From positions 310,001-374,000 of the forward strand of contig JASANG010001881.1 in NCBI GenBank assembly GCA_030248215.1: DNA of 64,000 bases, in the 5' to 3' direction. The DNA is from Enoplolaimus lenunculus (lineage: Eukaryota). Under the pieces are notes generated by a model that was not told the DNA's origin, did no database searches, and saw nothing but the letters and a program-made list of their open reading frames with translations. Shown here piece by piece: positions 1 to 64,000 of this stretch; within the stretch, counting starts at the first letter, position 1; each line of letters starts with the position of its first letter. A program made the translations under genes and the position numbers.

Positions 1-618
1 ATTCCTGAAATTTTATAATATTAATTGTACTAAAAATGGGTTTTTCTACAGGAACAACTTTGATTTAAGCTTAAAAGTAAGGATTAGACTTAAGTTTAGG
101 TTTAAGAAAAAACTTAGGCAAACGAGAAGGCTTGTGCTTAGCCATAGGTAAGCATATGATGTTAGCCTGAGTCTAAGCCTAAACCTAAACATAAATAAAT
201 ATGATGGGATGTGTTCAAGAATCAAAATTACTTTAAAATATCTTGTGAAAAGATTTCCGTCGGTAAACTTGTAAGATTTAGAATTTATTTTTCAAAATTT
301 CGACACGTATTTTAAGTAGGATTTCAGGACAGAACAGTTTTTAGGAATTGCAAAGTTTTGGCTTCAGGTAAAAGTTTATGCTTAAACTTAAGCAAGAGTT
401 TCTGCACTAGGTTTTATCTTAAGGTTAAGGTTAGTCTTAAGGATAACATTAAGAAGGTTACGTTAAAAGTTACGTGAATTTTAGGCAAAACAAAGCAGCA
501 TCTGGCTATGGTTATCACCACGGTTGCTTTATATACTGGCTAAGCTTAGAATTTTTTTAAAAATTAAGCCAATTTTAAATAAATCACCAAATTTTTCTAA
601 GCGGAACGGCCTATTTGA

Positions 619-1030
619 CAGGGTGCAATCGAGATTCCGATTCAGATTAGAATTTCGATTCAATTCCGATTCCGATTGCACAATCAGTCGAAATCAGAAT
701 TTTGCTATTTTAATTTTAAAGCTACTTGATGTGATACGTTGCATAAAAATTTTGTATTATTTATGTATTAAATTGCTTTCGTTGAGTTAACTTATCAATA
801 ATGGATTGTAGTTTAGCTTTACTTAACCAAAACTCATCGCCAATTTGATCATACTACCTTTTTGAAAATTGTTACCACCCAACAGACACCCAAATCAATA
901 TTATGTCATTACAAAATATCCGTACAGCCACAAAAGTTCCAGTTCCGATTCCGATTGAGATTACAATTCCAGTATAAGTTTGCTGTTCCGTTTCCGATTC
1001 CGGTATAATCCAGTTCCGCTTTGCACCCTG
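619..1030. mobile_element. CAGGG-terminal MITE (hAT-like)
   Basis: TIRs cagggtgcaa...ttgcaccctg; degenerate 8-bp TSD ctatttga/cttattga; related copies near 37375-37765, 48146-48245, 49220-49577. Confidence 0.7.
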
Positions 1031-1160
1031 CTTATTGAGTGTAGTATTCCTGTATATTTTTAGGCTAACATTCAAACACCTTTGGTTTAGGATTTAGGCT
1101 TAAGCCATAAGCTAATTTTTTCATTTTAGATAATTTTTTAAAAAAGTAATTAAATTTCAC

Positions 1161-1343
1161 CTGAACAAAACGGCAACTGACTATCGTAACCGCCACTGCT
1201 GGTACAAGCTGAAGACGCAACTCCAACGAGAAAATAATCCGTTTGACAACTGAAGCTCACCGAGATTCCATCGTAGACTTCGGTTTGCGTCGGTCCAATA
1301 TAATTCCAAGCGCCATATGGAATATTGGGATTAGGACAGATTT
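1161..1343 (-). CDS. Sushi/CCP exon 11 (most 3' exon found in the window)
   Basis: gtttcag acceptor and GTGAAA donor; 183 nt, phase 1-1; ICPNPNIPYGAWNYIGPTQTEVYDGISVSFSCQTDYFLVGVASSACTSSGGYDSQLPFCS with the 4-Cys CCP pattern. Ends on a donor, so the gene continues leftwards. Confidence 0.9.
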
Positions 1344-1734
1344 CTGAAACATTTTTATCAATAAAGCCTAAGAGTGCCGTATGCCCGTAGCCAGCTCACC
1401 TTGCTTGGTAGGCTAAAACATTTTCAAGAAGGGCATACAAGGGTTTTCGTTGACTTACAAACAAGGTTGATAATTTTCTAAGGCGGGGCAAAGTTCAGCT
1501 AAACAAAGTTAATTTATTGAAGTTATTTTGACAAATTTTACTCATCACATGATGGAAGCAGAAATTTATTAATTTAAAACAATTAAATTACGAAAAATTC
1601 AAATTTGGGTATGGAATGATTAGCACTGTTCGTCGTAAGCTCAAATCAACAATTTTCAAAATACGACAATTTTTGGCAATCGCTAGCTGACAGACTATAG
1701 TCAAAAGTCCGTTTTGCTAAAGGATATTTCATAC

Positions 1735-1911
1735 TTAAACAACTCGGAGCCGGAACATCGTACAGTCCAGATTGTTGACAAATCAATGTTGAACTTCCGT
1801 TCATGTGATATCCCGCGTCGCATGTGTACGTCGCATTCTCCGGATTTATTATCGGTGATCCGCTGACGACAAAATTTCCATTACTCACCGTGTCCGGTGT
1901 CGGGCAAATGG
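1735..1911 (-). CDS. Sushi/CCP exon 10
   Basis: ttgcag/GTATGA; 177 nt, phase 1-1; ICPTPDTVSNGNFVVSGSPIINPENATYTCDAGYHMNGSSTLICQQSGLYDVPAPSCL. Confidence 0.92.
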
Positions 1912-2337
1912 CTGCAATCAAATCATAAAATTAATAATAAAACTGTAATAAATAAATTAGGAAATAAATAACGATGAAAGCGTTAACGTTGACTTAGATA
2001 CGCAGATGTATAATTTAGATAAAGCAATTGAACAAATATCAAACAGCATTCGAACAAGCCTTAGGGTAGCTCTAACGTCCGGCGTCGTCCGGCATCCGTA
2101 CGGCGTCGTCCGTCATTCGTACGGCGCCATCCGTCACCGTCATGCACCATACCGCCCCGTAACGCACACAGATGCATGACGGTGCACGGGTAACAAACGG
2201 TGCCGTACGACAAGTATAGCGCAACCCTATCCATTCCAGTTTCTAAGTCTTCCAATCTCTAAGTCCCCAGTCCTTAAGTCCCACAGTCCCTAAGTCCGTC
2301 AGTCCACCCCTCTCCGTTCCAGGGATCAAAAACGAAC

Positions 2338-2517
2338 CTTCACACGTTGGAGCGGCATAATCAAAGGTGCGATCCGTCAGACACGTAAGCACAGACTGGC
2401 CGACTAAATGAAATCCGCTATTGCATGTGTATGTAATGGTGTCGTTCGTTATTACTGGTGAAGAACTTTGTACCGGTGCCGCTGCGTTAGCAACTGTCGG
2501 AATATTGTCACAAATTC
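2338..2517 (-). CDS. Sushi/CCP exon 9
   Basis: ttttag/GTTCGT; 180 nt, phase 1-1; ICDNIPTVANAAAPVQSSSPVITNDTITYTCNSGFHLVGQSVLTCLTDRTFDYAAPTCE (not in ORF track). Confidence 0.9.
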
Positions 2518-3135
2518 CTAAAAAAATTAAATTTTCAATAATAAAATTTGATGCAATTAAATTTTTTCAAAAAAATTTCTAACCGTTCCTAAATTAGTGA
2601 ACTTGTCCCGGGTTTTGGAGCTGAAGGTACGGAATCTGAACCCGTTTAGGAATTAAATGAAGAGTAGCTTAAACTACATTGCTGGGCGAGTTGAGTTCAA
2701 CGGTACCATTTGTATGGTTGTATGACCAACGGTTCAAAAGTTACGACCAACGAAATTATAGTGCAAACAGGTTTGAAGGAAAAGTATCAATCACTCACAT
2801 ATTCGTAAGATGTAATCGTTACAAGGTTTATTCCTTAAACAAATTTGGTAGGCGGCTGTGTATGTTTTATATGGTAAAAAGTTAAAATATAATCTGCAAC
2901 ACCTTTTGAATCAGAGCCCTGCTGTTCTAATAATGGTACGCTAAACTCAGCTTGTCAAAATCTATAAAATAAGCCACTTTTCATTAAATTTCTAAAGGGG
3001 TCCATATTTAGTGCCTCCACCGTCTTTGGTTAGTTTCCTGTTGCCATGCAAACTCGCAATACGGGATTCGTTTGGTCCATAAGATGTTTGATTAAGTAAA
3101 AGGATTGCGTCGAATATAAAATAAACCATACATAC

Positions 3136-3324
3136 CTTTACACTCGGGTGCCAAATTGTCATATGTTCCACCACTTAGGCAAATCAGGGTTTGAACCCCA
3201 ACCAAATGATAATTAACGTTGCACTGATATGTGACGTCAATGCCGTCATAGATCGGAACCGACGAATCGCTATGAGACGGAGTCCACGTTCCTTGAGTGA
3301 TTGTCGTTGGTGCTGGACATTTCA
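3136..3324 (-). CDS. Sushi/CCP exon 8
   Basis: tttcag/GTATGT; 189 nt, phase 1-1; KCPAPTTITQGTWTPSHSDSSVPIYDGIDVTYQCNVNYHLVGVQTLICLSGGTYDNLAPECK. Confidence 0.92.
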
Positions 3325-3594
3325 CTGAAAATATCACAGAAAAAACGAATCAGCGGGCGGATCGAGTATATTCCGGTTGAAGAGGATAATTTTCTGACGA
3401 TTTTAATGTGGCAAATGTTATAATTTGTGAATTTTGATACGAAATTTTGATGATTTTCCGATAATTTAGAATGTTTTTGTTAAAATTAAATTTTCAAACT
3501 GATTGGCTTTTCAGCTTTAATAATTTACGATTTCCAGCTTTAGCGTTGGCCTGTCCACCCCTGGTTAAAAGAATTAATTGAAAAGTAAACTCAC

Positions 3595-3771
3595 GTTTAC
3601 AGACTGGTTCGGCGAAATCATATGTTCCATCAATTCCACAGGTTAACGTTGCTGTGCCTACCAGGTGGTACCCGGAATTACAAGCGTACGCAACGGTAAC
3701 TCCATCTATGATGTCGCCGGATGTACTTGGAGTTACCGTACCCTGTACGAGGCTGGGATTTGGACAGATTT
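3595..3771 (-). CDS. Sushi/CCP exon 7
   Basis: tttcag/GTGAGT; 177 nt, phase 1-1; ICPNPSLVQGTVTPSTSGDIIDGVTVAYACNSGYHLVGTATLTCGIDGTYDFAEPVCK. Confidence 0.92.
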
Positions 3772-4878
3772 CTGAAAAAATCAGATTGCAGTAGTATTTA
3801 AAACAATTGTATTTATGATTAAGTCTAACCTTTTCTCGCATGAATATTTTCTATTTTATACGAAAGATCGAATTTGAAGCTATGCTTCAAGCCAGAAACT
3901 ATTTGTTATGAGGCGCTCACAATCACTGCGGGACATAAACTGTTTTACACACGAGAAGTAAAGGCTCTCACGTCTTGTAGAGATTTTGTACTACACATAT
4001 ATACGCGCATTAATAATAAACATTGAGTATTGCGTATTATTCTGCGTACGTTTTCACTGAATTCCTATCTGCATCAAGCACGTAACCAGCTCACCTTGCT
4101 AGGGGGGCTAAAAATTTTTCAAGAGGAGCATTCAAGAGATTTTAACGACTTACATGCAAGGTTGAAAATTTTGTAGGGGGCCAAAATTTTTCCGGGGAGC
4201 TGAGCCCGCCTGCCCCCCCCCCTTTGGCTACGGGCCAGCATAGCATGTAGGAACAAATTAACACGTCCTTAATTTGTTATAAATCATCGAAAAACGGAAG
4301 GAATTAATAAGAATATAAAGGTAGAATCAGTAGATGCGTGCTTGACATAGCTTTACTGGAGAAACAAATCGTTAAATAACTGAAACTAGTCAGCAGGCTT
4401 TGCGCAATGCGTAAAAATTAACAAATCCGCAACAATCTGCATGCAAATTTTTTTTACACTAAACAATCACATTTCTGTTCTGAGAAAATACTGTAAACAA
4501 AGTCATAGTGAAAAATTGCTCAAAATGCGTATGTGGGGCGTTCCAGCTTTAATAATATAGTTATAATAAAACATAGAGCAGATTTTATCTAATTGCTAGG
4601 AAACGTCTGTTTTACAAAAAACGAGATGAACAACAATAAAAACAAGGTGAATGCTGGTATTCGATCCGGGTCGATGTTGCGGAGTGCGCTTTGTTTCGGT
4701 TTTGCCAAATTGTTTTTACTCGGAGGTGGAAACTGTTTCGATAAGGTACGGAAAATGAAAATTGGAGTAATTTGCATATTTCGATACGTCAGATTGGTAT
4801 GCTTTTGCACAGTCATTTGGTAATTTTGTCACTTCCAAAACAGTATGCTTTATCTGAAAAATGTTTGTCTTAATATAC

Positions 4879-5158
4879 GGCTCATGTATAGAACAGGGCC
4901 GGAACAGTAGTATAACCATATTCCTGAGCCTAAGCCTAAGCGTATGGATGAGCCTATTCCTAAACCTAAGCCTAAGCCTAAGCGTATGGATGAGCCTATT
5001 CCTAAACCTAAGCCTAAGCCTAAGCGTATGGATGAGCCTATTCCTAAACCTAAGCCTAAGCCTAAGCGTATGGATGAGCCTATTCCTAAACCTAAGCCTA
5101 AGCCTAAGCGTATGGATGAGCCTATTCATAAGCCTAAGCCTTGTTCTATACATGGGCC
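4879..5158. mobile_element. Family A MITE (GGCCCATGTA termini, 8-bp TSD) with internal TTAGGC-derived 42-bp tandem expansion
   Basis: TIR ggctcatgtatagaaca...ttctatacatgggcc; TSD taatatac/taatttac; other copies at 22756-22941, 28432-28615, about 30068-30268, 32875-33143, 33896-34039, 50664-50824, 57427-57588. Confidence 0.85.
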
Positions 5159-5271
5159 TAATTTACAGTATTACTTATATAATTTCTCGTATACGGGATT
5201 TAGGACTCTCGTAGAAAACGCAATCACTGCTAACTACTCAGAGTAACAATTTGAGAACAACTAATACTAAC

Positions 5272-5448
5272 TTTTACACGTTGGACCCGCCAAATCGTAC
5301 GAGTTGCCACTTTGACACGTCAGCATCGCGGCACCAACCAAACTGTATCCGGTATTGCAAGAATACGCCACTGTCACTCCGTTAATTATCGGCGACCCAG
5401 ACGCAGTGGACGTTCCATCCAGGATCGACGGCGGAGTTGGACAAATTT
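5272..5448 (-). CDS. Sushi/CCP exon 6
   Basis: ttttag/GTTAGT; 177 nt, phase 1-1; ICPTPPSILDGTSTASGSPIINGVTVAYSCNTGYSLVGAAMLTCQSGNSYDLAGPTCK (not in ORF track). Confidence 0.9.
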
Positions 5449-6800
5449 CTAAAATAATTCATTCATCATTTCCGTACAAACGACGATTTACTCAAACGAC
5501 AATTAATGCTTAAATTAAGGACATCAACCATGCATTGGTTTATGCAGTGTTCATACTTTGCAGTTAAATTTTCGATTGCCTACTTTATGAATTAAAAATA
5601 AAAAACGGAGGGCAGACTGATATTTATTTGACCTCTCTACAGGGAACCCCCTTTGTTATTCGGTTACGGACTGTTATTTATTTTTAAACCCGCCCTCCGC
5701 CGCCTTTGCTAGTACTACACCCATTCTATGTCATTTTCTGGATTTCCCCTTTCAAAAAAGTTTGTACCTGTGTTATATTTTTGAGCCGTATAGACCTAAT
5801 TAGGGTTTAGGGCCTCTATGCGCTTACGGACTCTTATTAGGGATACAAACTCCTATGAAATGGGACTCAAAATGGGGACCACACTCTTATTACCCATCCT
5901 CTTCCTCCTATTCGGGTTACTACAGTAGGGTCATTTGTGATTTTGAGATCTTTTAGTTTACATTTGAATGAAATACAGATCGTTGGACGAACACACTGCC
6001 ACTGCGCCACGCAACCGGCCAGTTCGGCTGCAGTTTATCGTGGTCCATATATGATAACGTGTGCTATCGAGATTCATATTGTGAACGATACATATATGGA
6101 TAGAAAAACATAAGTTGTAAATTTTTGGTTTACGCGAAAAAAACCAGCATGATAACCAACATTTCAACAGGAAATATTAACCGGAACCTATTAAACAGGA
6201 ATTGATTTTTGCAGGAATTCCGGTTGGAACAAAAATTACAAGTGGAACCGTGGCTAGGAACTGTTGTGAGTGGTTTGACTTTATTAACTGATGATTTGTT
6301 ATACAACATGACCCATGTTACTTTTAGGGCCGTCCCGGTTTCTGGTGGGTCTGTAAAACAGTAGGCTTAACGTACACCTCGCATTGATTGAGTAGGGTGG
6401 TATGATCACCTTTTATTTTGCAATCAAAACCACTGCCGTCCTCAGAACTTCCTCCATTTCGAAACCCGTCAACTCATCGAAATTTTTATTAATGTTTTTA
6501 CACGGCACACCCAAGTTCATTTTGTTTTTATTGAATTTGGCCAATGTTACTTTTAGGGCTGTAACAGTAGATTAAGCGTATTCCTAAGCCAAAGCCTAAG
6601 CGTTGCAAAAGGCGTATTTCTAACATTAAGCCTGAGCCTGAGCAAAAATGTAGTCTACAATATAAATCTACTCTCTTACAGTGACCCAACAGAAACCGGG
6701 ACGGCCCTAAAAGTAACATGGACCTTTATGCCAATTAAGCCGTTTGTTTGAGCAGTTGAACACCAACTCTTTGACATTCACTCGTGGTACAACGAATTAC

Positions 6801-6974
6801 TTTCACAAACAGGAGCCGCTAAGTTAAAACTTCGATCAGCTTGGCAAGTCAGTACATTATTGCCAACCAAATGATACCCAGAATGACACGTGTAAGTCAC
6901 AGTGATGTCTGTAATAATTGGACTGCCAGAAGCAGTTGTGTCTGCATTGGCCACAGATACAATTGAACAAATTC
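6801..6974 (-). CDS. Sushi/CCP exon 5
   Basis: tttcag/GTAATT; 174 nt, phase 1-1; ICSIVSVANADTTASGSPIITDITVTYTCHSGYHLVGNNVLTCQADRSFNLAAPVCE. Confidence 0.92.
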
Positions 6975-7061
6975 CTGAAAAACACAAAGTTCATTTTCAA
7001 TACGCAAAATTGTTATTTTGGTTCAGGCTAATCGTTAGGTTTAGAAATAAAGCTTAGCGAT

Positions 7062-7970
7062 AAACCTGAATTTATGCAATTTCCTAAACCTTAGCCTGAA
7101 TTTAAGCCATTTCCTAAACCTAAGCCTGAATTTAAGCCATTTCCTAAACCTTAGCCTGAATTTAAGCCATTTCCTAAACCTAAGCCTGAATTTAAACCAT
7201 TTCCTAAACCTTAGCCTGAATTTAAGCCATTTCCTAAACCTTAGCCTGAATTTAAGCCATTTCCTAAACCTAAGCCTGAATTTAAGCCATTTCCTAAACC
7301 TAAGCCTGAATTTAAGCCATTTCATAAACCTAAGCCTGAATTTAAGCCATTTCCTTAACCTAAGCCTGAATTTAAGCCATTTCCTAAACCTAAGCCTGAA
7401 TTTAAGCCATTTCATAAACCTAAGCCTGAATTTAAGCCATTTCCTAAACCTAAGCTTGAATTTAAGCCATTTCCTAAACCTTAGTCTGAATTTAAGCCAT
7501 TTCCTAAACCTAAGCCTGAATTTAAGCCATTTCCTAAACCTAAGCCTGAATTTAAGCCATTTCCTAAACCTAAGCCTGAATTTAAGCCATTTCATAAACC
7601 TAAGCCTGAATTTAAGCCATTTCCTAAACCTAAGCCTGAATTTAAGCCATTTCCTAAACCTAAGCCTGAATTTAAGCCATTTCATAAACCTAAGCCTGAA
7701 TTTAAGCCATTTCCTAAACCTAAGCCTGAATTTAAGCCATTTCATAAACCTAAGCCTGAATTTAAGCCATTTCCTAAACCTAAGCCTGAATTTAAGCCAT
7801 TTCCTAAACCTTAGCCTGAATTTAAGCCATTTCCTAAACCTAAGCCTGAATTTAAGCCATTTCCTAAACCTAAGCCTGAATTTAAGCCATTTCCTAAACC
7901 TAAGCCTGAATTTAAGCCATTTCATAAACCTAAGCCTGAATTTAAGCCATTTCCTAAACCTAAGCCTAAG
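7062..7970. repeat. 30-bp minisatellite TTCCTAAACCTAAGCCTGAATTTAAGCCAT (about 30 copies), telomere-hexamer derived
   Basis: Highly homogeneous direct tandem units inside a Sushi-gene intron. Confidence 0.97.
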
Positions 7971-8726
7971 CTTTATGTGTAAGTCTTAACCTTAAATTTT
8001 GGAGAGGAAATGTACCAGAGGCTAAAAATTTTGTCGTTTTTGCTAAATTCTGGTATTTTGATTGTGTCTTGCTTTATTTTTGTTTCGATTTTTTTGCTAT
8101 TTGTGTTTTCTATTTTTTATTCTTTTCTGCTTATCTTTGCAATGGAGCGAGCACAAAGTAACTATGTAGCCAAGGCGGAACCAGCCGGGCGTCGCAGGGC
8201 GGTACTTCTCATCAGAACGCTCAACCTTGCAAATGCTTACTGTTGCGATGTTCATGCAAGCTTTGTTCAGATACGTAATGTCGGCCCCAAGACTCATAGG
8301 CGGATCCAAAAATTTACGACGGGTGGCGGGTTGGAAAATATTATGAAACGCAAAAATTGTAAAGTAGGGACCTTATGATTTTATCACCAATACATTTTCT
8401 GAGGTTGAAAATGGTAAGGTACACCTTACCATTTTTTAAAAAAAACTCAGAGAAAAAATGACAATTCTTACAAAATGATTTTCTGAGAGAAAAATTGTGA
8501 CGTAGGTACCTTACCATTTTATCACAAAAAATTTTCTGACGGGGGAGCGTACGCCTCCCGCCCATCCCCCTCAGGATCCGCAGTGCAACACTGGTCACTT
8601 AAAAATTTTGAAGAGATATTTCTTATGCTACCAACTGAATAAGCGCTACCCCCCGCAGGCAAAAATTCCAAAACTATGGTGACCCCTGATTACCGTGACC
8701 TACGTCCTTGAAAAGGATCCACAAAC

Positions 8727-8909
8727 CTTTGCATACAGGAGCATTGTTATCATACAGACCATTCGACAAACATGTCAATACACTACTCACACCAACCAAA
8801 TGATAATTTGCATTACAACTGTATGTTGCAGTATCTCCTTCAATTACAGGACTGCTACCGGATAATGTGTATTGACCATTTGAAACAGCTGCCGGATTCG
8901 GACACGTTT
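8727..8909 (-). CDS. Sushi/CCP exon 4
   Basis: ttttag/GTTTGT; 183 nt, phase 1-1; TCPNPAAVSNGQYTLSGSSPVIEGDTATYSCNANYHLVGVSSVLTCLSNGLYDNNAPVCK. Confidence 0.9.
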
Positions 8910-9465
8910 CTAAAATTAAAACATCTTTTAAGTATAGATTTTAGCCGTAAACACTAGTATAAGCAAATTCGTAAGCCTATAGCCTAAGCGTTAAACCTAA
9001 CAAAGCCTTGGTCCCACATTCTCAAATGCATATAGCACCTATTAGCAGTTAGTAATAGGTTTTCAAACTAACGAACTGGTGTAATTACAGATCTCAAAAT
9101 TTGCACAGTAGCAGAGAAAACCAACTGCAATAAATGTGCTCAATTTCAAACCTCACTATTCCCTGCTTCGAAAGTTTCAAGGCCTATCGCCAACTGGTAA
9201 TTGGTGTTACACACATTTGAGAATATGAGCTAAGGTCTACGCAAACAATAGTCTAAAGCTTGCGTTTACTCTGTTGTAGTTCCGCGGAGAAACTGTTCGT
9301 CGCTCAGCTGATTTAAAAATTAAAGAAAAATACTACGCACACAAAAATTAGAACAAAAAACAATTAAATGTAACAAATAAATTTGCTTGCAAGCGCTGCT
9401 CAGATTATAACATAGCGATAAGTATACACACGACACACGAATATGATTTTAGTATTTTGGATATT

Positions 9466-9745
9466 TGGACCTAAAAGTACCTCCTGTTATAAAAATCCGA
9501 CCTAAAAGTAACTCCTGTTATTGAAATTGGACCTAAAAGTACCGCCTGTTATAAAAATCGGACCTAAAAGTAACTCCTGTTATTAAAATTGGACCTAAAA
9601 GTACCGCCTGTTATAAAAATCGGACCTAAAAGTAACTCCTGTTATTAAAATTGGACCTAATTGTACCTCCTGTTATAAAATTTCGAACCTAAAAGTAAAT
9701 CCTATTATTTATATTGGACCTAAAAGTAACTCATGTTATTAAAAT
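9466..9745. repeat. About 29-bp tandem repeat (GGACCTAAAAGTA-CTCCTGTTAT) with alternating dimer structure
   Basis: About 9-10 direct copies alternating gtacc/gtaac variants. Confidence 0.9.
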
Positions 9746-10165
9746 TTAAGGTTGCCAATTTTAGAAGCTATTTATATTAGGAAGAAAGAATTAAGCTTAA
9801 ATATTTAAAATAATTATGTTTTCTTTAAACTTTTCAGTAATTCCACTGTTTAATTTGGGTATGTATTGCGTCTGGTATATTAATTTTATATTAACCAATA
9901 TAAATGATGTTTACTAAATTCAGCCAATGTTACTTTTAGGAGCGAAACAGTAGACTAAGCGTATTTCTAAGGTTAAGCCTAAGCCTAAGGCTAAGCGAAA
10001 AAATGTAATCAAGAATATAAACCTACTCTTTTATAGACCCACCAGAAACCTGGACGCCACTAAAAGTAACTTGGGCCTCTATGAATATATACTTTTAGGC
10101 GACCACGGCCTTCTTCTTTCCTGTTATTATCTGGAACCAGGCAATACACAGACTTGAAAACTTTA

Positions 10166-10387
10166 GGGCCCATATTCTCAAATGTGTATAGCAACTATCA
10201 TCAGTTAGTAATAGATTTTCAAACTCACTTACTATTGCAGTTGTAGAAATTAAAATTGGCACAAGAGTGGAGCAAATCATATGCGAAAATTGTGCTAAAT
10301 TTTAAATTTCAGCATTCACTGGTTTCAAAGTTACAAGACCTATCGCCAACTGCTATTAGGTGCTACACACATTTGAGAATACGGGCC
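10166..10387. mobile_element. Family C MITE (GGCCCATATTCTCAAAT termini)
   Basis: TIR ggcccatattctcaaatgtgt...acacatttgagaatacgggcc; copies at about 9010-9230, 19795-20010, 30474-30695, 61552-61776. Confidence 0.8.
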
Positions 10388-10497
10388 TTGACTTCGTTCT
10401 AAACAGATATACGCTAATCACGCAGCCAACGCAAGCTTAGCAAAGAATTGCAATTGACTGCATCTGGTTGCAAAGGTTTTATGCCGTTCGCTCGTAC

Positions 10498-10677
10498 TTT
10501 TGCACAGTGGATAATTGTAATTGTACGTTCCGCTTGAAGTACACTGCAGTACAGTCGCTCCAACCAATAGATATCCTGCATTGCACGAATACGTTGCAGT
10601 AACACCGTCATATACGGTCCCTGATTGGCTGTATGATGCGGCTCCGTTGGCAACGCTTGGAACATATGGGCAAATTG
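10498..10677 (-). CDS. Sushi/CCP exon 3
   Basis: ttttaag (AAG) acceptor and GTACGA donor; 180 nt, phase 1-1; ICPYVPSVANGAASYSQSGTVYDGVTATYSCNAGYLLVGATVLQCTSSGTYNYNYPLCK. Confidence 0.88.
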
Positions 10678-11852
10678 CTTAAAATGCAAACGTAAATTTG
10701 AAAATTGCAATGCAAACATCAGTTCTGGTATGCAATCACCCGGCACACGCTTAGACTCAGGGTCCGGCTTAGGTTTTAAACTTATAAATATGTTTATGGA
10801 AAGACGTGCTTATACCTAAACCTAATCGTTCACCGTTAACTGAGTGTTTGCCTGAGTCTAAGCATAAGCTTAAGCTTTAATGTGAACCTTACTCTTAAGT
10901 GTAGTGGACCCTATTTGTATAAAAGCAACAGTAAATATTCGAAGTTTAAAAAAACCAAAACAAACAGCTCCTGAACGGGTCAGAGAGACGGGGTAGACAC
11001 ATCCTGTATCAATCAGTCACACCACCAGATATTTAATAGTTAACATTAATATCATGGGTTGCATAATTCAATGCAGTACTCGGCGGTATTATTCCGTACA
11101 ACAGGTGGGTTGACCGAAAATTAACAGTGTTCTGGTAAACTTGTTTTACCTTGGATGCCGTCTTAAGCAAGTCTCATTCTCAAGACTTTGCAACAACTTA
11201 ACCCACTGCACCAACTACGCATTCAAGTCTTTTATTGCACATCTTGAAAAACAGTTTTGGTTTACAATCAATGATTGTATAGTAAATAACTTTTCATTTA
11301 TTTTTTAAAATTCGTAAACGCAGCACAAATAAGAGGTTGACCAAAGAAAAATAGAAATTTTTCTCAATTTTTCAACCAAACAATTGCGTATTATGCAAAT
11401 ATTACAAAAGTAAACGAGTATAAACTGACTAATTGGAGCCGAGCAGAAGCGAAAATTTTAGCGTTATTAATACTGTAACGGGTACAACGATTTCATTGAA
11501 GACTAAGACATCAGGTGCGTATTGAAAATTAAACGCCTGCTTAAAAAGTTATGTGATTTAAACTATTTGAATAGGGGCAGGTTATATAATTTCAAACGAA
11601 TCAGTACACAACCCTTCTAAAAGATTAAACTGTTAATTAATTTAAAGAAATGTTCAACTTTACCCGCTTCGAGTTGTTATATATTGACCTTACCATTACA
11701 AAATTAGAGTTCCTCGAAAAAACTAAAATACGAGTTGAATTCAACGCAAACTAATCTTTGAACGGTGGTAATTTAGTCAACGAATCGTTGCTTCAACCGG
11801 TATAATTGACATCGTCAACGGACCCTTGCGGCAACCGGTATGATGATCTTAC

Positions 11853-12017
11853 CTTTACAAAGCGGATACCCGTTCATACCAGTATCAGAACAAGTGGACG
11901 TTGCACTGCCGACCAGATAATAATTCGTATTGCACGTCCATGTAACTGATTGTCCCGAATAAATTGTGCCCGTTGGACTACGCGATCCATAGGAGACCGA
12001 TGACACCGTACAGATTT
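11853..12017 (-). CDS. Sushi/CCP exon 2
   Basis: gtacag/GTAAGA; 165 nt, phase 1-1; ICTVSSVSYGSRSPTGTIYSGQSVTWTCNTNYYLVGSATSTCSDTGMNGYPLCK. Confidence 0.9.
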
Positions 12018-12256
12018 CTGTACGAAATAATAATATAAATTAGTAAAACTGGAACGCTCACGATACGTATTTTGGGCATCGTTTAAACTCTTAGTTGTAT
12101 ATATCATCATGTAAACACGAGTCAATGTCACTATCAGGGCTGTAACAGTAGTATTACAAGCATATTCTAACGCCTAAGTTTCAGAGTAAAGATGAGTCTA
12201 TAAATAAGACTACGCCTAAGTTTAGACTAAAGCAAAAAATGTAGTCTAAAGCTTAA

Positions 12257-12524
12257 CCCTCTCTCACATGAATATGTTTAATTTCATATGAGATGTAATT
12301 TCAAGGCAAAATTCAATCCCAAGTCTCACGGGTGGAAGGCGTTTACGACGATTACTGAGTAATAGGAGCTTGACGCTCGAGCCCGAGTAGGCTCTCCCGT
12401 CTTGTGTAGATTTTGCACTGCGCATATATGTTATAAATGTTACACTGCTCACAGTGTGTGTATTGCTCGTACATATATATTGTATTCAGTTGCTCATAGT
12501 ATATATACTCTATGAGTGAAAGGG
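12257..12524. mobile_element. piggyBac-like MITE (TTAA TSD, CCC...GGG termini)
   Basis: ttaa|ccctctctcacatga...tatgagtgaaaggg|ttaa; partial copies at about 3826-4030, 13525-13700, 32475-32535, 56559-56810. Confidence 0.75.
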
Positions 12525-12829
12525 TTAAACAAGCTACTTTGACTAATACTAATAGCCAATTATTGATGCCTGCATTTTAAAAGCTTAAATTCAAAGCAGT
12601 AAAATTTTTTGGTCCTGGTTGAGCCTCACCAGTGAAGTAAGCCTAAACCTAAAACAAGCCTAAGCGTAAAGCATAAACATAAGACTAAACGCTCGTCCTA
12701 AGCTTATATTGTCCGGTCTCTAAGTCGCTCAGCAACCCTGTCTCACAGTCGACAGTCCAATACAGGACCCCCAATTTATAAACCGGAAAGATTTTATTTT
12801 TGTTACAATGAAATTTAATGTTACGTTAA

Positions 12830-13080
12830 CACTGTAAATCCCAGTGAGTTGATTTTAACTCAGAACGAGTTGAATCACTCAGTCTGAGTTAGGACTTTCA
12901 GAACTCAGAATTCTGAGTCGGTAAAGCTCACCCTGATTTAATTATTCGACTTACCCGGAATCAACTCAACTAACAGCGGGAATCAACTCGACTCAGGTGA
13001 GTTAATGTTTACTGATATTAATTCAGAAATAACCAAGTCACCAGCTGAGTTAATTAATCAACTCATTGGAATTTACAGTG
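12830..13080. mobile_element. Family D palindromic MITE (CACTGTAAA...TTTACAGTG; CMC-like, 2-bp TSD)
   Basis: Long imperfect TIRs rich in GAGTT/AACTC; 2-bp flanks aa/aa here, ca/ca at 52238-52487, ta/ta at 47256-47451; copies also near 15117-15480, 38117-38366, 38725-38931, 45849-46000, 52601-52972, 53956-54204, 55111-55346, 58571-59085. Confidence 0.8.
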
Positions 13081-13326
13081 AAGCATCTCGCTTGCTTCGC
13101 TCACAAGGTTTTCGGATTAAGCTTTGTGTTCGCTTCGCTCGCAAAACATTCAAAACCCAATCGAGCCTGTAACTCCTTGGATCCGAAACTGATCCCAATT
13201 AAAAATCCTGCCAACTGCACGCCTGGGCCTTTATAATTATGACACGGACCAATTTTTTTCAAGTTTTAAGCCAATCATTTTATAAAATTTTGCTGACAAT
13301 TTTGCGTTGCGAGTCAACAAATTTAC

Positions 13327-13494
13327 TTTTGCAAGCTGGTGCATTAATTGCTAAATTATATCGACACAACGGCTGGGATTCGCCGACTAATGCGTATCCA
13401 GAGTTGCAACTGTACGTAACCGGCATTCCAATAACCACCGGCGTTCGAGGGACCGAATATGTCCCGTATGAAATTGACGGAACGCTACACGTTT
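13327..13494 (-). CDS. Sushi/CCP exon 1
   Basis: tttcag/GTAAAT; 168 nt, phase 1-1; TCSVPSISYGTYSVPRTPVVIGMPVTYSCNSGYALVGESQPLCRYNLAINAPACK. Confidence 0.88.
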
Positions 13495-14064
13495 CTGAAA
13501 GCGAAAAGAAGCCGAGAAAATATTAACCCTTTCCTACATGAATATTTTCAATTGTATACGAGATGCAACGTCAAGTTGGACTTGAACCTGGAACTCTTGG
13601 ATGAAAGCCGTTTACAATTGCCGATTGACTGTTGAAAGGTAGACGTTCGAGGCCCAGGAGGTGTCACGTCTACGCGATTTTGCACTGGGCCACTGCGTAC
13701 TGCAAACTATTTAGCGTACAGAGTAGCAGTGGTGGTCACTAACCGATGACCAATGTTAATTTATGGCCGTAACATTAATAGGTGAAGCGTATTCCTAAGC
13801 CTAAACCAAAGCCTAAACGTCGAAAAACGTGCATTCTAAAGCTTAATCCTTTGCCTAAGCCTAAGCCTATGAGTGTATTAGAGAGCATTAATAACGTGAA
13901 GTATGTGTTGACGCGAAAAATTCGCTCAGACAAAAATAGAATTTTTTCCATTTTTTTTCGTAAAAACATTGAAAAAAATTCATTTCTTCCGTTAAAATAA
14001 TTTCTTCCGAAAATATTAACAAATCTGCATTTTGACCAAATTTATTGATGCTAATAAAACTAAC

Positions 14065-14184
14065 GTGTCGAATCACTACAACGGACATGAACGAATCCAA
14101 GGGTGCACGCGCATGTGTGACAATGCGAAGAATACGCAAGATAGTTATACGTAGTCGTACATGGGTAATCTTGTAGACTAAAAT
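14065..14184 (-). CDS. Cys-rich linker exon before the Sushi array
   Basis: tttcag/GTTAGT; 120 nt, phase 1-1; FSLQDYPCTTTYNYLAYSSHCHTCACTLGFVHVRCSDST; in frame with both neighbours. Confidence 0.75.
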
Positions 14185-15544
14185 CTGAAAAAAAATAAAA
14201 TTCGTTAGCAAAAATTCAAATAAGTGGATTTTTTGGCCTTAGTGATGAAGTTTGGATCAGTGTAAATTTCAGTGAGTTGATTTTAACTCACAATTGATGG
14301 GTTTCCGAAATCTTACTAAGTATTCACTTAAGTTTATACTTTATGTAATTACTTAAGTTGACGGCTTAAGTAAATACTTAAATTTCAAGCAAAATCAAAT
14401 AAATGCCAAATGTCAGTCATTGTTATAACAAGAAAATAATAGTTTTGCTTTATATTAATAAGGCACCGTGAGTCTACAATTACAATTAGACTAAGGTTAG
14501 TATGCCTGAATGGTATATTTGTAATCTATTAAATTTAGTCAGCAACATAAGCACTTACTTAACTTTAGTTTGCTTTTAAAAACGACGAAAATGCAATGCT
14601 TTTAACGGTGGACTTGGTATTGTGGCCATTCCATTGACGATGCTGTTGATGTGATTTAAGAAAAACTTGAATTTTTAAACTCATTTTAACTGTTTGTGTG
14701 AAAAATAATTATTACTTTATTGAAATTTTGCTTTAAATCAGAAACGGGTTCAAACATTTGCTGCTGTTGGGTGTAGCTTTGGGCGCAAAAGTAAAAAAAA
14801 TTCGCAGATGAAGCCAGGGGCATATCCAACGTAAGCCCTATTCACATGTGCAAGTTTCTGCTGCGAGAATTGCAGCTGAAAATTACACGCAAAACTTGCA
14901 TTTTTTCATCAGCCAATGAGAAAGCGGCTGTAATAAATTGAGTGAACTTGCAATGTTTATTCACACGTGTGAACTAAATTCCTCACTATGATTTTTAATG
15001 AATTATTTGCAGCTACAAGTTTTTCGAGCGGTTAAAGGTCAAAAAAAATTTGTCGCTCACTACGCTCGCTAGCGAATAACTGTTTATAAAATTTTTCTCT
15101 ACGGAAAGTCTTGTGGACTGTAAGAGTCCAGTGAATTGATTAGTCAACTCTGAGAGAATTAGTTGTTTCTGGTTATTCCTGAGTTAATAACAATCGATAT
15201 TAACCCACTCTGAGCTGATTTAATTTAGGGTGATTTATTGAGTACACATATATAGAATAAGTTCAATCAATGCAGAATTCTGAGTTCTGGAAGACCTAAC
15301 TGCTGAATTCGATCTTTCGAAATTCTGAATTAATTGAACTCATTCTGGGTTAATTAGTCAACTCACCCGGAATTAAATCACCTTATAGCAAGTTAATTTG
15401 TTTGCTGTTTATTAACTCAGAAATAGACAGAAATAACTAATTTGCTCTCTAAACTGATTAGTCAACTCGCTTGAATTTAGAGCGTGACCAATAAACAAAC
15501 AAACAAACAAATAAACAAACAAACAAACAAAACAAACAACTTAC

Positions 15545-15746
15545 ATGTTCCGCTTGGTATTGTACGATCGAACCAGTATGTAACATAAGAATTTGATGGG
15601 AAATATACTCCTTTACACGATGTGGTTGCACAAATACTATTAAATGTTGCCGTAGAAGTATCACAAACATAGCCAAAAGGCACAACGCTGCTATCATAGC
15701 ACTTTAGCCGCCCTTCGTCCCAATATGTTGAAAATTCCATTGCCAT
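15545..15746 (-). CDS. Cys-containing exon of unrecognised domain between SRCR and Sushi array
   Basis: Strong GTAAGT donor (phase 1); MAMEFSTYWDEGRLKCYDSSVVPFGYVCDTSTATFNSICATTSCKGVYFPSNSYVTYWFDRTIPSGT. The 5' boundary is uncertain: GAG acceptor at 15747 (phase 0) or CAG at 15815 (phase 1). Confidence 0.7.
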
Positions 15747-15923
15747 CTCAAACAAAAAACTCAAATTATTTAAAAATATCATTTTTTGCATTAAAATAAA
15801 AATCTTTTTATTTCCTGTAATACAATTCGTCAACTGTGTCAGAACTGCACGGTCGGGACGACCCCTGTCTCAGAAGTAGTGCGAATATACATAGTTTTTC
15901 CACATAATTTCTCCAAAACATAT

Positions 15924-15995
15924 GGCCACGCCGGCAATCGAACGTCGGACCTCTCGCTTGCGAGTCAAGCGCGCTACCCATTGCACCACGCTGCC
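15924..15995 (-). mobile_element. tRNA-derived SINE head or pseudo-tRNA
   Basis: GGCAGCGTGGTGCAATGGGTAGCGCG...GTTCGATTGCCGGCGTGGCC has A- and B-box-like motifs but mismatched acceptor and anticodon stems. Confidence 0.6.
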
Positions 15996-16580
15996 GGTAT
16001 TATAATTTTCTCTAATACTATAAGTGCAGGTGTATGCATGTGTCTTACATTACATTAACTATGCACATAAGCTACAAACACATATACCAACAACCCGGAC
16101 AACTCGTCGCCCGGCTGCTTTTTAAAATTTACTCATAAGCATAGTTCTAAGCCTAAGCCTAAGCATAATTATTGGCGACAAATTGTCGAATCAACAACCA
16201 GTTTTCGAATTACAAGTTATCGGTCGGCGAGTTGTCAGGCAACGAATTGTCGCGCTCAATAATGATCTGGGTCAAGTAGACTAAGCAGTCAAAGCTACAT
16301 TTACCTGCAACTTTGGTTATGTCAAAGCCCAAATTTTGACGGAATTTTAACTCGGTGCATGTGTGGTTGCTCAAATTTAATGGTTTCTGTTCAGAGTGAA
16401 ATTTGCATCAAAATACTTAGCTAATATATTTTAAAATTACACTTTAGTTTCTGTGTACAGAGCTGACGTTTACTCAAAAATGGTTCAATTTTGAAATTTT
16501 TTTGCATATTTGAGCTTCTGAAGACTGTTTTATGATCCTTGCAACAGCTGGTTATTTTGAGTATTATAGTTTTAGCTTAC

Positions 16581-16597
16581 CTCATTGTGAAAATAAT
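16581..16597 (-). CDS. Candidate 17-nt micro-exon (YFHNE) bridging phase 1 to phase 0
   Basis: ttatttcag acceptor and GTAAGC donor; restores frame between the SRCR exon (ends phase 1) and the 15746 exon (phase 0). Confidence 0.45.
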
Positions 16598-18278
16598 CTG
16601 AAATAAGCAGTAGTAGAAATAAATATTTTTGCAACAATCGTGTACCCACAGCTTAAATTGGTAAAAGCCTGGCCAAAAAGCATAAAATATTGACAAATTA
16701 GCAAAGGCGAGTGTAGGATTTCCCGGTATGGGAGGATGCTTTTGGTGTTCTGACTAATGAAAACAAAACTGGAATATATTTGAATTGATCTCGTGCTCAC
16801 TAAAAATGTACTTAAAATTAAGTAAAACTTGCCGAATTTACTTACTATGGTGCTTGGCACAGTTTTACTTAACTTTAGCAAACATAAAATTCTTAGCTTT
16901 ACATTTACTTAATTGCATTATTTAGGCAAACATTTACTCAATATTTAGTACACTTATACTTAAAGAAGTTAGTAAAATAAAACTAAAGTATTTTAAGTAG
17001 TTTTTACAGAGTACTAAACAATGTGCACCCGTATATTGTCCAGATATTTCCATGACAAAGCTTTTCACATCATTTGAAGTTCTACGTTTCGAAATATGCT
17101 CAGTGTCGTTTTCGACACCCTGGTGCTTTAAAGCATAATTTTAGTAATTTTTGATATTCTTATATTGACTAATTGCGTTGAAGGTGCAAATTTCTTAAAT
17201 TCTATTTTTGTAAACCTTCACATATTTTTCATCTATTTGGCTAAAATAACCATTATGTAACCTTCCAATAAACCGTTTGTATCGCAAACTTTCAGCAAAT
17301 GTAGGCCGGTGGGGGGATAATTTCCTCATACCCCACTGGATCTACCACTGCCTATTAATATAGAACAGACAGATGGTGAACGTTAATTAAATGCGATGAA
17401 CGATGCTTATATCTGACGCTGGCAAAATGTGTTTGGATCGTAGAAGGGTGCATGGCTCGTTGTTCTCACAGTACGTCCCATATTTCCAATAAAAATGGAA
17501 AGCATATTTGTTATATAGGCTTAGATTTCTAAACTGCCAGATTTCTAGCTAAAATAACTAAATATAATAGAAAACTTTTACCGATAAAAAGACTCTTTTC
17601 CGAAAAAATAAAAAAATTGCTTATGTCAGCAAAGGAGGGCCTGCTTACTAAGCCTAAGCTTAAACATATGCGTAGTTGTAAGTCTAAGACTAAACCTAAG
17701 TCTAAGCCTAGTATAGTCGCTAAGTAGCCTAGTCTTGGTAGTCGCTAAGTAGCCTAGTCTTGGTAGTCGCTAAGTAGCCTAGTCCTGGTGTCTCCAAATG
17801 GATGTTCCCGTATAATTTACACGGGTCAAACACTGGTGCCTATCATTCCGCTGTGGAAAATTTAGTATATACTTCTGAACAGATCTAAACTCTCAAGCAA
17901 TATGCACATGTGCAAGTTTTTGCTGCGAGAATTTGCAGCTGCAACTTGCATTTGCAAGATTTGTCCAAAATACCGTTCGAAAAACTTGCAGCTGCAAGTA
18001 ATTCATCATCAAATCATAGCCAAGAATTTAGTTCACGTGTGTGAACAACCATGCAAGTTCACTGAATTTATTGCAGCCGTTTTTTCATTGGCTGATGAAC
18101 AAATGCAAGTTCTCGCAGCAAAAACTTGCACGTGTGGGTAGGGCTTTATTGATACAATTTGTAAGCTGACTGAAATATTGTAAATTATGTAACATTAAAA
18201 ATAATCGAATTAAGTATTAATACTAAAATTAATTTAATTTTAAACTTTTTGAAAAAAAAAGAAAAAATAATCACTAAC

Positions 18279-18398
18279 TGTTGTGACATACAACTCCAGC
18301 GCTGGTTGAACACGAAAGCGGACCCCATCCGCCGTGTGGACACTGAAATAACCGACTTTCAGTGCCTGCACATTGAAGATTTGTCATCCAGGTGGTGG
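18279..18398 (-). CDS. SRCR domain, C-terminal exon
   Basis: ttttcag/GTTAGT; 120 nt, phase 1-1; TTWMTNLQCAGTESRLFQCPHGGWGPLSCSTSAGVVCHN matches the SRCR W-xx-x-C-x-G-x-E-xx-L-xx-C...GWG...C...AGVxC pattern. Confidence 0.9.
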
Positions 18399-19045
18399 CT
18401 GAAAACAGCGTAATAAATCTGATACGGGTCGACCCAACCGCGGATATTTAACTAAGTCATTCTCTCATGTTTTAGGACAAACTAGAGACACTTTATAATA
18501 ATTGCCGGTTAGCCAGAAACCTAAACCTAAGACTAAGGCTAAACCAAGCAAAGATAATAGTCGAAAGCTTAAACTTGTTCTATTCTAGTCCCACAGAAAA
18601 ACTCTCCGCCCCTGATCTTTACATGCACCAACATATTTTTGGGATTCGCGTACAAGGGTTATGACTTTTACAAGCCAGGTTGAAAATTTTCCAGGGTGTA
18701 TTTCTTCTAAAGAGGATGGATTCCACGCATGAGAAATATACTTTTTTAGTCTTTAACCTACTGTATCCTGCATCCAACCTGTTTTATCTATTTTAGTGTA
18801 ATGATACATTTATTTTCGAATGAGGGTGTACTCTGTGCCGACGTTGGCACCCCCTACCGGAATGCTTTTAAAAGTAGTGATAAGCTTTAGTAAAAACTAT
18901 ACGACTGACAGTATTCGCTTAAATCAACGTTTCGTTTTGCTTGATTATGCTCATTCGCAAAAACATCTCTTAGTATTAACGTTGTTATACCCTGCCCTAA
19001 GCAAAATGCTGGCTACGTTTCGATCGACTCGAGTTCAAAACATAC

Positions 19046-19223
19046 AAGCAGGCGTCCCGTAAAAGTTGCCCACGTGCGCCGTTGTTGCGCCAGCGAATCC
19101 CAACTGACGACACGCAACTTTTGCATCGTTTATGTCCCAGCCCAAATCGCACACTTTGCCCCATATCCCATCGATAAATATTTCAAGGTTGCCTTCGAAT
19201 CCACTTCCACCAATCAGTCGAAG
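19046..19223 (-). CDS. SRCR domain, N-terminal exon
   Basis: attttag/GTATGT; 178 nt, phase 0-1; LRLIGGSGFEGNLEIFIDGIWGKVCDLGWDINDAKVACRQLGFAGATTAHVGNFYGTPA matches the canonical SRCR signature (not in ORF track). Confidence 0.93.
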
Positions 19224-19241
19224 CTAAAATTAGGCAACAAT

Positions 19242-19606
19242 GGCTGGGTTTCAAAAATGTTACTTAAGTATTTACTTAAGCTATGCTTAAGTAATTTCAT
19301 ACGTCGCTGACTTGAGCAAATATTTAAGTTTTCGAACAAAACAGGTAAACGCCAGATGTGAGCAGTTGTCATAACAAAAAAGTAACAGTTTTGATTTATG
19401 TTAAGGAGGCACCACGAGCCTGCAATTTCAGTTGGACCATGTTTTGTATACCTGAACGGTTAATTTGTAATCTATCACATTTAGTCAGTGGCTTAAGTGT
19501 TTACTTAACTTAGGTACGCTTTTAAAACCGACAAAAAGGCTAAGTAATTACTTAGCCCGTACTTAAGTATCAAGTGATATTTAAGTAGGGTTTCAGGAAA
19601 CCAGCC
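19242..19606. mobile_element. MITE with GGCTGGGTTTC termini filling the intron 5' of the SRCR exon
   Basis: ggctgggtttc...gaaaccagcc; homologous copy at about 32119-32465 and partial copy at about 14298-14600. Confidence 0.75.
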
Positions 19607-21896
19607 AATATTTTACCATTTGTTGTTTGTGTAGCACATATCGGAAGTAACATCAACAGTGTATGATGTCGTTGTTTTATGTCCAACTGGGTACATTCTG
19701 TGTTCAAGACAACTAATCCAGCGGAAGTTGTGTTTTGGCCACGCCTCTCCACTTATTTAGAGGGGCAAACATTGCAGGACTACGGAGTCAATACGGGATC
19801 GTAATCTCAAATTTGTGCAGCATCTATTACCAGTTGGTGATAAACCCTGTAGGTTTGGAACTTTGATTGTTAAATTTTAAAATTGAGCAGAAGTTTCGCA
19901 TTTGGTCGACTTCTGTGCCAATTTTTAGGTACCCAATTGCAAGAGTTGCTCAGTTTGAACACCTATCACTAACTGCTGATAGGCGCTATGCGCATTTGAG
20001 AATCGGGGCCAAGTTTCCAAGCAAATGCGTCTATAACCCGGCTGCCCTTCACCTAATACCGGATTAGCCTAAAGCACAGTTTTACTAATCAAAAACCTTA
20101 CGTCACCGTTTATCAGAAGCTGGGTACCGTCCATCACCCGTACGGCGCCTTCTATCACCCGTACGACGCCGGCCGTCACCGTCATCAGCGTTATCGTACG
20201 AGAGTTATTTGCGTACGATACCGCACGATAGCGGACGGCGCCGTACGAGTAACGGACAGAGCCATATGGGTGACGGATAGCGCCGGGCGGCGCCACACGT
20301 CAATAAAAGCATGTATATAGCCAAACCCTAAGTATTGAACCTTTAATATTGCACAATAGACTTTATTCACTGGTTCGAAAGCTACAACACCAATACGCAT
20401 TTAATGCAGACTTGAAATATACCGTATACACACTGCACTATGCTTTCAATTTGATCCTGATGCGTATACAAGGGACCATCGAGAGGATATTCCCCTGTCG
20501 AAATATATAGAGACAAGAAAAAAATTATACGGTTTTAGCAGACTCTCGAATAACCACAACGGATCCTAAAAATCGAAAAAAGTTATGAATTTGAAATTAT
20601 GCCTTCCAGAACTAAAATCACGGTTATGGCCCTACTTTCAATAGTCTGTAGATGAGCCAAATTTGAAACAATTTCAGCTAAACTGCGATTAATTGTTAAA
20701 ATTGCACGTTTTATTTGCTGAATACTGCATAAAACTTGCAAATTTGCAATTTCATGCATTCAAGCATGCATGATATTCGACTATGCAACTCTTGGAATCT
20801 CGCACGATACAAAATGTACCCGGTACGCTGTGGGTGTTTGGCCGACCACCTTTATTTTGAGGGGGCACGCCTTGTGCGAACCATGGACTATATGTATCAG
20901 GCATCAACACTGCGCCGTTTACAGTTTAATTTAGAGTTATTGCATGTGACAGCGACAACAATCTAAATACGGGGACGGAAGGTCAAAAACGCAACGCCCG
21001 GTGGCACATTTTGTACCATTTGAAACCTCGAGAGTTGCATATTCTTTTATCATGCACTCTTGTGATTTTGTAGAGATTTCATTTTTGCATCTGTACTGGC
21101 GCAAGATAAAGTGGATCATGCATTTTACTTACCGTACATTCAAGATACGCTGAAAAACATAAAATATCAACAGCTCTTGTACGCTTCCATCCACAGGGAA
21201 CCGGCTTTAGGTTTAGGCTCATGCCTTGGAATTGGTTCAGGTTCCATAGATAACTTACGTAAACGTAAACCTAAACGTGAACCTAAACTTTATCTAAGCC
21301 AAAGCTTGAGCCTAAGACTAACTCAAATCCTTGACTGTAAGTGGACTGGAAAGGTTGGCTTTTCCTGATTCTAGTCGTAATTTTAAAAACTGATTTGGTT
21401 ACGTTTTTACGAGCTGTAAGATTCATTTTTTATTGCAGTCAGCTAAATAACATACTTAAATTAATATTGGTGTAAAAATTATTCAACGATGCAAAACCAT
21501 GATTTTGACGTATACACGTCGGCTTTTATACCAATTTCACAGAATAAATTAATTTTTTCGATCGTAACAAAATTACAAAATGTGTCATGTAGACTTAGAA
21601 AATTACTTATATTGAAAACATTACCTAAGTTTTAAACATTACTGAAATTTAAATAAATTAATTAAATTTAAGAAGTGACTTAAATTTAAAAAATTACTTA
21701 AATTAAAAAATAATTAAATATAAAACATACTTAAATTTTAAAAAATAATTTACATATAAAAATTACTTAAATTTAAAAAATTAAATATAAAAATACTTAA
21801 ATTTTAAAAAATAATTTTACATAGAAAAATTACTTAAATTTACAAAATTAATTAAATATAAAAAATACATAACTTTACAAAAATATATATTTTTAC

Positions 21897-21978
21897 CAAA
21901 TCGTTTCGATCGGGTATGAGGTTCTTCCCATGAATGCGGTCCTGTGTAGTTATCGTAGTAGTTGTCTTGCATGTAAAC
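21897..21978 (-). CDS. Probable exon 4 of the DEG/ENaC-like gene
   Basis: tttttag/GTAAAA; 82 nt GC-richer island in AT-rich DNA; phase 0-1 reading VYMQDNYYDNYTGPHSWEEPHTRSKRF, with an RxKR site. Confidence 0.55.
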
Positions 21979-23366
21979 CTAAAAACAAAACAATACAGCA
22001 TTTAATAGTAACACAACACTTTAAAAAAAATCTTGGTCAGCCGCGGGTTCTGGCATTCCTCACAGTTAATTATCTCGAATTTTAACAAAACAGAATACAT
22101 TCTTAATACAAAAACTGCTATTTTTCCGCGTTTGCATGTACCATGGCCCCGACACCAGAGCCTCAAAGCCTCACCCAATCTCTATTTTTGAAGTTTTTAC
22201 GTAAACAAATTTCTGAATTCGAAGCCACGGGTTATGTAGCGAGGTTGAAGCTAGACGTATGCTTGTGTTAAATCTTACGGTAAAAGCAAGCTTTCAATTT
22301 TGAGCACCGTAACTTTGGTCTCACTGTCGACGAAACCTGGTGAGGGAACCGAACAAGAAGCATATGTGGTTTTACATGGAATCTCTTGGCGAAGCTTCAA
22401 TTCAGAAATCCATTTATATATTCATATGCTGCAATTTTCGCGTTTTTCGGACATATAATGTGTCCTGGTAGACATATACACACGGTCACTGTTAATGTGT
22501 TGCATGAAAATTAGTTACTTACATGTCATCTAAAAACGTTATTTTATACCATAATCGTTTAATATTTTTCCATCTATTTCCATTTTTTTCCATTCCCCGC
22601 GAAAAAAATAAAAAAATGGAAAAAATCCATTTTCCGGTAATTTTTTTCCGGCCAACAAGCCTGCATGCAAGTGCATATGAGGCAAATTTCAAATAAGCTA
22701 AAAGTGTCTCTTTAAGACTGATTTTATATGGAGCCAAAGTTTTAGTAATCGAAGCGGCCCATGTACTTAACAGGGCCGGATCGTTTTCCGGCGGGCTGTA
22801 ATAGAGTCAGTATAAACTTTAGACTAACGCTTATGCTTAGGCTTAGGATTAGGCTTAGCAATATGCTCATCCTTGCGCTTAGGCTTAGGCTTAGCAATAT
22901 GCTTCATACTACCTGTTCTGGCCCTGTTCTATACATCGGCCATGGAAGCAGACCTCTTTAGGCCTTATATATTTGGCTACGTATAAGGCTGTTTCACAAA
23001 TTCTGACCTTACGAAATTGTACTTTATGAACAAATGCCTAATCTACGACAAAGGGTACAGCAGCGTAGGGGGCAGGTACATCCTATCATTTTTGAAATGA
23101 AAAAAGTTTGCATAAATGGAAAGTGTCACTAAAAAATAGCATCGATCCTACCTTTCACAAATAGTTAAAATTGCGTTTAACTTTTCGCTCGCTTCGCTAA
23201 CAGGGCGTATTCCAGCATATCACGCATCAGCGTATGTGGGGGATTGAATCATTAGATTAACTGCTGATACCCTTGTCTGCAACCGATGCTGACTATTAAT
23301 TTCACAAATTTAGCATGGAATCCTAAATTGAAATGTTAAAAAATTATATTTCGAACATTTTTTTAC

Positions 23367-23608
23367 ATTTTGACTAAACTGCTTATCGAATTCATAGTTG
23401 TGCAATTTCAAATTGCGATTATTTGCAATAATTGTACGATTTGTTGCCATTGCAGTGGTGCGAACATCCTCAGCGACAGATGCAACTGATGGAAAACGTT
23501 GGTCAACAACAACCGCAACATTGGCAGTCGGACTTTGGCTGATACCAGTTCGACGATGGACCCGCTTAATCCGATCAAATCGGCTTGTTTGTTTCCATTC
23601 GGCTAATT
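23367..23608 (-). CDS. Probable exon 3 of the DEG/ENaC-like gene
   Basis: gttcag acceptor (in-frame alternative at 23633) and GTAAAA donor; phase 1-0; LAEWKQTSRFDRIKRVHRRTGISQSPTANVAVVVDQRF...YEFDKQFSQN. Confidence 0.5.
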
Positions 23609-24091
23609 CTGAACACAACACAATATTATTAGCTGGGTTGTAGAGACATGACTTATGTGGCCCATGATGTAAAAATCAGGGGTGGAACGTTTTTCTATCG
23701 CACTAGAAAAGTGCAAGCTTAAGCTTTAGACTAATTTTTTCGCTTGGCTTAGGCTTAGGCTTACGCTTACGCTTTGGAATATGCTTATAGGGCCCATGTT
23801 ACTTCAAGGGGCGTCCACATTTCTGGTGGGTCTGTAAAAGAGTAGGTTTAGATTCTATATTACATTTTTTGGTTAGGCTTAGGTTTAGGAACACATTTTT
23901 ACAACGCTTAGGCTTAGGTTTACGCGTAGTCTACTGTTACGCCCCTAATAGTAACATTGGCCGCAATCTGCATGGAAATTTTGTTTCCACAAAACAATCA
24001 CATTTGTGTTTTGAAAAAATATTGTAAACAAAGTAATGCTGGAAAGTTGCCCACAGGCATAAATGCAAATCAAACCCGCAAAATTGAGCAC

Positions 24092-24179
24092 CTGCAGTGA
24101 AATCAGCTGCATTTTGACGCTTTTTTCGAGTTCTGTTTCGATTCATCATGTCTTTTTCCATACTTTCATATGCAGCTTT
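24092..24179 (-). CDS. DEG/ENaC-like gene exon 2
   Basis: tttgtag/GTGCTC; phase 0-1; KAAYESMEKDMMNRNRTRKKRQNAADFTA, with an RKKR furin-type site as found in the finger region of ENaC/degenerins. Confidence 0.75.
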
Positions 24180-24883
24180 CTACAAAATACTCGTAGAAAA
24201 AATTGGTCAGTTTTTACAGTTTCCCCAGTTGTCAACACTTTTACATTTTGAATTAACTTATGCATCGTTTACAATTAAAAATTTCATTTTGTCACCAAAA
24301 ACATTATAAGGTAGCGTTAACACGTGTCAATTTTGAAAATTGTCATGAGTTAACCCTACGCCTATTAACCCTTCCATAGCACATGTCACAGCCCAATCCT
24401 AATATGTGTCACAGAGCATTTTATAACACGCGTTATGGTAAGGTTAACGCGAATTTTACGTTATGGTAGGGTTAACGTATGATAATTTTAAAATATGACA
24501 CGTGTTAACCCTATCTTATAATGTTTTCAGTGGCAAAATGAAATTTTTTATCGTCAACGATGCATTATAGAATTGATTGGTACGGGATTGGATTAGCATT
24601 AGCCTTGGCTCAGACTTAGGATCAGGCATGGGTTTGGACGTAGGTTTATTACGCTTGTTGAGGAAAGTGTACAAAAGACTAAACAATGTCAGCTGCCCGC
24701 AGTGATATACGACAATTTATCACAGACAACGATTACAGTTTCAATGTAATTGTTTGCACATCGATTCGCTTTTAGCTGTAATATACACGCAAAAGTTAGC
24801 TAAAATGATGCTTAAAATACGTATGTTGAGCGTTCCAGGTTTAAAACACAGATGATTGTCCACCAGGTCAAATTTAAACTTAC

Positions 24884-25165
24884 CAAAGCCGCAAGTGCAG
24901 GAACTTTGCCCATTTCGTTGTTTTTAATCGCATTCAAATTGCATACGGTTACCGCCGGAAACGGAACCGTACCGCCATCAAGATCATTATTGACAAATAC
25001 CGGTTTTCCGGTATAAGTATTGTAAATTTTTGAAAATGTAATAATTACATAGCTAGCCGACGCCGCAAATATCAGTAACCATGCCACTTTTTGGATCCAA
25101 GACGGAACTGACAGGGCAAGATATAGGCCGTGAATGGAAATATCTTGCCCAACAAACAGTGTCAT
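24884..25165 (-). CDS. DEG/ENaC (amiloride-sensitive channel family) N-terminal exon: HG motif, TM1, FPAVTVCN
   Basis: MTLFVGQDISIHG...KVAWLLIFAASASYVIITFSKIYNTYTGKPV...VPFPAVTVCNLNAIK; GTAAGT donor, phase 0. Start codon uncertain (in-frame TAA just upstream). Confidence 0.9.
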
Positions 25166-27566
25166 CGCTTTGTCCAACGTTTAATGAAATTCACAAATTA
25201 AAGCTTAAAGTTAAATGTGAACGCACAATTTTAATTTCTTCAATAGTCCAAAGTGTTTTTGAGAGCGCTTGGTAGGTACAGGCATACCCGTATCAAGCGA
25301 AGTATAGATTACCAGTGCTACTTAAGATATAAAGATATTAAGAATATACGTCTAATAACATATAGAAAACGAGTTTTACCGAAGGAATATTGATTAACGA
25401 ATTATATATAATATATATAGGCACCGGATATCCGGATATGCGGACATGAAAAACGTCCGGATATGGAGCCGAAATGAAATATGTATGCGGATATCTGTAT
25501 ATGAAAAAATATCCGATGCCCATATATGGTAACAAGCGTCCCGTATTTGCTGCGGACAGCAATGACGTATACTTTCATACAATGTTTATGCTTAAGCTTA
25601 GTTTTAGACTTATCATCATGCTGAGGTTTATGCTTAAGCTTAGTTTTAGACTTATCATCATGCTGAGGTTTATGCTTAAGCTTTGAAACAAATACACTAT
25701 TAAAATGTAAAATGGTATGTATTGATTATAGTTTAACTAGTAAGAACCGTAACCAGGTCACCTTGCTGGGGAAGCTAAAAATTTTCAAGAGGGGCATTCA
25801 AGGGTTTTCAATGAGTTACAAGCAAGGTTGGAAATTCTCTACGGGGCCAAAATTTTCCCAGGACAACTGAGGTCCCCTGGCTGCCCCATTGGCTACGGGC
25901 TCGTTACCAGTTCGTTTTGCGGCATAACGTTTTGCCTGCTAACATGCAGGAATTTGGCTCCAGCTGTATATCCGCAAGAAATTTTTTGTTTCGAAATTTT
26001 TCATATTTTGTAATTAATGAATGTAACGAAATTGAATGTCTTACAATACGTTCATAGCAACGGTAAAAGTTATGTTTACGCTTAAAAGAAATTGAAAAAA
26101 TTATCAACTCTTTTATAGTAAACCCAGACAGTCCTGCAAACTTCAAAACTATATTTGGGTATTGAGATGCGTTTTGCTGATGCATTCCTAAAGGAGTTCA
26201 CCAGTGTCTTTTTGATTTCGCGGCAATAATTCTCGCATTTTATGTTGTATTTTAGTCTGCTGCTTTGAGCAATGCACAAAGTTAGCGAAAACACAAAATT
26301 TTCCACGCAAATTTCCTTTTCACAGAACGAAGAACAATCATCAATCACATGTATTTCGTAAGAAATTTTTGTAAACAAAGTAATGCTGGAAATTTGTCCA
26401 AAATACGTATGTGGGGCGTTCCAGCTTTAATATATAGATTAATATATTAGCGTACAACCGAATGTCTGCCTACAACTCCTGCAGAAAATCGACCTCCGGT
26501 TCCGGCTCCCAATTGCTAAAATTAACAAATTTAACATCATTTTAACTATTTCGTCTCACCTCCGGTTTCATCTAAACAAAGCATAGTTGTTCTTAGAATA
26601 TATATTCAAATTTCCACGAATATCATAGTTATAACCATTTAGCATAGTACATCATTTTGTGGGCTAATGGACTAACGTAGAGTGTTTAGTTTGCATAAAA
26701 ATTTTGAACAGAGATTTGTGCTCAAGGATGGGGTTTCGACTGTAAACGCCTCTACACTGCAAAAAATAGACGAGTCAAATTGACTCTCTCCGAAATATTC
26801 TTTTCCTGACTACACAAACTGAATCAAAAGTTAATTCCGCCTGAGTGAAATTTGACTCAATTTGACACTGGCGGAGTTGGATTTTGACTCAATTTGTGTA
26901 GTCCGGAAAAGCCTATTTCGGAGAGAGTCAATTTGACTCACCATTTTTTACAGTATACACAGCTACGCCATTGGTCAATTGCAAGCAATCTTTGGAATTT
27001 AATTTTTTGCCTAAAAGAGAATACTGGTTAATATTTGAATATTTAAATTTTCGCTTATAATCACAGATCATATGACACAAAAGCCTACACCGCCGGCAAG
27101 CTGATTTGTTGCTAATTTGAAAAGTATCAAACAATAAGTCTTAACTAATATAAGTTTGAATAAAGTTTAAACTTAATAGACTACTTGGTTCTTGTCCAAA
27201 AAAATTATTTTTTATAAAAAAATAATTAAATATTCATTTAATATTAATATTAACTTAATATTTTAGCCAGTTGCCTTATTGTTCTTGGAATAGTGGAATT
27301 TAAAACAGATTTTGAATACTTTGTCACTTTTGTTATATGATTTATTTGAAAAAGAATAATTTTAAAAATTTGAAAAAGAATGGATGATTTTAAAAATGTA
27401 TCGAATAGTTTGTCATTTGTGGCAAGTTTTAATTTAAAAAAATGATGGACGCGGGTGTTAATAGAAACCCAATATTGCACGCGAAACGAGTTCTGGGTAA
27501 AAAACTGAATCCGTGAGTGTGCCGGCGGGTAAAGAATTTAAAGTTGCGAGTTATAATTTGTGATTC

Positions 27567-27580
27567 GTTACCATAGCAAC
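27567..27580. promoter_or_regulatory. RFX/DAF-19 X-box motif
   Basis: GTTACCATAGCAAC matches the X-box consensus GTHNYY-AT-RRNAAC; about 2.4 kb upstream of the first recognised DEG/ENaC coding exon. Confidence 0.55.
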
Positions 27581-29301
27581 GCCACCAACTTCCGGGTGTT
27601 ATGGAAGCTATGTTGGTTGCGATACAGATACCCTGGAGTATTTCTGTAAGCATTAAAGAAACATCCACTAAGGCTTGATGACAAATCGTTAGGTACGAGC
27701 ATTCTCAAGGACATACACAAGTTTAGTCGTGCAGAGAAAACGGAATATCCGGGCGGTGACCGCTTTTACCTTACATTTATTAGTTCAATGTTAATTTTGC
27801 TAGAGCCACTGTGGAATTTTTGTATTCGGATTTGGATAAAATTCACGCAAGCTATAAAAGTTACATATTCAGCGCACTCAAAAATCAAAATCAACATTTG
27901 AAATAGTATGCAAACTAAATAAAATGGCTTTATATTTTGTTCAGTACTTATGCGGAGTTTACGTTATAAACGGTGCATATATGCTGTTAGTTTGGAATAT
28001 CATATGATATTCACCAATATGTCGGATTTTGTCACGTGGCATTCGAACATTTGTGTGTTGAGATAACCTGTGTACCCGTGCTTTATATAACAATATTACA
28101 TGATATTCGACTTTTGGATGACCGTATTATATGATTGTAACAAAAATTTATGTTGATGCCGAATCAACATGTTTGCAGGGGTGTATATGGTATTAAAAAC
28201 ACATCAATGCCCCTGCTGTCCGACTTTCCATTCATTTATCAACACCGAAAGATTACACTGTTTCTCGGAATATCATATGATATTAAAATTTCCCGCAGTA
28301 TCATGTGACATACCGACTCTTGTACTCGTTGACCATTTTAGAGCGGTCCAAATTTTAACGTTGACGTCGAATCAACATGGGACAAACCGTGACCCGCCTG
28401 CCCCAGTTATAACGTGAATCCCGAATCAGCCGGCACATGTATAAAACAGGGCCGGAACAGTAGTATAAGCATATTCCTAAGCCTAAGCGTATGGATGAGC
28501 GTATTCTTAAGCCTAAGCCTAAGCCTAAGCCTAAGCAAAAAATAGTCTAATGCTTAAACTAACTCTATTATAGCACCCTCCGGAAAATGATCTGGTCCTG
28601 TTCTATACATGGGCCCAACAGCCCTTTGATACAATGTTTTACTTATTGCAATAAAATGGTTTGTTTCACCATAGCAATCAGGGTACTACCGGAAGTTTGC
28701 CTTAAAATTGTAGTAGAAATTAGATTTTTGTCAAAAAATTTTTCCTCGAAGGTTTGGCAGTTTCAGCACTGTCACTTTTGTATTTTACAAACAGTTGTGG
28801 TGTTCAATGACTTGTTTGCAAATGTTAAATGTCTGTGTCAGACCGTGGTAGTCGAGTCGCATTTTCCACTCTTCGCGGACACGTGAAAGAAATTGAACTT
28901 TCAATGCCAAAGGTTAAACTGTCTCAAAATTTCTAATTGAATCTCGCCTTGTTAACTTATATGTTCAGTGTTCCGCAATTACTCAAAACCCTCCTGCGGA
29001 ATGATCCGGGCTTCCACACAGCATGGAATTATCTGAAACCTATGACCACGTTTACGGATACGCCCATCCGCATCGCTCACGCTTCAAAATTATCCGACCT
29101 TGATTGCTAAAGTAGAGAAACGCAAAAAATAATTTAGTTTTAAAATTCACTAACATGGAATTGTTTAAATTTTGTTATTTCGATGTTACATTTTCAGCAG
29201 CTCAGGTACACAACAAATTAATTGTTCATTGTTTGTGCCAAATAAAATTTTTCAAACACAGAATTCGTTCAAAACGATTATTATCGTTTTGAGTCGGCGA
29301 C

Positions 29302-29807
29302 TCAATGAACGAGCTCTGTGCTCATTTCATCGTCGTCAATAAACGCCACATCAACCGAAAACGTGCCTCCCATCTTTGTCGTTGGAACCTTCGGTTCAAT
29401 TTCAGTTGGACTCAACTCAACCGGAGTATATCGTTGCGGTTCTGAAGTCCCGTTCAAATTCTCGCCATCCAGTTCAAATCCGCTCGGGTAATGCGAAATT
29501 CCTGCGCTGTGATCGTCCATAGTTCGTTCAACTATTGAGTCAAGTTCATAAATTGCTCGTTGAAAACAGTCGTCAGCCAAGTCGAGCTCTTTAAGAACCC
29601 CTGCTACGAGCGTTTCAACGGTAATTCGACGACCCCCGAGCCAAATGTTTAACTTACCCATACGTTTAACCTTTTGCCCTAAGTAATGTAATTTTAGCAA
29701 ATATTCTGCAAGTACATCAATAGCCATTGTGGTTATAATTAAACCCACTGCAAGGTAGAGACAAGTCGCATGGTACGAACTGCTGTTCGGGAGAATATCT
29801 CCAAAAC
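29302..29807 (-). CDS. Two-pore K+ channel (TWK/K2P) terminal exon: P2 GFGD, M4, C-tail
   Basis: gtttcag acceptor, phase 1; GFGDILPN...YLAVGLIITTMAIDVLAEYLLKLHYLGQK...IWLGGRRITV, typical of nematode TWK C-termini; TGA at 29302-29304. Confidence 0.93.
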
Positions 29808-30856
29808 CTGAAACCAATCAAAATATAAAAGCTTTAAAGTCATTCCATGTACCTTGACCTGGATGCGGACCGACAATCCAAATTTCTTGGTACGCCACAG
29901 GTCTGTATATATGCGATGCTTAAGGTGGTACAGCCGAGTTTGCCCAGGTTACTTAGCAATTTTGATATAAGTTAGGTATATGGTGTAAAACTGTATTTTA
30001 AAAAATAAAATTTCAAACTGTAACAGTTGTTTAGACATTTTTTCAACTGGACACCACTTGAAATGCAGGCCAATGTAAACAAACAAGGACGGAACAGTAT
30101 TATAAGCGTATTTCTAAGCCTATTCCTAAGCCTAAGTCTAGGCCTAAGCTTAAGAATGCGCCTATTCCTAAGCCTAGCAATAAGCCAAGCAAAAATTAGT
30201 CTAGAGCTCAAGCTCAATCAATTGTAGTCCCACAGAAAAACGTTCCGTGCCTAATCTTTACATGGGCCGCAACGTGAAATCATAATGTTATGGTGACGCC
30301 CAGGAGGCGTTTGCAGAGTAAAATAAATAATTTATGAAACTTTTTGAGTTAATACAAAAAAATTAAGTTTTGAAAATATTTGGAAATTCAAATTGAAACA
30401 AATAAAACCTCAATGAGTATGTTAGTACAAACGTCTAAAAACACCGAATTAGCTTTTAATCCCATGAAGGCTTGGGTCCATATTCTCAAATGCATATAGC
30501 ACCTACCATCAGTTAGTAACAGGTTTTCAAACTGACGAACTGCTGTAATTGCAGATCTCAAAATTTGCACTGAAGCAGAGTAATCAAATGCAACAAATGT
30601 GCTGAATATGAAATCTCCGCATTCGCTGGGTTCGAAAGTTACAAGACTTATCACCAACTGGTAATAGGTGCTAGACACATTTAAGAACTCGGGCTCTGGT
30701 CACTGGGAGACCGGGAGCCTTTTAGATAATGGCAAATTTAGGCAGAGGCTTAGACGTAGGATTACGTTTTGACAGACCCAAAGGCTAAGCTTATTTTTAG
30801 GCTTTAATCTTACGATTAGTGCCGGGGCAACTATATCATGAATCATTAGAACTAAC

Positions 30857-31020
30857 CAACGGTAGTCAAGCTAATAATTGAAAAATAAACGGCGTCCCAT
30901 GGATCCATATTCTCCCATAGCGGAAGTATCGCTGCACCCAGACCAATCCAAACGCCAAATACAAGAAGCAAAACAGGCGCAGGTGTACGTTCCAGTTCTT
31001 TCAAATATTGAAGACGTTTT
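30857..31020 (-). CDS. TWK/K2P exon: M3 and P2 pore helix
   Basis: tttcag/GTTAGT; phase 2-1; KRLQYLKELERTPAPVLLLVFGVWIGLGAAILPLWENMDPWDAVYFSIISLTTV. Confidence 0.92.
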
Positions 31021-32553
31021 CTGAAACAAATTAAAATTTTAAAAATTTATTGCAAATTTTTCAAATCATACGATGGAGGGCCAATGTTACTTTACGGGGC
31101 GTAACAGTAGATTAAGAGTATTCCTAAGCCTAAGCCTAAGCCTAAGCGTTGCAAATATGTATTCCTAAGCCTAAGCCTAAGCCTAAGCCTAAGCAAAAAA
31201 AATGTAATCTAGAATCTTAACCCATTCTTTTATAGACCTACCAGAAACCTGGACGCCCTTTAAAGTAACATGGGTTCGATAGAGAGTAATTACCTTGAAC
31301 CTGTCTATTTCACTCAACAATTTCTGAACAGAAAAGAATGTATCCAGCCCGCGTTGCAATTACTGTTTAAACACTTCAGCAGTCCTGTCCATTGGTTATT
31401 TTGAACATGAAACTAAAATTGCATCGTCAATAAATACCGCCCAAAAAATTAAGGCGGGTGATTGAGCAAAATGTTAATTCGCCATTATGCATCAGAAATA
31501 CTTGTAAATATTACGCCATTTTGTCAAAAATATCCAAATTACGCATCGTGGGCGTTTGCGTACTTTCAACTACAAATGTGGAGACTGCTAGGACAATGTA
31601 AAGAACAGGGGCGGAACAGTATTACAGGCATATTCCTAAGCCTAAGCCCATGTGTAAGAATGAGCTTATACCCAAGCCTAAGCCTAAGTCTAAAACCAAG
31701 CGTAAAAATTATTCTAAAGCTTAAGCTTACTCTATTATACAGTGCCAAAGAAATTCGTTTCGACCATTACCTTTTATGGGCCGACTGCTATTAGATTTAA
31801 TCATGTGAGCACTAATGAGCTAACAGAGTGTGTAAAGCTAACCCAACCTCGGTTGAATAATTGTAATTTCGTCGGATTTTTCATTTCAAACCTGGAGTAC
31901 TCGGGTCACTCGTATAAATTGCTACTACACTGGTGGATCCGGACCCACCAACAGGATTCAAAACCAAAATCTTGTGCCAAGACTCAGTATTAAAATTGTG
32001 TTTGGCATCTCGCTCAACGGTCGAATACAACCATTGAAACCTGAGCACAGTCTCAAATCTCCTGCAGATTTTACACTACGCATTGGACAAAATGAATGAT
32101 TATTAAACACGGTGCATTGGCTGGGTTTCTAAAATCTTACTTAAGTATTTACTTGAGCTATGCTTGAGTAATTATTTAAGCTTACGTAAATACTTTTCCT
32201 TTTGAAAAAAACAGGTAAACGCCAAATGACAGCCATTGTCGTAACACAAAAGCAACAGATTTGATTTATATTAATAATGCACTACGAGTCTACAATTTCA
32301 GAGTGACAAAGGTTTGTATACCTGAACGGTTAATTTGTAACCTATCAGATTTAGTGAGCAGCTTAAATATTTACTCAACTTAAGTACGCTTTTAAAAACA
32401 ACGAAATGGCTGAGTAATTACTTAGCACGTACTTAAGTGGCAAGTAGAGTTTCACAAACCCAGCCTTTGTGTATTGTTTCGCGTACACAGATTGTTCACT
32501 GTTGCTCATAGTATACTCTATGCGTGAAAGGGTTCAACAAAACAAAAACTAAC

Positions 32554-32758
32554 TTTCGCATTAAATCGTCAATTCGGTGTCTTTTGTACAAAAACATCGT
32601 ATATCGCGTTGTGAGCCGTTTATAAATGGCCAAGAAAATTTGGGACAAAAATCTGCCAACATTTGCTATTCCAAGAACGCACATTGGGATCCCGATTATC
32701 GCATATATCATGCATAATCCTTGGCCTAAGCGACTGTCAGGGGTGACGTGGCCGTACC
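32554..32758 (-). CDS. TWK/K2P exon: P1 GYG and M2
   Basis: tttaag/GTTAGT; phase 1-2; GYGHVTPDSRLGQGLCMIYAIIGIPMCVLGIANVGRFLSQIF. Confidence 0.93.
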
Positions 32759-33270
32759 CTTAAACAAAAAAACGCAGCTGCAATTTCTGGGGGGGCTGCT
32801 TGTTTTTAGAATTATTTACGTTTAGAGTATGTATGGTCTCAAAACGTACACTGTAGGAAATGGATCAAAAGTTGGGCCCATGTACAGATCAGAGGCGGAA
32901 CGTTTTTCTGTGGGACTAGAATATAGTAAGCTTAAGCTTTAGACTATTTTTTTGCTTGGCTTAGGCTTTTAGGCTTAGGCTTAGGCTAAAGCTTAGGCTT
33001 AGGCTTAGGAATATGCTCATTCTTACGCTTAGGCTTAGGCTTAGGCTTAGACTTAGAAATATGCTCATTCTTACACTTAGGCTTAGGCTTAGGCTTAGGA
33101 ATATGCTTAAAATACTGTTCCGCCCCTGTTCGTTACATTGGCTATCAGTTGTATACCGTAAAGTTAGTTTCAGACTTGGTCTAAAGTTTCCTAGACAATA
33201 ACTGGTAATTTTTTCAACTTTTTTCAAACCATTTTTAAACATTTTATCTCGTTGAAATATTGAATTTTAC

Positions 33271-33525
33271 CGATAGTTGTAACAACACTAAACGTGAATA
33301 CAAACGCCGTTCCATAACTCCATCGTTCGTCGTCATCAAATATTATCGTTCCGTTGCTTAAGCTTCGTTGTTGAGCCATGACGTGCTCTACTTGTGGATG
33401 TCCAAGTGCACGCCATAGATCAAACATTGTGTTCAGTACATCGTATAACTGTTGTCGGCGTTCTTTCATCTTTGCACCAACGTCCAGTGATCCTAGTCGT
33501 CCGGCGTTCAGTGTTGTCGTGTCAC
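33271..33525 (-). CDS. TWK/K2P exon: cap region and P1 pore helix
   Basis: GTAAAA donor, phase 1; ...DERWSYGTAFVFTFSVVTTI. Acceptor taken as ttgcag at 33526; the 5' boundary is uncertain because the frame stays open to about 33610. Confidence 0.85.
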
Positions 33526-34653
33526 CTGCAATCAGGGACGGTTTCAACGACGAGTTTGAAGGGATCCGGGATCGGTTCTGCGGCTCACCAAAGCCATACA
33601 ACGTTAACATTTAGATTTGGATTCGAATAAGTACAAAAACGTCTTGGTTTTTCTGTCTTGTGGTCTTTTCCACAGTTCTATGCACGGACCTGTAGTCAAG
33701 GGGTGGCCGGGGGGTTCAGTACCCCCTGGAATAATTTTGCCCCTCCCCCCCGGAGAGTTTTCAACCTTGCTTGTGCTTGTAACTCATTGAAAATCCTTGA
33801 ATGTACCTTCTGAAAACATTTTAGCCCCCCTAGCAAGATGAGCTGACTACGGGCCTGTCTATCCATGTTTAGACACCTATTCGCCTAAAAGTTAGGGCCC
33901 ATGTATCGAACAGGGCCGGATCGTTTTCGCGAGGGACTATAAATAGAGACATTTTAAGCTTTAGACTAATTTTTTGGCTTAGGCTTAGGCTTAAGAATAT
34001 GTTTATACTACTGTTCCGGTCCTGTTCTATACATGGGCCGAAGTTAGGCGTTCCCAATTAATTGGCTTACGCATAAGCGCGGTTTTTGCTTGTCAGCGTT
34101 GGATGTCCTCTTTTACGTTATATTATTTCAATTCTGAATCAGTTGAATAGGTTTACGTTTGAGAGATAGCTAACCTACAACCTGATCTTTAATCTAAGCC
34201 TAACTTAAGGGCAAGTGACCAGGAGTTGAAATTAACTTAAAATAGGCTCAAACATGAATTTCGTATTGTAACACTGCAACGAGATTCTGTTGAATGTAGT
34301 AAAATCACAGCTCTTAAGTTGTAGATTTGAGCGAAAAAACACACATTGTAATCTTGTGATGAACAATTTGAATATTAAAATTTTCAGCACAACCGGCAGG
34401 GCCGGGGGTGAATGACGCATGTTTCATTCAGGCCCGTAGCCAGCTCACCTTGCTAGAGGATATCTAAAAAATTTTCAGGATGGTGTACAAACGATTTTAA
34501 TGACTTACAAGCAAGATTGGGAACTTTTTAGGGGTGCAAACTTATTCCAGGAGGGACTGGACCCCCTCTGCCCCTCGTGGCTACTTGCGCGGTATCATTC
34601 CTAATCAGGAATAATGCATCCGTTGCATTCCTTTATGGATCCACCATTGCTAC

Positions 34654-34942
34654 CTGGTCTCCAACTTCCGTGCCATCGCTGTTTCTGTCTGATGGCGTGA
34701 GTCATATTTGCGGCTTGAACAGTTGTTGACACTTCTCGTGAAAGCTTCGACAACAGTTCGTTTTCCACCAGCACAACTTTTTCGGCAAATTCTTGTCGCA
34801 ATTCACTCAACGGCCGGTCGGTTTTTGAAGGCCGTTTTTTGGCTTCTCCACGTTCGGCCCATTGGAATACAAACGCTCCAACTGCAATGTACACCAAGAT
34901 CAACAAGGCGAAGCTGACGTGCGGCAGGATACGGCGTACAGT
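34654..34942 (-). CDS. TWK/K2P exon: M1 and extracellular cap
   Basis: tttcag acceptor, phase 0; TVRRILPHVSFALLILVYIAVGAFVFQWAE...; donor taken as GTAGCA (uncertain). Confidence 0.85.
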
Positions 34943-35681
34943 CTGAAAAACGATGTTGTGATCCCAAGATATGTATTCGAGGATACTCGGGTTAAAAGTG
35001 TCGCTATTTTGAAATTTTTTGCATATTTAGTAAACCTATTGAATGTGTGTACTGTAGTGACCCGAATAAGAGGGAGTAATAAGAGGGGGGTTTCCATTTT
35101 GAGTCCCAAACAATCGGAGTTCGTATCCCTAATAAGAGTCCGTAAGCGTGTAGAGTCTCTAAACCTGAATTAGAGTCCATAAATTGCAATTATTCGCAAT
35201 TGTAGCGCATTAATGAGTCCAGGACCAAATAAAGTTGAGTTCGAAATTTTAAAGCTTACTTGAATTTTGAAAGTATATAATCTTGCATTATCGCTCAAGC
35301 TTTTGATGCAAAGCTAAAACGTTTTTCAACGAATAGTTGCAATACCGGATATATCAATAACTAAGCGTGGTGGAGAGCGGGTTGAAAATAAATAACAGTT
35401 CGTAACCGAATAACAGGAGGGTGCCCTCTAGAAAGGCGAAATAAATATCAGTCCCCTCTTTTATTTTCGGGTCACTAAAGTAGTATCGCTATAGTATACA
35501 ATAATAGTTTGCGGTCGAAAATAAGTGGACATTCTAAAAACGAAATAATAATCAAAATTTTAACATTTACAAGCATCTGACAGTCAATTTAAAATCAAGA
35601 ACCGTTGTATTCTCAAATTTGAGCAGCAATTGGCATTGTTTTTGAACGAATTTGTAAACTTTATTTTGAAATTTTACTCAC

Positions 35682-35735
35682 CGATTTAACATGTTTTTTG
35701 TGACATTGTCGTTCCAAAAATGGTCGTCCAATCAT
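35682..35735 (-). CDS. TWK/K2P probable alternative first coding exon
   Basis: ATG to GTGAGT donor, 18 codons, phase 0: MIGRPFLERQCHKKHVKS; splices in frame to 34942. Confidence 0.5.
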
Positions 35736-36904
35736 ATCACTGGGTATTAATAAAATGTGTGACATTTTATTTGTAAAAATTACTTATGGTTAAAATTGCA
35801 CGGACGACAAACTTAAAATTTCATTCCTCTTAAATCAAGAAAATGGCATCGGTGTAAATCAAATTTAAGATTTAATTTTCTTTTACTTTTAAAAAAAGTT
35901 TGGTAAAATTTAAAATTTATTCATTTCTTTTTTAAAAATTGCTTTAGCAAAGTTTAAGATTTCTTTCTCTTAAATTTTAAGAAATTATTTTTATTTATAA
36001 ATTTAAGATTTTACTTGTTATAAAATTTAAAAATTATCTAAGCAAAATTATAAATTTACATATTCTTTATTTTGAAAATTATCGCGTAGATTGTAAAACT
36101 CATTTCTTTTGTATTTGAAAATTTATTTAAAAACCAAACTTAAAATCCATTTCTCTTAAATTTAATAATGTTTACCGGGTTCAAATTTAAAGCACTAAAC
36201 AGACTAAGTGGTGAAAACACTTTCGCAAACGGTATCAAAATAAAATCAAAAGAAATAAATATTTACCAATTCAGAATGTAATTACATTTCAAGCTCTTTT
36301 ATGGGTATTTTATACGACCAAATGCTTAATTTCAAGCAGTTCGAAGCACTGCTCCGGGCCTGCAAAATTAACATTTTGTTATTGAAAATAGCAACAATAC
36401 TGTGAACGGGTGCGAATAAAAATATATACTTTACAGGCATTTAGAATTGATGTCTTGGCTTCTAAACGGTAAACAATTTGTCGCTTTTGCCAGTAAGACA
36501 ACGAGTTGAGTTGGTTCAATGACTTGCTTAGGCTTAGGTTTAGGTATAAACTCATTGTTACGCTTAGGCTTAGCGCCCAATGAACGTTGCGGTTCTAAAA
36601 TTCCACATAATGTGCAAAATGCAGCACGTGTCGAGTACATTCTTTACTGCACAGAATGTACCCTGTTGCATACTCTGTTTTAAAGACATCTAGGGCCATT
36701 GTTGACAGACTCAGCTCATCTTGCTGGGGGGGGGCTAAAAAATTTTCAGGAGAGGCATACAAGGGTTTTAATTGGCTTACAACCAAACTTTAAAAATTTT
36801 CTAGAAGGGCCAAAATTTATCGGGGGTATGAGCCATCAGGGCCTCTCTCGGTTACGGGCCCGCTTGATGATACAAATGGTCGAGATAACAACTCCTGAAC
36901 TTAC

Positions 36905-37096
36905 CGTTTCTGACCTTGACTTAGGTGCATTGCTATCTTTTGGTGTGTATATATGTTCAGTTGTTGCTGTTGCTGTTCCGCCGGCCGCTGGTTCGACTGC
37001 GTTGCTTCGAGACGGAAAAAATTTCATATGCCGTTGAGGCATACGCCGCTGCCCCCAACTCCGATCGGTAGGTTTGTTCTTTGTCATCGGAATCAT
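36905..37096 (-). CDS. TWK/K2P first coding exon
   Basis: MIPMTKNKPTDRSWGQRR...APKSRSET then GTAAGT donor, phase 0, in frame with 34942. Confidence 0.7.
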
Positions 37097-40000
37097 ATTT
37101 AAAATTTAGAAAATTGGCAATTTTTAATTTTAAATATAAAAATTTATACAATTACGGATTTTTGGAATTTTATCCAAAATTCAGCTAAAACAATCGTCTT
37201 TATAATTTATTTGACTTAAAACTATGTGAAATACAACTAATTCCACCACTAAACGATAATAAGGATCGTAGCGGATTAAGGATTTCTCGGCGAGAGTAAT
37301 GAGTCTGAATTGCATACAGAAGTATTTCCTGCTGTATCAACTGAGGCCTGCTTTGACTCAAAACGCTGCTTTGCAGGGTACAAGAGGATGTCTGCCACCG
37401 GCTCCAGCTCCGGCAGAAAATCGGGCATCCGGCCCTGGCTCCGGCTTCGGTAGAATTTTTGCCAGATGATCCGGCAATTTCGGTAGTAAAATGTTGCTTA
37501 ATTTGTAAAATTTATCTGTTTAGCGCGTTTCGTTTTACTTTTGTCGCAATTTTCTGGAAAGAATTTCCGATATTTCGTAGAAAATTAGCGTAAAACCAAA
37601 CAACTTAACAACATATTGCAGATATCGGCTAAAATTAACTAATTAACCATCATATTTAATACATTATTTCGCCTCACCTCCGGCTCCGGCTTCGGCTCCG
37701 ACAAGTTTCGTTGACGTCCGGCTCCGGCTCTGGCTCTGGTATTTTTCACCTCCGGTTGCACCCTGATGCATACCTATAACATTCAAGCTACAAATCTATA
37801 TTTGCTTATATTTATACAGTCTTGTAATTCTCTCAGTTTTATTTTGACACCAGATTGAGCGTTCATTGATGATTACGTATTTGTTGAATTTAGGCAGCAG
37901 TTATATGTTTTTCAATTTTTCCGTTTTTTCCAGCCGATTCAATTATTGTGTAAAACAGCCAACCCTGGTATAAACCATTTTCGAACATAAAAATTAGCCA
38001 AAAACGCAATTAAACGTTATAATTTGTTGTTTTTTGAATTGACATCATTCAGTTTGCAACCAAACATCAAAGCAATTCATTTCGACAGGCAGATCTGACT
38101 TGAAATTATAAACTATACTGTAAATTCGAACGAGTTAATCAACTCAGAGAGAGAGAGAGAATTATTTATTTCTGGTTATTTTGAAGTTAAAAATACATTA
38201 AACTCGCTCTGAGTTAATTTAATTCCAGGTGAGCTAATTCATTAACTCAGAATTAGTTCGTTGATTTCAGTATTCTGAGTTCTGAAAGACTTCATTCAGC
38301 GCTTTGACTTCTCAGTGGAATCAACTCATTCTGAGAGTTAAAATCAACTCACTGCAATTTACAGTGTAGCTGAAAATAAACAATGTTTTCATTTACATAC
38401 CAACGAAACAGAATTAACATATTAATACAAAAACCCCAACTGACATTGAAACGTAAGCTTAATCAAACATTTATCGTTTGATTTGGCAAATTATCAAATA
38501 GTCATTTTAGTTCAAGCCAGGACTCCGGTTTTTGTAGCCAAAAAATGAGTGAAAACAATAAAAATAATTATATAAAATAAAGAAACATCACCGCCATGAT
38601 TGCTTAAATTTGCAAGATCCTTCGTTTTTCGATCGACAACTTTGTATCCGCTTAGTTGAATATGGTTTGTAGTACCAATCCCGTATTTAAGTTTCGTTTG
38701 GCTGTTTATAAGCCTCAATGTATACCCTGTAAATTTCAGTGAGTTGATTTTCACTCAGAATGAGTTGGATCACTCAGACTGAATTAGGACTATCAGAAGT
38801 CAGAATTTTGAGTTGATTCAATTGATTGTGAGTTAATTAATCAACTCACCCAAAGTCAACTCAACTTAGAGTGAGAGTCAACTCAACTCAGAGAGTTGAA
38901 TTGATTAATCAGCTCATTGGAATTTAAAATGTAGGTATCGCGGACGCGGGGAGACATGTTGCAAAATTAAGAACTTGACCATCGGTCTGTATGGAGATTT
39001 ACTCACTAAGGTGATCCCTAAAGCATATGCCTACCAGGCTCCAAGTTCCCGGTGTCCTTGTCTTTCGGTACGTTTCTGTAACGGGACGGCTTATTGACAT
39101 CTTGGCCAATGTTACTTTAAGTGGTGTAACAATAGGTTAAGCGTATTCCTAAGCCTAAGCCTAAAAGTTGCAAAAATGAGTTCCTAAGCCTAAGCCTAAG
39201 CAAAAAATATAATCCAGAATCTAAACCTATTCTTTTATAGACCAACCAGAAACCTCGACGCCCCTTTAAAGTAACATGGGTTGACATCTTTGTGACCTAA
39301 AATCAACTAAATGCGGAATAAAATGGCTGACAGATTAAAGTTTACACAAATTACAAATTCAGATGCGTTAATAGGAAAGTTTGCCCGTTGAAAACTTTTT
39401 AATGTTTGAAAATGACTATTTTCAATTTTCTATTGCTGCTTATCATTGGTTGACTTTTCGAAATCCGCTTAAATCATATCCCACACCAACATAATTTGAA
39501 AATTTTTTTGATTTTTTGGCTCTGTTGAGGTATTTCGTTATCGTTACTGACGTTGAGGCAGAGTGAACAACAGTTCACCGTTGGAATACCAAAGGTGAAT
39601 CTCAGCCTAACCCTAAGGTTCCAAACTGGATGACCCTGGCGATGATCAAAATATTTTTCAAATTCAGGTGAATATTAACGGCTATTTTTTCTTTTTAGGG
39701 GCGGGGGTCTGGATTGGCACCGGCCCGGGCCTGGGCCCACGGACCCGGGCCTGTCCCGAACCCGGGCCCAATCGTTGGGCCTGCGACGTTGTATAAATTT
39801 TTTTTTGAATTTGCGTGTTTTAGTTCCAAACTGTAACCGACTCTAAAAACCAAAACGGTTGACACCAGAAACCCTGTAGCAACGTCCTTAGAATTTAGGC
39901 TCTTATTATTTTTAAAAGGTTTTCAAAATAAAAACAATAAAGAATTTTTTAACATTTTGCCTTAAAGTTTTTGCCTAAAGCTTGCCTCAAGCCTAAGCCT

Positions 40001-40862
40001 TATTTTGTATCTTCAAAATTTTTTCAATGGACATATTTTTCCGTCACCTAATTGTGTATATATGCACCTACTTTAAATCCTTAAATCACAACTATTTGCA
40101 CCTATACCGATGTAAAAACTATTTCACTCCACGTTAGTAATTAAGCTTGTTGACTATTGGAATTTTTCGTAGGCCCGGATGGAAAGCGATGGTACCGGTT
40201 CGGGTCCGGACCCTTAAAACCAGTCTGGTCCAACCCTGATGGAGAACTCTCGCTGGGTCGAGCACCCCATAATTAGGGGTATGAGAGGTGGCTAATCCGG
40301 CTCGGCCTGAGAGATGAAGTTTTAGGCGTATTTGGCTCCGTTTGGTATTTGGGCACCAGGTTTAAATTGCGTTAAACCGAGTTTTAGTTTGGAATTTAGT
40401 GGATACATTATTTAGTTATGGTAAAGCGCTATCGACTGATAAAAATGGTCATAAACAATACATTTTTGGTTTACAATAGATTATACACGAGACCTTTATT
40501 TACCTATATTTTAGTAAAAACTAAACTTGAATTGAAATATTAAGTAATTTCAGCCAACTAAAATATGATCACGGGATTTTACTAAAACTTAGCCACAATC
40601 GAGTTTGAATGCAATTAGCGAAATGGCGTTTGAACATTTTTAATTCTGTTGAATATTTCATAATTGTTTACAATCGGAAATATCTTATTACACTGCAAAT
40701 ATAAGCAAACTTCAGCGGCTATTGTTTGCAACAAAAAGTTTAAACTCAAAACTTTGCCAAAGTTTGCCGAAACTTATTTATGATTTGGATTCAACGGCCA
40801 TAAATACTCTGGATTCCTATCATTGTGTCAGTGGACAAACTTGCAGTATATAGGCATAGATT

Positions 40863-41035
40863 GGCCCACGTTATTTTAAGGGGCGTTCAGGTTTCTGTTG
40901 GGTCTATAAAACAGTAGGTTTAGATTCTAGATTACCTTTTTTGCTTAGGCTTAGGCTTAGGCTTACGCTTAGGCTTCGGTTTATATTTAGGAATACGCTT
41001 AATCTACTGGTACGCCCCTTAAAATAACACTGGCC
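40863..41035. mobile_element. Family B MITE (GGCCAATGTTAC termini, 8-bp TSD) with internal TTAGGC array
   Basis: Perfect TSD catagatt on both sides; other copies at about 6539-6724, 9922-10077, 23791-23962, 31079-31276, 39104-39282 (TSD gacatctt), 44593-44774. Confidence 0.85.
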
Positions 41036-41103
41036 CATAGATTAATAAAGAAAGAGAAGACGGCTGGAATATAATGTGTGCACGCTTTGGAATTTAGAGG
41101 ATA

Positions 41104-42089
41104 GTAAATTACTTAGATAAGTTGTTTTAGTAAATTACTTAGCTAAAGTTGTTTCAGTAAATTACTTAGCTAAAGTTGTTTCAGTAAATTACTTAGCTAA
41201 AATTGTTTTAGTAAATTACTTAGCTAAAGTTGTTTTAGTAAATTACTTTGCTAAAGTTGTTTTAGTAAATTACTTAGATAAAGTTGGTTTAGTAAAATAC
41301 TTAGCTAAAGTTGGTTTAGGAAATTACTTAGCTAAAGCTGTTTTAGTAAATTACTTAGCTAAAGTTGTTTTAGTAAATTACTTAGCTAAAGTTGTTTTAG
41401 TAAATTACTTTGCTAAAATTGTTTAGTAAATTACTTAGCTAAAGTTGTTTTAGTAAATTACTTTGCTAAAGTTGTTTTAGTAAATTACTCAGCTAAAGTT
41501 GTTTTAGTAAATTACTTAGCTAAAGTTGTTTTAGTAAATTACTTAGCTAAAGTTGGTTTAGTAAATTATTTAGATAAAGTTGTTTTAGGAAATTACTTAG
41601 CTAAAGTTGTTTTAGTAAATTACTTAGATAAAGTTGGTTTAGTAAAATACTTAGCTAAAGTTGGTTTAGGAAATTACTTAGCTAAAGTTGTTTTAGTAAA
41701 TTACTTTGCTAAAGTTGTTTTAGTAAATTACTCAGCTAAAGTTGTTTTAGTAAATTACTTAGCTAAAGTTGTTTTAGTAAATTACTTAGCTAAAGTTGGT
41801 TTAGTAAATTACTTAGATAAAGTTGTTTTAGGAAATTACTTAGATAAAGTTGTTTTAGTAAATTACTTAGATAAAGTTGGTTTAGTAAAATACTTAGCTA
41901 AAGTTGGTTTAGGAAATTACTTAGCTAAAGTTGTTTTAGTAAATTACGTAGCTAAAGTTGGTTTAGTAAATTACTTAACTAAAGTTGTTTAGTAAATTAC
42001 TTAGCTAAAGTTGTTTTAGGAAATTACTTAGCTAAAGTTGTTTAGTAAATTACTTAACTAAAGTTCTTGTAGTTAAATACTTAGCTAAA
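41104..42089. repeat. 27-bp satellite AGTAAATTACTTAGCTAAAGTTGTTTT (about 36 copies)
   Basis: Direct tandem array with recurring variant blocks. Confidence 0.97.
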
Positions 42090-43377
42090 GATGCTTTCAA
42101 ATATATTTTAGTATATTTTGAAGTGGCAGCACCCATGGTTTAAAGTAAAAAGTGTCCATACAGCACTACTCTATAACAGAAAGACGTTAAAAGCTATATT
42201 GTCGATGTTTGACCGAATATATAATCCTATAAGGAAGACACTAAACTTGTTCGACGCCGTCCGCAGATTTCGCCGATCGGCGTCGACAAATTGCGCCGCC
42301 GTATGTTACTGGACGGCGCTGAGGCATTTAAAAAGTTAACAGTAAAGCAAAAACCACAGACAACGTTCTATTCGTTGTCTGATGAAACCCCAGAAGCCAA
42401 TGGTTTAAACTTAAACAAAAAACTGTTCATAAAACTAAAAACTCAACTTCAGCAACACAAACAAACAACAGAAAACGAAAAAGTTTAATTGAAATAAATA
42501 CTTGAGGGAACGAGGTTGTTTACTTATTAGATATAAGGTATCTTGTGGTCTCGGCAGCATAACCAATGTGACTAGAAACACATTAGGTGGCACTGTAATT
42601 CAGGCCACGGTTAAAAGCCTAAACTATAATTTAAGGTTCTATTTTCACATACGCCATAGGTTTGGAGTACAGAAAGCTTTAGAGCCTAAAAATATTCCTT
42701 CCATTTAGGAGTTTGAAGCTCCTAAACAGCAAGGGTGACGTTATACTTTTGATGACGTCCGGCGCCGTCCGTTACCGGCCGTTGCCGTTCGGTGCCCTGC
42801 GCTGTCGTTAGGCACCGCACCGTAACGCACATTTATTGCCGTATAAGCACGGCGTATCAGTTTGTAAACAAACATTTTTGACGTGCGGACGGCACCGAAC
42901 GGCGCCATACGACAACTACAGCGTGACCCTAGAAGCCGGTGCGATTCAGCCCTTTCTGCAAACCTTATGCCCTCTGAAGCATTCTTCGTTTGTCAAATAA
43001 GCTAAATGCCTTTTGGACAGTTCCACCGCGTTTTGGCAAATGCATGCAAATATGAAAACACCAACAAGATCAAATTTAGTTAGAGCCTGCTTGCTAAGCG
43101 CAGTCTTAGGTCATCTCAGGTCACAACCTTCATCAAACGAACCAATCTGGTTGAAGTCGCTTTGTTTATCTTTATTGGACATCTTAATATTTATATTCTG
43201 TGGCTGGAATTTTAAGCGAGTCAATTTTTTCATTACACTACAGCTGTTTTGTACGGTTTATTTTGAACAAACTACTACACATATTGAACAAACTTTAGGG
43301 TACAACAGTCATACGGTCTATCGAAGCGACAATGGACTGACAAACTGACTTAAATCTAATACTGAACCAAGGTTGAC

Positions 43378-46295
43378 ATGGAGGTAAGCAGTCATTAAAA
43401 ATATACAATAAATAAATAAATAAATAAATAAGCAAATAAATAAATAAATAAATATACAAATAAATAAGTAAATAAATAAGTAATTAAATAAACAAACAAA
43501 TAAGTAAATATATAAACAAATAAATAAACAAACAAATAAATAAACAAGCAAACAAATAAGTAAATAAATAAATAAATAAATAAACAAATAAATAAATAAA
43601 CAAATAAATAAATAAATAAATAAGTAAATAAATATATCAAGAAATAAATAAATATAAGCAATATTTAATAGACGTAAAATATATATTACCGCTGACGATT
43701 AAGGAATTTTAGTAATTGTTTAAAATTGCCGAATACCATTTTAACATCGCGTTTTAATTAAACACCAAAATGCTTTTATTAATCGTTTTAATTGAATTTT
43801 GCAATCATGCAATTCATTTTAGAGTTTTTCCGCTTACAAAAATCCGATTTCAGAGACGTCGGTGGAAACACCAAAAGCGTCTAAAACAGCGTTTTATTTC
43901 AGCCACGGTTGATTGGTTAATCAAAAATCAAAAACTCCACTAAACTTTAATGCTGAGGCAGTAGTTTATTTCTCAACAGCCACCAGATTAGACAGCTCGC
44001 TATGTTTAGTTTTGAAACTTGGGGCACTGGGAATTAAGGGCAGCGGCAGATCCCGAAATTTCTGCCTTGGGTGGGCTGGTAAAAGGTATGAAATGTAACT
44101 TTTAATGCATGCAATACATGTGCCAATTTTCTGAAGGGTAAAATTGTAAGATAGGGCAGACCTTTCTATTTTATCACAAAATACTGACGGGGGTGTACGC
44201 CGCCACACCCCACTCTTTTATCACTACTGATTAGGGCGTATGAAAAAATCTCAAAAAATAAGTTTTTTCCAACTTAATTTTATGCGGAGTCAAAGACCAA
44301 TTTTGACCATATATTATATATTGAAACCATATCGGATCAAGTTGAGCAAACTATGAAATCATTCCTAGCTGCGTGATAGTAATAGCACCAATCGGAATAC
44401 AATATATAAGCCGAAAAAACATCTTTTGTCTTAGGACGACAAGGTTTTTCGTTTATGTTTGCTCACTAGTTTAGTGCTTTGAACGGCTATTATCCGGTAA
44501 CCGCTGAAACCGTTGAGGTCAAACCTTTCTTATTAATGGTACAAAATACATTAATAGACCCTTAACTGGCGTGATTCGTCGAAAAAATGACCATTGCCAC
44601 TTTTAGGGATGTAACTAAAGATTAAGCATATTCTTAAGCCTAAAGTGTAAGCGTTGCAAACACTGCATTCGTAATCCTGTCTGCCTAACAAAAATATAGT
44701 CTAAAATCTAAGCCTACTCTTTTACAGTAGCACCAAAAATGCAACGGCCTTAGCACCTAAAAGTAACATGAGCCAAAGTAGTAATAACGAAAGTTAATAA
44801 TGTTTATTTGGAACGGGGCCTGGGGTATGCAGATTGTAAACAGTTTTAGCTACAGATGCATAAGAACCCAGGGTTCTCTATGGATATCCTCGATATTTCC
44901 AGCCTCAAATAGTTTCAAAAACATTAAAATAATTCTATGTTTGTTAATGACGATTTATTTTCAGGTTTACGAACAACTTTGCAGTGAAGGTGGGACATGT
45001 AAAGTGCCGCCAAAGAAATCACTGGCCGCAAGAGAACATATTACAAGGTTTGTTTATCTATGATTTGACAACCGGAATTGTAAATAGAAGTCTTTCCAAT
45101 AGACCGCAATTTAAAGTTACAAATTCTACTGTTATGTTCAGAAATTGTTGCAAACGTAAGACGCGACGACTACTTGTAATTTCGAAAATAAAAGTAGATG
45201 TCGTTTGAAAATTTTTGAAAACCTAACAATAGGCAAGCGTCAATTGCCAATGTATTTTTCCACACGGTGTACACGAGATATTTTGGAGCTCGCATAAATG
45301 CATTGTGCGTTGCAATCTAAAATGTTTTTTGCTAAATGTAGAAAAATTCTAAGCTCAATCACCAGTGTTGCTAAAATTGCTATTTTGTATCAAAACAGAA
45401 TGTGAGAGTGGACGTTTGTTAGCGAGGAACCGAAACGTTATAAAAGCATAACAAACCAATTTCAGAGTGGTTTGTAATTTTGATACGATTAACTTTCAAG
45501 TGAACACCACTACCGGGTATAAACTATAATAGTTTAGTACCAAAAAGGAAGTTTGCTTAAATCTTATGTAAACAGCGGATATCCAAAGCTTGGGAGTCAA
45601 TCATTTCAACCAAACCGCGACTGCATATTGCAACTGCACTTCATTGCATCTAAAAATTGCCGCTATAACTTGCACGTGCAAATTTTTGCAGCGAGAACTT
45701 GCAACTGCACCTTGCAGCTGCAAATTTTATCCCGAAATCGACTACAAGGTGCAGCAGCAAGTTAAAAAGTGGCACTTGCAACTTGCAACTGTGAGTTCTC
45801 TCTGAAAAAACTTGCACGCGCGAATAGAGTTTTAAGCACTTTTGTACACTGTACATTCCAATGAGTTAATTAATCAACTCATACGGAAAGTCAGCTACTT
45901 TTGAGCTATAAACAAATAAACTTTAACTCACTCTTCGACCTGATTCTCACTGTGAGTTGGATTCCGGTAGGAGTTGATTAATTAAATCAGAATTACAGTA
46001 TAGTTGCCAGTTATTATCATTCAATTTCAGGTCAGCCTCAACCAAACCCAGCACGTCGCCAACGTCTGCCGGAAAGTTCCTAGCGTCCGCTCCGGATTCT
46101 GTCAAAACGGAAAATGCTAAATCACGAAACGCTGAACAATTTGTCAATATACTAATAATTGGCGGATTTATAACACTTGGTGTGTTTATATTCGTCAGCC
46201 TTGTGCTTGAAATCTTGTCGCTAATTGCAATTTCACGCTCAAACTATGAAATCACCAGATCTGCACAGTATCATGGACTTGAAGAATTGGTGTAA
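43378..46295 (+). CDS. Short/truncated type II membrane protein, paralog C (exons 43378-43383, 44965-45047, 46031-46295)
   Basis: ME|VYEQLCSEGGTCKVPPKKSLAAREHITR|SASTKP...ILIIGGFITLGVFIFVSLVLEILSLIAISRSNYEITRSAQYHGLEELV*. Canonical splice sites; same 0/2 intron phases and motifs as paralog A (YEMWCKSDPVCK; VSLLLGVLSLIS). Confidence 0.7.
43405..43660. repeat. (AAAT/AAAC)n microsatellite
   Basis: Tetranucleotide repeat in the first intron of paralog C; a smaller one at about 15490-15540. Confidence 0.95.
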
Positions 46296-46354
46296 AACTG
46301 CTTTTATTGGTTAAAACTGTGCATAAAAGTATCAGAGAGCCCTCTTGTTTACAG

Positions 46355-46516
46355 GGTTCATGTAAAGATCAGGCGCAGATAGTTTTTCTGTGTGAGAGTA
46401 GAATAAACTAAGCTTAAGGCTAATTTTTTGCTTGGCTTAGACTTAGGTTTAGGCTTTAGGCGTAGGCTTTGAAATATGTTTATATAACTTTTTCGCCCCT
46501 GTTCTTTACATTGGCC
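46355..46516. mobile_element. Family A MITE with perfect 8-bp TSD
   Basis: gtttacag at 46347-46354 and 46517-46524; internal degenerate TTAGGC units. Confidence 0.85.
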
Positions 46517-49500
46517 GTTTACAGTTTCGCAAATGATGTTAATATTCTTCAGAAATGGTTACCTGGCTACGCCCTTAGGTGTATAAATGGTTTATGTCCA
46601 TTTCACGCCATGTCTAAAGTGAAGACTCTGGCTGACGCTTAGGCAAATGTTCAAGCTTCGCCTTTAGGCTTAGTTAAACCTTTTCCTAAACCTAAGCCTA
46701 CCAAGAGTGGCGGGAAGTCTATAAGAGCCATTTTTGACCTAAGCCGTAGCCAGGGTTTATTTCCAAGCAATATAAAAGTAACTGGTCTTCCTAAGGGGCA
46801 TATCGAATGACAAATTTCAGCTCTAAGAATCCATACGAAGGTTATTGTCAAACCTCTTCAGGTGACTGGTGTATGTCTTGAGTAAAATACACTCGTCCTA
46901 AAAGGTGTAGCAGCCAAAATAATTTGATTTCGGAAACATATTTCAGTTGTTTGCGATAAATTGTTGCAAGTGAAAAATATTTTTGGATCTCTAAGAACCA
47001 GGAAACTTAATATTTTCAAACGTTTGAACTTCAAATTTTAAGAGCATGTCTCTCACGGGGGTATGTCTTACGACCTTTGTGTTCTCACCAGGTCTTTACC
47101 AGTACCTTTAAGTTTCAAGGCAGCTATGAGTAGAAATGTGGACGAAACTAAAAAATCCTAAGCCTCACGTTATGTCTAAGCCTTAAGCCTAAGGATAACA
47201 CTATGCGAAATCCTAAGGCTGAGCCTATGCTTAAGCTTATTAAGGCTAAGCCTACTCTGTAAATTTCAATGAGTTGATTAATCAATTAAACTAGCCAGTT
47301 GGTTATGTGAATTACTATCAGTAAACATTAACTCACTCTGAGTTGAGTTGATTCTACACTCTGAGTTGAGTAGACTCTGGGTGAGTTGGTTAATTAGCTC
47401 AGGTGATTCAACTCATTCTGAGCTAAAATCAACTCACTGAAATTTACAGTGTATGTATAAAAGCTAAGCCTATGCGTAAAAGGCTAAGCCTATGCGGAGC
47501 ATAAGGCTAATTCTATGCGTCAACATAAACGTAAGCCTACGGCTAAGCATAAAGCTATGCCTATGCCTTATCCTAAACATAAGTTTAACATGAGCCATAT
47601 TCCCACTCGGTGTACAATGAACTGGTGAAAACACTAATGGCTAAAGTTTACGCTTGTTTTGTATGCAAAAAGGTGAATTTTAGAAATTTCTAATTCTAAA
47701 GCATTCAAACGGACTCTGATTCCCTAACTGATCCACAGCCTTTAGGCATCGGCTTACGCTTAAACTTAGACTTAGTTGTATATCCTTTATAGTCAGGTAA
47801 CAGGCCTACAAATTTATCAAACATATCCAGATTTGGCAAACCGTTTTGACCAAATGCAATTCGCCCGTACACGTGGCAACATCAGTTGAACAAAAACAAA
47901 CAAAGACAACATTTTCACAAATTAGAATCGATAAAAAAGCCCCGCTACAGTATGACTGATCCATATTTTATAATCTGAACCAAAGATCTGTGTTCGACTC
48001 TACCTGAGTCAAATTCGACTCAGAGATCGACTCGGGTGAGTCGAATTTGACTCTGGCGGAGTTGAATTCGACACTGTTTGTGTAGTCCGGAAAAGCCTAT
48101 TTCGGAAAGAGTCAATTTGACTCACCATCTTTTGCAGTGTGGGGGCAGGGTGTAACACCGACTGTGAAAAATACCGGAGCCGGATCCGGAGGTCAACGAA
48201 ACTTGCTGGAGCCGGAGCCGGAGGCAAACCTCCGGTTGTACCCTGGCGGAGGGACGACACCGACTAAAACGTCTAAAATATTTGTTCTAAAATGGAATTT
48301 TAAAATACAATTAGCCAATCATGTTAATGATTATTCAATAAACCCAAGCTTGTTCCTGTGACAAAAACATTTGGATTCGCCGGTACAGCTCACCTCGTCA
48401 CTTAGAAAGTAAGAGTTGTGCTATACTTTACTGTGCCGGACACCGCCGCCCGCGAGTTGCTCCAAAAATCTGGTGGCATTTTTAATAAATTTTACGGTAC
48501 CGTATGCCGGCGCCGTCCGGCGACCCAATGTGAGTATAGCGCAACCATAATAATTGTCCAAGTTTATATACGAAGCCTCTGAAAGTCTCTAAATGTACTA
48601 CTGCACTGTTTGGTAGGTGTGGTTTATCGATTTTACCCTGGCCCATTTATAGTTACAATGGTCTGTCATCTAAACCTAAGCCTAAACCTAAGCCTGAAGC
48701 TAAGACTAAATCTTTCAGCTTAAGCTTATCAGCTCCCAGTATTCCAGATCGCTATATATTTACCATGGGTTAATCCTTGTTTCACCAGTGCTATCTACCA
48801 CTCCGGTCATGCCTCAGGATCATTTGATGTTTGAAGATTGTTGCCGCAAAACGGTACCTATACCCGGTTAAAAACCTAAAATGATTGATGATGCCGAGAG
48901 CTGTGGACAATTAGGCAAACTGGTTGATATTTTTCAAACCAGCTTTATGTTTTAATTTGTTATCGCATGGCTCTTAAACAGGCATCTCAAATATGACTAA
49001 GACCAACGTAGATTCTTTAGGTTTTGCTTAGTTGGTAGAAAATTTGTAATTTAGTTTTTGTACAGACTTTCTGCACAGGCTTAGGCTTAGCAAAAAGGGC
49101 TGTTTTGGCCGGAACGTAAGCGTGAGCCAAAGCTTAACCGTTCTCTTAAATGTGGAAAATGTACAAAAGAACGTAACTGTTTATTGTCTACATGAAATGT
49201 TTAATTATAACAGTAATATAGGGTGCAATCGGAGGTGAAAAATACCGGAGCCGGAGGTCAACAAACTTTGCCGGAACCGAAGCCGGAGGTAATGTGAAAT
49301 CAGGTAGTTAAAATGACATTAAATTTGTTTATTTTAGCAAATATCTGCAATGTGTTGTTCAATCGTTTGACTTTACACTTATTTTTCATGAAATAGCAAA
49401 TTTTTTTTTCAAAATTGTGCCAAACTTTAAAACTAAACACGCCAAACGCAGATATATTTTGTAAAAGTTTCATTTTCCTACCGAAATTGCCAGCACCTCC

Positions 49501-49949
49501 GAAAAAAATTCAACCGGATCCAGAAGTTTATTTTCTGTCAGAGCCGGAGCCGGAGGCAGACCTCCGCTTGTTCCCTGCTGTAACAGAAAACAAGCTGCTA
49601 AGGACGTAAATGTCCTGAAATAAGCCACTCAATGTAAGTAAGCGCCTGTCAAATACGCATGAAAGGAAGCGAAAATAAGTTTTAATTAAATTTAACAGAA
49701 TTTAGTTAAACATTTATTTTGCTTTAAAATCACATTCCAAACTAAAAAAATTTAAATGGCATTTAGCCATTCCTGAATTATCTTTGGCTTCGGACACTAG
49801 TACCGAGCCTAGTGTAGTGAAGACCCTGACCAAAGCCAATGGAAGGGAAACCCAAAGCTACTACGCCCCTAGCTTTTAACCACGGTGGCGCAATCTTCGC
49901 GAAAAAGACGGTGGCCGTGGCCAATTCAGAAAATTATGAAGCGAAAAGA

Positions 49950-50396
49950 GGGGGTGGTGGAGCGAATTTACGGGGTGGGGGAGCGAATTTACGGGGTGGG
50001 GGAGCGAATTTGCGGGGTGGTGGAGCGAATTTAAGGGGTGGTGGAGCGAATTTACGGGGTAATGGGGCGAATTTATGGGGTAATGGAGCGAATTTATGGG
50101 GTAATGGAGCGAATTTACGGGGTCGTGGAGCGGATTTACGGGGTGGTGGACCGAATTTAAGGGGTAATGGAGCGAATTTACGGGGTGGTAGAGCGAATTT
50201 AAGGGGTAATGGAGCGAATTTACGGGGTGGTAGAGCGAAGTTACGGGGTGGTGGACCGAATTTAAGGGGTAATGGAGCGAATTTACGGGGTGGGGGAGCG
50301 AATTTACGGGGTGGTAGAGCGAATTTAAGGGGTAATGGAGCGAATTTACGGGGTGGTAGAGCGAAGTTACGGGGTGGTGGAGTGAATTTAAGGGGT
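49950..50396. repeat. 21-bp G-rich minisatellite GGAGCGAATTTACGGGGTGGT (about 21 copies)
   Basis: Direct tandem units with strong G/C strand skew. Confidence 0.95.
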
Positions 50397-50956
50397 ACTG
50401 ATTTACACCGAGCGAGAATTCACGGGAGATTGCAAGACGTAATAACAGAAACTTCAATAGCGGAGTATATAAGCGAGATAACAAGCAGATTTTTAAAAAT
50501 TACAAAATTGCCGGTTTGAAGCAAAGCCCCTTATTTTTAAATTTTGTCATTGGCCCTTAAATGTGTGGACCAATCCAAAATTTGTAAAACCAGCTGCTCA
50601 CCTACAGGTAACAAAATTTTGTCACTGCTAAAAACGTGTTTCAACCCATTTGTTAAAGACGTGGATACATGTAAAGATCAGGAGCGGAACGCTTTTCTCT
50701 CGGGCAAGAACAGAGTAAGCTTAAGCTTTTGACTATTTTTTTGCTTGGCTTATAGGCTTAAGCTTAGGTTTACGCTTAGGAATATGCTTATAATCTTGTT
50801 CCGCCCGTGTTCTTTACATTGGCCAAGACGTAAGGAATCCTACCGCGTTCCATCTGATATTTTTAGCCACTACAGGCCCATAGCCAGTTCACCTTTCTAG
50901 GAGAGACTGGAAAATATATATTATTAAGGGTATACAAGAGTTTGCGATGATTTTAT

Positions 50957-51634
50957 GCGGGGTTCACGTTACAATTGGGGCAGCCTGGAACACGTTTTGT
51001 CCCTATGCTATAGCTGGTAACATTTTGTCTGACCGTTTATCCGCTATGAGATTCAAAAAATATGAATTGTCTGCTATCCTGATGTGACATCTACTGTTTG
51101 TACTGCAATATCATATGATATTCCAAATATTGTCTGCGAGTTTCATATGATATGTTTGAAAATGTCTGCAAAATTGTGGTAAACTAGCTTGATTGTCCTG
51201 TAGAATGTCATATGATACTAGAATTTCAAATTTGAATTATTTGTACTTAGGAATATATTTTGGGAAGAACTTAGCGAGAAACAGAATCGTAGAAGCTAAT
51301 TCGACTTGCAAAATCATTTAATGCTGCACTCTCCGGCTTTTTACTGTTTTTATTTAGCGTGCACAAATTCCATTGTCCTGTATAAATATCATATGACATT
51401 TAGTAGAATTTTGGAACATCATATGATATTCGCATAAATGTCCCGCAGTATCATATGACAAATGGTTATTTGTATACGATGATCGCTTGACATCAGTGAT
51501 TTGTAAGCCAATGTCATATGACATTCACATTTTGTCTACATAACCGCTATTCCGATCACAAAATTTTATGTTGACGTCGAATCAACTTGGACAAAACCTG
51601 TTCCGAGCTGCCCCAGTTATAACGTGAATGCCGC
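50957..51634. mobile_element. About 680-bp TIR element nested in a dispersed GGCCCGTAGCCAG repeat (50875-51722)
   Basis: TIR gcggggttcacgttac...ataacgtgaatgccgc with internal ATCATATGA motifs; sibling at about 27952-28423. Host family also at about 1384-1500, 4080-4237, 25747-25900, 33687-33855, 34431-34590, 36712-36860. Confidence 0.7.
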
Positions 51635-51797
51635 ATATATACATGCACGTTTGAAACATTTCTACGGAGCGGCAGATTATTTTACCGGGTTGAGCCCCTT
51701 TCGCCCCCTCTGACTACGGGCTTAGGACACCATCCCCGTAGAATCGAAAATAATCTACGGGTCTGGGACCAGAACCAAGTTCTACAGCATTGTTTTG

Positions 51798-54700
51798 TTA
51801 TTTCTCTTTGTTGCCTGAAAGTTTCAATCTTTCACAAAAGTGAAACTTGTCTTTGACTGAAATTTAAAATTCATAAACAACGTTAAACAACAAATGAAAA
51901 TGGTGCCAAAACCACGTCATTTACGTATCTTAAAACGCTTTCGGCCAATATAAAGATCAGGGCCGTAACAGTGGTACAAGCGTATTCCTAAACCTAAGCG
52001 CCTAAGCCTAAGCCCAATTAATAGCGTAATGATAAACAGTAAACCTAAAGCCTAAGTAAAATAGGTACATTCTAAAGCTAAAACTTAGTCAATAGCATTT
52101 TCGCTAAAAAAACGGTTTGCGTCTAATCTGCACATGAGCCACGCTTTCGTTCGTCATGTATCAAAATGTTCTTTTGTAAAGGAAAAAAAATGCTAATGTT
52201 GTTGCATGCGCTAAAGGCTCTATTACAATTGTACCACACTGTAAACTCCAATGAGTTAATTAACTAACTCAGACGGAAAGTTAATTATTTCTGAGTTAAT
52301 AACCGAGCACTTTAACTCACTCTGAGTTGACTTGATTCTCACTGTGAGTTGAGTTGAATCTGGGTGAGTTGATTAATTAACTCAGAATGAATTGAATCAA
52401 CTCAAAATTCTGAGTTCTGATAGTCCTAACTCAGATTGAGTGATTCAACTCATTCTGAGTTAAAATCAATTCACTCAAATTTACAGTGCATGCTCCCAAA
52501 ACAAACTCAGGTTTGGATTCAGGCTCAGGCTTATGCTTAGAACAACACATAACGAAGCGTAGGCTAAGCCTTAACGGTAAATTGCGAAGGAAAATGGATA
52601 CACTGTAAACTCCAATGAGTTGATTAACCAATTCAGCTAGCGAGTAAGTTATTTCTGAATTATCACCAGTATCCATTAACTCACTCTCAGTTGAGTTGAC
52701 TCTGGGTGAGTTGACTAATTAGCTATACACTGTAAATTCCAATGAGTTATTTAATCAACTCAGAAGGAAAATTAGTTATTCAAAATTCTGAGTTCTGATA
52801 GTCCTAACTCAGACTGAGTGATTCAACTCATTCTTAGTTAAAATCAACTCACTGGAATTTACAGCGTAGTATGTATTGAATAAACTCAAAATTTTGAGTT
52901 CTGAAAGTCCTAACTCAGACTGAGTGATTCAACTCATCCTGAGTTAAAGTCAACTCACTGAAATTTACGGTGTATGAACAAAAGCCGAAACTTACAGTAC
53001 AAAATTCCGATCACAGCACCCGGATGTCCAATAACGCTATGTAGCCGAAGATTATCCAAGGCGCTGCCACTAAAGTTTCCGCTGTGTCCAGTGTAACATC
53101 GTCCACGTTCCCACGCGTATAAATCGCAGTTGTGCAATCCACGGTTAACACAGTAGTCTTCGCATTGTCGTAAACGCACTGAACGCGCAGTTCTATTGAA
53201 GTCATTCATTAGGTTGACAACCTTGCATGTATTTTTAGAACACCATTTGTCGAATATATATTCGATGCATTCGGGTTTACTCACTGCAAATATTTATTCC
53301 AACTCATCTAAACAATACTTATTAATATCGACGTGTAGGGTCACAGCAGCCACCACCACCGATACCCCCATTTAGTGGGGGCCGCACCCCTAGAGAGGCT
53401 TCCACCCTAACCGGTTGAAACGAAAACCGCTTAAGTTTTAAAATAAGTCTATCTTCTCGCTCGCTAAGTTCGCGAATTTTGGGGGCCCCACGCCTGCCTG
53501 CTCCGGCACTGCCGTCGTGGATTGGATCGCGGTTTAGAGTGTCCTATCCGTTGAGATAAGATTCATATCAGCCGATGGCTGGCAAATACGAAGTTTAATA
53601 TGTTTTACTGGACTGGCTTCCATGGTTTTCACGGTTTGTAAGGCAAAACTAAAAATTGCTGAAACTGATATTTACATTTTGTAAGAAATTTGAAGCGGAT
53701 CGAAAAATTTAAAAAACGAAAAAAGTGCAATCAATTAGTAATTAAGCGTTCAGTGGTAGCGTGGGTCGAGTTGCTGCGATCCGGTCACCATCGCTATATT
53801 TCGTATCCGGTACAACTCTTGTACACTTTCACTCACATTTAGGGTTTGGGCTTTGGCTTAGGCATATATAAGCCTTGTTCAGAGCAAAACTTAATCGTAA
53901 ATTTGTGTGAAAAGCGCACAAGAGCAATTCATTGCAGTTCTAAATTATTCTCTTACACTGTAAATTTCGATGAGTTGATTAATAAACTCAGAGAGCGAAT
54001 TGGTCATTTCTTGTAATTTCTGAGTTAAAAACAGTAAACATTAAAACTCGCTCTCAGTTGGTTTAATTTCGGGCGAGTTAACTAAGTCAGAATGAGTTAA
54101 TTGAATTCTGAATTCTGGGTTCTGGAAGATTTAATTCGTAGCTCAGACTTCTGAGCGGATTCATCTCATTTTGAGTTAAAATCAACACAATGCAATTTAC
54201 AGTGAATTTGCTTTTATATAAATTATGTCAAAGTTTCACGTTATTTGATTTTCAATATTTTCAAGGCCCGTTTTTATAACAAATCTGAAATTTTACAAAT
54301 CATTTTCAGAAATTCCTATGATATTTAGTCAAAAAGTTCAACCACCTAGATTTCGTATGGTACAAGATGTACTGTTACATTTGCGGAACAGGTGCAAGTT
54401 GGAAAATATGCGCAATTTTACTACACCAACAAATGGGTGGTTTAAACTGCAATGCGCAATTTATACATTTTTGGTACACAGATTGCACTCAGTTGCATAC
54501 TCGGAACACAGATTGCACTCAGTTGCATACTCGGAACACAGATTGCACTCAGTTGCATACTCGGTATACAGATTGCACTCAGTTGCATACTCGGAACACA
54601 GATTGCACTCAGTTGCATACTCGGTATACAGATTGCACTCAGTTGCATACTCGGAACACAGATTGCACTCAGTTGCATACTCTTAACAACGGAATTGCAC

Positions 54701-57700
54701 TCATCATACTAATATAAAACACAAAAAAAAATCATAAAACAAAAAAAAAAAAAAAACAGATTGCACTCAGTTGCATACTCGGAACACAGATTGCACTCAG
54801 TTGCATACTCGGTATACAGATTGCACTCAGTTGCATACTCGGAACACAGATTGCACTCAGTTGCATACTCTTGTTAAACAGTGATCATATGCAAGGTTTA
54901 ACTGATTTAGATAAAGTTATATTTTTAAGGATCAAGTAGGTCATGCAAAGAATTCTAAAAATATCATTATATTTATATGGAATAGGGTCGTTGTTAAAGT
55001 GTTAAAAATGCATCGGAGTGAAATGTTAAACTTTGTCACGTAAACATTTTGGGTACCTTAAGCCACGGAAGGAAGTATTGTTAGCTACTTACGTTTTGAT
55101 ATTTCAGATACACTGTTAATTCCGATGAGTGGATTAATCAATTCAGCTAGCGAGTTAGTTATTTCTGAATTAATATCAATAAACTTTAACTCACTCTGAG
55201 TTGAGTTGATTCTCACTCTGAGTTGAGTTGACTCTGGATGAGTTGATTAACTAACTCAAAATGAATTGAAGCAACTCAAAACTCTGAGTTCTGATAGTCC
55301 TAACTCAGACTGCGTGATTCAACTCATTCTGACTTAAAATCAGAGTGTATATATACAAATGCACCTGTGAAATGCAGAGAATAATTGTGATATGCAGCTT
55401 GAGATTTTTGAAGAAGATCTTGTGGCGGCATATATCCAAGGAACTCTTCGACAAGCACACATTCTCCGTTGGAACAAAACCTTTCATCGTTGGAACAAGG
55501 AACCCCATCAGGCGCTGGTATGTCAACCAAGGTACCATTCAAGTGACTACAAGTCAGCGTGCAACTTTCGTTTGCTGCTTTGCGTGTATAAACTGAAGAC
55601 AAAAACAATACATTGCAAAAAATGGTGAGACAAATTGACTCTGTCCGAAATAAGCATTTCTGTACTACACAAACTGAGTCAACTTCGGATCCGCCAGACT
55701 CAAATTCGACTTACCCGAGCCACTCAGTGAGTCGAATTTGACTCTGGCGGAGTCGAATTTGACGCAGTTTGTGTAGTCCTGAAAAGTCTATTTCGGAGAG
55801 AGTCAATTTGACTCACCACTTTTTGAAGTGTACTAAAACTATCTTTCGGTTTAGAACAGGATTCAAACAAATTGCGGAAACTGAAGCCTAAAGACGCGAA
55901 TCAGAGACGAAGCCTAAATCTAAGCATAAAAGCGCCTAAATCTAGGCATAAACAAGCCTAAATCTAAGCATAAACAAGCCTAAATCTAAGCATAAAAAGC
56001 CTAAATCTAAGCATAAACAAGCCTAAATCTAAGCATAAACAAGCCTAAATCTAAGCATAAACAAGCCTAAATCTAAGCATAAACAAGCCTAAATCTAAGC
56101 ATAAACAAGCCTAAATCTAAGCATAAACAAGCCTAAATCTAAGCATAAACAAGCCTAAATCTAAGCATAAACAAGCCTAAATCTAAGCATAAACAAGCCT
56201 AAATCTAAGCATAAACAAGCCTAAATCTAAGCATAAACAAGCCTAAATCTAAGCATAAACAAGCCTAAATCTAAGCATAAACAAGCCTAAATCTAAGCAT
56301 AAACAAGCCTAAATCTAAGCATACACCTTAAAAGAACGCCTGAACGCTTACCTCCGCTACGTTTTATCAGTCCATGGTCTGTGGCGTTGTAATTTTGACG
56401 AATACGAAAATTTAAACCTAAGCATGGAGTCTGAACCTAAACCTAGAATGATATTTAAACATTAATTTTAAGTCTCACGTTCTACTGCAACACAATTTCA
56501 CATGTTAGAATTTAGCAAAACAAACGAACGCAACGAGGAAAATATATTTACAGATTATTAACCCTTTCTCACATGAATATTTTCAATTTCATATAAGATG
56601 TAATTTCAAGGTAAGATTCGATCCCCAGACTCACGGGTGGGAGGCGTTTACGATGACCACTGAGTTATAGGAAGTTGACATTTGGACCCGAGGGGGCTCT
56701 CAGTTCTTGTGCAGATTTTGCACTGCGCATATATGTTAGAATTGTTAAGCACTGTTCACAGTGTCTGTATTGCTCGTATATATTTTGTATTTAGTTGCTC
56801 ATAGTATATTCTAGCGAGAGGTAATCTGATTCTATAACCGAAATGCTATCAAAGATTCTGCCCAAATAGTTCCGTGGTTACCGCAACTGACAGCTCAAAA
56901 CCGCAAGCCCACGACCAGATTTAGGATTAGGCGTACATTTACTAGTAGGCTTTAGAAAACGACTTACCGATGCCTATAAGGCTAAACATTTGCAAAGCCT
57001 TCGAACAAGCCAACGCCTAAGCCATAACTTAAATGTGTTCGAGAGAAGTGTACAAGAAAATTGCTTACTCAGTCCAGAACGCTCACAAAAATCATATCCG
57101 TATTCCTGAATGGTTAAAAACGACGCTTCTGCAAGGGTACAAACGGTTCCTGCGGTTAACCGTCCAGAAAACAGTCCGACGGTGCCTTGCAACGACTTCT
57201 CGGGTGGTTTTGATGAATGCAGAGATAGCAAAATTTGACCTGCCACCGAACATTTTGTTGGAGTAAAATCATTCATAATTGTAGAAGGATCAGATTGCAA
57301 TAAACTCTGCAATTTTGAATTGCAAAAGTGTTCTGCTGTTTGTTGCGCAGAACGAATTGCACTTGGTATTCCGGATATTTCCTGAAAGTTAAGATAATCT
57401 CAATTGTTACTAAGGTGAGCTGAGTTGGCCAATGTATAGAATAGAGCCGTAATAGTAGTATAAGCATATTCTTAAACCTAAACCTAAGCCTAAGCATACG
57501 CGTAAAAATGAGCTTATACCTAAGCCGTAGCCTAACTCTATTGTCACTCCAGCAGAAAAACGTTCCGCCCCCGATCTTTACATGGGCCGACAAATATTTC
57601 TATTAATAAAAGTCGGTAAATGAATAGTCTTCAAAAATCCTACTTAGAGTCTATAAATGTCAATTATAATTTTTAATTTACTGTTCATGAGTGGTTTGTG

Positions 57701-60006
57701 GTTCATTTCAGTACAAAACTCGCTTGTCGAAAAAGTCTACTTATTTTCATAAAAGTATAAGTTTTAAAATGTTTCTGAAATGCCCCTAAAAATTATATTT
57801 CATGCATTTTTGTCACAGTTTCCTACCTCTAAAAAATTTTCCAAAACCGCTCTAACGAAAATTATTAATCCAAGATTGCTTAAACCTCAAAATTTGGATG
57901 TTGTGCCCGAAACAGTCCCGTCGTCTTCCTATCGTTTTCTCCCTTGCTTACGTACCTGACAGCCTTTTCCAAGGCAACTTGTCTCGTCTCTACACCTGGT
58001 CCCGTTAGCAGCAACAATTTCAAACGCCGTTTGATACATTAACTTCCCTCGAATCTCACGCCTATCCCTCGAATACTCCAACCGCATAGGTACACAACGA
58101 ACCGGCACCCCAGAGCAATCCAAAGACCCGTTGCCGGAAATCAGGCTCTCGTTCCCCAGTAAAGGAACCAAGCAGTAAACCTGATCATTATCCAAAAATT
58201 GCTGAGCCTTCGAATTAAGCATACATTGAGTATACACCGACGAAGAATGAGTAAACTTTTGATAATGCTGAATAAATTTTTCCGACGCCCAAATCGCTTC
58301 GTACGCGGAAATATTTCGTTCTGCTCCTGCGCTGACGACAGAATCTCGATGTTGCGTTGCCGAAATTAACGATAGCACACCGAGTAGCAAGCTGACTGCA
58401 GACATAAATGCAATTACCGTGAAAGTTGCACTGATTGCTGCATAGAGTTGACGTTTTTCATCGGCGAGTTGCGCGATTACTTGTTCGATTTGCACTTGGT
58501 CTGGGTCGGTAGCGGTGTCCAGTGTTGCTACTGTTGGTGATGGCCTAAAAATTATATGAAATCAAATACACACTGTAAATTCTAATGAGTTGATAAATCA
58601 ATTTAACGAACTCAAAACTCTGAGTTTTGATAGTCCTAACTCACAGTGGCGGATCCAGGATCTCAAAATGGGGGGGGGACATAATTTCACCGGTAATAAA
58701 CTTATTTTTGACCCATACTGTAGTGACCCAAATAAGAGGGGGTCCCCATTTTGAGTCCCAATTAATAGGAGTCCGTATTCCTAATAAGAATCCGTAAGCG
58801 GGTATAGTCCTTAATCCCTTGTTTAGAGTCCATAAATGTCTATTATCCCTAATTGTAGCGCATAAATGACTCCAGGGCCAAGAAACTTAAAAGCGTGGTT
58901 ATACTATTGTGTATAAAACAGAGAAATGAACAGCGTAGAACAGCAATTGACACTATATAATTTTTGTCGAGATGCTGTTGGGGGGCCACGGCCGGGGTGC
59001 CCCTCCGGTGGATCCGCCATTGCTGACTCATAATCAATGCTTTAGCTCATTCTGCGTTAAAATCAACTAACGGAAATTTACAGTGTAGGAATTATACCAA
59101 ATATATCCAATTGAACGAAATGAAAAGTAAGTTTATAAACAAAACTCTTGCCTCACCTGATGATATCAACCGTTGGCTTGGTTTTGATTTTGCATACCGG
59201 ATCTGATTTACACCACATTTCATAATCATCACGACACGATACCTAAAGTAAACTATATTATATAGCATTTGCTCAAGCCATACTCAGAGCAAACCTGAAG
59301 GGTTAAAACTCATAGTAAAATTTCAGTGTCAAACAAAAATTTTAGCATCGCTTGTAAAGTGTTTTGAAATAAACAACATGTCCCTTCTAAAATTGTTTCA
59401 GCCAACCCCGTCAGGCATTTGGATCTGAATACGACATTGAAATCATTATACAAAGGCTTGATAATTTTTAAAATTTGTATATTGGTCGACTGGCCAAACG
59501 TCCCGTTGGCCGTCGGCCGGCCAGGGCAAAACGTGGTAATTACACCGACACTGTCTGTAAGCAGCGGGCATTTCAGGAAGAGGATAAAACCGGACAAAGG
59601 AAACTTTCGAAAGTATTCATTAGAATAGTCAGTCGGTCCTACACTGCAAAAAAATGGTGAGTCAAATTGACACTCTCCGAAATACGATTTTCCGAACTAC
59701 ACAAACTGAGCCAAATTCGACTCCGCCAGCGTCAAATTCGATTCCCCCGAGTCGCTCAGTGAGTGGAATTTGTAGTCTGGCAGAGGCGAATTTTGACTCA
59801 GTTTGCGTAGTCCGGAAAAGCCTATTTCGGAGAGAGTCAATTTGACTCACCATTTTTTGCAGTGTTGAAGTCGCAATAACTTTTCAAGCTCGACGATCGC
59901 TCGCAAACGTTTTCTTTCGCATCAGAATTATCCAAATTCTTCCCCGTTGAACCCGATCTTTAGCTTCAAAATTCCAACTTACTGCAGTCGGTTTAGGCTT
60001 TGCCAT
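51798..60006 (-). CDS. Type II membrane protein with ADAM/ADAMTS-like Cys-rich motifs and a C-terminal PAN/apple-like domain, paralog A (exons 59983-60006, 59157-59242, 57956-58544, 57069-57381, 56352-56378, 55365-55592, 54346-54420, 52996-53283, 51798-51814)
   Basis: All junctions GT/AG and frame-compatible (phases 0,2,0,1,1,1,1,1). TM ISATFTVIAFMSAVSLLLGVLSLI; motifs IVAANGTRC and CTLTC...IPAPDGVPC...FCSNGEC; PAN-like CEDYC...NCDLYAWERGRCY. The small exons and the last exon are less certain. Confidence 0.75.
54477..54871. repeat. 30-bp tandem repeat CAGATTGCACTCAGTTGCATACTCGG(AA/TA), interrupted by an A-rich segment
   Basis: About 7 + 4 copies on either side of 54683-54756. Confidence 0.95.
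55911..56321. repeat. 22-bp tandem repeat AAGCCTAAATCTAAGCATAAAC (about 18 copies), telomere-hexamer derived
   Basis: Near-identical direct copies in an intron of paralog A. Confidence 0.97.
58644..59022. mobile_element. hAT-like CAGTGGCGGATCC MITE nested in a family D MITE and itself carrying another repeat
   Basis: TIR cagtggcggatcc...ggatccgccattg; TSD ctaactca/ctgactca; inner repeat at about 58716-58907, also found at about 5540-5927 and 35050-35480. Confidence 0.75.
59642..59864. mobile_element. Family E palindromic MITE (CACTGCAAAAAATGGTGAGTCAAATTG termini)
   Basis: Near-perfect long TIRs; copies at about 26755-26954, 47990-48139 (partial), 55611-55830, 60785-60992. Confidence 0.85.
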
Positions 60007-61989
60007 CTCGGCAGTTAAGTTTTTAATGTTTCATTCAAATCGCTGCAAACACAAGCAACCGATGGACTAAATTGTAAACAGTTGTAAACAGCTTTTACGG
60101 ATAATCTTCAACCGGAAAATGAACCGCAATATGCGACCGACCCTGCTTTGTGACAGTTAAGGAAATTCTTAGGTCGAATATAATTGGTTAAAGCTATAAG
60201 TTCAGTTTAAACTATTTAACAGTTTCAGTTGCTTTTAGAATTTCAAAATTCCACCAAAATGGTAAGTGAATCAGCGAAACGGATTCAAAAATACAACAAC
60301 CGGAAGTTTATCACAATACCAGGAACAGAGGGTATACAAAAATACAGTCTGAGCCTAAACGGTTAAAGGCTGTTTTAAATTTAGTAAAAATACAAGTAAA
60401 AATACGAATATAACTTTCCGGGCTTAAAAAATATAACGGCGTAGAGTCCGTTCGCTTCCGCGCTCGCCGCATACTTTTCTGGGTATGATCTCAAACTCTA
60501 GTCAGAAGTATTACAAATCAAACGCGAAACATGTGCTAAAACATAGAAGTGTTGACAATTTTAACAATTTCAACACAATGGTTGGCTTGTAGAAACATAA
60601 CTTTAAGTCAGATATAATAACTTATAAATGGTTGTTTACACATGTGAACTAAATTTCTAGCTATGATCTTTAATGAATTATTTACAGCTGGAAGTTCTCG
60701 CAGCAAAAGTTTGCACGTGTGAATAGGGATTTATGTTTTGTAGGTTTCGCTTCATTGCATTGTATAGTTTTAGTGCTCCTCCTACACTGCAAAAAACGGT
60801 GAGTCAAATTGACTCTCTGCGAAATAGGCTCTACGGAATTACACAATATGAGTCAAATTCGACTCCGACAAAGTCAAACGTGCGGCTCAGTGAGTCGAAT
60901 TCGACTCAGGCGGTGTCGAATTTGACTTAGTTTGTGTACTCCTGTAGAGCGTATTTCGGAGAGAGTCAATTTGACTAACCATTTTTTGCAGTGTAGTAGC
61001 AGCTCGTCAATGAGATCATCCGCACGGAAATTTACCATTTGACAAAAAAATCGACATGTGCACTTAACAGCAGTTTCAAACTTACCCCTTAATCGACTCT
61101 GGTTGAAAATTTCGATTCAACAAAGCCAGTAATAAATTTTCTTTTTACATAAAACAATCTTCAGTCCGCCTTTCAAAGTTTGATGAATTTCATTGTAGAA
61201 GCAACGACCTGACGCTTTCAAAACTCGCAGCATGTCAACAGAACAAAAAGCGCTTAGAAGAACATCGATACCGCTTCCAAAGTAAACGCAATCTCCCTCA
61301 TTTGAATACATCTGAAAATATTTGCGCTATCAAATGTTTCCAGCTTTATTACAGCACAGCAACCTACAAAATACGAAGCAAAGCAAAACTAAAATTTGAT
61401 GAACAAATTCGTCGAATGAATTAAATTACGTTTGTACTTCTGGTGGGTTCAGTTGGTAAAAATGCCAATCAACTATTCAAATCGCTGTAACAATATTTAT
61501 AATCCTTGAATCTTGTACATCTGGCCCCCATATTTGGCATCCTCAGTTAGAGGCTCATATTCTCAAATGTGTTTAGCACCTATATATCACCAGTTGCTAA
61601 TAGGTCCTGTAACTTTCGAACTATTTTATGCTGAGGCTTAACATTTCGCATCTGTTTTGCATATGACTATCTTTACTCCTATACCAATTTTGAGTTCAAC
61701 AACTGCAATAGCTAGTGAGTTTGAAAACCAACTACTAACTGATGATAGTTGCTATATACATTTGAGAATATGGGCCAAGGTTATAAGACTTATGGTTTGG
61801 TTTTAGCCTCCGCACTTTCGTATGCTTAGGCTTTAGACAAAGGTTTAGTATTAGGTTAACGCTTTTAAGGTACATACTGGTTTTAGACAAGCCTTTTTCG
61901 AAACCTAAGCCTAAGTCTAAGCGTGGTAACAGATGGTAATCTAATGGAGCTCCAACCCTGACTTCATCTACAAGAGATGCTCAATTTAG

Positions 61990-63240
61990 ATACCCAGGAC
62001 CCAAGAAGGTGAAACGCAAACCAATTGCAATCGAGCCAGCGATGGCACAATCGGACCCATCTGACGTCTGCCCGCGGCAAACTCGAGACTACATCGACCA
62101 ATTAACCAAAACTGAGAAAGACACATCATACTCAAAAACAGGTGTTGCAAGTGGTGCAGTCACTGCGCTTGCCCTGATTGCTGTTTGCAGTGCAATTATT
62201 GTACGCGTGCAAGTCACACAGCATGCAAATACAGTTGCAAATCGTTCAGATGCTATTTTAGCGATTAACGTGGGAAATTTAACCTCACTTTGGACTTCGC
62301 CGGCATTCATTCGTCAATGGCGTCACTTTACGATGACGTCATCCGCGACGTATCGATGTATGATGTATGCGCTTCGAGGTATCTTCAACTGTGTACAGCA
62401 CCTGTCTGTCTCCAATTGGTAATAGGTACGGTGCAACCGGATATTCGTTTCCGGTTTCGGTGCCCGTTTCCGTTATAGAAATAACGGAATTGTGTTGTTT
62501 TTTGTTCAAACTAGTTCTAAATCACGTATATACCTGGGATTTTTCATTGCAGATATGCTGCAATTATTCGAAATAAAATATAAATTACGAAATACATCCA
62601 CAATCTAAAAAAATTCGATGCATCCGTTATTTTTTCTTTGAAACTTTAGAAAGCCCTGGCCGAAAAATAAAAGCGCCAAAACAGTTCAAAACTATTTCAG
62701 TAATTTATTTGCTGTTTCAATAAAAAATACGTATTGGAGGGTGTTCAGGGAGCCGCAGCTCCCTATGAAAAATAACGCAAATTTGACGCAAAAATTTTCG
62801 CACTAGAAACTGGTTTTTAAAACAGAAAAGCAAAATATTTTTATGTTTCAAGTGAAAAAATTGCACCTCCCCCCACATTTGCGCGAGTGTGGGGGAAAAC
62901 TACAAAACTGCCTCTACGGTAGCACGTAATTTTTCAAACTATCGCAACCTGGTGATGCGGTGCTAAAGGTGCATTTGATATTACAGGCCGCAAACACAAC
63001 GGCGCCGAAACAGATGCGACCGACGAACAACCATTTTGTTGGTTTCCACGGTCGTCAAAATTCACATGGTCCCAATCAGACGCGAGGCGACACCGAGAGG
63101 GAAGTTGTGGGTCGACCACTGATGACGTTATTTGTTCCTACGCTTCAATTGAACCGGTTGAGCGTGAGAACGCGTTCCGGATTGTCTACGGAAAGTCGGC
63201 TGAGTATCGTGCGAACAATCGTGTCGCATGCAGGGTGACG
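61990..63240 (+). CDS. Type II membrane protein paralog B, partial (exons 61990-62378, 62987-63240)
   Basis: tttag/GTATCT and ttacag/GTAAGA; TM GVASGAVTALALIAVCSAIIV; LWTSPAFIRQWRHFTMTSSATYRCMM aligns with IWASEKFIQHYQKFTHSSSVYTQCML of paralog A; DEQPFCWFP and EYRANNRVAC align with NDQVYCLVP and EIVAANGTRC. Confidence 0.75.
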
Positions 63241-63434
63241 GTAAGAACTGTGTCCTGGTTTGTCAATTTTAAACATAAGATTTTTACGATGTATTTTACA
63301 AGCAAAAACAAGAACGTAGGGCGTTTGACCATGAGTGAAAAGGTTCAGGAATTTGATCTAAGCAAAATAGTCAGTATTGTCAGTCAAGGTAGGAACCGGG
63401 ACTTCAGACCTTTTTAACTAAGCAGCTAAAACGC

Positions 63435-63506
63435 GGGTTACAGGTGGTTTCGAACTGGCGACGTACGGATTTTGAGGCAAGCGCTAACCATTGCGCCACA
63501 CAGCCA
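63435..63506 (-). mobile_element. tRNA-derived SINE head or pseudo-tRNA
   Basis: GGCTGTGTGGCGCAATGGTTAGCGC...GTTCGAAACC; A/B boxes present, cloverleaf degenerate. Confidence 0.5.
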
Positions 63507-64000
63507 ACCTCTCCAACTACTTTTATCGACGACTATATATGTCACCCGTATGATGCCGGCAAGCATACTATATAGTGTAATGCAGTTGCATATACACACG
63601 GACAAGCATGTCTCACATGCTTACAAGTATAGTGAGTTTGTATTTTTTGAATTACAGTTAAATTTATACTCAAGTACACCATCAGACTCAAATCTTTCTT
63701 CATTTTTAAAATTTCATATTTACTCGCTGTTGGAAGCGAACACTGGCTAAACGGATACTGTAGTGTCTGGAAAACTTTTTGTTTGAAATCCAGTCATCCT
63801 GTGGTATTAACCTCGCATTGGTGTTTTAAAATTTTAAGCCGTTTATTTGTTACAAGCTAATTTGCATAATTGGTTAAACCTAAATTGGCACTTTTTAAGA
63901 TATTCCACTAATTATTCGTGTTACAAGCAAGTTAGCTGATAACTAATTTGCATATTAGCTTAATTGCTTACGTGTTTGAGCTTCGCTCGAAACATGTAGT

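What the first reader, a model, noticed from the sequence alone, without database searches (positions are those of the whole stretch)
1161..25165. Possible DEG/ENaC channel with an SRCR domain and at least 11 Sushi repeats inserted in its ectodomain
Seen: a clear DEG/ENaC N-terminus (HG, TM1, FPAVTVCN) ends on a donor. It is followed on the same strand by frame-compatible exons carrying basic RxKR sites (RKKR, RIKR, RSKR), then an SRCR domain, a Cys linker and 11 CCP exons. I found no ENaC palm/thumb/TM2 exon between 24 kb and the window edge, and no signal-peptide exon for a separate SRCR-Sushi gene. Established: the region after FPxVTxCN is the hypervariable finger, where nematode degenerins carry extra Cys-rich domains, and C. 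elegans EGAS proteins combine EGF repeats with an ASC domain. Inference: this is one gene encoding a channel subunit with a very long SRCR+CCP tether or ligand-binding arm, with the rest of the channel left of the window. I do not know of this architecture being described. The splice path between 21.1 and 19.2 kb is not resolved.
Basis: partly seen in the sequence, partly recalled or inferred. Interest (0 to 1): 0.9.

Follow-up and report, generated by a model that had tools for sequence, protein, structure and literature searches.

The report
Sodium channel with Sushi-repeat tether arm
In a nematode-like genome, the front half of an ENaC/degenerin sodium channel gene is predicted to splice straight into a scavenger-receptor domain and at least 11 complement-type Sushi repeats, likely making a channel with a long built-in tether arm, but the channel's back half would lie beyond the available sequence and is unseen.

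Summary
All parts are real: a DEG/ENaC N-terminal exon (Pfam ASC positions 4-87, E 9.5e-16), a two-exon SRCR domain and 11 Sushi exons, plus a strong acceptor for a likely 12th exon at position 4. This gives a 21-exon, stop-free path of 1,100 aa whose only hydrophobic helix is ENaC TM1. A splice model trained on other exons picked the same three linking exons. The first RxKR site sits where related channels have theirs, and two Panagrolaimus channels carry about 800-900 aa between beta2 and the palm motif. No credible separate signal peptide was found. Not shown: any transcript, any homologue with ASC plus Sushi or SRCR, and the channel's C-terminal half, which is absent from the window (no genome held). 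Best reading (0.55): one complete channel subunit whose finger carries a furin-released SRCR head on a Sushi stalk that tethers or clusters the channel. Rivals: a TM1-anchored receptor without a pore (0.2), or two genes (0.2). The scan had not noted this architecture on other DNA.

The parts
24884..25165 (-). Exon 1: DEG/ENaC N-terminus (HG, TM1, beta1, beta2 FPAVTVCN); phase-0 donor; start ATG at 25165 assumed
   Evidence: Pfam ASC E 9.5e-16; PDB hits FaNaC1 and alpha-ENaC; the only AG inside the ORF upstream of the ATG scores -5.1
24092..24179 (-). Exon 2: finger helix and RKKR (phase 0 to 1); weak donor, alternative phase-1 donor at 24164
   Evidence: RKKR 35 aa after beta2, aligned with RxKR of homologues; acceptor 4.8, donor 1.2; alternative donor 5.0
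23367..23608 (-). Exon 3: linker with RIKR (phase 1 to 0); donor uncertain (23367 or 23466); read-through frame stops near 23313
   Evidence: acceptor 11.6, donor 5.1; chosen by unsupervised chain; not repeat-covered
21897..21978 (-). Exon 4: Tyr/Asp-rich linker ending in RSKR (phase 0 to 1)
   Evidence: acceptor 12.0, donor 4.2; the chain search chose a later phase-1 donor, 21834, inside an AT-rich repeat
21133..21149 (-). Exon 5: 17-nt micro-exon with one Cys (phase 1 to 0), joins SRCR directly
   Evidence: acceptor 13.9, donor 9.7
19046..19223 (-). SRCR domain, first exon (phase 0 to 1)
   Evidence: Pfam SRCR E 2.5e-13
18279..18398 (-). SRCR domain, second exon (phase 1 to 1); six Cys in the domain
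   Evidence: Pfam SRCR E 3.6e-08; Cys list
16581..16597 (-). 17-nt micro-exon (phase 1 to 0) that restores the frame
15545..15746 (-). Cys-rich linker exon 1 (4 Cys), no family assigned
   Evidence: no significant Pfam or PDB match; single-sequence model pLDDT 58, all-beta
14065..14184 (-). Cys-rich linker exon 2 (5 Cys) ending in a C-x-C-x8-C, EGF-tail-like motif
   Evidence: 3 of 3 PDB hits are Spitz or Notch chains, E 3.7-5.2, not significant
13327..13494 (-). Sushi 1 (phase 1-1)
11853..12017 (-). Sushi 2
10498..10677 (-). Sushi 3
8727..8909 (-). Sushi 4
6801..6974 (-). Sushi 5
5272..5448 (-). Sushi 6
3595..3771 (-). Sushi 7
3136..3324 (-). Sushi 8
2338..2517 (-). Sushi 9
1735..1911 (-). 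Sushi 10
1161..1343 (-). Sushi 11
1..4 (-). First four bases of a further exon, probably Sushi 12, cut by the window edge
   Evidence: acceptor 10.4; same first four bases as Sushi 5 and 9

Best explanation
This is likely one gene for a DEG/ENaC subunit whose finger loop carries an SRCR domain, a Cys-rich module and 11 or more Sushi repeats, with the channel's palm, thumb and TM2 predicted to follow left of the window. How it would work (inferred throughout): TM1 acts as the signal-anchor that takes the arm into the ER, where its disulfides form. A furin-type convertase cuts at the three R-x-K/R-R sites, all upstream of the SRCR domain, and releases the roughly 80-115 aa between them. The short TM1-beta1-beta2 piece stays in the trimer through the palm sheet and the beta2 cysteine. 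The long piece becomes a selectin-like stalk: SRCR head at the free tip, a Sushi rod of about 40-50 nm, the channel body at the base. The arm binds matrix or a partner-cell protein and so anchors or clusters the channel, and could pass pull to the finger-thumb gate. This builds into the subunit the job that LEV-9 or the MEC matrix proteins do in trans. Because the Sushi exons are all phase 1-1, arm length can vary, and phase-1 donors in exons 2-3 could give an armless isoform.
For: Shown: stop-free path of 21 exons and 1,100 aa (1,067 with the other exon-3 donor). Three strong acceptors (11.6, 12.0, 13.9) lie between the ENaC and SRCR exons, scored by a model trained on 20+20 sites outside that stretch. 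An unsupervised phase-constrained search picked exons 3, 4 and 5 in all three settings; it was matched by 2, 0 and 2 of 60 plus-strand windows and by 0 of 21 intron-only windows (windows overlap). RKKR lies 35 aa after beta2; 16 of 76 homologues have RxKR within 50 aa, 15 of these at 25-44 aa. RSKR falls in the frame fixed by the SRCR exon; chance per 27-aa open window is 5 of 375 and 3 of 254. The 12 most hydrophobic windows all lie in TM1. Of six ATG-led hydrophobic segments, two have a phase-0 donor: one lies wholly in a dispersed repeat, one overlaps exon 2 in another frame. Panagrolaimus P0116 and P0117 carry 792 and 910 aa between beta2 and the palm motif and then complete the ASC domain. 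Exon 1 keeps the H, G, W, P, C, N, N positions that are invariant or nearly so in 18 full-length relatives; the following P is A, as in P0001. The Sushi exons differ most at third codon positions (0.49/0.40/0.65). From papers (passages): dual polybasic cleavage in ENaC (PMC8791634); CCP proteins LEV-9, Hig and Hasp cluster receptors (PMC9083331); matrix-tether model (PMC10148893).
Against: No C-terminal ASC exon in the window and no genome to look further. No protein with ASC plus Sushi or SRCR: 0 of 60 scanned ENaC hits (60 of 115), 0 of 2 long ASC proteins among 7,673 candidates, 0 of 79 Sushi hits, 0 of 30 nearest Atlas clusters for each of two stand-in homologues, 0 of 78 mostly short ENaC loci. 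The exon 2 donor is weak (1.2, below the leave-one-out minimum of 2.6). The exon 3 donor is ambiguous, its 3' part is AT-rich, and its frame runs on to a stop near 23313, so it could be a last exon. Exons 3-5 have no sequence homologue among the fetched proteins. Cleavage, binding partner and gating role are untested.
Confidence: 0.55

Rival explanations
1. One transcript but no pore: a truncated ENaC front end serves only as the type II membrane anchor of an SRCR-Sushi receptor or adhesion protein, whose ectodomain is shed at the furin-type sites.
For: All splice evidence for the join fits this too. No ASC C-terminal exon is visible. No homologue shows the full architecture.
Against: HG, beta1, beta2 and the beta2 Cys are kept; these need the C-terminal palm strands and partner Cys to fold (recalled from ASIC/ENaC structures). 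An anchor alone would be expected to drift.
Confidence: 0.2
2. Two genes in tandem: a small TM1-only DEG/ENaC piece ending in exon 3, and a separate SRCR-Sushi gene. The second may itself end in the channel's back half, making a split channel; or it may be nested in a long intron of an ordinary ENaC gene.
For: Exon 3 reads through to a stop near 23313. C. elegans has small ASC-domain membrane proteins (DEGL-1/-2) expressed in the same IL2 subtypes as EGAS proteins (PMC9478639 passages), and the EGAS primers in PMC10424705 encode hydrophobic, signal-like starts. A repeat-derived hydrophobic ATG segment at 22870 has a phase-0 donor scoring 5.0.
Against: That segment is 42 of 42 nt inside a dispersed repeat with look-alike peptides at three other places. 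An ATG start in exon 4 would give no signal peptide. The first poly(A)-type hexamer after the exon 3 stop is about 280 nt away, against about 70 nt after the TWK stop. RSKR and phase continuity would be coincidence. The structure of DEGL proteins was not seen.
Confidence: 0.2
3. Assembly chimera or decaying fusion with no product.
For: No reads could be laid to check the assembly; no close homologue (best 43% over 83 aa).
Against: No stop or frameshift in 21 exons; third-position excess among Sushi exons; even GC (33-40%) across the locus and the same repeat families on both sides.
Confidence: 0.05

Closest known systems
DEG/ENaC superfamily (Pfam ASC PF00858); nearest sequences are a 165-aa Romanomermis culicivorax fragment (P0001) and mollusc/amphioxus ENaC-like channels (P0003, P0005, P0011)
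   Same: HG, TM1, beta1-beta2 with Cys, then a helix and an RxKR site 25-44 aa later
   Different: Folded SRCR and Sushi modules follow; none of the 56 ASC-bearing hits among the 60 scanned has another Pfam domain; C-terminal half not seen
Panagrolaimus davidi long degenerins P0116 and P0117 (UniRef A0A914PEL8, A0A914PRE1)
   Same: Very long insert directly after an RFKR site in the finger, channel completed afterwards
   Different: Their insert is a Thr/Ser-rich mucin-like stalk with no Pfam domain
C. elegans EGAS-1 to -4 (EGF plus ASC)
   Same: Nematode DEG/ENaC with an added extracellular module (PMC9478639 passage); the linker here has a weak EGF-tail-like motif
   Different: EGF, not SRCR or Sushi; primer-encoded starts look like signal peptides, so TM1 is probably not retained in front (inferred; full sequences not seen); no currents as homomers in oocytes (PMC10424705 passage)
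Vertebrate ENaC alpha/gamma GRIP domain
   Same: Two or more polybasic sites in the finger region that could release a tract (PMC8791634 passages)
   Different: No inhibitory-tract homology tested; sites here sit in front of an arm of 860 aa or more
LEV-9, Hig, Hasp (secreted CCP scaffolds) and GABA-B R1a (two CCPs); selectins (head, EGF-like, SCR stalk)
   Same: Sushi arrays that localise or cluster receptors (PMC9083331 passages); head-on-stalk layout (PDB 4c16 title)
   Different: These are separate scaffolds, a GPCR or adhesion receptors, not part of a trimeric ion-channel subunit

Membership tests
DEG/ENaC subunit | N-terminal HG motif before TM1 | tested here: met
   HG at residues 12-13, aligned with relatives
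DEG/ENaC subunit | TM1 followed by beta1 and beta2 FPAVTxCN | tested here: met
   Pfam ASC 4-87, E 9.5e-16; hydropathy peak at residue 27; PDB hits
DEG/ENaC subunit | Palm/beta-ball with the GxCYTFN-type Cys and the Cys-rich thumb | not testable with these tools
   Absent from the window; the gene runs off the left edge; no genome
DEG/ENaC subunit | TM2 with GxS filter and degenerin site | not testable with these tools
   Same reason
DEG/ENaC subunit | Trimeric amiloride-sensitive cation current | not testable with these tools
   Needs the full cDNA and expression
EGAS (EGF plus ASC) | EGF domain(s) joined to ASC | tested here: not met
   No significant Pfam EGF match in the visible exons; only a non-significant EGF-tail-like motif
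EGAS (EGF plus ASC) | Signal-peptide-like start (inferred from published primers) | tested here: not met
   Starts with HG-TM1; no credible signal exon; primers seen
SRCR domain (PF00530) | About 100-aa domain with conserved Cys set | tested here: met
   Both halves above the cut-off; six Cys
Sushi/CCP repeat (PF00084) | About 60 aa, four Cys, CCP fold, phase 1-1 exons | tested here: met
   11 of 11 above the cut-off; four invariant Cys; pLDDT 95 and CCP matches with TM-score about 0.8
Proteolytically processed ENaC-type subunit | Paired polybasic sites in the finger that are actually cleaved | tested here: inconclusive
   Three R-x-K/R-R motifs present, the first positionally conserved; cleavage untested

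The most novel reading that the evidence does not exclude
A DEG/ENaC channel subunit with its own receptor arm: after furin processing each subunit presents an SRCR head on a rod of 12 or more Sushi repeats, joined covalently to the gating domains. It would be a single-protein version of the extracellular tether long proposed for mechanosensitive degenerins. It would also suggest reading the C. elegans DEGL plus EGAS pairs as the genetically split form of the same design.
Probability: 0.5. Interest if true: 0.78.

Novelty: new variant of a known kind. Interest (0 to 1): 0.62.

Why it matters
The tether model for DEG/ENaC force sensing lacks an identified physical link between channel and matrix (PMC10148893 passages). 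A subunit that carries a countable, exon-per-module rod with a binding head in its finger would make the idea directly testable: shorten, lengthen or leave the arm uncleaved, and measure localisation and current. It would also be an ion channel that has absorbed, by exon shuffling, the CCP scaffold that clusters other receptors in trans. Three of the paper searches (listings only) and the protein searches found no description of ASC with SRCR or Sushi. These searches were limited, and no domain-architecture index could be queried.

Tried and rejected
No whole genome held. No RNA holder listed, which is no evidence either way; no reads could be laid. Word search with exon 1 for longer proteins: 0 of 59 candidates. 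Metagenome scan with exon 1 alone: 0 of 375 stretches; with an alignment: 78 loci, 334 kb, none with Sushi, SRCR or linker matches at E 0.05, but most contigs are too short to show a distant arm. Candidate extra exons between 21.1 and 19.2 kb were dropped: 21095-21017 lies in an inverted-repeat element; 20493-20423 and the 20565 acceptor are not needed by phase and have weak partner sites. A 7-nt micro-exon at 22529-22523 (acceptor 5.9, donor 8.5) would force exon 4 into another frame without RSKR and remains unexplained. A WSC reading of exon 5 plus 20493-20423 and a C-type-lectin reading of the Cys linker (both recalled resemblances) got no support. The codon-usage scores are not used, because two of the training exons were read in the wrong frame. 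The Tyr/Asp-rich look of exon 4 resembles finger tracts of some relatives but was not tested statistically. The Atlas could not read the window's own exon; two stored homologues were used instead. The supplement of PMC9478639 could not be read; it may show DEGL and EGAS domain layouts. No complex prediction was run.
Full report
Setting. The window is intron-rich animal DNA, 37.5% GC, with TTTCAG-type acceptors and many TTAGGC-containing repeats (56 and 97 copies on the two strands; TTAGGC as the nematode telomere unit is recalled). The best protein match to exon 1 is a Romanomermis culicivorax fragment at 43% over 83 aa, so a nematode, perhaps a mermithid relative, is inferred. No genome is held.

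Observation. The ENaC exon matches Pfam ASC positions 4-87 (E 9.5e-16), the two SRCR exons match positions 3-49 and 59-100, and 11 of 11 Sushi candidates pass the curated cut-off. With a 17-nt micro-exon at 16597-16581, the 16 exons from SRCR to Sushi 11 give 863 aa without a stop. An acceptor scoring 10.4 at position 4 shows that the series continues. A profile from 25 full-length relatives found no other ASC exon among 3,256 ORFs on either strand; it recovered 36 of 90 control pieces, so a whole missing half would not have been overlooked. The upstream neighbour, a two-pore potassium channel gene, ends near 29302.

The join. A splice-site model trained on 20 acceptors and 20 donors from outside the contested stretch scores three acceptors there at 11.6, 12.0 and 13.9, against 16 sites of 10 or more on the whole 64-kb plus strand. 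The 17-nt exon at 21149-21133 has a donor of 9.7 in phase 0, and the SRCR acceptor is phase 0, so no further exon is needed. The resulting path has 21 exons, 1,100 aa, no stop and introns of 270-1,909 nt. A phase-constrained chain search, run under three settings, chose exons 3, 4 and 5 each time. It was matched by 2, 0 and 2 of 60 plus-strand windows and by 0 of 21 intron-only windows; the windows overlap, so these are not independent trials. The search preferred a later donor for exon 4 and twice added a 12-nt exon, both inside an AT-rich repeat. Weak points: the exon 2 donor scores 1.2 (an alternative phase-1 donor at 24164 scores 5.0 but would drop RKKR), and the exon 3 donor may be 23367 or 23466.

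Why the two ends belong together. From the ENaC side, RKKR falls 35 aa after beta2, where 15 of the 16 motif-bearing relatives (of 76 examined) have theirs (25-44 aa). From the SRCR side, the frame forced on exon 4 yields RSKR, which arises in about 1% of 27-aa open windows (5 of 375; 3 of 254). A disulfide-rich array needs an ER signal, and TM1 is the only hydrophobic helix in the path. Of six ATG-led hydrophobic segments between exon 1 and SRCR, the only plausible one lies entirely in a dispersed repeat. The site tolerates huge inserts: beta2-to-palm distances run from 18 to 910 aa in 23 relatives, and two Panagrolaimus proteins complete the channel after about 800-900 aa. I put the splice link at about 0.75-0.8 and the presence of a C-terminal half, given the link, at about 0.7.

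What was not found. No ASC plus Sushi or SRCR protein appeared in 60 of 115 representative hits scanned (56 ASC only, 2 without a family, 2 unrelated), in 2 long ASC proteins from 7,673 candidates, in 79 Sushi hits from 7,995 candidates, in 30 nearest Atlas clusters for each of two stand-ins, or in 78 metagenomic ENaC loci. This supports rarity but gives no independent confirmation of the fusion.

Mechanism (inferred). All three convertase motifs precede the SRCR domain (residues 112, 136 and 227, or 194 with the shorter exon 3). In vertebrate ENaC, double cleavage at such sites releases a tract and opens the channel (PMC8791634, passages). Here cleavage would also free the N-terminal end of the arm, turning a loop into a stalk with the SRCR domain at its tip, a layout like the lectin-EGF-SCR order of E-selectin (PDB title). 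At roughly 3.5-4 nm per module (recalled), 12 repeats reach 40-50 nm. CCP arrays cluster acetylcholine receptors (LEV-9, Hig, Hasp) and target GABA-B R1a (PMC9083331, passages), and degenerin mechanosensing is thought to need a matrix tether (PMC10148893, passages). I therefore favour an anchoring or clustering arm that may also transmit pull to the gate. Direct ligand gating through the SRCR head is less likely but not excluded.

Comparison. It works like a DEG/ENaC subunit with a mucin-type finger insert (P0116, P0117), but with folded adhesion modules. Membership of the family is met for the N-terminal features and untestable for the rest. It is not an EGAS protein: there is no significant EGF domain, and TM1 is retained, whereas the egas primers in PMC10424705 (passages and section 15) encode hydrophobic starts. 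The co-expression of small DEGL proteins with EGAS proteins in matching IL2 subtypes (PMC9478639, passages; supplement unreadable) raises the untested idea of a split channel, which is also a rival reading of this locus. Passages of PMC9822975 and bioRxiv 10.1101/2020.12.15.422897 added nothing on accessory domains. Ten paper searches were run; by their listings none describes ASC with Sushi or SRCR.

Verdict. Real features and a well-supported but unproven fusion, whose decisive half lies outside the data. New variant of a known kind; interest 0.62, or 0.78 if the C-terminal half is found in frame.

Noticed in passing
window ~35000-29302, minus strand: Two-pore (TWK-type) potassium channel gene, four Ion_trans_2 pieces (two above the Pfam cut-off), ending about 4.1 kb upstream of the ENaC exon on the same strand.
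   Followed up: partly
window 57932-58561 (-) and 61940-62419 (+): Divergent pair of paralogous exons, each with one hydrophobic stretch and no family assigned (25% identity, E 6e-09).
   Followed up: partly
window 55327-55710 (-), 52958-53293 (-), 56977-57399 (-): Cys-rich exons; 55327-55710 gives sub-cut-off matches to Salp15, Adt-1 and ADAMTS cysteine-rich models; possibly one gene with 57932-58561.
   Followed up: no
window 22529-22523, minus strand: Possible 7-nt micro-exon (acceptor 5.9, donor 8.5) that does not fit the best path; may be chance or an alternative splice.
   Followed up: partly
window 21149-21133 and 16597-16581: The SRCR domain is bracketed by two 17-nt micro-exons, both phase 1 to 0.
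   Followed up: partly
window 7044-7985, 4719-5162, 22754-22943 and others: TTAGGC-rich tandem and dispersed repeats that produce spurious long ORFs and signal-peptide-like peptides.
   Followed up: partly
L068:41-2920 and L073:23-2902: Single-ORF ENaC-like genes of 960 codons with long low-complexity stretches after beta2, further cases of long finger inserts.
   Followed up: no
P0116, P0117 (Panagrolaimus davidi): Degenerin-like proteins with a Thr/Ser-rich insert of about 750-880 aa after RFKR, named only 'Uncharacterized protein' by UniRef.
   Followed up: partly
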